A stretch of DNA of 64,000 nt from Ginglymostoma cirratum. Its lineage: Eukaryota. Each line of letters opens with the position of its first letter. Positions within the stretch are counted from its first letter, which is position 1. The stretch is taken from the NCBI GenBank assembly GCA_024137785.1, contig JAHRHZ010000032.1, forward strand, positions 4,900,149 to 4,964,148, written 5' to 3'. The notes beneath the pieces are model-generated. The model did not search any database. It was given only the letters and a program-made list of their open reading frames with translations, and was not told the DNA's origin. Below, in pieces: positions 1-64,000 of this stretch. Made by a program: the position numbers and the translations under genes.

Positions 1-237
1 CCCCCTACCTACACTCACCTTTACTGGCTCCATCCCCGCCTCTTCGACTTGTCTGCCTCCTCTCCACCTATCCTCTCCTCTATCCATCCTCTATCCACCT
101 CCCCCTCTCTCCCTATTTATTTCAGAACCCTCTTCCCCTCCCCCATTTCTGATGAAGGGTTTAGGCCCGAAACGTCAAGTTTTCCTGCTCCTATGATGCT
201 GCTTGACCTGCTGTGTTCATCCAGCCCCATGCTTGTT
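1..237 (+). mobile_element. Young Penelope-like terminal repeat (pLTR) fragment with hammerhead core, cut by the window edge
   Basis: Near-identical to 60144-60370 and to the reverse complement of 58733-58970. It interrupts the Gypsy RNase H region. Confidence 0.88.
145..180 (+). ncRNA. Minimal type I hammerhead ribozyme motif
   Basis: ATTT-CTGATGA-A-GGGT-ttag-GCCC-GAAAC-GTC-AAGT: CUGANGA core, 4-bp stem II, GAAA, palindromic ACGT in place of stem III, GUC triplet and a short stem I (ATTT/AAGT). Confidence 0.75.
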
Positions 238-1680
238 AAGCTCTATAACTACTTGGTTTGCACAGGTGACAAGGCTTTCAAACAAAAAAAAACCAATAGT
301 CGTTTCATTTTGCATAACATGCACACCTACGCCTTTCGGTGATGCTTCCACTTTGAGAGTTGTAAATTTTATGGGGTTGAAGTTTTGCAGCAAGATTTTG
401 TTGATTTACCCTCCTTGAGAGAATCAAAGATCTGTTGGTAGTCAGCTTGTTAAACATAGGTGACACCCTTCTTCAGCACATCTCTCAGTGGAGCTGTCTT
501 CTTACAATGTTGGGAACATATGGTGAGAGGAAGTTGAAAAATCTAAAGCAGTGTTGCGGATCCCATCTATCTTGTGCAGTCGGCATTTGTTTAACATTTT
601 TAATCTTTCTTGGATCAGGATGTACTTGAAAGTTTGAGTACACACGGCCGCAGCTACAAAGATGTCTGTCTGGATGATGTTGGTCTGGCACTTAATGCTG
701 CTAAATACTAATACAGTTCATGCAATGCTGCCATCTCTAGGTGAAGGTTATAGTTCTGCTTTGCCTTTCTTTAATCCATTACCATGACATCATCAACTGT
801 GCAAACACAGCCAAGTACAGTTCCAATAATCCTTTTCATGTGTTATTGCAAAAGATACTGGTAGCCCAGTGGTAACCTTTGAAAGCAGCACCATCCATGT
901 GGCCCTCCCAATTGTCATGAACTGCTGGGATTCTTCTGCTAAGTGGATGAACTAGTAACAATGTTTCGCATCTTGTTTGTAAAATAACCCGGCTTTGGAA
1001 ATTTTAAGATTTAATTCTCCCAATGTCTGTAATGGTGCCATGAAGCTATATCAGTCTGCGTGGGACTAGTATTGTGAATTCACCCTATCTCACTCAGTTC
1101 TGCTTGAAGCTTCCCCTGCATGTGCACACTATACTTCTTTCTGGAACTAATGCACATTGTTGTATTGTCTTTGAGATGCAATACTCCATTACTTTTAAAA
1201 TTGCTGATCTTGTTTAAGTGATTTGGGCACATTTATTGAGATTTTTGATTGGTGACCAGTTCTACCACAGTGATCTGAATCTCATGAATTGTGACTATAC
1301 AGAGATCTGTGCGTGCTGGTAATCTTCTTACTGCTGGACAATTGGTATCTGCCAGATAGGTGATTTCAGGAAACCAAGATAAGCTTACGTATTAGCACTG
1401 CACTGTGGTTCTGCCAATGCAAGGAATCAGTGTTCGTTTAGAGCAGCTTTCTCATAGGTTATATCAGGGAGCACCATTTACTGATCTACTTGTCCTTCAG
1501 GATGCATAGTGGTAATATGTTGGCTCTTACTCTATAGTTGATAGTGCTTTTAAGGTTTGTCATTCTTCCTTTTCAGAACATATGATGCTAAAGATTTTAA
1601 AGCTGATCACAACAATAGTGTTGGCTGCACCATAAGCATATAATTATGGTGGGCCTGCCATTATGGTTTCATACTCGCAT
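238..1680 (-). mobile_element. Decayed Ty3/Gypsy pol (protease, RT, RNase H start), Gypsy remnant 1
   Basis: Manual minus-strand translation through stops and frameshifts: INYRVRANILPL (protease), KQDAKHCY*FIHLAEESQQFMT..GWCCFQRLPLG and GCVCTVDDVMV (RT), VHPDPRKIKNVKQMP..FNFLSPYVPN (ORF 485-691), TTLKVEASPKGVG (RNase H). Confidence 0.85.
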
Positions 1681-2037
1681 AGATTGAACAAGTTGAGTGA
1701 ATGAACAGAAGCCTGGCAGAAGATGTATAATGTGGATAAATGTGAGGTTATCCATTTTGGTAACAAAAACAGGAAGGCGCATTATCTGAATGGTGATAGA
1801 TCAGGAAAGGGGCAAACACAATAAACCCTGGGTATTCTTATGCATCAGTTATTGAAAGTAAGTGTGTAGGTGCTGAAGGTGGTGACGGAGGTAAGTAGTA
1901 CATTGGCCTTCAGAGCAAGAGGATTTGAGTATAGGAGCAGGGAGATATGTCTTGCTGCAATTGTACAGTGCCTTGGCGAGACTATATCTGGTGTATTGTT
2001 TGCAGTTTTGGTCTCTAAGAATGTTCTGGCTATGGAA

Positions 2038-2222
2038 GATGAACTTTTGATGCTGTTTCAGTTTTAGTAATATTAATTTAATTTTAATTTATTCAGTATT
2101 TTGTCATCTATACAATTTATTCAGTAATTTATTCCGTAATCCAAAATGGCACCAGAATGTGGCAACATTATCCACTTTTCATTGTACTTAGGTACAAGTG
2201 ACAATATATTAAATAAATAAAA
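2038..2222 (+). mobile_element. Short 3' end of a non-LTR retroelement inserted in the old CR1
   Basis: Ends in cacttttcattgtacttaggtacaagtgacaat followed by an A-rich tail; GGAAG appears on both sides. Clade not resolved. Confidence 0.5.
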
Positions 2223-2359
2223 GGAAGGTGTGCACTGAAAGTTTACCAGTCTATTCCTGGGATGGCAGTCTGATGTACAAAGAACAAAGAAAACTTACAG
2301 CCCAGGAACAGGCCCTTCGGCCCTCCAAGCCTGTGCCGATCCAAATCCACTGTCTAAAC

Positions 2360-5300
2360 CTATCGCCCAATTCCTAAGGATCTGTATCCCTCTGCTCCCC
2401 ACCTACTCATGCATCTGTCCAGACGCACCTTAAATGAATCTACCGTGCCTGCCTCTACTACCTCTGCTGGCAACGCGTTCCAGGCACCTACCACCCTCTG
2501 TGTAAAGTACTTTCCGCGTGTATCCCCCTTAAACTTTTCTCCTCTCACCTTGAACGCGTGACCCCTCGTTATTGAATCGCTCACCCTGGGAAAAAGCTTA
2601 TCTCTATCAACCCTGTCTATACCCTTCATGATTTTGAAGACCTCAATCAGGTCCCCCCTCAATCTCCTTTTTTCTAATGAAAACAATCCTAACCTACTGA
2701 ACCTCTGTTCATAGCTAGCACCTTCCATACCAGGCAACATCCTCGTAAACCTTCTCTGTACCCTCTCCAAAGTTTCCACATCCTTTTGGTAATGTGGCGA
2801 CCAGAACTGTACACAGTATTCTAAATGCGGCCGAACCGAAGTCTTGTACAATTTTAACACGACCTGCCAGCTCTTATACTCAATACCCCGTCCGATGAAG
2901 GCAAGCATACCATATGCCTTCTTGACCACTCTATCCACCTGTGCAGCCACCTTCAGGGTACAATGGACCTGAACTCCCAGATCTCTCTGCTCATCAACTT
3001 TTCCCAAGGCTCTTCCGTTTACAGTATAGTTTGCTCTAGAATTAGACCTCCCAAAATGCATCACCTCACACTTGCCCGGATTGAACTCCATCTGCCACTT
3101 CACCGCCCAACTCTCCAGTCTATCAATATTCTCCTGTATTCTTTGACAATCCCCTATGCTTTCTGCTACTCCGCCAATGTTCGTGTCATCTACAAACTTA
3201 CTGATCAGACCACTTATGCCCTCTTCCAGATCATTTATGTATATCACAAACAACAGTGGCCCCAGCACTGATCCCTGTGGAACACCACTGGTCACCTTTT
3301 TCCATTTCGAGAAACTCCCTTCAACTACTACTCTCTGTCTCCTGTTGTTCAACCAGTTCTTTATCCACCTAGCTAGAACACCCTGCACACCATGTGACTT
3401 CACTTTCTCCATTAGTTTACGATGGGGAACCTTATCAAACACCTTACTAAAGTCCATGTAGATGACATCTACAGCCCTTCCTTCATCTATCAACTTGGTC
3501 ACTTCCTCAAAGAACTCTATTAAGTTAGTAAGGCATGATCTCCCCTGCACAAAAACCATGTTGCCTATCACTGATAAGCCCATTCTTTTCCAAATATAAA
3601 TAGATTCTATCCCTCAGTACCTTCTCCAGCAACTTTCCCACCACTGACATCAGGCTTACTGGTCTGTAGTTACCTGGAATATCCCTACTACCCTTCTTGT
3701 ACAGGGGGACAACATTAGCAACTCTCCAGTCCTCCGGCACTTCACCTGTGTTTAAGGATGCTACAAAGATATCTGTCAGGGCCCCAGCTACTTCCTCTCT
3801 CGCCTCCCTCAGCATCCTGGGATAGATCCCATCCGGTCCTGGGGATTTGTCCACCTTAATATCCTTTAGCCTACCCAACACATCTTCCCTCCTTATGTCA
3901 ACGTGATCCAGAGTAAACAAACTTCTATCTCTAATCTCAACATTCATCATGTCCCTCTCCTCAGTGAACACTGATGCAAAGTAATCATTGAGAATCTCAC
4001 CCATTTTCTAAGGTTCGACACAAAACCTTCCTTCCTTATCCTTTAGTGGACCAACCCTTTCTCTAGTTACCCTCCTGCTTCTTATATATGAATAAAAGGC
4101 CTTGGGATTCTCGTTAATTCTGTTTGCTAAAGTTATTTCATGACCCCTTTTAGCCCGCTTGATTCCTCGTTTAAGATTGGTCCTACTCTCCCGATATTCC
4201 TCCAAGGACCGTTCTGTTCTTAGCTGCCTGGACCTTATGTACGCTTCCCTTTTCCTATTGGCTAGTCGCACGATTTCTCCTGTCATCCACGGTTCACGAA
4301 TCTTTCCTTTCCTATCCCTTGTTTTCAAAGGGATATGCCTATCCTGCACTATCTTCAACCTATCTTTGAAAGCCTCCCATATATCAAATGTGGACTTCCC
4401 TTCAAATAGCTGTCCCCAATCCACATTTCCCAGCTCCTGCTGAATTTTGATATAATTAGCCTTGGCCCAGTTTAGTATTCTTCCCTTAGGACCACTCTCA
4501 TGTTTGTCTACGAGTATTCTAAAACTTACAGAATTGTGGTCACTATTCCCAAAGAAATCCCCCACTGCAACTTCTACCACCTGGCCTGGCTCATTCCCCA
4601 ACACTAGGTCCAATATGGCCCCTTCCCTAGTTGGACTATTGACATACTGCTCTAGAAAACTTTCCTGGATGCTGCTTACAAATTCTGCCCCATCCAGACC
4701 TCTGACTGGGATACACTTAGTGTCAATGTTGGGAAAATTAAAATCTCCCATCACCACCATCCTGTTACCTCTACATCTTTCCATAATCTGTCGACCTATT
4801 TGTTCTTCTACCTCACGCTCACTGTTGGGAGGCCTGTAGTACAGCGCCAACAATGTAACTGCACCCTTCTTATTTCGCAGCTCTACCCATAATGCCTCAC
4901 TGCTCAAGCCCTCCATAGTGCCCTCCTTTAGCACAGCCGTGATACCATCCCTGACCAGCAATGCAACTCCTCCCCCCCTTTTACTTCCCTCTCTGTCCTG
5001 TCTGAAGCATCTATATCCTGGGACATTTAGTTGCCAATCATCCCCTTCCTTCAACCAAGACTCTGTGATCGCAATAACGTCATACTCCCAGGCACTAATC
5101 CAAAACCTAAGTTCGTCTGCCTTACCCACTATACTCCTTGCATTAAAGTATATGCACTTCAGACCACCAGTTCCTTTGCGTTCATCTGCTCTCTGCCTAC
5201 TCTTCCCCTTTGTCATGCTAACTTCATGATCCTTACAGTCTCTAGTTTCCACCTCACTGTCTACTAGTCTTCTCCTCTGGTTCCCAGACCCCTGCCACAT
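2360..5300 (-). pseudogene. CR1 ORF2p (APE endonuclease plus reverse transcriptase) with one nonsense codon and one frameshift
   Basis: YFNARS, ITESWL, YRPP, MGDFNFP and SDH (APE); YRPVSL, GVPQGSVLGP and KFVDD (RT). In-frame TAG at 4008-4010 and a +1 nt in the T-run at 3551-3555. Confidence 0.93.
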
Positions 5301-6247
5301 TAGTTTAAACCCTCCCCAACAGCCCTAGCAAAAACTCCTCCTAGGACACTAGTTCCAGTCTGGTTCAGGTGTAGACCATCCAATTTGTAATAGTCCCACC
5401 TTCCCCAGAACTGGTCCCAGTGTCCCACAAATCTGAACCCCTCCCTCCTACACCATCCCTCGAGCCACGTGTTCATCCTGCCTATTCTTTCATTTCTACC
5501 CTGGCTAGCACACGGCACTGGTAGCAACCCTGAGATCACTACCTTTGAGGTCCTCCTCTTTAACTTCTCTCCTAGCTCCCTGAATTCTGCTTTCAGGACC
5601 TCATCTCGTTTTTTACCTATATCATTGGTGCCTATATGCACCACAACAACTGGCTGTTCACCCTCCCTTTTCAGAATGCTCTGTAGCTGATCAGTGACAT
5701 CCCTGACCCGAGCACCTGGGAGGCAACATACCATCCGGGAGTCCCGTTTTCGGCCACAGAACCGCCTATCTACTCCCCTTACAATAGAATCCCCTATGAC
5801 TATGGCCCTATGAGTCTTTTTCCCGCCCTTCTGAACAGCAGTGCCCGCCATGGTGCCATGATCCGGGCAACTGCTGTCCTCCCCTGGTGAGCCATCTCCC
5901 CCAACAGTATCCAAAACGGTATACCTGTTTTGGAGGGAGATGACCGCAGGGGACACCTGCACTGCCTTCCTGCTCTTTCTCTGCCTTTTGGTCACCCATT
6001 CACTGTCTCCCTCAGCAATTCTAATCTGCGGTGTGACCAATTCACTAAACGTGCTATCCACGACCTTCTCAGCATCGCGGATGCTCCACAGTGAGTCCAC
6101 CCGCAACTCCAGAGCCGTCATGCGGTCAAACAAGAGCTGCATCTGGACACACTTCCTGCAAGTGTAACAGTCAGGGACGTCAGTCACGTCCCTGATCTCC
6201 CACATCAAGCAAGAGGCACATGCCACGGGTCTGAGGTCCCCTGCCAT
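5300..6247 (-). CDS. CR1 ORF1p: zinc finger plus SGNH/GDSL esterase domain (315 aa, open)
   Basis: CASCLMWE..YTCRKC zinc finger; esterase blocks GDSIVR, PGAR, HIGTND and DGLHL. Confidence 0.92.
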   Translation of the reverse strand: MAGDLRPVACASCLMWEIRDVTDVPDCYTCRKCVQMQLLFDRMTALELRVDSLWSIRDAEKVVDSTFSELVTPQIRIAEGDSEWVTKRQRKSRKAVQVSPAVISLQNRYTVLDTVGGDGSPGEDSSCPDHGTMAGTAVQKGGKKTHRAIVIGDSIVRGVDRRFCGRKRDSRMVCCLPGARVRDVTDQLQSILKREGEQPVVVVHIGTNDIGKKRDEVLKAEFRELGEKLKRRTSKVVISGLLPVPCASQGRNERIGRMNTWLEGWCRREGFRFVGHWDQFWGRWDYYKLDGLHLNQTGTSVLGGVFARAVGEGLN

Positions 6248-7063
6248 TGTAAGCCTTAGCTCTGACTCAACTAACTAATACCAAACAATGCACTTAAATA
6301 TATTAAAAAAAAAACACCTTACCTTGCAGAGTCTTTTTCTTCTGGTTAGAGGAGGAGGGTGGGAGGGAGATGCTACACATGTAGCATCTCGGGTTTAGCT
6401 GCTGCCCAAATATATACTAATTCCTTACCTTCCTCACAACCTCCTGGTCTCCAACGTCACCTCCGCTCCGTCTCCCGCCGCTCCCGGTGAGGAAAAAACC
6501 GCTCGCCGCTTGAGGTAAGTTTTTAAACCGTCTTACCTTCCCGTCAGGCCTCTGGTGCTCGCTGCCGCTCTTCCCGCTTCGAACTGCCGCCCGACACCAA
6601 AATGAAGAGAGACACCAAAATGTGTGAAGAGAGATTGGATCAGTTAGGACTATATTCACTGGAGTTTAGAAGAATGAGGAGGGATCTCACAGAAACTTAT
6701 AAAATTGCAACGGGGTGGACACGGTCAATGCAGAAGGTAATTCCTGAAGACTGGGGAATCCAGAACCAGGGGTCACAGTTTAATCAAAATGGTTAGGCCA
6801 TTTAGGACTGAGATGAGGAGACATTTCTTCAGCCAGGCAGTGGTAAGTCTGTGGAATTCTCTGCCGCAGAAAACAGTTGAAACCTACTTGAAGCCAAAAA
6901 TTGAATATTTTTCAGAAAGAGATAGATATAGTTATTAGGGCTGAAGAGATCAAAGGGTATGCGGAGAAAGCAGGAACAGGGTACTGAGTTGGATGATCAA
7001 CCGTGGCGGAGCAATCTGGAAGAGCCGAATGGCCTAGTCCCGCTCCTGTTCTCTATGTTTCTA

Positions 7064-7450
7064 CATCTTCAAACAATGTAAATTCCAGATCATCATTTCT
7101 GAATGTTTTAACTGAAATAGGGGTGATTAGTCAAACCCTTTGCTGTGACATCTTGTGACAAACATAGAAATATCCTATCCAAGGGTTGCTGATGGTATGA
7201 CGTGTTAGAGTCCGATAGTCTTGAAGTTAATTCTTACCTTGAGTTAATCTTTAAGTACTCTCCAGATCATTTCTGTATCTTTCTACAGAAAGATTGAGAG
7301 TGTTAATTCTGCGAAGCCCTGCCTTGCTGACAGTAAGTCATATTAGCAGACATCTTTTCTCTGGATCATTTATAATTTGATCTGTAAAAAACGCTGCATA
7401 GGTTGCTTGAATATCTGTAATTCGGTAAATTGACTGCCCTGCCCATAATT
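7064..7450 (-). mobile_element. Decayed Gypsy gag, upstream part of Gypsy remnant 1
   Basis: Manual translation GLRRINTLNLS..EMIWRVLKD*LKVRINFK..YHQQP..FVTRCHSK resembles Gypsy gag. Same strand and correct order relative to pol at 238-1680. Confidence 0.65.
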
Positions 7451-8819
7451 AAGAGTTTGTCTTCCAATTCTTTTTGAAAGTTTATTTTGTTAGATGTAAA
7501 GGGTTACTGTGTTTGTTTGTTTCTTTTACTTGTGTGCTTTTCGCCTTTTACTTTTCCCTCTGCTGCTTCTGTTTCACTTTATTTTTCCATGTTGCCATTC
7601 CTTTACTTGGCTTTAGAGGAACAGTCTCTAAAGTGATTAAGAAATACAGGTCTGCGGTAGTAAGTTTCTACCTCTTGTTGGTATTAGCACCAAATAAGGA
7701 GTGATGATATTCCTTGGGCTTCCCTCTGCATTTGTACCAAACCAGAGAGGAAAAATGGTGATAACCATCGACCTCTGCAAACAGGTAAAACTGATCAGAA
7801 AAGTGCTTTGCAGTGCTTCAAAATGTTTTATTTTGTTCAGGAGAGCTCTTTATCCAGACTGTAAGAAACCTTTGACTGCTGTTTTTAACTTGATTGTGGA
7901 ATAGGAACGCAGGCTGTCAATTTGACTTTGTAAAAAGTGAATTGGGCCTTGCAGCTTGATATAAGTTTATAAGTGGAAAGAAGGTAGCTATTTGTGTAAT
8001 TAATAGATCTCCAATTATATAAATGTGTGCTTTAGTTTTCCAAATGAAGTCTAGCACTGATGTCTGGCTGATGTTCAATGAGGTTTCCGAGTATCTATTA
8101 CAAATAAGTTGGATTCTTTACAGTGACTGCTACTAACTGTGGCTTATCACCATTGTGTGGGCTTTGACTCCACCAACAACCTGATGGGGCAATGCTTACG
8201 CTCTGATAACATGAGAATTCAGTGTGATTAACACGGCAATGAAAGATTCACGGGACATTTATTGCAGCTCTTACAATGACAGGCCCTTTAGAGTGTGGAT
8301 TAATGTCAAGTTATTTGGTTACAAAAGTAATACATTTTCACCTGTGTGTCATGCTTCAAGTGGCCCCAGTTATGATGGTATCTGAGACTTTTTTTATCCC
8401 CAAATCAGGCAATTATATGGTTATGAAATCATGACAATATTTCTTAGAGGTATAGCACATACTAATTATGAGACATAACGCAACAGATAGAACTAGAGAC
8501 CATTGTCAAAACTATATCTAGTTTCGTACTCTTAAGTGTTGGGAGTCCAGGTGTAGGTCTCAGGTTTCAGCCGAAGTTCGACAGCAAGTAAAGGGTAAGT
8601 CCCACAGGAATAGTGGTCAAGGTGCAAAGACTATGACCTGAAGGAAGCAATGGGGTGGGTCACGCTGCTGGGAGCCCTTGACCAGGAAAGAGGCCTATCA
8701 CAAAGAAACCTAGCTTTCCATCCACCTGAGGCCTGGTAAGGGTAGCCTGCTGAGCTCCTCCACCATCCCCCACCTTTTGCCTTGACCACCTGCACTCCCA
8801 ACCTTCTTTGATCACTTAA

Positions 8820-9500
8820 TTGTAGGGTCCTGGGGAGTGTTGCCAAACAAAGAGACCTTAGAGTTCAGGCTCATAGTTCTTTGAAGGTTGAGTCCCAGGT
8901 AGACAAGGTAGTGAAGAAGGGGTTGGGGTGTCATGTTGCAGCTGTACAAGATAACAGTTAGGCAACTTTTGGAATGCTGCATTCAGTTCTGGTCTCCCAG
9001 TTATAGGAAAGATGTTAAACTTGAGACGGTGCAGAGAAGATTTACAAGGAAGTTGCTGGGGTTAGAAGGTTTGAGCTATAAGGAGAGGCTGAATAGGCTG
9101 GAGCTATTTTGCCTGGAACATTGGAGGTTGAGAGGTGACCTAATAGAGGTTTATAAAATCATAATGGGCATGGATAGGGTGAATAGCCAAAGTCTTTTTT
9201 CCAGGGTAGGGGTGTCCAAAATTAGAAGGTATAGGTTCACGGTGAGTGGGGAAAGATGTAGAAGTGACCTGGGGCGACTTTTTCACGCAGATGGTGGTGC
9301 ATGGATGGAATAAGCTGCCAGAGGAAGTAGTGGAGGCTGGTACGACAACATTTAAAAGGCATCTGGATGGGTACATGAATAGGAAGAGTTAGAAGGATAT
9401 GGGCCAAATGTTGACTAGATTAACTTAGGATATTTGGTCAGCAGGGTTGAGTTGAACCAAAGGGTCTGTTTCCGTGTTGTACAACTCTATGACTGTATGA
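8820..9500 (+). mobile_element. 5'-truncated CR1 3' fragment
   Basis: ORF 8933-9313 (LECCIQFWSP..RLRGDLIEVYKI) and a ctatgact-type tail. Confidence 0.9.
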
Positions 9501-11039
9501 CCATATTTCACTAGTCTCAGGATTGAGGCTTGGCATTAAGTGACTGCTTAAAAGCTTCACTTTGTGGGAAGGAAGCCATGATGATTTGGGCCCCATTCGC
9601 TCAATGTAAATGGCACACTAGGCAGAGGTAACTCAGGGAACATTATGGATCCCCACAAATCCATAGTTAGGTCACATAAAATTATGCCTACTGGGTGTTA
9701 ATAAACTTGCACAGAAAGTATTTCAGCTCTAAACTCAGAGAAACTGCTTGTAGGAATACAAAATCTTAAGCATCTGAGATAAGCTCAATGGGATACTCGT
9801 CATGTAAACTGATTTATTGACTTAATCACAGTTAATTGCAGATAACTTTGCCAGTGTAGAAGGTTAACTATTTCTTCAATATCACTGAAAGGACTAACTT
9901 AGTTTAGATTTAAGAGTTGTAAGTGCCCATTGCTTTTAGCTTCAGTCTAACTATTGAGTTGGTGAGATTTAAATGAGAGTGGGGAGTTGAAATAGCACAT
10001 GCATTATTTATGGAGTAATGGTTAATCTTCCAACTCACCTCACTCTAAGTTCCTGCTGCTATCTTTCCTGAACTAGCAGCTGGAAAATAGATTAAAGATC
10101 CTGCTTACATTGTTTTCAGCAATGTATCCAGAGAGAGCATTCTTAACCATCTTCCATTCTAAACACTGGATACATTAAATGACATTGCTTTTGAATCCCC
10201 TTCTTCAAAATCACAATGAAAAGATATTAAGTTAACAACTTCAATTATAAAGTTATTTGTACAGAAGGAGCAATTGATTTACTTTAAGTTTTGTCTCTGC
10301 ATGGATTTATAAAATCTTCGCTCAAATAACTGAGGTGTCCTGTCTATTTATTAATTACTAAGCATGTTTTCATTGGAAAAATATAGAAGAGATTTTAAGC
10401 TTAGAATAGTGTTAAATAGTAACAATCTCATCCTGCCTAGATAATTCATTTGATACCCTTCTGGTGCTCTGAACAGCCATATTACAAATGACCATGTAAA
10501 GCAACATGAGCTGGTTTACACAATTAATATTTTTCTCTTATTGACGGTTACAAGTGATTATTCTATGTCCTAACTTTTACAATCTAAAAACAATACATTT
10601 CTTTTTCTATCATGTGCTTGAATTTTCTGGAAGTTTTCACCATAACTGCAATTTAAGAGTCGAGTTGCACAACTTTTCCCTGAAGAAAATTTGTATGTAG
10701 CTGATTTAGTCTAGTTTTACACCGGTTTGCTACTGCATGAATTTGTTGTATATTTGCAATGCTATTGACTTACCACAGTGAAAGTCCAATAGTCTGTTAA
10801 CCCAACCCTGCCCCTTTGCTGAAGATCAGCGGAGGTGAATTTCCCACCGTTATGTCAGTTTGAAGTTTATATATTTTCATAGCAAGGCCTAAATTCACCA
10901 CTTCTGTTGAATTATAGAATTATGTTTACCTTTTAAAAAAGTTCCCCTGACTCAGGCCTGCAACTTTAGGGATCCATTAACATTCTTATCCTCAGTGTTT
11001 GTGGAACCCAGTACAAATATAACAAGGATGGAAGTGTTG

Positions 11040-11530
11040 CGTTGACAATTATTTACTGCCTGCACCCTTTGGTACCCATCATCAGAAATCCCTGTCTTCA
11101 ATCAACTCGAGTTGCTTCCCCTGATGTGAAGAAATCACTGAATGCGCTGAACAGAGCAAAGACGATAAGCCCTGCCAACATTCAGGCTGTGGATCTGAGA
11201 ATTTGTGCTCCAAATGACTTACTCAGCTATTTCAGTTCACTACAATACAATATCAATCAGACAGTGGTGAAAAAATGTCTGGTATGTCTTGTTCATAAGA
11301 AGCCTGACAAATCCAACCTACCCAATAATTTACCACCAGTCTACACTTAATCATCAGTAAAGTGACGGGAGACATCAACAGTGCTATCATGCTGACCAAT
11401 GCTGAGTGTGATTTTCTGCCAAGAAGACTCAGTTCCAGACCTCATTAGTCCACATTTCAACAATTTCACAATGAAGTGATTTCCAGAGCTGAAATCACCC
11501 TTGAAATCGCTAAGCAGCATTTGATAAGTG
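11040..11530 (+). mobile_element. Old internal fragment of the same LINE family as 14190-17043
   Basis: Aligns by eye with 15560-15950 and 29610-30120 (KPDKSN..N..P, LRICAP). Confidence 0.7.
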
Positions 11531-11559
11531 TGTAGACAGTATGTTTACTCCCTCATATT

Positions 11560-13250
11560 ATTTGAATTTTTTTTGGCTTGGCATGATCACTACCGTTAGT
11601 ATTCTGCTAGGAAGTCAAGGAAATTAAATAATTTGTTTGAAATCCTATCTTAGAAGTCACCTCAACATCTGACATTAAATTTAAACCTGTTGTTACTATT
11701 TGCTCCCTAAACTGTGTCGCATTCTGAATTAACTTAGTTAAAGATTCATCAATGAGCTCAAATCGGATGTGCTGCTGTTTGGTTATTTGATTCCTTCTGC
11801 CTTCTTGCAAACCTGCTGAGTCTTGCAACCTGAATACTCCTCAGTATTGACAGCATTGGAAAACATTCGACCAATTTGGTATAGTCATGATTTCCAACTT
11901 GCTGGTAGTATTTTTATATCACCATAGTTAATCTTGATGAATTCTGTCTTGTGTTTTCTGCCATGAGTCTAGGGAGCTTTGTGAAAGCTTTATTTATTGT
12001 TCCATGACCAGCTGTCCAGTAATTGAATGTTCTTTGACTTGTTCTTCCGTGACCTGTTGTTCCTTAACTTAAACAATTTGACTCCTTCCATCATTTGAAA
12101 ACAACTCAGGTCAAAATGCTGACTTGTGCTTAAGAGTGGGAATTCTTAATTGTGAACTATGCATACAGTCTGTACAATCAGATGCCCCTAAAGTAGGCAA
12201 GTTACTTGTCACAAATGTTTTACTCCTGGACGCATTTTGTGAAACTGTTGGCTATAGAGATTGTTTCTTCAACCATAGAAGATTATCTGATAAAATAATG
12301 ACACTTGGCACTGTACAGAGCTTAAAATTGATGAAATGCACATTGACATTAATGGCTTCTTGTCAAGCAGCTAGATCTGATAAGTTGTTTCTCCTATGAA
12401 TACCTTTGGCCTTCTTACTTCTGTAAGTTGTTCTATCATTTGAAATTCTTTGTGAGTAGCTATTTGTCTTTTTATTGCTCTGTGGCTATGCCCTATTTTG
12501 GCACATTTTCTGAAAACAACCTGCTCTTTTACAGATAAAGTATATCTTTGTAAATTATTGGTCACTACTTGTGCCTTTAAGGTTCCTTAGTGCCATGGCA
12601 CTAACAATGACTATTCATATCTGTTGTGCTATTCACTGCATTGGTTTCTCACAAGTGCCTTTAAGGGCCTTGTACCTTAAAAACTGAGAAGATTCTGTTG
12701 ATCTCCTGTGATAAGATTAATCTTCTAAGATTGTTTTTTCTAAACTTCTGCTTTGCTCACCATCTGAGAGGTTTTCTGTCTAGTCAAATCCTACTTTGTA
12801 ATAAATCTGACAAAAACTCATCAGCAACTCCAATGACAATTTTATCTCTTATGAATCCTGTCTTTAAACTCATCAGTTACATTTTTTTCCCCGCTAATCT
12901 GTACAGGTCACTAATGATTTACCAATGTGTTCCGTGGTTTCTGAACCCTTCAATTAAGTCTGACTCTTTCAAGAATTGTGGTTAAAATAATTTATACAGT
13001 CTTACAGTACTTCAACATATCTATCTTTTGCTTCTTTGGTTTCTTTTTCTTGGTGAGCTAAAACATCATTAGCTACACACCATAAGTTATTTACTTGGTC
13101 AAGTTTTGATTTAGTATCTTGTTTGGAAGCAATTCTAGATCTTAAGAATTTTTTCAATCAAGATGTCCAGTTCTGTGTTCTGTATCCTATCTCATCCAAG
13201 TTTGGAATCACGTCTTCCTGGCAATATTATATCTGCCATTTTCTCTAATG
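11560..13250 (-). mobile_element. Decayed Ty3/Gypsy gag-protease-RT start, Gypsy remnant 2
   Basis: Manual translation: LKKFLRSRIASKQD..DQVNNL, DLYRLA..FIRDKIVIGVADEFLSDLLQS (gag), KCAKIGH (zinc-knuckle relic), INFKLCTVPSV (decayed FKLDTGASV protease site). Confidence 0.75.
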
Positions 13251-13952
13251 TGATTATTTATTTTCCTTGTTAAAAGATGTGTAATCATTCAGTATGGCCA
13301 AATTACTGAGAACTGCTGTAATTAATATTTTCCCTTCCTTTCATGATTAAAGTGAAGTTTTTTTTTTACCTTTTGAGAGTAAATTGGATGATTTGTACAT
13401 TTTGTGCAGCTTCTCTTGACAAATCCCATTAATCACTGCCATAATATGATTCCCATTTCCTTCATGGCTCAATGACTTAACCTCACTCTCTGTACTTCTA
13501 ATAAATGATTTCTGCTGTCTTAATGGTCTTAATGAATTAATTCTGCTCCTCACACCTCAATAAGACAAATCTGATCCATTCACAGTTTTAGCTAGATGAT
13601 TTCTGAGGTACTAAATAATAATTATCGTTGCTTTCATGGTCTTTTCCGAGATGAATCCCAATGTTTGTGGTTTACATGAACTGCAGTAAAGACAGGAACC
13701 GTTTAAGTAATAGATCTCCAACCTTTCCTGGGGCCTCAATCGGCTCCTAACTATTTTCCTTCTTTACACTTTGCTTAAATTTCTAAATTGTGGCTTTATC
13801 ATTCAAATTTAGGCTTTGCAATGTTTCTGGTTCTGTGACCTTGTTTTAAATTGCTTCAATGGCCCTTGATTTCCTTTAATGTAATGATGCCCCCAAAATG
13901 TTTGCTCGCGAAAGCAACAAACTGTAAGTACTTGGATTACATCTAGCTTTGT

Positions 13953-16900
13953 AAAAAGCGTAAGAACTGCGGATGCTGTAAATCAGGATCAAAAACAGAA
14001 GCTGCTGGAAAAGCTCAGCAGGCCTGGCAGCATCTGTGAAGAAGAATCAGAGTGAACATTTTGGGTTGAGTGACCCTTCCACAGAACTGATGGTCAGTAG
14101 GAAAATGTCAGTTTGTATGCAGATGATATGGTGGGGGTAAGGGGTAAGGAGTAAGGAGTAAATGATAGGTGGGGATAGAGCCCAAAGACCCATAGCAATG
14201 TGGTTGACTCTCAGCTGCCCTCTGAAATGGCCCAGCAAGCCACTCAGTTGTACCAATTGCTACAAAGCCTCAAAGAAATGAAACTGGCAGATCACATGGT
14301 ATCTACCTAGGCACTGGAAAAGACAACGACAGAAATGGCCCTGTCGACTGTGCAAAGTCATCCTCGCTAACATCTCGGGGTCAGTGTCAAAATTGGAAGA
14401 GCTGTCTCACAGACGAGTCAAACAACAGCCTGACATAGTTATACTCACAGAATCATACCTTACAAACAATGTCCCAGACACCACCATCACCATCCCTGGA
14501 TGTGTCCTGTCTCACAGTCAGGACCGACCCAGCAGAGGGGACAGCACAACGGTATACAGTTAGGAGGGAGTTGCTCTGGTAGTCCTCAACATTGACTCCG
14601 GATCCCATGAAGTCTCGTGGCTTCAGGTTAAACATGGGCAAGGACATCTCCTGCTGATTACCACATACCGTCCTTCCTCAGTGGATGAATTAGTATTCCT
14701 CAATGTTGATCAACACTTAGAAGAAGCACTGGGGATGGCAAGGTCACAAAATGTACTCTGGGTGGGGGATTTCAATGTCCACCACCAAGAGTGGCCCGGC
14801 AGCAGTACTACCGATAGAGCTGGTCGGGTCCTAAGGGACATAGCTGTTAGACTGGGTCTGTGGCAGGTGGTGAGGGGACCAACAAGAGGGAAGAACATAC
14901 TTGACTTCATCCTTACTAATCCACCAGCTGCAGTTGCATCTGTCCATGACAGTATCGGTAAGAGTGACTATCGCACAGTCCTTGTGGAGACTAAGTCCCG
15001 CCTTCAATTTGAGAACAACCTCCATCGTGTTGTGTGGCACTATCACCGTGTTAAATGAGACAGACTTTGCACAGATCTAGCAACTCAAGACTGGGCATCC
15101 ATGAGGCGCTGTGGGCCATCAACAGCAGCAGAATCGTACTCCAGCACAATCTGTAACCTCATGGCCCAGCATATCTCCACTCAACCATTACCATCAAGCC
15201 AGGGGATCAACCCTGGTTCAATGAAGAGTGCAGAAGGGCATGCCAGGAGCAGCACCAGGCATACCTGAAGATGAGGTATCTACCTGGTGAAGGCACCAAA
15301 CAGGACTACTTGCACGCCAAACAGCAAAAGCAGCAAGTGATAGACAAATAATCCCATAACCAGCAGATCAGATCTAAGCTCTGCAGTCCTGTCACATCCA
15401 GTCATGAATTGTGGTGGACAATTAAACAATTCACTGGAGGAAGAGGGTCCACAAATATCCCTGTCCTCAATGATGGAAGAGCCCAGTACATCAGTGCAAA
15501 AGATAAGGCTCAAGCATTCGCAGCAATCTTCAGCCAGAAGTGCCAAGTAGATGATCCATCTCAGCCTCCTGCAGTGGTCCCCAGCACTACAGTTACCAGT
15601 CTTCAGCCAATTTGATTCACTCCATGTGATATCAAGAAATGGTTGGAGACACTGGATATTGCAAAGGCTACGGGCCTTGACAACATTCCAGCAATAGTAC
15701 TGAAGACTTGTGCTGTAGAACCTGTTGCTCCCCTAGCCATGCTATTCCAGCACAGTGATGGAAGGTGTCAACAACAGTGCTATCAAGCAGCACCTGCTCA
15801 GTGACTCCCAGTTTGGGTTCCACCAGTGCCACTCAGCTCCTGACCTCATTACAGCTTTGGTTCGAACATGGACAAAAGAGCTGAATTCCAGAGGTGAGGT
15901 GAGAGTGACAGCCCTTGACATCAAGGCTGCATTCAACCGAGTGTGGCATCAAGGAGCCCCAGCAAAACTGGAATCAATGGGTATCAAGGGGCAAACACTC
16001 TGGTGGTTGGAGTCATACCCGACACACAGGAAGATGGTCGTAGTTGTGGGAGGTCAATCATCCCAGCTCCAGGACATCTCTGCAGGAGTTTTTCAGGGTA
16101 GTGTCCTAGGGTCAACCATCTTCAGCTGCTCCACCATGACCTTCCCTCTATCATAAGGTCAGAAGTGGGGATGTTCGCTGATGATTGCACAATGTGCAGC
16201 ACCATTCATGACTCCTCAGATACTGAAGCAGTCCATGTTCACATGCCACAAGATCTGGACAATATCCAGACTCGGGCTGACAAGTGGCAAATGACATTTG
16301 TGCCACACAAATGCCAGGCTATGACCATCACCAATAAGAGACAATCTAACCACCACCTCTTGGCATTCAATGGTGTTACCATCACTGAATCCCCCACTAT
16401 CAACATCCTGGGGGTTACCATTGACCAGAAACTCAACTGGACTCACCACATTAACCTACAAGAGCAGGCCAGAAGGTAGGAATACTGCAGCGAGTAAATC
16501 ACCTCCTGACTCCTCAAAGCCTGTCCACCATCTACAAGGCACAAGTCAGGAGTGTGATGGAATACTCCCCACTTGTCTGGATGAGTGCAGCCCCAAAAAC
16601 ACTCAAGAAGCTTGACACCATCCAGGACAAAGCAGCCCACTTGATTGGCACTACATCCACAAGCGTTCACTCCCTCCACCACTGATGCTCAGTAACAGCA
16701 GTGTGTACTATCTACAAGATGCACTGCAGAAATTCTCCAAAGATCCTCAGACAGTACCTTCCAAATCCACAACCACTTCCATCTAGAAGGACAAGGGCAT
16801 CAGACAAATGGGAACACCACCACCTCCAAGTCCCCCTCCAAGTCACTGACCATCCTGACTTGGAAATATATCGTCATTCCTTCACTGTCGCTGGGTCAAA

Positions 16901-17885
16901 ATCCTGGAATTCCCTCCCTTATAGCATTTTGGGTCAACCCACAGCAGGAAGACTGCTACAGTTCAAGAAGGTAGCTCACCACCACCTACTCAAGGGCAAT
17001 TAGGGATGGGCAAGAAATGCTGGCCAGCCAGCGACGCCCACATAGACAAAAGAGAGAAAAGCAGTTGGACAAAGGAGCTGATAAAGATCTGGCTAGGACA
17101 GTGAATAGCTATTAATGGGGACGGTTAGTGGCTAATAATGCATTATGTGTAATGTCAGACAATGTGATGATAAGACCTGGTGTGTGGGATGGTGAGATGG
17201 ACATGGGAGAGTTCAGGCCCTAAAGTTATTGAACTTGATGTTGAGTCCAGAGGGCTGTAGGATCCCCTAGCAGAAAATGAGGTGCTGTTCTTCCAGCTTG
17301 CATTGAGCTTCACTGGAACACTGCAGCAAGCCAGAGACAGAAATGTTAGTCGGGGAACAAGGTGGTGTGTTTAAGTGGCAGGCAACTGGAAGCTCAGGGT
17401 CTTTTCTGGGGGCAGAACTAAGATGTTCTGTGAAGCAGTCACCCAGTCTACACTTCGTTTCCCCAATGTAGAAAAAATCATATTGTGAGCAGTGAATGCA
17501 GTAGACTAGATTGTGGGAAATGCAGGTGAAGCGCTGCTTCACCTGAAAGGTGTGTTTGGCCCCTTGGATACTGGGGTGGGAGGAGGTAAATGGGCAGGTG
17601 TTACACCTTCAATGGTTGCAGGGGAAGGTGCGTGGGGCTGTTGGGGGTGAAGGAAGAGTGGACCAAGGGTGTCCCAGAGAGAATGGTCCCTGCAGAAGGC
17701 AGACAAGGAAGGGATGGGAAATACGTGTCTGGTGGTGGCATCCCGCTGGGGGTGGCGGAAATGGTGTCTGATGATCTTCTGGACGTGGATACTGGTGGGA
17801 TGGTAGGTAAGGACAAAGGGAATCCTATCGCTGTTGTGGGAGGGAAGAGGAGTGAGGGTGGAAGTGCAGGAGATGGGTCTTGAAC
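13953..17885 (-). mobile_element. Penelope-like element 3' part (GIY-YIG plus terminal repeat), split by a LINE: pieces 13953-14189 and 17044-17885
   Basis: ORF 17267-17542 (FTCISHNLVYCIHCSQ..YIGETKCRLGD..EH) is a Penelope-type GIY-YIG endonuclease. The terminal repeat matches 51368-51495. Confidence 0.85.
14190..17043 (+). mobile_element. APE-RT LINE (CR1/L2 group), ORF2 only, decayed, with a SINE-like 5' end (copy 1)
   Basis: QPDIVILTESYL, WVGDFNVHH, TRGKNILD, SDY (APE); QFGF, ALDIKAAF, QGSVLG, MFADD (RT). 3' tail gggcaattagggatgggcaagaaatgctggcc. Confidence 0.9.
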
Positions 17886-20800
17886 AGATCCGTTCACTAT
17901 TTTGTTGTTTACCTCAATTCTTCATGTCACTGCATGAAAGGAAAACGTGATAATGTGGATGATGAAAAAGAATGTCTAATATCCATAAATAATCCCCACA
18001 GGATTAAAAAAATTTGGAAAGATTTTAATCATAGGTGTGCGGACAAGGTACTTCTAGAAACACAATGACTTTTTTCAAGACGCATTATTTTATTAACAAC
18101 AAAATGACAAAAGATTTCAAAGCACACCACATTTTAAAATTTACATTAAAATACATCACAAATGAAATTTTGCCATATCATGCACTATTAATACATAGAA
18201 AATACCTAAAATAGGGCATTTGTCCAAACAATGAGAAATTGGGAATATTCTTTAACACCTTAAGCAATATTTATGATTTAATTGAAGTGTCAATTTATGA
18301 CAGGAGTTCCGTATCAGTGACAATAAATATCACGGTGCCAACAGTATAGAATTGTTTGTTTTGATCATGAGTTGGAGTAAAGACTGCTACCTCACAATTT
18401 CAAATTTAATTCAGGTCAACTACATAGGTTATGCTGGAAGAAATGCCTATGCACAGGAACAAATATATCAGACTGGTTGTGTGAGATGTTCATTCTTCAA
18501 TTAATTTTAATACTGTGAAGCATTCATTTTTCAACAATTTTCCAAGTTAGCTGTAGGATTTCAAACTAGAAGGTCTCATCTTTTAAAAGATCTTTACCAG
18601 CAGCCGTGCAAGGACCCCTTGAAATCATTTTGTGAATATGTCAGCATTATAGGTACAAAGTGCACTAATCTCATGACGGGACAATTATATACATCTACCA
18701 AATCAATAAAATGGTTTCATGTGCTTCTGACAAAGTTTGACACTTTGAATTGGTCATGTGGCAATCTGACAAAGTTTTAAGAAGTTGTGAAGAAAATAGA
18801 ATGAATCAGATTTAATGCATAATAACTTCTTCAAGGAAGCACATTCAGTTCTGCCGCAAGCCTTAAGTTACAACACACTCCATTGGAGAAGCTACACTAT
18901 TAATATAGGACCACCTGAAATACAATGATTCGGTTTCAGTGTCAAATTATCATTCTTGTATTCAGTGGTAATGTTTGTTTTCTCTTTGTAAATCCACAAT
19001 TAACATCTACCTGTGTGGGAAACCTTACAATGGGCATGAGAGTTGTGTTGGCTGGATGAGATTAATTGTATTTCTAGTGACATTCAGAATCCAAGTTTTC
19101 TATCTGCTGAAACTATGGGGTAAATTTTCATCTAGTATTCACATAGGCAGTAAGCTAATGATGTAGATCACTGCCAAATGTTCAAGCCACTTGAATTTCA
19201 TTCCATTGATAGGTTCCATAACAGGCTGGGAGGGGAAGGACATTTCACTCCACCAGAGTGCTGTCCATGTGGTGATGCTGAAAACTTAACGCACTCTTGT
19301 CTGATGATCAACCTGACCACGAAGGAAGTTTGCAGTAAGTCACTTTCTGACCATTGGAACATGTTGCTGCATGTGCAATAATCAACTATATTCATTGCAA
19401 GCTCTACTCGATAGCATTTTAAACATTTAAACTCACATTCAAAATTGGAACAGCTCCAAGATGCTTGTGAGTTTTTCAAAGTGCAATAACTCGCTGACAT
19501 TACACTGACAATGGTCCCATTCATTAGTAGTTATGTGCTGATACCATTTTACAAAATATTTCAAGAACAGTTGTGAGTAGAACAGCAAAAGACAGCTTCA
19601 CATGGAACAATCAGACAAATATGATGGTCAAATCAATCCTGAAATGCACAATCCATTGTACTTGAACTCTGTATTCTACCTTGCATCCACCATCTACCCA
19701 ATTTTCTAAAATAACTGATACATATTTTGAAAAATTTTTCAAAAAATTTTCAAAAGACTTAAAAGTTTTCGATTTCACTTTGTATCAACCTTTACTCCCC
19801 AGATCTGATGACAAATGATAAGGCTCATTCAGCTTGTCAGGCAACAGGTTATTGTAAATTATACTAAAATTCCATGACAGATTATATTCACATATATCAT
19901 ATTGATTTCAACCAGCAATATCTAACCCACAAAATACCATCCTATTAAATGTTATACATAGGTAATACATGCAGACTTAGTTAAATGTAATTTAAAATAA
20001 TATTTACTACCATAACTAATAGAAATATATAGATTTAGATATCTGCTTCTAGTTTGAATTTGACCAACTGGAAAATGGTGCACTCAATTATTATTTAGCA
20101 CAGTTTTAACATATAAGTCATTTCTTCTCCGAAATTCAAATTTGCAAAACAAAAACAAAAGGAAGACATACGCAGTGAGATTTGCTGCATTTCTCCAGGT
20201 GAAAAATATCTGGCTAATTCCCCAGTCATCCCACAGATTGATAGATATTGTGAGAAACGGAAGATTGAGGTATTAGTTGAAAATATCTTTATAATAAAGT
20301 GGATTCAAACTTGGAATAGCTCTCTTTCAATCTGTCTAGCAAGCATGTTATAATTTGCACTGAGAGGAATTTGAATACACGATGGAATCATGCTGATTTG
20401 AAAGATTTGATTGGAACTTTAGCAAATACCTAATGTCTCGTAACTGGTTTATTTGATATGCCTATTCTCCATCCACACAGCTTCCCAAACATATGTAATA
20501 TTTCAAATAAACTGTTTTGTTACAAATATAAATGAGGAAAAAGATATTTCCACTGGCAGAAGGCTGGCATTAAGAGTACATAATTAAGATAATTGTCAAA
20601 AGAACCAGAGGGGAAATGGAGAGAATTCTTTTTAAGTAGCAAGCTGTTATTACAATCATTAACTGGAACACATTGCCTAAAAAGGTGCTGAAAGCAGATT
20701 CAAAAGTGAACTGGAATACCCTTAAAAAGGAAACATTTGCACTGTTAGGGGCAAGAGGATGGTAATGGCACAAATATGGATATCTCAGAGAGCTGACAAA

Positions 20801-21149
20801 AGCACAATGGCCACATTCTGTACTGTATGATTCTATGAAAGCAGTTTCTTTCAGGGTGGAATGGAAATGATCCAGGAAAGAAAGGTAAATAGTTGAATAA
20901 TGGTGTGTACTGATTTACTTGATCCCTTTGAGAAGCAGCTGCATACTTCAATTGCATCCAGCCACTCTGAACTGGAGGCCAAATTCTAGACAGAATGACT
21001 GAGGCTGGAAAATGTGTGAGAAACGTCAATGAGAACAGATACGTCCTTTACACCATTCACAATCAAGCAGTTTACTGGAAATTACTATTCAGGATCAGGA
21101 ATAAAGACTGCCAATTTGGATGGGATGACATCCTGGTGGTGCTGTACAT

Positions 21150-21720
21150 GGAATTGTACTCCAGCAAGGTTGTGTGAGCTGCAAAGATTTGAACAATTGG
21201 AGAAATACCACAAGTGATACCTTTAGAAGTTTTTACACATCTGGTGACCGCAAAGATGGTCCAATGACTTTTGCCTAACGTTAAGCTGCAAATGAGTCAA
21301 AACCAGCTCTGAACCTGAACATGCCATTCATATTCCTGATTTCAGGCTCCTGAAGCAATGTTCCACTTGGAGATCAGTTGTAGCAGGAAACTCCCAGGAG
21401 ACTGGCAGAAATGCTTTAGAAATCTCCTTAAAACATTCCTGAAAAGGTCTCACATACCCACTGACTCATGAAAAACCTTCTTGTGAATAATGAAAATGGG
21501 GAAGGCTCATTCAGGAGAGCATCATGACACTTTGTCAGGAAAATAAAGAGGTGAAGTCAAGGCATTGGAGGGACATAAACCTCTAAATAGTCCATCTACC
21601 CAATCTTAAAGAGTCACCTACCCCACCTTTGGAAGAATCTGCAGATCATGCAATAGATTGATTAGCCATTTCAGAATCCAAATGAATTGAAGTCGAAACA
21701 GGATTTTGCTTGACCCCTGG
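21150..21720 (+). mobile_element. Very old LINE 3' remnant, possibly RTE clade
   Basis: Traces of QLEKYH..L and QKCFRNLLKTFLK resembling the RTE ORF2 C-terminus. Confidence 0.4.
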
Positions 21721-24437
21721 GGACAGTTTAAGAACAGAATTCTCCAGCAAGATTCAGGATCTTCAGGTGGTATGGAAGGAATATAGAAAATTAACTAAAG
21801 GGGAAAAAAACAAAAAGGGAAAAAATATTTGGCTTATCACTGTCAGTTTATTGATACTGATATATCGTAATTCAGTTTTATACCTACAAGAATAAACTAT
21901 TTGTGATAAACCACTTACCAATTTAAATACATATTTAACTGAGGAGCATGGCCAGAATTTATGAACTGTTACTTGAGATTTTAAAAAAAATGTTTTGAGG
22001 TTTGGGATAGAAATAGTTAATCTTGGATTTCAATAACATTAATACCATTTCTATCACATAGATGTTTCCTATCACATAAATACTTCCTCTTTACAAAGCC
22101 CTGGTGTGGGGGAATAGGATACTTTTCAAAAGGTAGGTACAAACTCGATGGGCTGATTGGCCTCTTTCAGCCTTTTCTCAATAAACAGTTTGCATGTGCA
22201 TTTTCATTGAACAAAAAAATCTCTTGATTGCACAAGTAGATGATGAAAATGTTAAAAATCATGCCAATTTTTTTACAACTCTTGGAAAGTTGCAATATCT
22301 GCAATTTGAAGTTCATTATCAGTTTCCCTGTAGGTTATGGGAATGATATGAATAGTGCACATCATTCATGTCATTATACTTTCATTTAAATATTAATTAA
22401 AGAGTATGCTTGCATGACTTGTATTAAATGAATACTGCTGACTGTAGGATTTTCCACAATACGCAACAAAGCCCTAGGCACCAACTTTATCATTTGTCAT
22501 TTTTACATTTCTGCTCAATTATCCAAACCAAACTCAAAAGTAGAATATGCATTTGCTGAAACGCCCAATTACAGTCTGCTTTTTGAAGCTGCGGTATGAT
22601 CTTTTGTGCATGCTAGTGCAGAAGCAGTTATGTCTTTCCTGGCTTGCTCAGTCAAGACTTAAGTTTAATAGACCCATATTGCTACTTTACTCATTCATGG
22701 CTTTGGTGGTGATGCCAATTGATGTTGTCCAGAAATATTGCTGTTGCCATTTCACACAACTTGGCGGCTCGCAGATTGTGCTGGGTAAATCAGAATCTGT
22801 ATCCTTGATCTTTTTTTAGAGTCAGCATTATCCAAAGTTGGTGAAACTCCACCAGAAATTTTCCAGAATTAAAAGTGTTCGGGAATGCCCAATAGAATTT
22901 TTCAGTCAACAATTTCATAGTCAGTACCAAGCTATGAACCCAGAAAAACTGTTCACTTTCTCAGTGGAGCCAAATGTTTCAGAGAGTTTGATGAAACAAA
23001 CCTTTCAACAGCTAAATTGGTGCCTTCTACAGCCTGTCATATTTATGTTATCTTAAATAACAGCATTCCCAAAACAATTCATCCATTACTGGACTAATAA
23101 TTTGCAGTGTATTTAATTACCAGATGTAAATTCATTGCTTCTTTGCAGACCAGTCATAGTTTTCAGCTGGATCCGTCTGTTCGTTGAGTGAACTCCACAA
23201 AAATATAACTCAGCAATTCTACGACTGATGCATCTCGGAATGGCCTTTAACCGATATTGATAGTCAAACTCAAATATTTAACATATTTGATTACTCATTT
23301 ATCATTAGGTTCCATGCCTTTATAGAGATTGTGATATTTTATTGTATTTTACCATTAGAAAATGCTTAAGCTGTATTTCTAGAACTTATTTTACATGGTG
23401 ATTTCCCAATTCTTCCACTCACACTTGAGAATCTTTATTTGAGTAAACTGCTTTGGTTTACTAACTCAATAACACATTTTTACTGCTTCCTTTGTCTGTG
23501 CTTTTTTTTAAAACCTCTTTTGAATGTTTAGTATTTAATAAGTTCCGAGTTATGTAAATGAATGTCTCACTTTCCAACATAAAGCTGGGTAAGTGATACT
23601 TTCAAATCTGTATAACCCAAATTCAGAGAAGCATAAATTCAGTGCAAATATCTGCAAAAGCAAGTTTCATAAGCCAGGGAATTCAAACCTTTTAATGAAT
23701 GTTGAACTTATTATAGTGATATTAATGTGCAATGTAGAGGTTATGTTACAATGTGAACTTCTGACACTAGGGAGGAAAGGACACAATTTAGGCTATTTAT
23801 ACATCATGTTACTTTAGATTTAGCATTTTAATCCATCACTTCACTTGGCATTGGGACTGTGTAGAACAGTCCATGAGACTATAAGTGATCAACTAACTTT
23901 ACCAGCAACTCCACAGCTCTTTTATATTCTCCACTCATGGCTATATATAACAATTGGCTATCAAAGGCTTGTTCTCCCTTGCTACCCTGACCAATGAACA
24001 CATTGTGTGCCACTGGCCACATACTCAAAAGGAGGATCTTTTGCCTAAGTAGTTGATCAGATGAGGAATCAAGTGATTGTGTTCAGGATGAGACGCTGTG
24101 ACATGCAAACAAGATATAAATTTAGATTTTAGAGGAAAACCAAAGCAAATTTTTAAACAAAACTTATTATCATAATTCATCATTACTGCAAGAGGTCAGC
24201 AAACTTAACAAAAGTGCTAATCATTAGAAATACCAAATATAACCTGAAACCATTGCTGGTCATCCAACAAATATCATTGAAGGCAGGTAAAGATATTATC
24301 AGACTCTCACGCAAAAATTTGCAGCTTCTGTGAACTGTAACAATAGTGTATAAATTAGAAATACTAAGTTAGGGATGCATTGGGTTACAACAGCCTCACA
24401 TATTTGAGTACTGTGTTCCTGGTACTTATACATTTTA

Positions 24438-24603
24438 TCTTATTCATTTGTGGGATGTGGGCATCGAAGGCTGGCTGACATTTATTGCCCATTCCTAGTT
24501 GCCCTTGAGAAGGTGGTGGTGAGCTGCTTTCTTGAATCACTGCAGTCCACCCGCTGTGGGTTGACCCACAATGCCATTAGGGAGGGAATTTTAGAAATTT
24601 GAC
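24438..24603 (-). mobile_element. Short 3' end of the LINE family at 14190-17043
   Basis: Reverse complement aligns with about 16900-17043. Confidence 0.85.
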
Positions 24604-26480
24604 ATGCATGACATGTGATAATGGAGGGACATAAACCACATGAAAGAAGAATAATTTTATCTAGGAAGTACAGTTAATTCTATTCTGCTTAGTTTGTGCA
24701 GTGGGATTTATGTGAACAGCTCAGAGATCTCTTCTATCAAATCAAATGAATCAAACAATCACCGATCAATTCAAAACTGATTTGCATCAAAATTATATCA
24801 ATTCAACATGAAAACTAAAAAGTTAGTTGTGCATAGAGGTCTAGCTAGGTTGGTTAATCCTCTCACATATTATCTTGTTTTGAACTCCATCTCCATGGTT
24901 TGATGCTGCCCTCATAAGACCACTCAGATCTCTGGCATTCACCTTTCCAAGCTCATTTCTCTTTCCTCACTTAAATATTCAATTTTTTTCTCCCCCTATT
25001 GTGGAATTTGTGGTTTTTAAGAGTTTGATTCAATTAAATCATCATTTTTGTTTTAGTGCAAAACATTTTTACATGGAAAAATTCACCAATAATTCAAAGC
25101 TACCCACAGCATAACCTCACTGTGTGATGTGAAATTGTACATGATTAAAATGGTAAATACACATTGATTTCATTTCAACAGAATATTCTTGAATGTAGAA
25201 TGTTTGAGACTTTTCTGAAGATATTCAAGCTGAGGCATGTGTTACATGATTAGACTAAATGGGCTTGCAACTAAACCCAGGATTTTGTCAGCACATTGAA
25301 CCTGCTTGGGCACCGAATCTGTTCAGACTTGTCACCATTTCCTTTGACCAAATGACACTCTTTCAAAAAGAACACTATCAGAACGAAACAGGCAATGATA
25401 ACAATTCTTGTTCAATCACAGAATAAAAAGTTTTTCAAAAAGTGCAAAAACAACATATTAAAAAAAACTATCCAGCTGCATGACTACTTTCCATTCTACA
25501 CAATTGCAGCTTGATCAGATTTCTGTATCAAAAATTCATCAATGAGAAACATTGGCTGTACTTGCTAATAGTCTGCTTAAGCTTTATCTATATTTATTAA
25601 GAAGGATGGAATTTCTTTGTCCGTATCCTGTATTAAGTAATATTTGTGTTTGTGTAATCCTGTCGTAATGCAGTCATAACACTGATGACGATCTTTGCAG
25701 GGTGTCCTTCCTTGCTTTTCTATTGCACAAGTTCTAGTCATTTGACACTTGTCAAAAAACTGACGCAACGTCTTTGAGTCTTTAGTGCTACAGCTTCTTC
25801 TCAGCTTTTATGAAGTTTCCACTCCTCTTTTGTTCCATTGTTCAAATGTTCAGAACAGTGCAATGACTGAATAGAAAGTCTGGATGTTATGTCCATCCTT
25901 CCAGTTATGACATTTCTGATTTGGTGTTGACTATTCTCAGACATTGTAACTAAGCGTTGGGGCAGTTAAGTGTAATGAAGCATTAAAAAATCCTAAATCT
26001 TACATCATTACAGCTCAATATTTCTCTCCACAGGTCTGCATTTGCTACAGTTCTGTATTTTTCAAAATTGAAAATAGTCTTAACATTCAGGAGATCATCT
26101 GACATTTTAATGAGATCAGACTTATTACACATGGCAGACTAGTGTGACAAGCAGAGCTCTCATGCAGTAAAAACAGTTGGCAGAAGACTACACATCTACA
26201 TTAGTGTAAAATTAAACATTCCAAATATATCAACTAATTGTGTTGGGAGTAATGGGGAGGAGACCAATTGAGGTGAATATCTTGGAATAAAAGTACCCAC
26301 TCTCCCTCCTACCTCACTGCCATGACCCTCAGAATGTACATTCTTAATGTGGAAGATATTGCTTCCAAACGTGGATTTTTTTGGGAGGGTAATTATTGAT
26401 CCTTAATTCATTATAACTTTAACCCCATCAGTTGAATATCATTTAGATTTTTTTATGAAAGCCATTTGCCTGCTCCTTTG

Positions 26481-26731
26481 TTAACCGAGGCTTCCTGGTC
26501 CTATTCTGAAATCTGGTGGCTCAAGGCTTGTTGGAGAATAAGTCACTGCAGGTTCTTTAATCCAGAGCAATGGGACACCATTTTTGCCATCAGACTTCTT
26601 CTGTGAGTTTAGGGTTTTATAGCGTGTTAATAAAATGGCAATAAGCAGGACTCCAAAAATTGGAAAAGGGTAGAAAAATATAAAGTAGAAAAGGGCATCA
26701 TTTGAACAAATTGCTTCCTGAAGAGAAGAAC
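26481..26731 (-). CDS. igsf3: IGSF3 last coding exon: transmembrane helix and cytoplasmic tail
   Basis: (G)SSLQEAICSNDALFYFIFFYPFPIFGVLLIAILLTRYK..SDGKNGVPLLWIKEP..YSPTSLEPP..* closely matches the IGSF3 C-terminus as I recall it. Acceptor ttctttcctacag in phase 1, TAA at 26481-26483. Confidence 0.95.
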
Positions 26732-26909
26732 CTGTAGGAAAGAAATAATGAAAATCAGAAACTTTCTTATTTTTTGACATTGCCACTCCCCCACACTTCC
26801 ATTTCCCTCTGCAACTACTGCCTCAACTTCTTCCTTCACTCCGTGTCATTGAAAGATGACCTGAGTCCAGAGCATCCCGTCCTCCAAGCTGAAGGAGGTA
26901 TCCTTGTAA

Positions 26910-27275
26910 CAACATCTTCTAATAGGACTGGACAGGGTAGATGCAGGGAGGATGTTCCCGATGGTGGGTGTGTCTAGAACCAGGGGTCACAGTGTGAGGA
27001 TTCAGGGTAGACGATTTACGATGGAGATGGGGAGACATTTCTTCACTCAAAGAGTGGTGAGCCTGTGGAATTCATTACCACAGGAAGTAGTTGATGCCAA
27101 AACATAGAATGTATTCAAGAGGCGACGAGATATAGCACTTGGGGTGAATGGGATCAAAGGTTATGGGGAGAAAACAGGATTAGGCAGGGTTGGACAATCA
27201 GCCATGATCAATGAGGAATGGCGGAGCAGGCTCAAAGGGTCGAATGGCCTCCTCCTTCTCCTATCTTCTATGTTT
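26910..27275 (+). mobile_element. CR1 3' fragment in the last IGSF3 intron
   Basis: FFTQRVVSLWNSLP motif and CR1 3' UTR/tail. Confidence 0.88.
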
Positions 27276-28471
27276 TATATTTCATTGAGAATATCTGGAT
27301 GATTCTCAATACATATCTGGTGGTAATACTTCATATGCTCATTTGGAGAAAATTTAAGAACAAAAATTATGTTAACCTGAAATTAGTGATTAATTGCTGT
27401 TTGTATTTGAATGTATGAAACAAACACTAAATACCAAAATGATGTAACTGATATTATGATTTGAAAGTTTTTTTTTTCTTTTTAATTAGGATTTCTCCGA
27501 GGATTAACAGATTGAATTCACAGGCAACTGGCATTTGAAAAAAAAGGGCAATTCTTTTTTGTGATATTTAGCCAAATTTCAAAATAGAATTGCCTGAAGT
27601 ATGTGGACAGATGCCTTGCTGTTATAATTTAGAAGTTCATCTTCAATACTTAAGACGTTATCTTTGTGCGTATAAACTTTCCATTTCTGAAGGTTTAACA
27701 CCAAAAAATACACAACATTTCTCTTGACAGATGCCAATACGATGCCCTGTTTATTTTCAGCATCTGTCTATTTGTTTCAGGTTTTCGGGTTTTGAGTTTT
27801 TCTTTACCTCCGCTACAGATGAGGAGAAGCAGTGGTGTGGTGATATTGCTATTGGGCTAGTAATCCCAACATGACAGATCGTGGAATTCAAATTCAATTA
27901 ATAAATAAAATCTGAAAACTTTAAACAAGGTGTCTAATGACGAACATGAAATCATGCAGTTTGTGGTTAAAAACCCACCTGGTTTAGGGAAGGAAATCTG
28001 CTAATCTTACATGGTCTGACTTACATGTGACTGTTGTGGATCTGCAATGTGGTTGACTCCTAAATGCCTTCTGAAGTAGCTTAGTTCAATCTAACTGCTA
28101 CAAAGTCTCACAAAAGGACAGACCACAGACATCGAACAAGTACTAGAACCGGCACACGCAGTCCTGGTGACACTGCAAAGTCCACCTTATTAACATCTGG
28201 CCACTAGTGTCAAATTTTGAATAGATATCTTATAGCCAAGTCAAGCAGCATCCTGACATAGTTATGCTCACAGAGTCATCCCTTGCACACAGTCTCCTAA
28301 GTACTGCCATTGCTATTCCTGGGCATGTCCAGACCTTTCCACAGAACAGAACCACAGCATAGTGGCACACAGTTAGGAAGAAGCTGTACTGGGAGACTTC
28401 AGCGCTGCCTCCTGACTTCATGAACTCTCATAGCATCAGGTGAAACCTGGGCAAAGAAACTTTCTGCTGAT

Positions 28472-28871
28472 NNNNNNNNNNNNNNNNNNNNNNNNNNNNN
28501 NNNNNNNNNNNNNNNNNNNNNNNNNNNNNNNNNNNNNNNNNNNNNNNNNNNNNNNNNNNNNNNNNNNNNNNNNNNNNNNNNNNNNNNNNNNNNNNNNNNN
28601 NNNNNNNNNNNNNNNNNNNNNNNNNNNNNNNNNNNNNNNNNNNNNNNNNNNNNNNNNNNNNNNNNNNNNNNNNNNNNNNNNNNNNNNNNNNNNNNNNNNN
28701 NNNNNNNNNNNNNNNNNNNNNNNNNNNNNNNNNNNNNNNNNNNNNNNNNNNNNNNNNNNNNNNNNNNNNNNNNNNNNNNNNNNNNNNNNNNNNNNNNNNN
28801 NNNNNNNNNNNNNNNNNNNNNNNNNNNNNNNNNNNNNNNNNNNNNNNNNNNNNNNNNNNNNNNNNNNNNNN
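28472..28871. other. Assembly gap (400 N)
   Basis: Run of N. Confidence 1.
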
Positions 28872-28928
28872 GCATCAAGTTTTCCTGCTCCTATGATGCT
28901 GCTTGACCTGCTGTGTTCATCCAGCCCC
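28872..28928 (+). mobile_element. End of a young Penelope-like terminal repeat abutting the gap
   Basis: catcaagttttcctgctcctatgatgctgcttgacctgctgtgttcatccagcccca matches 60306-60362. Confidence 0.88.
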
Positions 28929-31571
28929 AAGAATGTAATCTGGGTTTGGTCCTCAATGCCGCTCACCAACAGTGGCTGGGTAGCCCCATTACTGACCGAG
29001 CTGGCCATGTCCAAAAAGGTCGTAGCTGCTGGACAGCTCCTGCAGGAACTGATCAGGGAACTAACAGGGGGGAAAATTACACTTACCATGCCTTCACTAT
29101 GCAAAGCAGAGAAGATGTGTCTGTCCATGATCATTTCAGTAAGAGTGACCACTGCACAGTCCTGGTGGAGACGCGGTGCTATCTTCACACTAATGATAAC
29201 TATCATTGTGTTATGGGGCACTTCCACCATATTGAATAGGATAAGTTTCAAACAGGTCTGACAACTCATGAATGTGCATGCTTGAGGCATTAAGGATCAT
29301 CATCAACAGCATAATTATACTTAACCATAATCTGTAACGTCATGGTTCCACTACTACCACTAAGCCAAGGAATCAACTGTGAGCCAATGCATAATGCAGA
29401 TGGTCATGCCAGCAGCAGCAACATTAAAACGGATCAGATCTAAGCTCTGCAATCATGTCACATTCAGTCATGAATGGTAATTGACAATTAAATAACCCAT
29501 TATGTGGAGGAGGTTCTATAGGTATTCTCATTCTCAATACATCAGCACAAAAGACAAGGCAGAAGCATTCCCAAGCATCTTCAGCCAAGTGGATGATTCA
29601 TTTTGGATTCCTTGGAAGGTCCTTAGCATCACAGATGCTAATCTTCAATCAATTTGATTCACTCAACATGATGAAGATACAGCTGAAGACATTAAGTACT
29701 ACAAAGGATATGGCCCTGACAACATTTGGCAGCAGTACTGAAGAAATGTGCTCCAGAACTGGCCTTGCAAAGCTGTCCCAGTACAATTACATGACTAGTA
29801 TTTAACTGACAATTTGGAAACTCACCCAGGTATTTGCCCCATTCACCAAAAAAAGGACAAGTCTAACCCAACCAATTACCAGCCCATCAGTCTACTCTTG
29901 ATCATCAGTAAAGTGATGGAAGGTGTCATCAACAGTGCTATCAAGCAGCACTTAACAAAAACCTGCTCACTGACTGTTATTTTCAGCTCTTTCAGACACA
30001 TTCTGCTTTTGACCTCATTACAGCCTTGGTTCAAACATGGACCAAAGAGATGAACTCCAGATATGAAGTGAGAGTCACTGTCCATAGCCGTCAAGACCAC
30101 ATTTGAATGAGTGCAGCATCAAGGAGCTCCAGCAAAACTGGGACATTGAGAATCAGGAGGAAAACTGTCCACTGGTTGTAGTTTTAGCTGGCAAAGGACA
30201 GTGGTTGTGATTGTTGGAAGTCAGTCATCTTACTCCCAGGACATCATTGCAGGAGTTCATCAGGGTAGTGTCCTGAGCCCAACCATCTTCAGATGCATCA
30301 TCAATAACCTTCCCTCATTATAAAGTCAGAAGTGGGGATGCTCGCTGATGATTGCACAGAGAAAGTCTAACCATCATCCATTGACATTCAATAGCATTAC
30401 CATTACTGAATCCCCCACTATCAAAGTCCTGGGGGTTAATGTTGTCCGAAAACTTAACAGGACCAGCCATTTACATACTGTGGTTACAAGCGTATGTGTG
30501 AGACTGGAAATTCTGGTGAGTAACTTATCTCTTGACTCCCAAAGATCTTCCCGCCATCTACAATGCACACATCAGGAGCGTTATGGAATATTCTCGATTG
30601 CCTGGGTGAATTCAGCCCCAACAACACTCAAGAAGCTCAACCTTATACAGGATAAAGCAGCCCACTGATTGACATCCCTTCTAAAACCTTCAACATTTCC
30701 TTCCTCTACCACTAACATATAATGGCAGCAGTGTGTATCATCTGCAAGACAGCTTGCGAAAAATTAACCAAGGCTCCTTCAACAACCTTTATTACGTAGA
30801 ATCATGAAGGCAGCAGATAACTGGGAACAAAACCACCTGCAAATTCCCCTTCAAGACACACACGACACTGACTTGGAGAATTATCACTATTCCTTCGTTG
30901 TCACTAGGTCAAAATCCTGCAACTTGCTCCTTAAGAGCAATATGGGTATCTTTACGTCTTTACATAGACTGCAGCAGAACAAGAAGACTGCTCAACATCA
31001 ATTTCTCATAGGGAATTAGGGATGGGCACCAGATGCTGGGCTAAGGAATGATTGAAAAGGAGCATGTGGAAACTTTACATTGGAATTTACAGATTGATCA
31101 TGTGAACAAGCTGAACTTGAGCTATATTTTTTCAGTTTATGGATAAACTGAGGCACAGCTGATTAGTACAAATGGTATTTTGCACATAGGCGGTGGTTCC
31201 CTTATCACACAAAATGGCAAATTACTTTGAAATCTTTTCTTCCAGGGTATTTGAGAGAATATATATTGATTGACACCAATGTGCGTTAGTGAAAATGACT
31301 GACAGGGCGTTGATGATTCCTATAGTACTGATGACATACATCCCAAAAAAACATAAAATCAAAGCAAGGTACTGGGGATCTGAAAAAAGTGTCACGTGTC
31401 GGAAAAACTAAGCTGGTCTGATTTTGTGTTGGTAGACAGAGGAACAGGGTTAACATGTCAAGTTCAATATGACTGTTCTTTGAAATGCCACAGAAACCGG
31501 CTTAGTTGAGCATCAGAAGATCATAAACCTGAGTTATGTCTTTAAACCAAACACCATTATTTTGGGGATAA

Positions 31572-31808
31572 AATTCCCTACCCCCCTACCTACACTCACC
31601 TTTACTAGCTCCATCCCTGCCTCTTCGACTTGTCTGCCTCCTCTCCACCATCCATCCTCTATCCGCCTCCCCCCTCTCTCCCTATTTATTTCAGAACCCT
31701 CTTCCCCTCCCCCATTTCTGATGAAGGGTCTAGGCCTGAAACATCAAGTTTTCCTGCTCCTATGATGCTGCTTGACCTGCTGTGTTCATCCAGCCCCATG
31801 CTTGTTAT
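31572..31808 (+). mobile_element. Solo young Penelope-like terminal repeat with hammerhead core (31714-31749) and 20-bp TSD
   Basis: TSD caccattattttggggataa at 31552-31571 and 31809-31828. Core CTGATGAAGGGTCTAGGCCTGAAACATC. Confidence 0.9.
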
Positions 31809-31965
31809 CACCATTATTTTGGGGATAATGTTTCGGAGATATGACCGCGATAGTTGCATGAAAGATTCTACTGGAAAGTAGTTACTAGAGCAGCTCTCAG
31901 CATATATAAGGGCTGCACAATCGCTGTGTAATTATTGTTAATAAATACTATTTGAAGGAACAAAC

Positions 31966-32058
31966 TTCTGAAGGGTCTAGGCCCAAAACGTCAGCCTTCC
32001 TGCTCCTCTGATGCTGCTTGGCCTGCTGTGTCCATCCAGCTCTACACCTTGTTATCTC
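31966..32058 (+). mobile_element. Mini Penelope-like terminus starting at a decayed hammerhead core
   Basis: ttctgaagggtctaggcccaaaacgtcagcc...ccttgttatct. Confidence 0.75.
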
Positions 32059-32653
32059 TGTGTAGGATACAGTATGTCTTGGAGTGCTTTGTATGAGTTG
32101 AATAGGATCGATGGTGAAGAATTAGAAATGGGCTAGGATCCATTGTTCAATATGAAGTTACATAGGCAAAATGTGGAGCAGATGAGCAATGGTGGTTAGG
32201 AAGTGAAATGAATTAATCTTTGTGATGGATGTTCCTGAATGTGTAATTTGATACTAATGTATGGATAATTTTCTAATTACAGAATTACTGGAATAAGCCA
32301 TATCCTTCTTGTTGGGATCAGGATGGAGTCAGGGAGCTGGTGGTCAGCAGACCTGGGGAGAGGCTGAAAAGCTTTCTCAAGAAGCCTAGTCCTGGATCAG
32401 TCATGCTCCTGCTTGTCCACAATGAATGCAAAAGAACAACTTCCCTCAGGAAGCTGACAGGTCCAGCCTCTGGTGAAGCTGCTAGGCATCTCACAGGTCA
32501 AGTTGTCCCTCACATATTATTAAATGTCAGCAGCTTGTGCCTTTGATATGTTAACTGAACCCCCCACCTCTCTTCTGGAGATGACTTTTCCATGAAGTAA
32601 TTTATGGGCCTTTAAGATTTAGGCAATTAAAAAAAGGGGTCAGGAATAATCTC

Positions 32654-32780
32654 AGAGATAGTAAGAACTGCCGATGCTGGAGTCAGAGGTAACACAGTGT
32701 GGAGCTGGAGGAGCACATCAGGCCAGGCAGCATCAGAGGAGCAAGAAAGTTGATGTTTCGGGTCAGGACCCTTCTTCAGA
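32654..32780 (-). mobile_element. Mini Penelope-like terminus with hammerhead core and 9-bp TSD
   Basis: TSD aataatctc at 32645-32653 and 32781-32789. Minus strand CTGAAGAAGGGTCCTGACCCGAAACATC. Confidence 0.82.
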
Positions 32781-32809
32781 AATAATCTCTTTCTTCATAG
32801 TTTTTATTG

Positions 32810-34495
32810 AAAATCTCCAGTCATATTCTATCAAGGTTCCGCATCCTAGACCGGTTAGCAAGGTTAGATCACATAGGAAATGGGGGAGCCAGCCAATTGG
32901 ATACAAAATTGGCTTGCAGGTGGGAGACAGAGGGTAGTGGTGGAGGGTTGCTTATTGGACTGGTGACCTGTGACCAGCAGTGTGCCGCAAGGGTCGGTGA
33001 TGGGTCCGCTGCTTTTCGTCATTTATATTTTGGATTTGAACATAGGAGGTACGGTTAGTAAGTTTGCAGATCACGAAAATTGGTGGTGTAGCGGACAGCC
33101 AAAAATGTTATCTCAGAGCACAACTGGATCTTAATCAGATGGGCAAATGGCTAAGGCGTGACAGATGGAGATTAATTTAGATAAATGTGAGGTGTTGCAT
33201 AGTGGTAAGGCAAACCAGGGCATGACTTATATAGTTAATGATAGGGGCCTGGGGACTGTTGTAGAACAAGGAGACCTAGGGATGCAGGTGCATAGTTCCT
33301 TGAAAGTGGAGTTGTAGGCAGACAGGGTGGTGAAGAAGCCAAAAGTACCAAAAGTACGCTTGCCTTTATTAATCAGTGCATTGAGAATGGGAGTTAATAC
33401 GTCATGTTGCAGCTGTACAGGACATTGGTGAGGCCACTTATGGAATACTCCGTACAATTCTTGTCTCCCTGCTATAGGAAAGATAGCATTAAAAATTGAA
33501 AGGGTTCAGAAAATATTTACAAGGGTATTGCTGGGATTGGAAGGTTTGAGCTACAGGGAGGGGCTGGAATAAGCTGGGGCATTTTCCCCTGGAGCACTGG
33601 GGGCTGAGGGGTGACATTATCATTGAATCATAGAATCCCTACAGTGTGGAAGCAGGCCATTCAGTCCATCAAGTCCATACCACCCTTCTGAAGAGCATTC
33701 CACCCAGACCCACACCCCAACCCTATCCATATAACGCCATGGCTAATGCACCTGCCCTGTACATCCTGGACATTATGTGCAATTTAGCATGGCCACTCCA
33801 CTTAACCTGCATATCTTTGGATTGTGGGAGGAAACTAGAGCACCTGGAAGAAACCTACACGGACATTGAGCGAATATGCAAACACCATACAGACAGTTGC
33901 CTGAGGCTGGATTTAAACCCAGGTCCCTATCACTGTGAGGCAACAGTGCTAACCACTGAGCCACTGTTATACCCTTAGCATTCTTTACACCTACCAGCTT
34001 TGCTCTTCACACTAACAGGGACACACTGTCTCTGAACTCTCATTATCTCATTTTTGGAAGCCTCCCACTTCCCAACTGTCCCCTTATCTGTGAATAGCCT
34101 CCCCCAATCAACTTTTGAAGATTCCTCTTATAAAGCCATGAGAGGCATGGATAGGATGAATAGCCAAGGTCTTTTTCCCGGGGTGGGGGCGTATAAAAGT
34201 AGACAGCGTAAGTTCAAGGTGAGAAGGGAAAGATTTAAAAGGGACCTAAGGGGTGGTTTTTTCATGTAGAGAGTGTGGTGCTTGTATGGAATGAGTTGCC
34301 AGGGGAAGTGGTGGAGGCAGGTACAGTCACAACATTTAAAAGGCATTTGGATGGGCATTTGAATAGAGAGGGATTAGAGGGATATGAGCCAAATGCTGCC
34401 AAATGGGACTAGATCAATTTAGACAATCAGGTTAGTGCAGATCAAAGTTGGACCGAAGGGTCTGTTTCTGTGCTGTGTAACTTTATGACTTTGTC
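32810..34495 (+). mobile_element. CR1 RT/3' fragment (about 32810-33620 and 34128-34495), interrupted by a SINE
   Basis: SKFAD, KCEVLH and LQLYRTLVRP motifs; the sequence resumes after the insert and ends in a CR1 tail. Confidence 0.85.
33624..33966 (-). mobile_element. tRNA-derived SINE, HE1/V-SINE-like
   Basis: A box TGGCTCAGTGG, decayed B box, central tgtatggtgtttgcatattc..tttcctcccaca domain and CR1-derived tail. Confidence 0.85.
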
Positions 34496-35384
34496 AAAAA
34501 GTACTTTTCTGATATATAGCTGCCACATCAGTTCTTCTCCCATTCTTTGTAAACCACGCAAAACAAGAAATGATTGTATGATTAATACATTAAAAAATAA
34601 ATACTTATGTCAGGAAAATGACAATTATATCCAGTGCACTTTCACTCACTCTGCTGTCTCCCCAGTACTTTATATTTGGCAGGCCAACTTCATGCATGTG
34701 CTCCTGACTCAATCCCTCCCTAGTTTCACCTCTGACCAGTCTACATTCTGCTGTTTGTGGTCTCCTCCCACTTACTGTTCTGGCCATTCCCTCTTGCAGT
34801 TTTTCACTATTTCCTGGAAGACTATTAATACAAAAACAGAGGAAAAAACTAGAAATTGAGGAAGAGAAACAATGATACAAGAATAGATGAATAGAAACAA
34901 AAACAGAAGAACAGATATCAACAAAGAGAATAGGAGGTACGGTAACAGATCAACTTAGACAAATGAAGAAAGTTAGGAATACAGGAAGAAATTCATAGAA
35001 ATGAGAGGAATAAAACACAACATTAACTTGCATTTTACAGTAGCTTTGCCCCAGTAAAATATCTTACTCCACATAAAGTGGACACTAAGCCGTCGTGGAG
35101 GAGGAAATTGGTGACTGTAGACAAAACCAAAACTGTTTGCAGTGGCTGCGGCAACTTGAATGTGCGAAAAAGGAACGAAAAATTGGCAAAGACAAACAAA
35201 TGAGCTCAAGTCCTGACAGCAAAGTTGCTGGTTTAAGTGATCCAGGTAGTGAAGAGAGACAATTCAGACTCTGGTGGTTGTTGTGGCTTTCAAGCTTCAA
35301 GTGTTTGACATCTAAACCTTGCTGCAAATCGAGCAGTGTCAGGGGTCTGGAAGTGGTTAGGAAGATCTGTGTCTTAGAGATTAG

Positions 35385-35572
35385 CTGGGATCTGGAGGTT
35401 GAGCCAATCGGCCCAACAGGCCTACACCAACCAAGGCTCCAAAGAGAATCCCACCTAGACCCATCCCCCTAACCCTGCATTTCCCATGACTAACCCACCT
35501 AGCCTGCACATCCTTGAACACTATGGACAATTTTGTATGGCCAATCCAACTAACCTGCACATCTTTGGACTG
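35385..35572 (-). mobile_element. 5'-truncated HE1/V-SINE-like SINE
   Basis: Matches the 3' half of 43565-43893. Confidence 0.75.
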
Positions 35573-35723
35573 TTTTCATGACAAAATCTGGAATTCTTCA
35601 TAAAGCATTCCCAAAGCATCATATACTTGGCATTAAGAATGAACTCAATTATTTAATATACTTATTAATATTTAATATAATATGATTCAGGAAATATCAG
35701 CATTTTGCCTGTGAACAAGTTAC

Positions 35724-36146
35724 CTTTTTCTTGTACGGTGACCATGACCAGCCCAGACTCATCCTCTCCTAGTTTATACCAGACATTGTTGGCGTTTTGA
35801 ATCCACTCCTCCACGTGGCATGAGTAGTTGCCTGTATCACTGCTGGCAGAGTCCTGCACAGTCAAGCTGTACAGTCCATTGGAAGGTCTCTCTAACTGCA
35901 GTCTCTCCTTCATTCCTTCGACTCCATCCAGGGAAACATCAAATGCAAACACTGAATTGTGATCAACTTTTAAAATGGTCTCCTTCACAATTTGGTCAGC
36001 ACCTTCTTTGACTTTCCACACGAACCAAGTTACAGCAAATTGAGAATTATCTTGTGTTTGGTGGGTTACATTACAGGTGAGCTGAAACAGGTCCTTCTCT
36101 GGTATGCTAATATTCAATTCAGTTTTATCCACTTGCATTTTAAATT
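35724..36146 (-). CDS. igsf3: IGSF3 internal exon, membrane-proximal V-type Ig domain
   Basis: FQLTCNVT..FAVTWF..DTGNYSCHVEEWIQ..VMVTVQEK, with a literal EWI motif. Acceptor ttttgcaaacag, donor gtaact, 423 nt, phase 1-1. Confidence 0.93.
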
Positions 36147-36867
36147 CTGTTTGCAAAATTGAAAACAAGAAGTTAACAGATTTCAATGTTTAACTTGTGA
36201 AAATCTGAGAAAGTCAATGTACCCATTTTTCTATTTGTTGTACAAACTCACTAATCTGATCCTCCCAACAGGGCGACACATTTGAACACAATGGGCAGGT
36301 CAGAGCATCTGCTGTGCTGCAGTCCTACTTCCAATCCTTACTTCCTCTATTCGCTGCTTCCAACTGGGAGTGCAGGATCAGTAAATTTGTCTTAAGTTCA
36401 CACTATTCCTCTCCTTCAAAGAGTGAAACAAAGGACATTCAGTCATCTCTGCCCAGATCAACCCACCAGCAGGAAAGATTGAAAGGTGCAGGAAGGACCC
36501 TTCTTAATAAACTGTCAAGTACAACAATTACAGAAGGATCCGCAGCAACAAAGTTGATGGAACTTTGAATTATATAGTAGACATGACCACTATAGGAGGG
36601 CACTATACGATCATTTGGGATGGTTCTCTCGTTCAGTTTGCTGAATTTTTGCTGCCCAGAACTACAGATTAAAATACCAGCAATCTTTTTGGGTTACTGA
36701 ATGGTTACATGAGCAAGCCCTTTTAGCAAAGCCAAGAGCAAAGAGTAAAAAACAAGAGATGATATTTTGATTTCTTGAGATCAAACTGAGATATGGAGGT
36801 AAAGTCAATAGCACCTTTGCTGTGTGTCAAATAGTACGCTGGCCTGTGAAGGATCTGTACTTGTCAT

Positions 36868-38662
36868 GAGAAATAGTAAGAACTGCCGATGCTGGAGTCA
36901 GAGGTAACACAGTGTGACACTGGAGGAGGCCCAGGATGGACATGTCATCCAGGGAGTGGGAGGGGGAGTTGAAGTTCGCAACTGGAAGGTGTTGTCGTTT
37001 GTTGCGAACCAAGCGCAGGTGCTCTACAGAGCTGTCTCCGAGCCTACGCTTGGTCTCACCGATGTAGAGGAGGCCACATCGGGAGCAATGAATGCAATAG
37101 ACCACATTAGCAGACGTGCAGGTGAACATCTGTCTGATGTGTAAGGTTTTTTGGGGCCTGGGATGGAGGTGAGTGGGGAGGTATAGGGACAGGTGTACCA
37201 CTTCCTGCGGTTGCCGGGAAATGTGCCAGGGATGATGGGGCTAGTGGGGAGTGTGGAGCGGACGAGGAAGTTGCGGAGAGAGTGGTCCCTCTGAAAGGCA
37301 GATGAGGAGGGAGGGAAACATATCCTTGGTTGTGGGGTCATTTTGTAGGTGGTGATAGTGGCGGAGAATGATTTGTTGAATCCGGAGGTTAGTGGGGTGA
37401 TACATGAGGACAAGGGGAATTCTGTCTTTGTTTTTGTTGCGGGGAGGGTGTGTGATGGCTGAGGTGTGGGGAATACAAGCAATGTGGTCGAGAGCGTTTT
37501 CGACCAATGAAGTGGGGAAGTTGCGGTCCTGGAAATACAAGGACATCTGGGATGTTCGGGAGAGGAATGCCTCATCTTGGGAGCAGATGTGGAGGAATTG
37601 GGAGTAGGGCATCGCATCCTTGCAGGAAGGTGGGTGAGAGGAGACGTAGTCTAGGTAGCTGTGAGAGTCGATGGGCTTGAAATAGATATCAGCTTCAAGG
37701 TGGTTACCACACATGGAGACAGAGAGGTCCAGGAAGGAGAGAGAGGTATCAGAGATGGTCCAGGTGAATTTGAGGTTGGGGTGAAAGGTGTTAGTAAAGT
37801 TGATGAACTGTTTGAGCTCCTCCACCAATACAATCATCGATGTAGTGGAAGAGGTGGGGGATAGCACCAGTGTAGCTGCAGAAGGGGTACTGTTCCACGT
37901 ATCCTACAAAGAGGCAGGCATAGCTTGGGCCCATGTGGGTTCCCGTGGCCACCCCCTTAATCTGTAGCAAGTGGGAGGAGTTAAAGGAGAAGTTGTTCAG
38001 GGTAAGGACGAGTTTGGTTAAGCGGATGAGGGTGTCATTGGAGGGGGACTGGTTGGGCCTGCTGGAGAGGAAGAAGCACAGGGCTTTTAGGCCATTTGTG
38101 TGGGGAATGCAAGTGTACAGGGGTTGGACATCCATAGTGAAGATGAGGTGTTGGGGGCCAGGGAATTGGAAGTCTTGGGGGAGGTGGAGGGCGTGGGTGG
38201 TGTCCCGGACATAAGTAGGGAGTTCTTGAACCGGGGGTGGGGGGGGAGAAAGCAGAGTCGAGATAAACAGAAATAAGTTCAGTGGGGCAGGAGCTGGCAG
38301 AGACAATGAGTCGGCCAGGGCAGTCAGGTTTGTGGATTTTGGGAGGGAGATAGAGACGGGTGGTGCGGGTTTGGGGAACGATTGAGGTTGGAGGCTGTAG
38401 GCGGGAGGTTACCTGAGGTGATGAGGTTATGGATGGTCTGGGAGATGATGTTTTGGTGGTTGGGGTGGGGTCACGATCGAGGGAGCAGTAGGAGGACGTG
38501 TCAGAGAGTTGGCGCCTGGCCTCGGCGATATAGAGGTCAGTGCGCCATACCACAACTGCGTCTCCCTTATCTACGGTTTGGTGGTGAGTTTAGGGTTGGA
38601 GTGGAGGGGGTGGAGGGCTGCACGTTCTGTGGGGGAGAGATTGGAGTGAGTGAGAGGGGTGT
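36868..38662 (-). mobile_element. Penelope-like retroelement, 5'-truncated and frameshifted (RT plus GIY-YIG)
   Basis: LYLPPKIHKPDCPGRLIVS, FTMDVQPLYTCIPH, GVATGTHMGPSYACLFVG and YIDD (PLE RT); VYCIHCSRCGLLYIGETKRRLG (GIY-YIG). Confidence 0.92.
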
Positions 38663-40855
38663 CATATATTTTGCATGCCGTGAGTAGTCAACAGTGGAAA
38701 ACAATATTCAATGAGTCCAAAATAGTTAGAAAATCTCATGACAACTGGTTTACAATCATTTAAAGGCAACATGCACCAGTTGGGATGTGCAGCTGTGTAA
38801 AGGCACTGATTTTCTTTGCTTAACTCCATGCAACAAGGGAGGGGAGCAGGAGATGGAGTTCCTGCATGTAAGCTTGGGAATGGCAACAGTGAATCAATAG
38901 TAAATGGATTGTCAAGTGGGGTCACTAATAGAGGAGTGAGTTCACAAGTATAGGGAAGTGAAATAGGAAGGGCATTGCATCCTGGAAATGATGGGATAGT
39001 GAAATCAAGAAAATGTGGGGCAAAGGGCATTGTCAGTACAATGCAAATGAGAGTCCATTTCAGATCGTTGGTTGGCAGAATCCTCACAGGGCTTTGGTAC
39101 AACATTTCAACTAATCCCTGCAGAGATTATTCTTGGACAATATCCCTTGTAATGCATGGAAGAGAAGACCAGTTGAGCTTGCAAATTCAGCTGTGTCCCA
39201 CAGAGTGGTGAGTACAACACTGGACACTAACATAAATACTCAAAGAGTGAACACAAAAATACAGCATTGTTTCTTCCACAATAAAGGAAATGTCCCTATA
39301 ACATCCCTGTAATCATCAACACATCCCAACCATGAGGTAGGCCAGCACATTTAACTTTGACTAAGATAGTCTCAACAAGCAACAATGATGCACACTTGAA
39401 TAAAGTGAAATCATTGTAATGTGAATTACTTACAACTTAAATTTAATTTTGAGGAACACTTGCACCACCTTTGGGCTCTCAAGTCTTATGTTAATGTCAG
39501 CGGAGTTGGGCAGAATGCTGTGGTCAAGATACAAAGTCTCCTTGTTTGACCAGAAGCTCCTCTGACCAGACCCTCTGTAGGTGCAGCATTGTCAACTGAT
39601 GGTAGGTTTTACCAATGAGAAACTTCTGCTGCCACTAAATCAAATGTGTTTTGCATGCAGACTCTGGCACTTCTAGATTTAAATTTAATCACATGGGAAG
39701 AGGCGAATATGGGAAATGAAAGTGGCAAGCTGTTGAGAAAATCCCAGTCATGGAGTTAGCTCCATAATGTCTGTCCACCTCCAAGCAGTTTTCCCACTGA
39801 ACAGTCCCTAATGGCTGAGCTTTCCCAGCCTCATTTTCCAGATACAGATACCATGAGTGGTGCTTCCCCCACCCCACAATTCACCGCAGTAATGAGGCAG
39901 TCAAGCCCACATCCACAATGTGCAGATTGAGGAGTGAAAATCATTTCCTGCTGTCTTGAGACATGCATTGTAGATTGCAGTCAATTTCCATTTAACACTA
40001 ACAGTAAGATTACACTACATTAAAACTGCATCATCAAAACCATAGCTGGAGGCTTACATTTGGTCCCAGTATAATGTGGGCTGTCAAATGAAGTTCATTC
40101 TGGAAAGGTTCCAATCCACAATGGCCTATTTCATGTCTTTCCCCCATATATATTAAAAAATAGATTCTGTACAGCTGATCCCAAAATTTCAGTTTTGCTG
40201 AATTATTCCTTGTAATGCAGTAATATATTAATTTCTGGAATTTCCCGGAGCTCAATCCCATCAGCTAACTCAAATAAACTGTTAACTTGGCAGGATAATT
40301 TCTGCCTCCTTTGCATCTGATCACATCTTACACCTTTTCTGGCTATTGTCACTGAAGTTGACATCAGTTTAATCATGAATAAATGAGGCAGAGATGAATG
40401 TCCAGCTAATATTTCAATTGAAATAACTCTTTTAAAGTAAGTCACACTGTGATTAAGTCAATATTAACACCAGCAGTGCTAATGAGATTTAAAGAGATTG
40501 CCTTAGGCAAACTATGGCTATACGATTAGATTTGCTTTTCGTTTATTTCCATTTAATAACATCTGTGCCTTGACTCACAACTAACCAATATATAACTATT
40601 ATCCAAGAAATTTGTGCGTAACTGCCTGACTATACCTCTGGCCACAAAAGTATGAGAAAGAAGAACAGGAGTAGGCCACATGATACCTCAAGACTGCTCC
40701 ATCATTCAATTCCACTTCACTACCTAAGTCCCATCGGTCTTGGGTCCCTTGTAGACCAATAAACCAGCCTTCATGACTCTCTGAGATGGAAAATTCCAGT
40801 TTAACATTACTTTGAGAAGAAATTTCTCCTCATCTTCATCTTAAATGGGAGACTT

Positions 40856-41305
40856 AAATGAGAGGGTTGGATTATGAGGAGAGACTGAGTAGACTGGGCT
40901 TATACTCATTGGAATTCTGAAGAATGAGGGGAGATCTTATAGAAACATATAAGATTATGAAGGGAATAGATAAAGTGGAGGCAGGGAGGTTGTTTCCGCT
41001 AGCAGGTGAAACTAGGACCAGAGGCCATCGCCTCAAAATAAAGGGAAGCAGATGTAGGACTGAGGTCAGGAGGAACTTCTTCACCCAAAGGGTTGTGAAT
41101 CTGTGGAATTCCCTGCCAGTGAAGTGGTTGCAGCTACCTCGCTGAATGTAAGGCAAGGCTAGATAAACTTTTGAACAGTAAAGGAATTAAGGGTGAGTCG
41201 GCGGGTAAGTGGAGCTGAGTCTCAAAGATCAGCCATGGTTTAATTAAATGGCGGGGCAGGCTCGAGGGGCCAGATGGCCAACTCCTGCTCCTAGTTCTTA
41301 TGTTC
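40856..41305 (+). mobile_element. CR1 3' fragment nested in an older, oppositely oriented CR1 3' remnant (about 40655-41450)
   Basis: ORF 40924-41145 (MRGDLIETYKIMKG..FFTQRVVNLWNSLP) plus tail. Confidence 0.88.
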
Positions 41306-41461
41306 TCTCATTTTGAAGCTATGTCCCTAGTCCTGAAAACCCCGACAGCAGGAAACACTCTCTCAGCATCTACTCTGTCAAACACTCTCATGTGCTCATG
41401 TTTCTAAATTGTTTCTCATTCCTGGCCCTTTCAGGACAGCCCTCCAACCATCAAATATTCT

Positions 41462-41510
41462 AGATAACAAGCATGGGGCTGGATGAACACAGCAGGTCAA
41501 GCAGCATCAT
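41462..41510 (-). mobile_element. 49-bp Penelope-like terminal fragment with 8-bp TSD
   Basis: Matches 58729-58777. TSD aatattct at 41454-41461 and 41511-41518. Confidence 0.85.
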
Positions 41511-42491
41511 AATATTCTTTCCTCTTCCACCCCATTGCATATACGCATGTACGCAGATGTATAATGTGTAAACCATAACTGTTAAGTTGTCAAAGTGTGA
41601 TATACTACTGGACAGAGCAATGCTACAAACAGGATTAACTTTGCTCAGGTACTGGCTAAGAAGAGTTTACAGAACACATTAAACTGTACAAAGTATGTAG
41701 CATGTGAATTTTACAAGAAACTTCTTCAATGTGGGATGCAAAAAGAGAATACATCGAAATCAGAATAGGGTGAATATTATCATAGGTGCACAGCCTGGAC
41801 GAAGTGGATAGTATTGAGTTCACTGAAGAATCTGATGTCTTTATTACTGACATAACTGAATTTATCAATGCTGCATCATCCAATTAACAGGACTGACCTA
41901 TCGCATGACAGTGACAGTGACAGTGCACTTCTTTGAAACACAGAGCACACGTTACCAGTTTTCAAGTTTTCAGGAAACCAGAACATGCATTTAAATCTTG
42001 CTCATCCCACATTACCTGCATTAAACGTGTGCGATTTTGAGGGTTGGGGGCAACGCGTATGGCAAGCAAAATACTTGAACAACATACACTGCGATATTAT
42101 GATGGACAATGTATTTTGATTCCAGCATCAGTATTGGAGGCAAGATAACATAACTTGGTTGGGAATCACTAGTGCATTGGGATGCAATGCATTTGGTGCC
42201 AAAAGAGGCAAAACTTTCTCTGCTATATTTACAATGCTAACATCATTGTAATTTAAAACGGAGGCTAACTCAGTCCATATCAATCTGTTGAAAGGTATTA
42301 CATTTCAGAAACCAGATTTCAGCTAATGTTCTGCATAATTTAATTCTTCATACATCATACAATCATATCTTAAAATTTTCAGTAAGGTGGACTCATATAA
42401 TATGGTCTAATGCTAATCAAAAGGATAGTTTTTGAAACAATTCTTCATTAAAGCATTCTTTCCTAAACTGAAAATAATAGCTATACGGTAC

Positions 42492-42902
42492 CTGGTTGTT
42501 GTACAGTCACAAAAGTCAGTCCAGACTGATCCTCTCCCAGTTTATACCAAACATCATTGGGGTCAAGTAGCCACTCTTCCACATAACAATAATAACTGCC
42601 ACTATCATATGTCGTTGCTTTCTTCAGTATCACATTATATAGATCATTAGTAGCTTTTTCAAATTGTAGTCTATCCCTCAGACTTGCACTGTTATTGATG
42701 GAGCTGCCATATTCAAAAACAGAATTCCGATTCAGGTGGAGAATGGGGTATTGTTCTTGCTCCTCTATTTTCTGGGAATACCATGTCACAGATACTTGGG
42801 AGTCCAGGTTAGTACGGTTGCTGATCTTGCATTCCAGTTGAATTTGGCTGTCCTCAGGCACAGTGATACTTTTCTCAATTTTGTCAGTTTGCAAGTTGCT
42901 TT
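42492..42902 (-). CDS. igsf3: IGSF3 internal exon, V-type Ig domain (second from the membrane)
   Basis: IQLECKISNRT..VSVTWY..DSGSYYCYVEEWLLDPNDVWYK..VTVQQP. Acceptor ctcttgtacctacag, donor gtaccg, 411 nt, phase 1-1. Confidence 0.93.
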
Positions 42903-43564
42903 CTGTAGGTACAAGAGAGTTTTTACTTTATTAAAAGGAAACCTGAAAGCCTTTAAATATTATAGAAGCTTGGTTGCATTAGTCCCCAAACACACTAATT
43001 TATTGGATATTCAATTCAAATACATTAACTTGATGGAGTTAAGAAAACTGATTTTTGAAAACACAAATAGTTTAACTTTTACGTTTTGATGCATCAAATG
43101 GAGTAAAACAGAAATCGCTGGAAATCACAGCATCACAAAATAGTTACAACATGGAAAGAGAGACTCAGCCCAACATGCCTGTGCTGGCTCTTTGTAAACG
43201 TTAATCAGCTATTTCCACTCTTCTGTCATTTCTCCATTGCCCTGCAATTATTTTCTTTCTGGATAATTTTCTAACCTTAGTTTTGAAATTCATGATTTAA
43301 TCTGCCCTATCTCTCTCTCAGATAGTGCATTCTGGATACCAACCTCTTGCTGCATGAAATCTTTTCCTCATGTTACCTCTGATTTTTTTTGAAAATCATC
43401 TTAAATCACTGCCCTCAGGTTCTTGATCTTTCTTTAAACAGGAACCTATACGCTGTCCAGAATCCCCATGATTCTGAACACTTTTATCAAATGTCTGCTT
43501 AACCTTCTCTTTTCTAAAGAAAGTAGCCCTATTTTATCCAAATGATCTACGTAACTTATGTACA

Positions 43565-43895
43565 TAGAATGTTTCATAGAACCCCAACAGTGTGGAAACA
43601 GGCCCTTCAGCCCAACACATCCACACCGACCCTTGGAGCATCCCATCCAGACCCATCCTCCTATAGCCCACCCAAGCTACACATCTCTGAACAGTACAGG
43701 CAATTTAGCATGGCCAATCCACATAACCTACACATCTTTGGACTGTGGGAGGAAACCGGAGCACCTGGAGGGAACCCACACAGACACTGGGAGAATGTGC
43801 AAACTCCACACAGACAGTCAGCCAAGGGTGGAATCGAACCTGGGTCCCTGGTGCTGTGAGGCAGCAGTGCTGACCACTGAGCCACCATGCCAGCC
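43565..43895 (-). mobile_element. Full-length tRNA-derived HE1/V-SINE-like SINE inside an old CR1 remnant (about 43140-44110)
   Basis: A box TGGCTCAGTGG, B box GGTTCGATTCC, V-domain-like tgtgtggagtttgcacattctccc..ccggtttcctcccaca, and CR1-type tail gggctgaagggcctgtttccacactg. Confidence 0.9.
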
Positions 43896-44794
43896 AAATC
43901 TTTGTAAATTTTTTTCTGCAAGCATTCCATTGCCTTCACATCCTTCTGAAAGCACTTTGCCCAGAATTGGCTGAACCAGTGTTTTGTAAAGGTTTTTCAT
44001 AAATTGCTTCTTTTTGTACTTGATGCCTATATTCATAAAGTACAGGAGCTCAGATACTTTATTGGCCACTTTCTCAACTTCTCCTGCCAGCTTCAATGAG
44101 TTTGGAGAAAGAGGGATGGAATTTGTTGTTCTCCCCAGGCCTAGAGCCAGGGAGGCATTTAATTGCGCAAGAGGGTGTCTGGTGGGGACCACACCACTTT
44201 CCTGCCTCTGTCCCAGTGAAGTCTGGATTGGGAAGGCTCACAGATGGCCTTCCTTTCCTGGCGCCAATTTAGGTGAAAGTGACGTGCAGCAAAGGTAGAG
44301 GTTCCGTGACCATAGTAAGCCAGCTAGTATATTCTGTACAAATGCATGAATCCGAAATGAGTTATTGCATTGCTTTCACAATTGTTGGTTGCTGTATCTC
44401 TGCTATTGCTGCCACCTTGGCAGGACCCAGGCAGAGATCTTTTGCTGTAAGTACACAACCTACGTACTTAATGAAATCTTCAAATATTTCTTATTCAGCT
44501 TCATCTTCATCTGATGAATTCTCTCTTTAGTAGTCACACTAGATTCTGATTGTGGTCTGCAATGGCTTCTTCCATTGTGTTTCCACATCCGTAGACTAGT
44601 AGATCATCCATTATGTCTTCTAATTCAAGAAGATCGCTGACTGCCTTGTGCTGTCTACTTTGTTGCTCTTCCAGAGCAGTGGAAATGCCAAGTGGCATGA
44701 GCAACTATCTGTAACCCTGAATGGGTTTTCATTTAGCTTCACTTGCCAGTGACTTATTTTTGCATCAAGGGCAAGCCCTGGTAAAATCTATTCA

Positions 44795-46430
44795 TTGGGA
44801 AATAGCATATCGGAAATTAAGTAGGCCATTCAGCCTTTGAGCCTGCTCCACTATCCAATGTAATCATGGCTGATATCTAATTTAGTACCCTGTTCCAGCT
44901 TTCTTCCCATATCCTTTGATCCCTTTAGTCCTAAGAACTATATCTACATCTTTCTTGAAATTCTTCAATATTTTGCCTCAACTGTTTCCTCTGGCAGAGA
45001 ATTCAACAGGCTCAGCACTCCCTGGGTGAAGAAATTTCTCCTCATCTCTAGCCTAAAAAGCCTACCCTATATCCTTAAACTATCACCTCTAATTCTAGAG
45101 TCCCTGGTCATGAAGAACATCTTTCCTGTATCTACCCTGGCTAATTCTGTTAGAAATGTTCTAGATTTCTATGCTATTCCTCCTCCTCCCAATTCTTCTA
45201 AACTCTATTGAATATAGTCCTAACTGATTCAGTCTTTCCACATACATCAGTCCCACCGTCCCAGGAATTAGTCCAACAAAGCTTCTTCGTACTCAATAGC
45301 CAGAAAATCCGTGCTTAGATAAGGAGACCAAAACTGCACACAATACTCCAGGTGTGGTCCTACTAAGACTCTGTGCAGTTGCAGTAAGTCATCCGAACTC
45401 GTGTAATTGAATCCACTCTATATGAAGGCCAACATACCATTTGCCTTTTTCGCTATTTGCTTACCTTCAGTGACTTGTGTAAAAGGTCTCATTGCACCTA
45501 CCCCTTTCCCAATCCATCCCATTCAGATAATAACCTGCCTCCCTCTTTTTTGCTATCAAAGTGGATAGTCTCACATTTATCCACATTATAGTGACTCTAC
45601 TATGTATTTATCCGCTTAACTTGTCCAAATCACACTGAAGCCTCTTTGTTTCCTTCCCACAGTATACCTTCCCATCCAGTTTGGTGTCATCTGCAAACCT
45701 GGAGATGTGACACTTAAATCATTAATATATATTGTGAATAGCTAGGGTCCAAGCACTGATGCCTGTGGTACCCCACAAGTCATTGCCTGCTGAAATAACA
45801 TAAACAAAGGCTGGTGTCCCTTCACCGAGTCATCCTTTATTTAAATATGAAGTATCCTTGACACTGATCTAGCTCCCTCGGAGCCAGCTCTCAGAGTGAG
45901 CAGAACCTCTGATACTTCTGTTCTTATCTGTCAGCCAAGGCTGCCTGATTGGACAGGCAGATTAACAGCCTCAATCAGGGAGCTCATATTCTATGAGATC
46001 CACCTGGTTGACCTTGTTACAATCATCGCACCTGGTACTCGGAAAAAGACCTGTTTACTCCTACTCTTTGTTTCCTGTGTACAAACAGTTCTTGATCCAT
46101 TTCAGCATACAATCTCCAATCCCATGTGCTTTAATTTTGCATGCTAATCTCTTATGCAGGACCTTAACCAAAGCCTTCTGAAAATTCAAGTAAACCACAG
46201 CTACTGGCTATAGGGGAGTCCAAAACTAGAAGGCATAGGTTTAAGGTGAAAGGGGAAAGGGACTTGAGGGACAACTTTTCCACACAAAGGGTGGTGTGTA
46301 TATGGAATGAGCTGCCAGGGGCTGTACCTTGTCCATGTTTCTAGGCACATCCTTGATAAATTCCAGCAGATTTGGAAGGGTGACTTCTCCTTCGTAAGCC
46401 CATATTGACTCTGTCTGATCCTGTCATTAT
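44795..46430 (-). mobile_element. CR1 RT/3' fragment inserted in Gypsy remnant 3
   Basis: QSQYGLTKEKS, GVPQASVLG and SRFADDTK motifs on the minus strand, with a CR1 3' end near 44800. Confidence 0.85.
45791..46030 (-). mobile_element. Solo LTR (240 bp)
   Basis: TG...CA termini, 5-bp TSD cctgc/cctgg (one mismatch), minus-strand AATAAA near the 3' end; cleanly splits the CR1. Confidence 0.75.
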
Positions 46431-46597
46431 TTGATGGTTGGCATGGCACAGTGAGATACTTCAATGATTTATTGAGATCCTTTAGATCTACGCATACTCT
46501 CAGCTTTCCAGGTTCATTTGCTACTACTATGCTCTCCTCATCAGATGCTGAGTTAGTCTTACACTCTCATTTATATCAAAATAGCATTCACCGGGAA

Positions 46598-47020
46598 GAA
46601 ATAGTATCATACAGCACAGAAACAGACCCTTCAGCCCAACTTGTCCATGCTAACGAGGTTTCCTAAACTGAACTAATCCCATTTGCCTGCATTTGGCCCA
46701 TATCCCTCTTAAACCCTTCCTATCCATGTAGCTGTCCAAATGTCTTTTAAGTGTTGTAATTCTACCTGTCCCTACCACTACCACTGGCAGCTCGTTCCAT
46801 ATACACACCACCCTCCGTGTGGGAAAGTTGTCCCTCAGGTCCCTTTCCCCTCTCACCTTCAGCCTATGTCTTCTAGTTTTGGACACCCTTACCTTGGTGA
46901 AAAGACCTTGGTTGAATGGCCTACCTATACCCATTGTGATTTTATAAACCTTTATAAGGTCATGCCTCAGCCTCCTACATTCCAAGGAAAAATCTCAGCC
47001 TATCCAGCCTTCTCAGACCA
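46598..47020 (-). mobile_element. CR1 3' fragment
   Basis: ORF 46650-46985 (RRLRHDLIKVYKI..WNELP) plus tail. Confidence 0.88.
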
Positions 47021-47499
47021 GTAACTGCATCCTTGTAATCTTCAAGGGTCTGTTCATCAGTCAATGGCTTGGTGGCCAGCAAAATATTGCAAATCAATTT
47101 TGGCAAATGTAATGTTTTCAGTCCAATCAAATCAGCTGAGATAAATGGATTTTGCTTACTATCACTAACAGATCTTCATTTTTCCCCCTGCTTTGAGCTC
47201 TCACCTTCATTTGTCCTCCTGGGATGGGTATTGTTCCATCACATAGTCTCAACCTTACCTTCAAAAGTTTCATGTTTCATGTTACCTTCTTGAGCAATCA
47301 CACAAGTCCTCAAAACTCATGCTGTTGCATAAAGTACTGGTGTCTATTGGGTGTTTCATATTCATTTGATACTCTCCTTCTGCAGTAATCATTCTAATAA
47401 CCACAACCAATTTACTACCTTTAGATCTGTATTATGCTGTAGAGCAATTTATCAGAATAAACGGCTGACATCTCTCCAAAAGCCATCTGTACAGGCTTA

Positions 47500-47596
47500 G
47501 ATAACAAGGTGTAGAGCTGGATGGACATAGCAGGCCAAGCAGCGTCAGAGGAGCAGGCAAGGCTGATGTTTCGGGCCTAGACCCTTCTTCAGAAAT
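47500..47596 (-). mobile_element. Mini Penelope-like terminus with hammerhead core
   Basis: Minus strand CTGAAGAAGGGTCTAGGCCCGAAACATC; ggctta on both flanks. Confidence 0.8.
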
Positions 47597-47819
47597 GGCT
47601 TACTTTGCTTATTTCTAACTAAACACTGCCATGTAAAGTGATTCAGCTTCTTGCAATGAAAGCATTGTTTCCCCAACACTGGACATGTATTTTTTTCTTT
47701 TGAATGGAGACCTCTGCAATATTTACATGCAGTCCTCAGGCCTTGATCATTCTGCTGGCTCTTGAACAAATATTTCTTCCTTTTTTCCAATATGTTGTTC
47801 TGATTTGACCTGGAATATG

Positions 47820-48040
47820 AGTCAATAAATGTGGAGCTGGAAAAGCACACCAGGTCAGACAGCATTTGAGGAGCAGGAATGTCAATGTTTCGGGCCGAAA
47901 GCCTTCATCAGGACTGATGAATGACTTTGGCCCGAAACATTGACTTTCCTGCTTCTCGGATGATGCCTGACCAGCTGTGCTTTTCTGGCTCCACATTTAT
48001 TGACTCTAGCTTCCAGCATCTGCAGTCCTTTCTGTCTCCA
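47820..48040. mobile_element. Palindromic mini Penelope derivative with two back-to-back hammerhead cores and 14-bp TSD
   Basis: TSD tgacctggaatatg at 47806-47819 and 48041-48054. Inverted arms of about 93 nt centred on ttcatcag-ga-ctgatgaa. Confidence 0.88.
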
Positions 48041-49701
48041 TGACCTGGAATATGTCTTAGTGTAATGTAAAGTTTCAGTTACTCTCCCATTAATACACAA
48101 GGGATGATTGACAACCTCAGAGTTTCTGCACATCAAGGGCTTTCTTGAGAACGAGTTTCTCTTCTCTCTTTTGATGTGCTTTCATTTTGGGATCTCTTAT
48201 GCTTAAAGCAATCCTATCTCTGATGAGATCATCTTTGAGTTGTCCAAACAATCAATGCGGCAGTGCTATCACATACAGAACAACAGTCTCCCTCTCCTAA
48301 AGCTCTGATATACAACCATACCATTCACTAGTATTATTGATATGGGGTTTAAAGTATGGCTTCAAACTCTCTCCTGTCTGAGTCCTCTTCTTCTCAGTGT
48401 CATCTCAGGTGCAATGCAGTTTTGTAGCAGTCTTTTCTCAGTATTGATAAGAGGGTTGTAACTCTTATTTACCCAGTTATGTTATTTAATTCTTTATATA
48501 TTTCATAGTCTTGTGAGTGAGAGAATAAGCCAATTCTGTCTCCTCCGTCATTTCCATAGGAGAAGGGATTAGAGAATTAACAGCCATTGTGATTCATTCA
48601 GCACTTTAAAGTTGCAGACTGTGGTGATTTAATTCATCCTTGAGTAAGTTTTCTTTTAATTGGAGCTGACTCTCTTACAGCTCTGAAAAGTCGCCCAATT
48701 TCAACTACACTCTTTTGACATCATACTTTTAAGTAATAGATCTAATGGCTTCCACAAACTAAAATGAAAGCAACCAACAGAAGACATGGAGATCACATGA
48801 CAATGGTAAGGTCACTAGTATATTACGTCCTAATGAATTTCTCCACGTATGCCTCTGCAGGGTGCATTGCTGGCTGCTAACTTGGTTTCTGGTGGCTCTG
48901 CCTGAAATGAAGAACCAATGGCCTCTAAATGGCCAGCAGTTCTCAGGGGAACGAAGTGTCCTTGTACCCAGGGAAGGTGGCCTGCTAAGCACCCAAGTGG
49001 CCAAGGATGCAATGTGCATTCTCAAAAGTGGCTGCCACAGTTCTCCACCTGTTGGGCAAGGCCCTTATTGTCTGGATTAAATTCCACCAATAACCCCAGG
49101 ACCTTCTGCTAGGTCCATCTACATCATTTTTTCAAATTGAATCTTTTATTTTATATCACATGCAAGGTATTTGTTTCTTAGCTTTGGAGCTGAATGGGGT
49201 CAATCAGCTAAGATATCAAACGAATCAAATTGCTCACATCAGTTCTATCTCCGAATTTAAAGTCATGAAAATGACAGCTAACACCAGGGTTCAAATGTCG
49301 AATGTGTAGCATGCTGCTTGTGCACTTTTGCTACAAATAACACTGGCATGAAATCCCTTATAAAATTTTAATTGACTTTAAAATATAATTAGGTAGATTA
49401 CTTCTGTCAGGGAAGAGAATATGTAAAATATTATTCTTCTTTGGTCCTGAATATTTCAAATTGTTAACATTGTTCAACACACAAATTACAAAGTATCATG
49501 ACATGCATTCAGTCCTCACTTTTCTATCTCTTTTCAAAATTCTGTATTACTCTTTAAGCAACAAGAGGGCATAGCTTCTGCCAATGCAGTTATCAAGTGA
49601 GATACATGGCTAGCACTCAGACCTTCTCTTCTGTCCTACTTGTGAGGCAACTAGCACCATTGCACAGAATATTTTTCACAAAGACAAAGTTGATTCAATA
49701 C

Positions 49702-50109
49702 CTGGGCGCTGGACAGTGACAATGGTCTGTCCAGATGTGTCCTCTCCAATTTTATACCAGATGTTGTTGGGGCTTAGTAGCCATTCCTCCACATGACAAT
49801 AGTATTTCCCACTATCATTAATGTCAGCTTTTAGTAAGACCAAGGTATAATGCCCAGTAAAAGGTTTTGCAACTTGCAGTCTCTCCTTCTTCTTGTCTCT
49901 TCCTAACCAGTCCTTGTGCTCAACTACAGAGTCACGGTTTGATTTCAGGATCAGCTTGTCAGCTTTCTCCGGTGATTTCTGAACATGCCATTGCACAGAG
50001 AATTGAGAGTCTGGTCTTGTTTGATTTGTGATGTAGCAGTTTAAATGAATATTGTCATTTTCTTTCACAACAATGTTTCTCTTTGCTTGATTGACTTTTA
50101 ATTTACATT
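49702..50109 (-). CDS. igsf3: IGSF3 internal exon, V-type Ig domain (third from the membrane)
   Basis: Translation (E)CKLKVNQAKRNIVVKENDNIHLNC..FSVQW..DSGKYYCHVEEWLLSPNNIWYK..VTVQRP has the V-set B-Cys, C-Trp, D-x-G-x-Y-x-C and an EW[IL] motif. Acceptor ttttttctcttacag, donor gtattg, 408 nt, phase 1-1. Confidence 0.93.
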
Positions 50110-50712
50110 CTGTAAGAGAAAAAAGATCAGGTCACATATAGAGCAGTGGTAAATACAAAATAAAAACTAATTTTAAGAAAATCTTTTTTTTCATGCATTT
50201 TAGCAACCATAATAGTCTGCATTTTGCAGTCGGCGGTGAAGTGACAACACTTTCTTGACATTAATTTGAATCTGCTGTCAAGTCAAGTGAATCTCCAGGT
50301 GTCCAGCAACAGTAAGCTCATCAAGCAGAATCATCAGTCAATTGCATTGAAGTATTCTCATAGACAGCAAACTAAGAAGCAAATTGCACTGATTATTCGT
50401 CATAAGGATATTTCACAGATAGCAAAACATAACTGAGCCATTCATATGGGATTCTGGCAAAATCTCAATGATCATGAACAAGATGAACGAGCTCTAAAAA
50501 ACATAAAAATTCATCTTGTTTTATGTCACAATGGAGAAATTTGGCTTACCACAAGTATTACATCAGTTTTCCAGGGCCAGAAAGGTTGGTCAGCAGCAAT
50601 GATAAATCTGGTATGCCAACAAAGCCCAGTTAGGCCTTGTTCAATATGATGGAACATTTTCAATGGTTTTAACACAAAACCAATGGCATAAAAAGGGAAG
50701 TTCTCATCAGTG

Positions 50713-50948
50713 ATAACAAGGTGTAGAGCTGGATGAACACAGCAGGCCAAGCAGCATCAGAGAAGCAGGAAAGCTGACATTTCGGGTCTAGGCCCTTCTT
50801 CAGAAGGGTCATTTCTGAAGAAGGGTCTAGACCCAAAATATTCAGCTTTCCTGCTCCTCTGATGCTGCTTGGCCTGCTGTGTTCATCCAGCTCTACACCT
50901 TATTATCTCAGATTCTCCAGCATCGGCAGTTCCTACTATCTCTGTTAC
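50713..50948. mobile_element. Palindromic mini Penelope derivative with two opposed hammerhead cores and 15-bp TSD
   Basis: TSD aagttctcatcagtg at 50698-50712 and 50949-50963. Inverted arms of about 93 nt around cttcagaa-gggtcat-ttctgaag. Confidence 0.88.
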
Positions 50949-51361
50949 AAGTTCTCATCAGTGTTGTTATTTCTAATAGTTTTCAGTCTAGTGATGCTTT
51001 AACAAGGCATGTTTGCAAAAGTAAAGAATCATTCACAGCTATTACTGGATTTCCATGTTCAATTACAAACGTGCAGACTCCAGAAATTGCTGTCAGTTTC
51101 AGAGGACTATTGATAATGAATGCTGACAGTTTTGCAATCATCATTGATTATTAAACATCATTATCCAAGTCATCTTCTTCTACAGCTGGAGCAAGATCTT
51201 CACAAAAATCTGCACTGAGATAATTTACTTCCAAGCAAGACAACTTTCTTCTCTACCTCATCTATACATTCCTCTCAGTGCCTGCTACAGGATTACCGTG
51301 ATTTAATCCATGTAACAGAGCAATCAACAGTGTTACAAAGATACTTTATAATTAATACTAA

Positions 51362-51495
51362 ATAATAACCAAAAGAACTGCGGATGCTGTAAATCAGGAA
51401 CAAAAACAGAAGTTGCTGGAAAAGCTCAGCAGGTCTGGCAGCATCTGCGAAGAAAAGTTAGAGTTAAGGTTTCAGGTCTGGTGACCCTTCCTCAG
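51362..51495 (-). mobile_element. Mini Penelope-like terminus ending at a hammerhead-like core
   Basis: Matches 13960-14085. Minus strand CTGAGGAAGGGTCACCAGACCTGAAAC; aattaata near both flanks. Confidence 0.75.
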
Positions 51496-51674
51496 AATTA
51501 ATATCACTTGGAAGACTTAACTTTGAAAGATTGTGGTTTACTTAAAAGAAGTCATTGAAAGCTCACTGTGGATATTGGAATTGTTTTTAAAAATAAAAGG
51601 TTTCTTATAAGCCACATGCATGGCAATTACTTCTTGCCTTGCTGAAACCCCTGCCAGATCTGGTTGAATTACAG

Positions 51675-51755
51675 GAAAGCCTGCCAAGAACAAGCTAGTT
51701 GAGGAAAGCCTGCTAAGAACAAACAGAGTTGGTAAAGCTTGCTAAGAATAAACTG
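51675..51755 (+). repeat. Degenerate tandem repeat of about 29 bp x3 within a possible old LTR (about 51500-52385)
   Basis: gaaagcctgccaagaacaagc / gaaagcctgctaagaacaaac / aaagcttgctaagaataaac. AATAAA at 52311; the LTR call is tentative. Confidence 0.55.
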
Positions 51756-51895
51756 CCCCACTGCTCTCTCTCATTCATGAAAAGAAAAGCCTCTTGCTCA
51801 GTTCAGATGAAACCTATTTGTTCCTTTGTAAGACCAATTGAGATTATATTTCCTGAGTAAGTTGTGTCTATAAGATTTCAGTGACGACTGTGGAC

Positions 51896-53611
51896 CATTT
51901 TCCAGGAACTAGTTTGCAAATGAAAGTGGTTTTGTTGTTTTAGTTCCTTTACATGTTACCGTGCAATCTGAGGAACTTGCCAACTTATGCCAAAACATCA
52001 GACCAATATACTCCGGAGTATCCTATGCTTTAGCCTTTTGTCTTCAACAATAACCCCCATTGGCTAAAGTGTGTTTTTTTTTCCCACAAAGCCAATCTCT
52101 GCAGAGGGATGTTTTGTTTTCCCTTTTCCTGAGACATGTCTGTGCATTTTGGGAATACTTAGAGGGATAAGCACTTATACTGCTACATTGCTGACTGTAT
52201 ATGTTACCCAATTATTACATCTTCATTGAATAAGTTTTGTTTTGCGAACAAATGGATATTTTTGTCTATTAAGAAGCCTTTGAAGGATCTTGTGTTTAAA
52301 ACCTGATATAAATAAAAGAATTTAACTTTTCAATCTTGGTATGTTGTGGATTAATGGAGTGAGAGTGATGGTGCTGTAGTTACACTGGACAGCATCATTG
52401 CTGAAATTTATAATCACAGGTCATCACAAAAGACAGATTAAGTGCACCTTACAAGAACAGTTCAAGTTGTACCCAGTCATTGAACAAGCTGAGACATGTA
52501 TGAGTCATATAGAGTCATAGAGATATACAGCACGGAAACAGACCATTCAGTCCAACTCAACCATGCTGACCTAAATTAATCAAATTAAGACATCCTAAAT
52601 TAATCCAGTCCCATTTGCTAGCATTTGGCCCAAATCCCTCTAAACCCTTCCTATTTATAAATCCATCCAGATGCCTTTTAAATGTTGTAATTGTACCAGC
52701 CTCCAACACTTCTTCTGGCAGCTCATTCCATACATGCACCACCCTCTCCATTAAAAAGTTGCCCCTTAATTCCCTTTTAAATCTTTTTCCTCTCACCTTA
52801 AACCTATGCCCTCTAGTTTTATATTCCGCTACCCTGGGTAAAAGACTTTGGCTATTCATCCTATCCAAGCCCCTCAAGCCTCTGACTCTCCAGGGAAAGT
52901 AGCCCCAGCCGATTCAGCCTCTCCCTATAGTTTAAACCCTCCAACTCTAGCAACATCCTTGTAAATTTTTTCTGAACCCTTTCAAGTTTCACAAATTCTT
53001 TCCTATAGTGGGGAGACCAGAATTGAATACAGTATTCCAAAAGCAGCCTAATCAGTGTCCTGTACAGCTGCAACATGACCTCCCAACTCCTATACTCAAT
53101 GCACTGACCAATAAAGGCAAATGTATCAAATGCCTTCATCAATATCCTGTTGACAACTGTTCTTATATAGAAGAATTAAAAAGATTATTCAGTGATGAAC
53201 TAGATAATTCAGAATATACTGAGGTTTAATGTGCCCAGCAACAAAGGTAGCTACAAAACCTGACTGAGAAACAGAGAAAGAGGTCCCCTTGTTCCAGCTT
53301 TTAATTTTCACTGGAATGATACTGCACCTGATTTTTTTTTTCTCTTTGCAATATTCATTGAAACCATCAATGTGATGTACAACAGGTATTATATCCAAAA
53401 AGCTGCTGTGTTTGCAGCCTTATTGTGTAAATCTGTATTACATTAATATTTAATCAAAGCACTTGCGTATTAACATACCAATTGCAATGTTGCTCCTGCT
53501 GGAAACTTGAAAATGACTTGCAGATTGCAAGTTCCTCAGATTGCATGGTAACATGTAAAGGAACTAAAATAACAAAAACACTTTCATTTGCAAACTAATT
53601 CCTGGAAAATG
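51896..53611. repeat. 85-bp inverted repeat (51896-51980 / 53527-53611)
   Basis: Reverse complements with four mismatches seen. Confidence 0.9.
52500..53140 (-). mobile_element. CR1 3' fragment
   Basis: ORFs 52861-53142 and 52557-52877 (LEYCIQFWSP, WNELPEEV) with a ctatgact-type tail. Confidence 0.9.
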
Positions 53612-55489
53612 AATCACTGTATCGAAAAGGAGGCTTTGGAATAATGTTTAACAACAGCAATCACTCCCTTTCAGTATACTGTACAGTATATACTACACTG
53701 CAGCAATGATGACTGGATGTTGAGGAACATTTCACAGGCGTCACTGCCGAAGTTCCATGGGTGTTCTGGCACACTTTCACTGTAACTTCAGAAGTAATCC
53801 GAAAAAACTCTGCAATGAGGATCAGAGCCCAGGCATGGCACTTTCTACTCATCCTTGTTAAGAACAGAACTGCGACCCACCATCTACAAGATGTGAGTTG
53901 TAAGACTGGATATGATCAGAGATGGAAGCTCCCATACAGTTCATAATCTCCTAGTCTCAAGGGAACAGTGGACAGGCAATACAGTTGGGTGAGAGGAAGT
54001 GTTTTAGCTTATTCATTTTCACATGTGGGGCCCACCTGCATTATATTCTGGACCTATGAAGAATTCTCAGCAATTCTGTTTCTCCTTATAAGGTCATCAA
54101 TGGCCCCAAGCAAATGTTATTTCCCACTGTGACTGGACAGCTCCTAATTCGTAGCATCCTCTCCACACCAGCATCTGAGAGCTGGCCTGATTAGGATGGC
54201 TGCCTTTTATAATTATTTAAGTTAAACAACTTCAATTTTATGAACCTTGATCGGAGCATTTATGCTGGATGTGCCAAAGGTGTTCATGCCCATTGTGCTT
54301 CAACACAGTCCAGCCTGCAGTCAATACGTACATAAAAATTGTCGTTTAAGCAGCAGCGATAAAAAAAACAATGCTGATATTACAGTTTTGAAAAACAAAC
54401 ATTACATGACTGATCTGCCACTAGTATGTCATCCACTTTAAATTAGCTCAGTGCTGACTGTATTCCCCAAAATTGTATATGATCTGGCAAGCAAAGCAAA
54501 TAGACTGAAACTATACAGACGACAGATTCCAGACAAAAGGGTTTAGAGAGTCTTGTGTGGTATACTCAGGCTGTTGAGAAGCACAATAAATCTACTATAC
54601 ATATAGATTAATGGAGCTGAGTGGATCAGGCATACATTAATCGATAATATATTGCAGTACCATCCTGAGGTTCATCTGATAAATGTCAGAGGTGTTCAGC
54701 TAGCAAATGCTTCCACTCCAAGGACTATTGTAACATCCCTCAAATCATTTTGAAATATAAAATGGATCAATTATTTCCAATTTTTAAAAACAATGCCTTT
54801 AATCTCTTCACTTCAACATCATATCTGCTTGCAGTTTCTAGCAGTGAATCATTATGAACATTTGAAATAGAACACAGTCTTCAAAAGGCGCCAGTCCAAT
54901 TTACCATACATTCTGTACTCAGAGCACTTTATTTAATGCCTCATTTCTTAGACAAAAGCTAGTCTTGGTATGATGAGTAAGTTTAGATTAATTAATATTT
55001 TGTTTACAGTAAGGATTCATGGCTGGAAAAATGAACTAAGAAATGAAATGAAAGAAATATAAAGAAAGCATTGCTTTTTTTTTCTCTATTTCTGCACATT
55101 GAAAAATAATAGGGTAAATATTCAAATATATGCAAGCTTTTGTTATGGAGCCATAAAAAGAAAGGGAGGGGAATATCTAAAGGCATTATCTCCATTGGAT
55201 TTTTACCTTTTTCCAGATTATCAAATGATTAATCTCTTACACACAAGTATGTGGATCCAGACTCAGATAGCACAGACAGACAGACAGACAACAGCACACT
55301 GATACGTACATATGATATGCAGGATCTGGATTTCATATTCCCTGACTGGTGGGTTTGAAGATGGTTTTGAGAATAGCAGGTAAAATTCAGAGAATGGCCC
55401 TCCTGCTGCCCAGTGTAGCAGTTGGCAGACAGCCTGACTGTCTTTGGGCCTATTAAAGCACTTAAACGGCTAAATAATGACCAACTAAA

Positions 55490-55553
55490 GCGGTGGCACA
55501 GTGGCACAGTGGTTAGCACTACTGCCTCACAGCACCAGGGACCTGGGTTTGAT
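55490..55553 (+). mobile_element. Isolated tRNA head of the HE1/V-SINE-like SINE, followed by decayed CR1 pieces (to about 56035)
   Basis: gtggcacagtggttagcactactgcctcacagcaccagggacctgggtttgatt; downstream KFVDDTK..WAKIWQLEYNVRKCEVMH. Confidence 0.75.
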
Positions 55554-57207
55554 TAAATAATCAAGTGCACGAAGTGGAGTGGAAATATGTACAATAACTA
55601 TCAAAGGAGAAAAAGACTAGGGAAACTAATGGTGCTGAAGGCAATAAGTCCCCCAGATCTGAGGGGTTGCATCCTAGGATATTGTAAATGTACCATCATC
55701 AAGTTTGTGGATGACACAAAAATAAATGGAAAAATTAGTGAGAATGACACAAAAAAGAGGGATATAGACAGGTTAAGTAAGTGGGCAAAAATTTGGCAGT
55801 TGGAATATAATGTGAGAAAATGTGAGGTTATGCATGTTTGCATGAAGAATAGAGGAGTTGAATTTAAATCAATGGCGAAAGACTGCAGAAAGCTACAGAA
55901 TCATGTCCAGAAGGTAATAGGTAAGGCACTGGACTGTTGGGTTTTATTTTAAAGTGAATTGATCATGAAAATAAGATTGTCTCACTCAATGAGCAAATGG
56001 CGAACTTCTACATGTACATCTTATGGTTTTATGGGATTGTTACGGGATTTATGGGATTCGCCACCTGAAACATCTTAGCCAAGAATGTGCAGATTATGTG
56101 CACTGTAAAGTCTAGCTCAAAAAATCACATAAGCAAACATATAAATTTGTCAGGAGAAATTATTATCAGGCATATATATATAAACAAAATTGCATGACTG
56201 CATAGTCATATTTTTAAAACCAGAAGACCTGGTTAATTTTATCACGACTATGTTTTTGTCCTCTATTCCGACTCCCACACTTCTTTTTCCTTTTTTCTAT
56301 CTGTGCAACCTTGAAGTCATCTTGTGAATTGAAAAAATTAAAAATTCTGGCGAAATTCCATCTGTTTGAGAAACAAAAGCGACTTTCAACGATGACTTTG
56401 TAACAATCAGAATCTAATGATATCCCTCGAGTTCCAGAATTGTCAGAACTAGAAATTTAAAGGGTTAATGATCTTAAGAATGGGACTATTAATAGGTCAA
56501 TCTGTATTCCTAATTACAGATCCCTGTTGGTGAGTTACATAGCAACAGATTAAATACACCAATTATGTTATCAAGGGAAAACTCAATAAAAGGGTTCTTT
56601 TAGTCCAAGCAAAACAATACAGTCTCTGCTGGGTAAAACACATTATTAGAGGCTGTCAATCACATCCTGCTAAACAGAATTCTGCTAGCACCATTTTAGA
56701 ATAAAGGTCGAAATGTCACTTTATTACTTCTGGCATTATAACTGTGCAATCATTCAAAGTGAGCTATCCTGGTCAATGAATAGGAAATATATGGAAGTGA
56801 TTAGGGAGTGATTTAGGGTGACATAGGCAAGCTAGTGCACAAAACGCTGAACAGACATTTGAAGGGGGAAAATGACTCCAATGTTCAAAGTCCTGGTCTG
56901 TGAAATTCAATAGGTCCTGAAACAAATATAGGGATTGCAATGCCCATTGCTTCTGATGCAGGCAGCAAGCAAACTCTGTGCTGCCTGCTCACTACCATTA
57001 CTGTAATGCAGCCAGTGTCATGTGCATTGTTCAGTGGCTGCATGTCTCTGTAGGATGTGCAAATTCATAAGAAACTAGCACTGCTTAAAGTTTGTCTGCA
57101 TTTCTTAAAGCCTGTCTATACCTCTTAAAGTGCTAGTGTGTTCTAGCTGTCACAGTTGCTGGAAGTGGCTGGAGAAGAGAGCACCTGATGATTAAAATCT
57201 CTGAAAT

Positions 57208-57740
57208 ATGGCAAAACAGGACAGCGAGTGATTCTCTGTTGCAGCCACGGCAGCATTAGTTCAGGAAATGGATAAGGTACAAGGAGGCCCTCCATTCAGA
57301 CACTGCAAAGGTTATGGTCAAGCTTGCAACATTGCCAGGAAGAATAGGATGCAGTGTTGTACAAAGTACAATGACCTCATGCGAACGGCCAAAGTCAGTA
57401 AATACATTTTCAAACGGCACTTCCCTACAATTGAACCACTCGCCTCACACACTGCTTCATTCACCCCACCACCTTTCTAAGCAACCTATTAACTGAAATT
57501 CCTGCCACAAATTCATAGCTATACCTTCACATCTCTCAGTACTGGCTATTCGACCATTGATAGTCTTATCATCAAAATTCATTACACCACGCTGTCTGAC
57601 AGGCTTTCTCTTACAGAAGAAGGTAACTGCAGGCAACAGCATCTAGAGATGTCCTCACCCTGATGGAGGGGATTGGGCTCACCATCATTGGAAAGGCCTT
57701 GACTGGGGTCATGACCAATGGAGGGGCTGAAACCCTTGTA
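57208..57740 (+). pseudogene. Decayed Myb/SANT-like gene of probable PIF/Harbinger transposon origin, with one intron
   Basis: AALVQEMD..RKNRMQCCTKYNDLMRTAK resembles the helix-3 motif of Harbinger Myb/SANT proteins. Donor gtcagt near 57394, acceptor ttctcttacag near 57616. Confidence 0.5.
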
Positions 57741-58690
57741 GAAGATATCATACCCAATTCTCCTTGTCACATCTCTCATCCCCCATATGGCACAACCACT
57801 TCTGACTTACAAGTTGCAGCTAGTACAACAATACTCTCCCACCCTTCCTTCATTCCAGTCCTAGCTTTGTATCTTTCTTCTCAACGATACCCAAGACCTG
57901 CCACCTGACCAGGTGGTGGTGCAGCAGCAAGAGGTAAAAGTGGATGAGGACACTGACGCTGACTGACTGATATCACTCGCTCTCACACTCTCAGCTGCCA
58001 GCTTAGATGTTGACATTGTGTATGCTGAGAGGATGGCAGAAAGGAGGAACTTGCACATGTTGCATCAAGAGGAAAGTGTGGGCTCCAGTTGAAACAGAGA
58101 GAAAAAGTAACACAGTGCCAGCTCATAGAAGGGTATGGTATACAGGACTTCTGCTGTAGAGGAATTTAATGGTGGCAAGTACAAATAAAATGCTGATGGA
58201 TAGACACATAGAAATATAACGCATTGGTTGCCCAGCCAGAAAGGTTACACGGCAAGGAGCACAGATGTGACCAAAAGGAACATTTTACAAGGCTTTCTGC
58301 AGGGATTGAAGCCTACTCTTCCCAGCATGGAAGTGACAGGTCAATCGATTAACACTCTGTGGCCCCAACCGTGATACAACATGGCAACACATCTCTCAGT
58401 TTCCAATACAGCAGAAAGTCACTCAACATCTGAGTGTTGCAGTGGAAACCCAGAGAGGTGGCATTATGTCTGTAGTTACCAGTGTTCAGAGGGGTTTACT
58501 CAGGGTTTCACAGCAATACAATAATTAATCCTCTAACACATTACTAGGTTTGCTAAGGCGCAAACCCAAGGAAACAGTAGTAGGTCTGTAAAACACAAAC
58601 TATTGTTCTGTCTCAGGATGGTAATGTTTATCCTTCGACTACTGTTACTCAACCAGTATTCAGTCAGCTAGCCAGCCCATATTGAATGGT

Positions 58691-60374
58691 ATCAGAGATA
58701 AAAGGTACTGCAGATGCTGGAGAATCCGAGATAACAAGCATGGGGCTGGATGAACACAGCAGGTCAAGCAGCATCATAGGAGCAGGAAAACTTGACGTTT
58801 CGGGCCTAAACCCTTCATCAGAAATGGGGGAGGGGAAGAGGGTTCTGAAATAAATAGGGAGAGAGGGGGAGGTGGATAGAAGATGGATAGAGGAGAGGAT
58901 AGGTGGAGAGGAGGCAGACAAGTCGAAGAGGCGGGGATGGAGCCAGTAAAGGTGAGCGTAGGTAGGGGGGTAGGGAGGAGATAGGTCAGTCCAGGGAGGA
59001 CAGACAGGTCAAGGGGGCGGGATGATGTTAGTAGATAGGAGATGGGGGTATGGCTTGATGTGAGAGGAAAAACAGGTGAGGGAGGTGGAGATGAGCTGGG
59101 CTGGTTTTGGGATGCGGTTGGGGGAGGGGAGATTTTGAAGCTTGTGAAATCCACATCGATGCCATTGGGCCGCAGGGTTCCCAGGCTGAATATGATTTGC
59201 TGTTCCTGCAGCCTTCGGGTGGCATCACTGTGGCATTGCAGGAGGCCCAGGATGGACATGTCATCTGAGGAATGGGAGGGGGAGTTGAAATGGTTCGCAA
59301 CTGGGAGGTGCAGTTGTTTGTTGCGAACTGAGCACAGGTGTTCTGCAAAGCGGTCCCCAAGCCTCCGCTTGGTTTCCCCGATGTAGAGGAAGCCACAACG
59401 GGTACAGCGGATGCAGTATACCACATTGGCAGATGTGCAGGTGAACCTCTGCCTGATGTGGAAAGTCTTCTTGGGGCCTGGGATTGGGGTGAGGGAGGAG
59501 GTGTGGGGGCAGGTGTAGCACTTCCTGCGGTTACAAGGAAAAGTGCCGGGTGTGGTGGGGCTGGAGGGGAGTGTGGAGTGGACAAGGGAGTCGCGGAGGG
59601 AGTGGTCCCTCTGGAAGGCAGATAAGGGTGGGGAGGGAAAAATGTCTTTGGTGGTGGGGTCTGATTGCAGATGGCAGAAGTGTCGGAGGATGATGCGTTG
59701 GATCCGGAGGTTGGTGGGGTGGTATGTGAGGACGAGGGGGATTCTTTTTTGGTTATTGTTGCGGGGACGGGGCGTGAGGGATGTGTTCCGGGACAAACAA
59801 CTGCACCTCCCAGTCGCGAACCATTTCAACTCCCCCTCCCATTCCTCAGATGACATGTCCATCCTTGGCCTCCTGCAATGCCACAGTGATGCCACCCGAA
59901 GGCTGCAGGAACAGCAAATCATATTCAGCCTGGTAACCCTGCAGCTTAATGGCATCAATGTGGATTTCACAAGCTTCAAAATCTCCCCTCCCCCAACCGC
60001 ATCCCAAAACCAGCCCAGCTCATCTCCACCTCCCTAACCTGTTTTTCCTCTCACCTCAAGCCACACCCCCATCTCCTATCTACTAACATCATCCCGCCCC
60101 CTTGACCTGTCCGTCCTCCCTGGACTGACCTATCTCCTCCCTACCCCCCTACCTACACTCACCTTTACTGGCTCCATCCCCGCCTCTTCGACTTGTCTGC
60201 CTCCTCTCCACCTATCCTCTCCTCTATCCACCTCCCCCTCTCTCCCTATTTATTTCAGAACCCTCTTCCCCTCCCCCATTTCTGATGAAGGGTTTAGGCC
60301 CGAAACATCAAGTTTTCCTGCTCCTATGATGCTGCTTGACCTGCTGTGTTCATCCAGCCCCATGCTTGTTATCT
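58691..60374 (-). mobile_element. Young Penelope-like insertion: 3' body with open GIY-YIG domain (58691-59787) plus an inverted partial copy (59793-60374), 13-bp TSD
   Basis: TSD catattgaatggt at 58678-58690 and 60375-60387. VYCIRCTRCGFLYIGETKRRLGDRFAEH..HF..E..I..LGT..PNG. Highly similar inverted arms of about 580 bp; hammerhead cores at 58790-58825 (-) and 60278-60313 (+). Confidence 0.95.
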
Positions 60375-60493
60375 CATATTGAATGGTGTTGTCCCAAAGA
60401 GGACTTCTATAGACTGCAAGGTCAGCTTCAGTTTCCCCCATTGTGAGCCATCAGCCTTTCTCCAGCCGTATTGCAGCCACTGGTGTGGCTCTG

Positions 60494-60872
60494 TTTTTTA
60501 TTCTTTCTTGGATGTGGACGTTGCTGACAAGGCCAGCATTTGTCGCTCATCCATAACTGCACTCAAACAGAATGGCTTGCTAGACAATTTCGGAGGATAG
60601 TTAATCCTTAATGACATTGCTGTGGCTCTGGAGTCACATGTAGGTCAGACCCCACCACCGTGCCCCCCTCCCCACTCCAAGTAAGAATGGCAGATTTCCT
60701 TCCCTTAATGGCATCAGTGAACCAGATGAGTTTTGACAATAATTAATGATAATGACATGGCATTGTTTATTTTCAATTCTAGATTTTCTTATGCACTCAT
60801 TTGAATTAATGTCCCTACAGCACTGGTTTTGGTCTCAGATTGCTGGTGCAGTGACGCTACCACATCATCTCT
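60494..60872 (-). mobile_element. Old tRNA-head SINE with a conserved central domain (Deu-domain/SacSINE1-like, from memory) and the tail of the ORF2-only LINE
   Basis: Head gatgtggtagcgtcactg; core agggaaggaaatctgccattcttac..gtctgacctacatgtgactccagagccacagcaatgt; tail aaatgctggccttgtcagcaacgtccacatcc plus an A-rich end. Confidence 0.78.
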
Positions 60873-61209
60873 TCTGCAGAGGAACACTACGACAAGCAAA
60901 GGCACTCTTAAGACAGGTACTAAAGAAATACACGGGGTGATTAGTTCATTTTTATATGAAATATTGTATTCTTTAATTTATTAAATTGGATTGGAACGCT
61001 TTGTGTTGGCTTTTATTTCAACTTTGTGGGGCTGAGACGTTCAGTACCAATGGGCAGTTAAATTGGGACTGTTTATGGGTGGGGAATTGTAAATGCATTC
61101 ACTGGCACTGCAGTTGGACAAGCAGATTCTGTATCGCTCATTTTGAAATGGGATGACTTGTTTGTCTCCTAGCTGCTCCTTTTTCTTCTCCTCAGTCACT
61201 TACTGGATA

Positions 61210-61725
61210 TAGAATCATGGAAGCAGACCAGTTGGCCCATTGAGTCCACATTGACCCTCCAAAAAGCATCCCACCCAGACATACACCCTGTACCCTACCC
61301 TATAGAAAGCTATTAGAATGTTATCATTGATTTAGAGGGAATTGAAAACAAAAGTAGGGAGTTATGCTTCAGTTATGTAGGGCATTAGTGAGACCACATT
61401 TAAAGTACAGTATTCGTGTTCATTTTAAGGAACGATGTAAATTCTTTGGAGGTACTTCACAGAAGATTTACTAGACTAATACGTGTAACTGCATTTCCCG
61501 TGGCTAATCCATGTAGCCTGCACATCCCTAGACACTATGGACAATTTAGCACAGTCAATCCACCTAACCTGCACATCTTTGGACAATGGGAGGAAACCGG
61601 AGTGCCCGGAGGAAACGCATGCAGACATTGGGAGAATGTGCAAACTCCACACAGACAGTCGCTCGAGGGTGGAATCGAACCCTGGCATATGAGGCAGCAG
61701 TGTTAACTACTGAGCCACAATGCCA
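61210..61725 (-). mobile_element. HE1/V-SINE-like SINE carrying a 186-bp templated insert
   Basis: A box TGGCTCAGTAG, B box GGTTCGATTCC and V-like domain; interrupted at 61304-61489. Confidence 0.88.
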
Positions 61726-62388
61726 TGTGGTGGCAATGTCTGTGCCCTTATGAAATTGGTGAAACTGTACAAGACACAGGGCACCATGAAGTAACACCAC
61801 ATATAAACTAGGAGCAAAGGTAGGCCACTTTCCCCCACAAGCTTCCTTGGCCATTCAGTAAGATCAATGATGACCTGACTGTAATGTCAAATCCACATTC
61901 CTACCTCTCTGTGATGACCTTTTGCCCCTTTGCTTATCAAAGATTTAACAAGGGATCGCTTCCACTGCCTTCTGAGGAAGAGCATTCCAAAGTTCATCGT
62001 GCTCTGTCATCAAATGACTTAATCTCTGTTTTAAAGTGGGTGGCCCTTTATTTTAAAACACTCTCCCACACAACATCCTTTCCATATCCACCCTGTCAGT
62101 ACTCGTCAAGATCTTATGTTTCAAGAAGGTATCACTAAACTTTCTAAACTCCAGTGATGCAAGCCTAGCAACTCCAACCTTTCCTCATATAACAGCCCAC
62201 CTGTTACACGTATTAGTCTAGTAAATCTTCTATGAAGTACCTCCAAAGAATTTACATCGTTCCTTAAAATGAACACGAATACTGTACTTTAAATGTGGTC
62301 TCACTAATGCCCTACATAACTGAAGCATAACTCCCTACTTTTGTTTTCAATTCCCTCTAAATCAATGATAACATTCTAATAGCTTTCT
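61304..62388. repeat. 186-bp inverted repeat (61304-61489 / 62203-62388)
   Basis: Reverse complements with one mismatch seen (cacagaag vs catagaag). Confidence 0.93.
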
Positions 62389-62560
62389 TCATGACTTTCT
62401 GCGATGTATACTAATGTTTTGTAATTCAGGCACTTAGGCATCTAGATCTCTCTTCATCTACTCACAATTCAGATAATATGGTTTTTTTTTATTCTTCCTG
62501 CTGAAACGAACAACTTCACATTTTCCCAAATTTCCCTTCCACCCTCTACCCTCTTTTTGA
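61800..62560 (-). mobile_element. Old CR1 RT/3' remnant
   Basis: MLQLCRALVRPHLKYS on the minus strand; CR1-type 3' end near 61805 (ggagcaaaggtaggcca on the plus strand). Confidence 0.75.
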
Positions 62561-64000
62561 GGAAAGGAATTACATTTGTTATTTTCCATTCAAATGGAAT
62601 CTTTCCCAAATGCAGGGGATTTTGAAAGAGAAAACACTTCAACTATCACATTAGCCATTTAGTTTAAGACCTCAGGATCCATGAACTTGCCAGCTACAGC
62701 TCCAACGTGTGCCGTAGAGAATACTGCAGGATTACTCAATAGAATTCCAGGTAATAGAACAGCCCTTCAATAAGGAAAGGTCTGTTTGGTTATGTGGTGG
62801 AATTGTGTTGATTGTGTGAACGACAATACATGAACTGCACACTACAGTCACAAGCCAAGTGTTTGGCGGCAAACTACACTCTGATCTCCTCTTCTGATGG
62901 TATTATGGACACAATAGAAAAACCATAAGTGCTGCCAGGAAACCTGAGCACTGACTGGCATGATGCACAGAGTACAGTACAAACTCCTGCTGTACATTGA
63001 GTTGCAATTGAAGTACATTTCTGAATTTACATGTATTGTTTGCAAGTAATGTAAATACAGTTATTTACACCCTGCAACATGAGGAATCTTGTTATCCTGG
63101 TGAAGCCATGTCTTTAGACCACTGGTTTCTCTTTGCCCTTTCTTTACATACAGTTAATGACCTCCATTACATAACAGAGTACATCAAACTCTAAGATGTT
63201 AGAGATGTTGCTAGTGCAACCTGAAAGCGCCCAGAGGTTCATCGCCACAAACACTTTTATAGCTACTGAGAATGAATGCCATCCTCATACTGTTCTGAGG
63301 CTGAGGATCTACTGCTTTTGATGAGCATCTCCTTTGTGGAATGAAAATGGTGATGGGGGCCGTACCTCTGGTCTGTGTGGATATTGTGCACTTTCCCAAA
63401 ATTTCTCCAAAGTGTGCAAATGAAGTCCTGAGAAGGATTTCATTGTAACTTGAAATTCAACATTTTCTGCATTCATACATTGTCTAAAACTGAACCCCAA
63501 TGCCATTTCATTCCCATTTACAATGAGAGAAGAGTTAATTGAGGTTCTTGTTTGAGACCAAACCTCCTTTTCATGGTCTGCTGTATTGAAGACCAGTAAA
63601 CTGTCTAAACTATCTTAAATAAGAGAGTCAGTGCTTATTTGCTGTGGCTTTTGCAAATTTTAATAGTGTAAAATCAAAATTACTGAACAGTACAATTTAC
63701 GGGTATTAATATGTTGAAAAACAATACTCCACATTAATTTCACTCCACATGCTAGAAGTTTTTCTTAAATTGTATGTTCAGATAGTCTGTGATGTGGGAA
63801 ACATCAAGGGCAGTACCATATGAGGAAATAAATATCTGGGAGGGAAGTAAACTTAGACCACAAGGTTTATTTTATTGAGTTTATCAATCGCATGAACTGC
63901 TTTGAACTTCAAAGGATCTAGGGCAGTCAAACAGGAAAATCAATATGACAATTAGTGCTCCTCAATTTTACACAGAAGTAATAAATCCTGTTGTGGAATT

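What the first reader, a model, noticed from the sequence alone, without database searches (positions are those of the whole stretch)
14190..60872. A LINE whose 5' UTR is a SINE: ORF1-less APE-RT element with tRNA head and core domain, and a SINE built from its two ends
Seen: two independent LINE copies (14190-17043 and 27825-31050) carry the same non-coding block only about 100-110 nt upstream of the first endonuclease motif, leaving no room for ORF1. Copy 2 keeps the whole block: a tRNA-like head (agtggtgtggtgatattgctattgggctagtaatcc) and the core agggaaggaaatctgc..tctgacttacatgtgact..gcaatgtggttgactc. Copy 1 is truncated inside that core. The SINE at 60494-60872 is the same head and core joined directly to the LINE's last 55 nt or so. 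Known: SINEs normally share only the 3' tail with their partner LINE, and the origin of conserved SINE central domains is poorly explained; the core resembles the Deu-domain SINEs as I recall them. Inference: either the LINE captured a SINE as an internal Pol III-type promoter in place of its 5' UTR and ORF1, or the SINE is an internal-deletion derivative of this LINE. A repeat masker would split these into adjacent SINE and LINE hits and hide the link.
Basis: partly seen in the sequence, partly recalled or inferred. Interest (0 to 1): 0.8.

Follow-up and report, generated by a model that had tools for sequence, protein, structure and literature searches.

The report
Shark LINE sharing its leader with SINE
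Two decayed copies of a shark jumping gene (a LINE with no first reading frame) start with the same tRNA-like leader as a nearby short element (SINE), and that SINE is the LINE with its coding part cut out, which gives a concrete vertebrate case for how SINE bodies arise.

Summary
c1 (14172-17060) and c2 (27821-31072) are decayed copies of one APE-RT LINE, about 70% identical. Both run from the same core block into the endonuclease with no SINE tail in between. c2 also keeps the SINE's body and head.

The SINE (60490-60886, minus strand) equals this leader joined, within 1-2 nt, to the last 11 nt of ORF2 plus the 3' UTR. It is the LINE minus its ORF.

Whale-shark gene models repeat the same core-to-ORF junction. 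The reads' majority letters give a B box (GGTTCAAATCC) in the head and an ATG in the core. That ATG may be the ORF start.

Not supported:
- Deu or UCON3 identity of the core.
- A tRNA call on the window copies.
- Significant target-site duplications.
- TTTT depletion specific to T.

Lack of ORF1 is ordinary for shark CR1-group lineages (Rex1, Zenon, L2).

Best reading (0.5): a replicating LINE lineage with a tRNA-like leader, with the SINE as its ORF-deleted derivative. Rivals are capture of a SINE leader by the LINE, or recurrent SINE/LINE recombinants.

The parts
14172..17060 (+). LINE copy c1, 5'-truncated inside the core; many stops and frameshifts
   Evidence: abuts an unrelated repeat on its 5' side
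14172..14250 (+). c1 remnant of the core shared with the SINE; the shared block ends at 14250 (..ACTCAGTT)
   Evidence: nhmmer SINE vs c1 14181-14250, E=5.5e-5; alignment A1
14227..14229 (+). ATG inside the shared core; candidate ORF2 start (inferred, not shown)
   Evidence: P0165 residues 1-19 match 14227-14283 at 18/19; P0160 starts at the same ATG; the reads' majority letters give TCTGAAATGG
14251..14353 (+). LINE-specific stretch between the shared block and the endonuclease; reads as a basic leader (PRHWKRQRQK) in the APE frame
   Evidence: not similar to the LINE/SINE tail
14354..15055 (+). Endonuclease (APE) domain of c1
   Evidence: Pfam PF14529 E=8e-12 on 14564-15055; N-terminal KVILANISG..PDIVILTES aligned to P0001/P0165
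15737..16476 (+). Reverse transcriptase domain of c1
   Evidence: Pfam RVT_1; 44% identity to the full-length relative P0006
16992..17060 (+). c1 3' end: last 3 whole codons (KGN; 16992-17000), stop TAG (17001-17003) and 3' UTR. This is the part kept in the SINE; the breakpoint lies 1-2 nt upstream, inside the preceding CTC codon
   Evidence: C-terminus aligns to the end of P0006; hairpin-capable
27821..27905 (+). c2 head (tRNA-like, decayed)
   Evidence: Family reads lie on 27862-27929. Their upstream loose-end majority letters ..GGGGACATGGGTTCA followed by AATCCCA give a B box. Weak direct match to the SINE head
27906..27982 (+). c2 body between head and core
   Evidence: z=3.4 vs the SINE; contigs join head and core across it (joints 27906->27983)
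27983..28084 (+). c2 core (AGGGAAGGAAATCTGC .. GCAATGTGGTTGACTC ..)
   Evidence: z=8.2 vs the SINE; very high family depth
28085..28471 (+). c2 LINE-specific leader and start of the endonuclease, up to the gap
   Evidence: Aligns to c1 14340-14658 and, by local alignment, from 14195 on
28932..31072 (+). c2 LINE body and tail after the gap and an inserted foreign repeat (28872-28931)
   Evidence: Aligns to c1 14750-17023 in four blocks; tail shortened
60567..60886 (-). SINE: head, body and core (equals the LINE leader), with a 27-nt G-rich insertion private to this copy
60490..60566 (-). SINE tail, equal to the last 11 nt of LINE ORF2 plus the 3' UTR, ending AATAAAAAA
24439..24604 (-). 5'-truncated 3' end fragment of the same LINE; extends upstream of the SINE tail, so it is LINE-derived
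11306..11392 (+). Short RT fragment of the same or a related LINE
   Evidence: 78% over 91 nt

Best explanation
This is an old, now dead family of compact (about 3.2 kb) single-ORF APE-RT LINEs of the CR1 group in elasmobranchs.

Its full-length form begins with a leader of about 255-330 nt: a tRNA-derived head carrying a B box, then a body, then a core. The partner SINE is the same element with almost exactly the ORF removed. It consists of the leader, up to or just into the start of ORF2, joined to the last 11 nt of ORF2 plus the roughly 60-nt 3' UTR.

Shown here:
- The shared leader in c2.
- The same core-to-ORF junction in c1, c2 and several whale-shark copies.
- The absence of a SINE tail or ORF1 upstream of ORF2.
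- The two breakpoints of the SINE.
- The much greater abundance of the core compared with LINE-specific sequence.

Inferred:
- The short derivative is transcribed by Pol III from the head and copied in trans by the LINE's RT, which recognises the shared hairpin-capable 3' tail.
- The LINE itself is read by Pol II or by read-through transcription, with the leader acting as its 5' UTR and promoter region.
- The head reached the LINE lineage once, by template switching onto a tRNA-type RNA, before the SINE arose.
For: - APE and RT domains are present. c1/c2 homology is continuous from the core into APE.
- The SINE matches the c2 leader (E=5e-9), the c1 core and the c1 tail. No sequence private to the SINE lies at the junction.
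- The stretch after the core is not tail-like: P=0.05-0.9 in six comparisons. The single P=0.05 hit is residual core homology (GCAAGCCACTCAGTT), not tail.
- The ORF2 stop is at 17001-17003, and the C-terminus aligns with the end of the 962-aa relative P0006.
- Whale-shark gene models P0165, P0160, P0161 and P0014 read from core-derived codons into LINE-specific codons and APE.
- Majority letters of the laid reads and contigs (table of other letters and loose ends) give GGGTTCA|AATCCCACC in the head and TCTGAAATGG in the core. Contigs join head to core and core to LINE-specific sequence. Core depth is 10^3-10^5 against 40-1,655 for the LINE-specific part.
- Contigs of a related species carry the orthologous c2 with its head (records 8 and 14).
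- Relatives P0006 and P0013 are single ORFs of 962-983 aa on 3.6-3.9 kb contigs.
- ORF1-less CR1-group lineages are the rule in sharks (PMC13343379).
- The 3' tail can fold into a hairpin.
- First readers' notes (unchecked) describe ten or more other loci of 3.18-3.27 kb with this layout.
Against: - Only one window copy (c2) carries the head. Its head match to the SINE copy is weak on its own.
- The candidate target-site duplication around c2 is not significant (P=0.11; a third of random genomic pairs score as well).
- No tRNA is detected by ARAGORN or Rfam.
- The ORF start cannot be fixed. In c1 the core ATG is out of frame with APE. The in-frame whale-shark models are decayed copies picked by a gene finder because they happen to be open. 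P0165 carries a 20-nt insertion that c1, c2 and P0160 lack.
- The order of events (head first on the LINE, or first on the SINE) is not resolved by any test run here.
- No intact ORF2 of this family was found among 1.8 billion representative proteins.
- RNA reads hardly touch the LINE-specific part.
Confidence: 0.5

Rival explanations
1. Recurrent recombinants. The LINE natively owns the core (and perhaps the body) as its 5' UTR but has no head. The SINE arose in the way Kojima proposed: a tRNA head was added to a bipartite 5'+3' LINE derivative. Headed LINE copies such as c2 then arise again and again, by template switching or recombination between LINE and SINE RNA or DNA within the shared leader. 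They are not a replicating lineage.
For: - The SINE and LINE share about 100-250 nt of leader, which is an ideal substrate for homologous switching.
- SINE-derived sequence is far more abundant than LINE sequence.
- c1 is truncated in the core, so c2 is the only headed copy in the window.
- Kojima's model is documented for RTE and Vingi (PMC5786205).
Against: - Notes from other windows describe many headed copies of near-constant length (unchecked).
- No headless full-length 5' end has been seen, though none could be searched for here.
Confidence: 0.2
2. The LINE captured a SINE leader. The SINE (head, body, core, LINE-type tail) came first. A LINE copy truncated just upstream of ORF2 then became joined behind the SINE's core, for example by tail-homology-primed insertion into the tail of a genomic SINE copy. 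That composite founded the headed LINE lineage.
For: - Insertion primed on the homologous tail would place the LINE body exactly between the core and the tail, which explains the sharp junction (inference).
- Only about 30-100 nt of LINE-specific sequence precede the ORF.
- SINE parts are commonly exchanged between families (PMC7245038).
Against: - It needs a coincidence of breakpoints at both ends of the ORF, and possibly that the LINE took its start codon from the SINE.
- No remnant of a tail lies between the core and ORF2.
- The core matches no known older SINE domain. UCON3 gives P 0.012-0.87, with 2 of 9 comparisons below 0.05 before correction for multiple tests. The Deu hallmark strings are absent.
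Confidence: 0.18
3. Chance adjacency: a SINE happened to insert just upstream of a 5'-truncated LINE.
For: SINEs are abundant and nested insertions are common in this window.
Against: - The same junction is present in c1, c2 and whale-shark copies.
- No SINE tail or A-run lies between the core and the LINE.
- The SINE itself carries LINE sequence right up to the junction.
Confidence: 0.02

Closest known systems
SINEs built from a tRNA head plus the 5' and 3' parts of their partner LINE (Bov-tA, WALLSI, CoeSINE4/5, hagfish SINE2-9/10_EBu; Okada & Hamada 1997; Kojima 2018 PMC5786205; Kojima 2020 PMC7245038)
   Same: The SINE is a head, then LINE 5' sequence, then the LINE 3' tail, with nothing else at the junction. 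This is an internal-deletion ('bipartite') origin of the SINE body.
   Different: - All documented cases involve RTE or Vingi LINEs (abstract). Here the ORF features point to the CR1 group.
- In those cases the autonomous LINE does not carry the head. Here a LINE copy does.
ORF1-less CR1-group LINEs of elasmobranchs (Zenon, Rex1, chondrichthyan L2; PMC13343379, 2026)
   Same: A single APE-RT ORF, no ORF1, compact size, presence in sharks. The A-rich AATAAAAAA end recalls the poly-A tail given as Zenon's hallmark.
   Different: That survey mentions no tRNA-like 5' end and no SINE sharing the 5' UTR ('tRNA' 0 occurrences, 'SINE' 1). Which lineage this family belongs to could not be tested.
Classical shark SINE/LINE pairs (HE1/HER1 V-SINE; SacSINE1 DeuSINE with a CR1-4_DR-like or L2-2_CM tail; PMC3747384, PMC5499810)
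   Same: tRNA-type SINEs of sharks, mobilised through a shared LINE 3' tail.
   Different: Those pairs are reported to share only the tail, and their bodies are the V or Deu domains. This core is neither Deu nor, from my memory of the V domain, V.
Small-RNA/LINE chimeric retrocopies made by template switching (U6/L1 type; bioRxiv 10.1101/2025.02.02.635956, abstract only)
   Same: A Pol III-type RNA sequence sits at the 5' end of LINE sequence.
   Different: In those chimeras the junctions vary and the LINE part is randomly truncated. Here the junction is the same in every copy seen.
Internally deleted non-autonomous LINEs without a Pol III head (RIME/ingi and bipartite RTE, Vingi and R2 derivatives, as listed in PMC5786205)
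   Same: A non-autonomous partner that is the autonomous element minus its ORF.
   Different: Those derivatives are thought to be Pol II transcribed and lack a tRNA-derived head.

Membership tests
SINE derived from a bipartite (5'+3') LINE (Kojima/Okada model) | SINE 3' tail homologous to the LINE 3' end | tested here: met
   SINE 60490-60566 matches c1 16992-17060 and the fragment at 24439-24506.
SINE derived from a bipartite (5'+3') LINE (Kojima/Okada model) | SINE body homologous to the LINE 5' region | tested here: met
   the SINE matches c2 27828-28084 (E=5e-9) and c1 14181-14250.
SINE derived from a bipartite (5'+3') LINE (Kojima/Okada model) | 5'-derived and 3'-derived parts abut without other sequence | tested here: met
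   the junction is ..CAGTT|(T)CAAGGGCAATTAG, precise to 1-2 nt, seen on the one SINE copy available.
SINE derived from a bipartite (5'+3') LINE (Kojima/Okada model) | Partner LINE belongs to RTE or Vingi (true of all cases known in 2018) | not testable with these tools
   No reference LINE set was at hand for a tree. The RT motifs (ALDIKAAFNRVWH, GV.QGSVLG, FADDC), the C-terminal FK..L end and the Pfam PF14529 hit fit the CR1/Jockey group from my knowledge.
tRNA-derived SINE (SINE2) | A and B boxes or a tRNA-like fold at the 5' end | tested here: inconclusive
   A B box with T-arm (GGGTTCAAATCCCACC) appears in the reads' majority letters. An A-box-like AGCAGTGGTG lies at 27828-27837. ARAGORN and Rfam find no tRNA in the decayed window copies.
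CR1-group ORF1-less LINE (Zenon / Rex1 / shark L2) | Single ORF with APE and RT, no ORF1 | tested here: met
   One search shows the domains. In c2 only about 255 nt precede the position of the core ATG, and all of it is homologous to the SINE.
CR1-group ORF1-less LINE (Zenon / Rex1 / shark L2) | Poly-A tail (given as unique to Zenon) | tested here: inconclusive
   The SINE copy ends AATAAAAAA. The c1, c2 and 24-kb fragment ends are A-rich but decayed.
CR1-group ORF1-less LINE (Zenon / Rex1 / shark L2) | Placement of the RT domain in a tree with named references | not testable with these tools
   No named Repbase or Dfam sequences were available.
DeuSINE | Deu domain (about 140 nt) in the body | tested here: not met
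   Two hallmark stretches of the printed hagfish Deu rows have no match in the window at up to 3 mismatches. The test is limited because the whole domain was not aligned.
UCON3-domain SINE | UCON3 domain (about 55 nt) after the head | tested here: not met
   Only the 9-mer GGTTGACTC is shared. Local alignment scores against shuffles give P=0.012-0.87, with 2 of 9 comparisons below 0.05 before correction for multiple tests.
Small-RNA/LINE chimeric retrocopy (template switch, one-off) | Variable junction onto a randomly truncated LINE | tested here: not met
   The junction is the same in c1, c2 and the whale-shark models P0165, P0160 and P0014.

The most novel reading that the evidence does not exclude
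This is an autonomous LINE whose own promoter is a tRNA-type internal Pol III promoter, or a TFIIIC-bound head that recruits polymerase. Autonomous element and SINE would then be one transcription unit with and without the ORF. That would be the first vertebrate LINE launched from a SINE-type head, and a direct route by which SINEs are born from LINEs.
Probability: 0.1. Interest if true: 0.85.

Novelty: new variant of a known kind. Interest (0 to 1): 0.55.

Why it matters
The origin of SINE bodies is an old open question. The one documented source, LINE 5' regions, was known only for the RTE and Vingi clades.

Here a shark LINE with CR1-group features and its SINE differ essentially by presence or absence of the ORF. 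The LINE copy itself carries the Pol III-type head. If a genome-wide census confirms this, three things follow:
- The LINE-deletion model extends to the dominant vertebrate LINE group.
- There is a natural system to ask how a LINE with a tRNA-like 5' end is transcribed.
- Repeat annotation of shark genomes needs a warning: maskers will split such elements into an adjacent SINE and LINE and undercount full-length LINEs.

Tried and rejected
No DNA around related proteins could be fetched, so no census of junctions or 5' ends was possible.
2. Exact-pattern scans for LINE-specific and core strings gave nothing real. This covers viral contigs (3 scans), metagenome contigs (2) and genome contigs (1). 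The four viral hits to a 16-mer were chance.
3. Target-site duplications. The c2 candidate CTTTAC..TACAGAT is not significant, and none was found for the SINE or c1.
4. TTTT test for Pol III compatibility. c1 has 2 T4+ runs against 4.7 expected and c2 has 5 against 8.8. None of the 7 is shared between the copies. But A and C runs are depleted to a similar degree, so the result is inconclusive.
5. Whether a SINE tail hides between the core and ORF2: no.
6. tRNA detection in the window copies: none, even at Rfam E up to 10.
7. UCON3 and Deu identity of the core: not supported.
8. I first read P0165 as proof that ORF2 starts at the core ATG and that the SINE deletion is in frame (MAQQATQ-FKGN*). 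On checking, P0165 carries a 20-nt insertion absent from c1, c2 and P0160, and gene models are biased towards copies that happen to be open. I therefore keep this only as a possibility.
9. A search with the P0165 leader found only P0165 itself.
10. RNA run X24 laid no reads.
11. Full-text searches for core strings, and for literature on LINEs with tRNA heads, found nothing.


Full report
**What is there**

The window holds two copies of one APE-RT LINE.
- c1 (about 14172-17060, + strand) has an Exo_endo_phos_2 hit at 14564-15055 and RVT_1 hits at 15737-16476. It is riddled with stops and frameshifts.
- c2 (about 27821-31072, + strand) aligns to c1 collinearly at 67-76% identity.

Close protein relatives (55-80% identity) are only fragments. 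They come from whale shark (Rhincodon typus) and horn shark (Heterodontus francisci) gene models, so the family is shared among sharks.

The nearest intact ORFs are 36-44% identical. P0006 is 962 aa and P0013 is 983 aa, both on 3.6-3.9 kb contigs. Another agent's note calls this genome nurse shark; I did not verify that.

**The assembly gap**

The left flank of the gap ends at the equivalent of c1 14658. The right flank starts with a 60-nt piece of an unrelated interspersed repeat (28872-28931, about 12 copies in the window). LINE sequence resumes at the equivalent of c1 14750.

The two sides are therefore collinear on c1. Ninety-one nt of LINE are unaccounted for, and a foreign insertion lies at or in the gap. 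Frame across the gap cannot be known. I did not try to fill it.

**The shared block**

c1/c2 homology runs without interruption from GCAATGTGGTTGACTC (c1 14195, c2 28044) into the endonuclease.

The SINE lies on the minus strand (about 60490-60886). Its reverse complement matches:
- c2 27828-28084 (nhmmer E=5e-9),
- c1 14181-14250 (E=5.5e-5),
- the LINE 3' end at c1 16986-17064.

Taken piecewise against c2, the core is strong (z=8.2), the body moderate (z=3.4) and the head weak (z=2.0).

The head is secured in another way. I laid contigs and reads of two species on 27600-28471 at 80% likeness.
- Family sequence piles up on 27862-27929 and on 27960-28079.
- Single contigs join the head segment to the core segment (joints near 27906 to 27983).
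- One contig joins the core to LINE-specific sequence (28002 to 28167).

The loose-end majority letters upstream of 27862 read ..GGGGACATGGGTTCA. With the following AATCCCA(C)C this gives a canonical B box and T-arm (GGTTCAAATCC).

The window copies themselves are too decayed for ARAGORN or Rfam, even at E up to 10. Descent of the head from a tRNA is thus supported by the B box alone.

**No tail and no ORF1 upstream of ORF2**

The 100-130 nt after the core are not similar to the LINE/SINE tail in any of six comparisons. A separately inserted SINE can therefore be ruled out.

In c2 only about 255 nt lie between the element's start and the position of the core ATG, and all of it is homologous to the SINE.

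The endonuclease start (KVILANISG) is at c1 14354, which is 103 nt after the shared block ends at 14250. Lack of ORF1 is, however, the rule for Rex1, Zenon and chondrichthyan L2 elements (PMC13343379). It is not a peculiarity of this family.

**Anatomy of the SINE**

The SINE follows the LINE leader up to ..GCCACTCAGTT (c1 14250). It then continues with (T)CAAGGGCAATTAGGGATGGGC.., which is c1 16992 onward.

AAG GGC AAT TAG are the last three codons and the stop of ORF2. The c1 C-terminus (..FKKVAHHHLLKGN*) aligns to the last residues of P0006.

So the 3' breakpoint lies 11 nt before the stop codon, and there is no sequence private to the SINE at the junction. The shared tail can fold into a hairpin: consensus -11.4 kcal/mol, and z=-3.4 for the SINE copy. 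With three decayed sequences this is suggestive only.

**Where ORF2 starts**

Whale-shark gene models read through the 5' junction.
- P0165 starts MAQQATQLYQSLQSLKEMK. This matches c1 14227-14283 at 18/19, so its ATG lies inside the shared core. It runs on into KVFLTNICG..PDIVIFTES.
- P0160 starts at the same ATG.
- P0161 starts in the beginning of the core (MSFREGNLP).
- P0014 reads core, then LINE leader, then APE.

The majority letters of the laid reads keep this ATG (TCTGAAATGG).

These models add independent copies, from another species, with the same core-to-LINE junction.

They do not prove the start codon.
- In c1 the ATG is out of frame with APE.
- P0165 owes its frame to a 20-nt insertion that c1, c2 and P0160 lack.
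- Gene finders report only copies that happen to be open.

Relatives carry basic N-terminal leaders of 26-61 aa. That places the true start between about 14190 and 14290.

Either way, the SINE's 5' breakpoint lies at or within a few dozen nt of the ORF start. The SINE is the LINE minus its ORF.

If the core ATG is the start, the deletion is in frame (MAQQATQ-FKGN*). I mark this as a possibility only.

**Abundance, age and expression**

Summed contig depth is 10^3-10^5 on the core, 10^2-10^3 on the head and 40-1,655 on LINE-specific bins. Depth is not a copy number, but SINE-type sequence clearly far outnumbers LINE sequence.

Contigs of a related species carry the orthologous c2, head included, at about 96-97% identity (records 8 and 14). 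The insertion therefore predates that split.

Poly-A RNA reads cover the core on both strands but hardly touch the LINE-specific part. The 5' part of c2 lies in an exon of a spliced host transcript (GT..AG intron 27666-27780; X1 record 1).

No intact ORF2 of the family appeared among 1.8 billion representative proteins. The family looks extinct, at least as far as predicted proteins show.

**What the core is not**

Two Deu hallmark strings taken from printed hagfish Deu rows are absent from the whole window at up to 3 mismatches.

The UCON3 domain shares only the 9-mer GGTTGACTC, and its alignment scores are not significant.

From memory, the V domain of HE1 is also different. That is a recollection, not a test.

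**Mechanism and rivals**

All of the data fit a headed LINE lineage with an ORF-deleted SINE derivative. I put this at 0.5.

Two rivals remain.
- Headed copies may be recurrent SINE/LINE recombinants within the shared leader (0.2).
- The LINE may have acquired a pre-existing SINE leader, for instance by tail-homology-primed insertion into the tail of a SINE copy. That would also place the LINE body exactly between core and tail (0.18).

Chance adjacency is excluded by the constant junction.

The TTTT test for Pol III compatibility is inconclusive. There are 2 and 5 runs against about 4.7 and 8.8 expected, and none is shared between the copies. A and C runs are depleted to a similar degree.

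The candidate target-site duplication around c2 is not significant.

**Comparison with what is known**

Kojima (2018, PMC5786205) showed LINE 5' parts in SINE bodies for RTE and Vingi only, and proposed 'head added to a bipartite LINE' (abstract). The 2020 hagfish paper adds further RTE cases.

The 2026 CR1-group survey describes ORF1-less Zenon, Rex1 and L2 elements in sharks. It mentions no tRNA-like 5' end.

Full-text searches for core strings, and for LINEs with tRNA heads, found nothing.

I therefore rate this a new variant of a known kind. The clade of the LINE is inferred from motifs, not from a tree.

**Earlier notes of this scan**

First readers flagged the same architecture at ten or more other loci of this genome, 3.18-3.27 kb long. 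One of them claimed a TTTT-poor sense strand.

These notes are unchecked, and I could not read those loci. They agree with c2's length and layout, and they are the main reason I prefer a replicating headed lineage over one-off recombinants.

**Limits**

- Pattern scans of the public contig collections found nothing real.
- I used no letters from the printed human AmnSINE1 row in any tool.

Noticed in passing
window 28872-28931; also 175-229, 31742-31809, 31997-32040, 32700-32755, 41462-41511, 47516-47568, 47832-47879, 50728-50775, 50844-50891, 58723-58795, 60306-60374: A roughly 60-nt unit (GCATCAAGTTTTCCTGCTCCTATGATGCTGCTTGACCTGCTGTGTTCATCCAGCCCC) recurs about 12 times on both strands. One copy sits right after the assembly gap inside c2, and a related repeat abuts the 5' end of c1 (13960-14170). 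Other notes of this scan call such units PLE-derived, with hammerhead-like cores.
   Followed up: no
window 27600-28471: A 946-nt contig of run X1 lies on 27600-27665 and 27781-28471 and skips 115 nt with GT..AG ends. The head, core and start of c2 are therefore part of an exon of a spliced host transcript on the + strand. Poly-A RNA reads support the upstream exon weakly.
   Followed up: partly
window 60650-60676: The SINE copy carries a 27-nt G-rich insertion (on the element's strand GGAGTGGGGAGGGGGGCACGGTGGTGG) in the core. The insertion is absent from c2.
   Followed up: no
proteins P0007, P0011, P0014 (horn shark and whale shark gene models): Annotated host proteins carry stretches of this LINE's ORF2: CWC25 homolog, zinc finger protein 850-like, and an unnamed whale-shark model (g41287.t1). 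These are either exonisation or gene-model artefacts in public shark annotations.
   Followed up: partly
window 24439-24604 (-) and 11306-11392 (+): Two further small fragments of the same or a related LINE. One is a 5'-truncated 3' end that extends upstream of the SINE tail. The other is an 87-nt RT piece.
   Followed up: partly
proteins P0006, P0151, P0152, P0013, P0154, P0156: The nearest intact relatives are 962-983 aa single ORFs on ENA contigs of only 3.6-3.9 kb. This suggests a wider clade of compact ORF1-less LINEs. Their 5' ends would be worth checking for tRNA-like heads.
   Followed up: no
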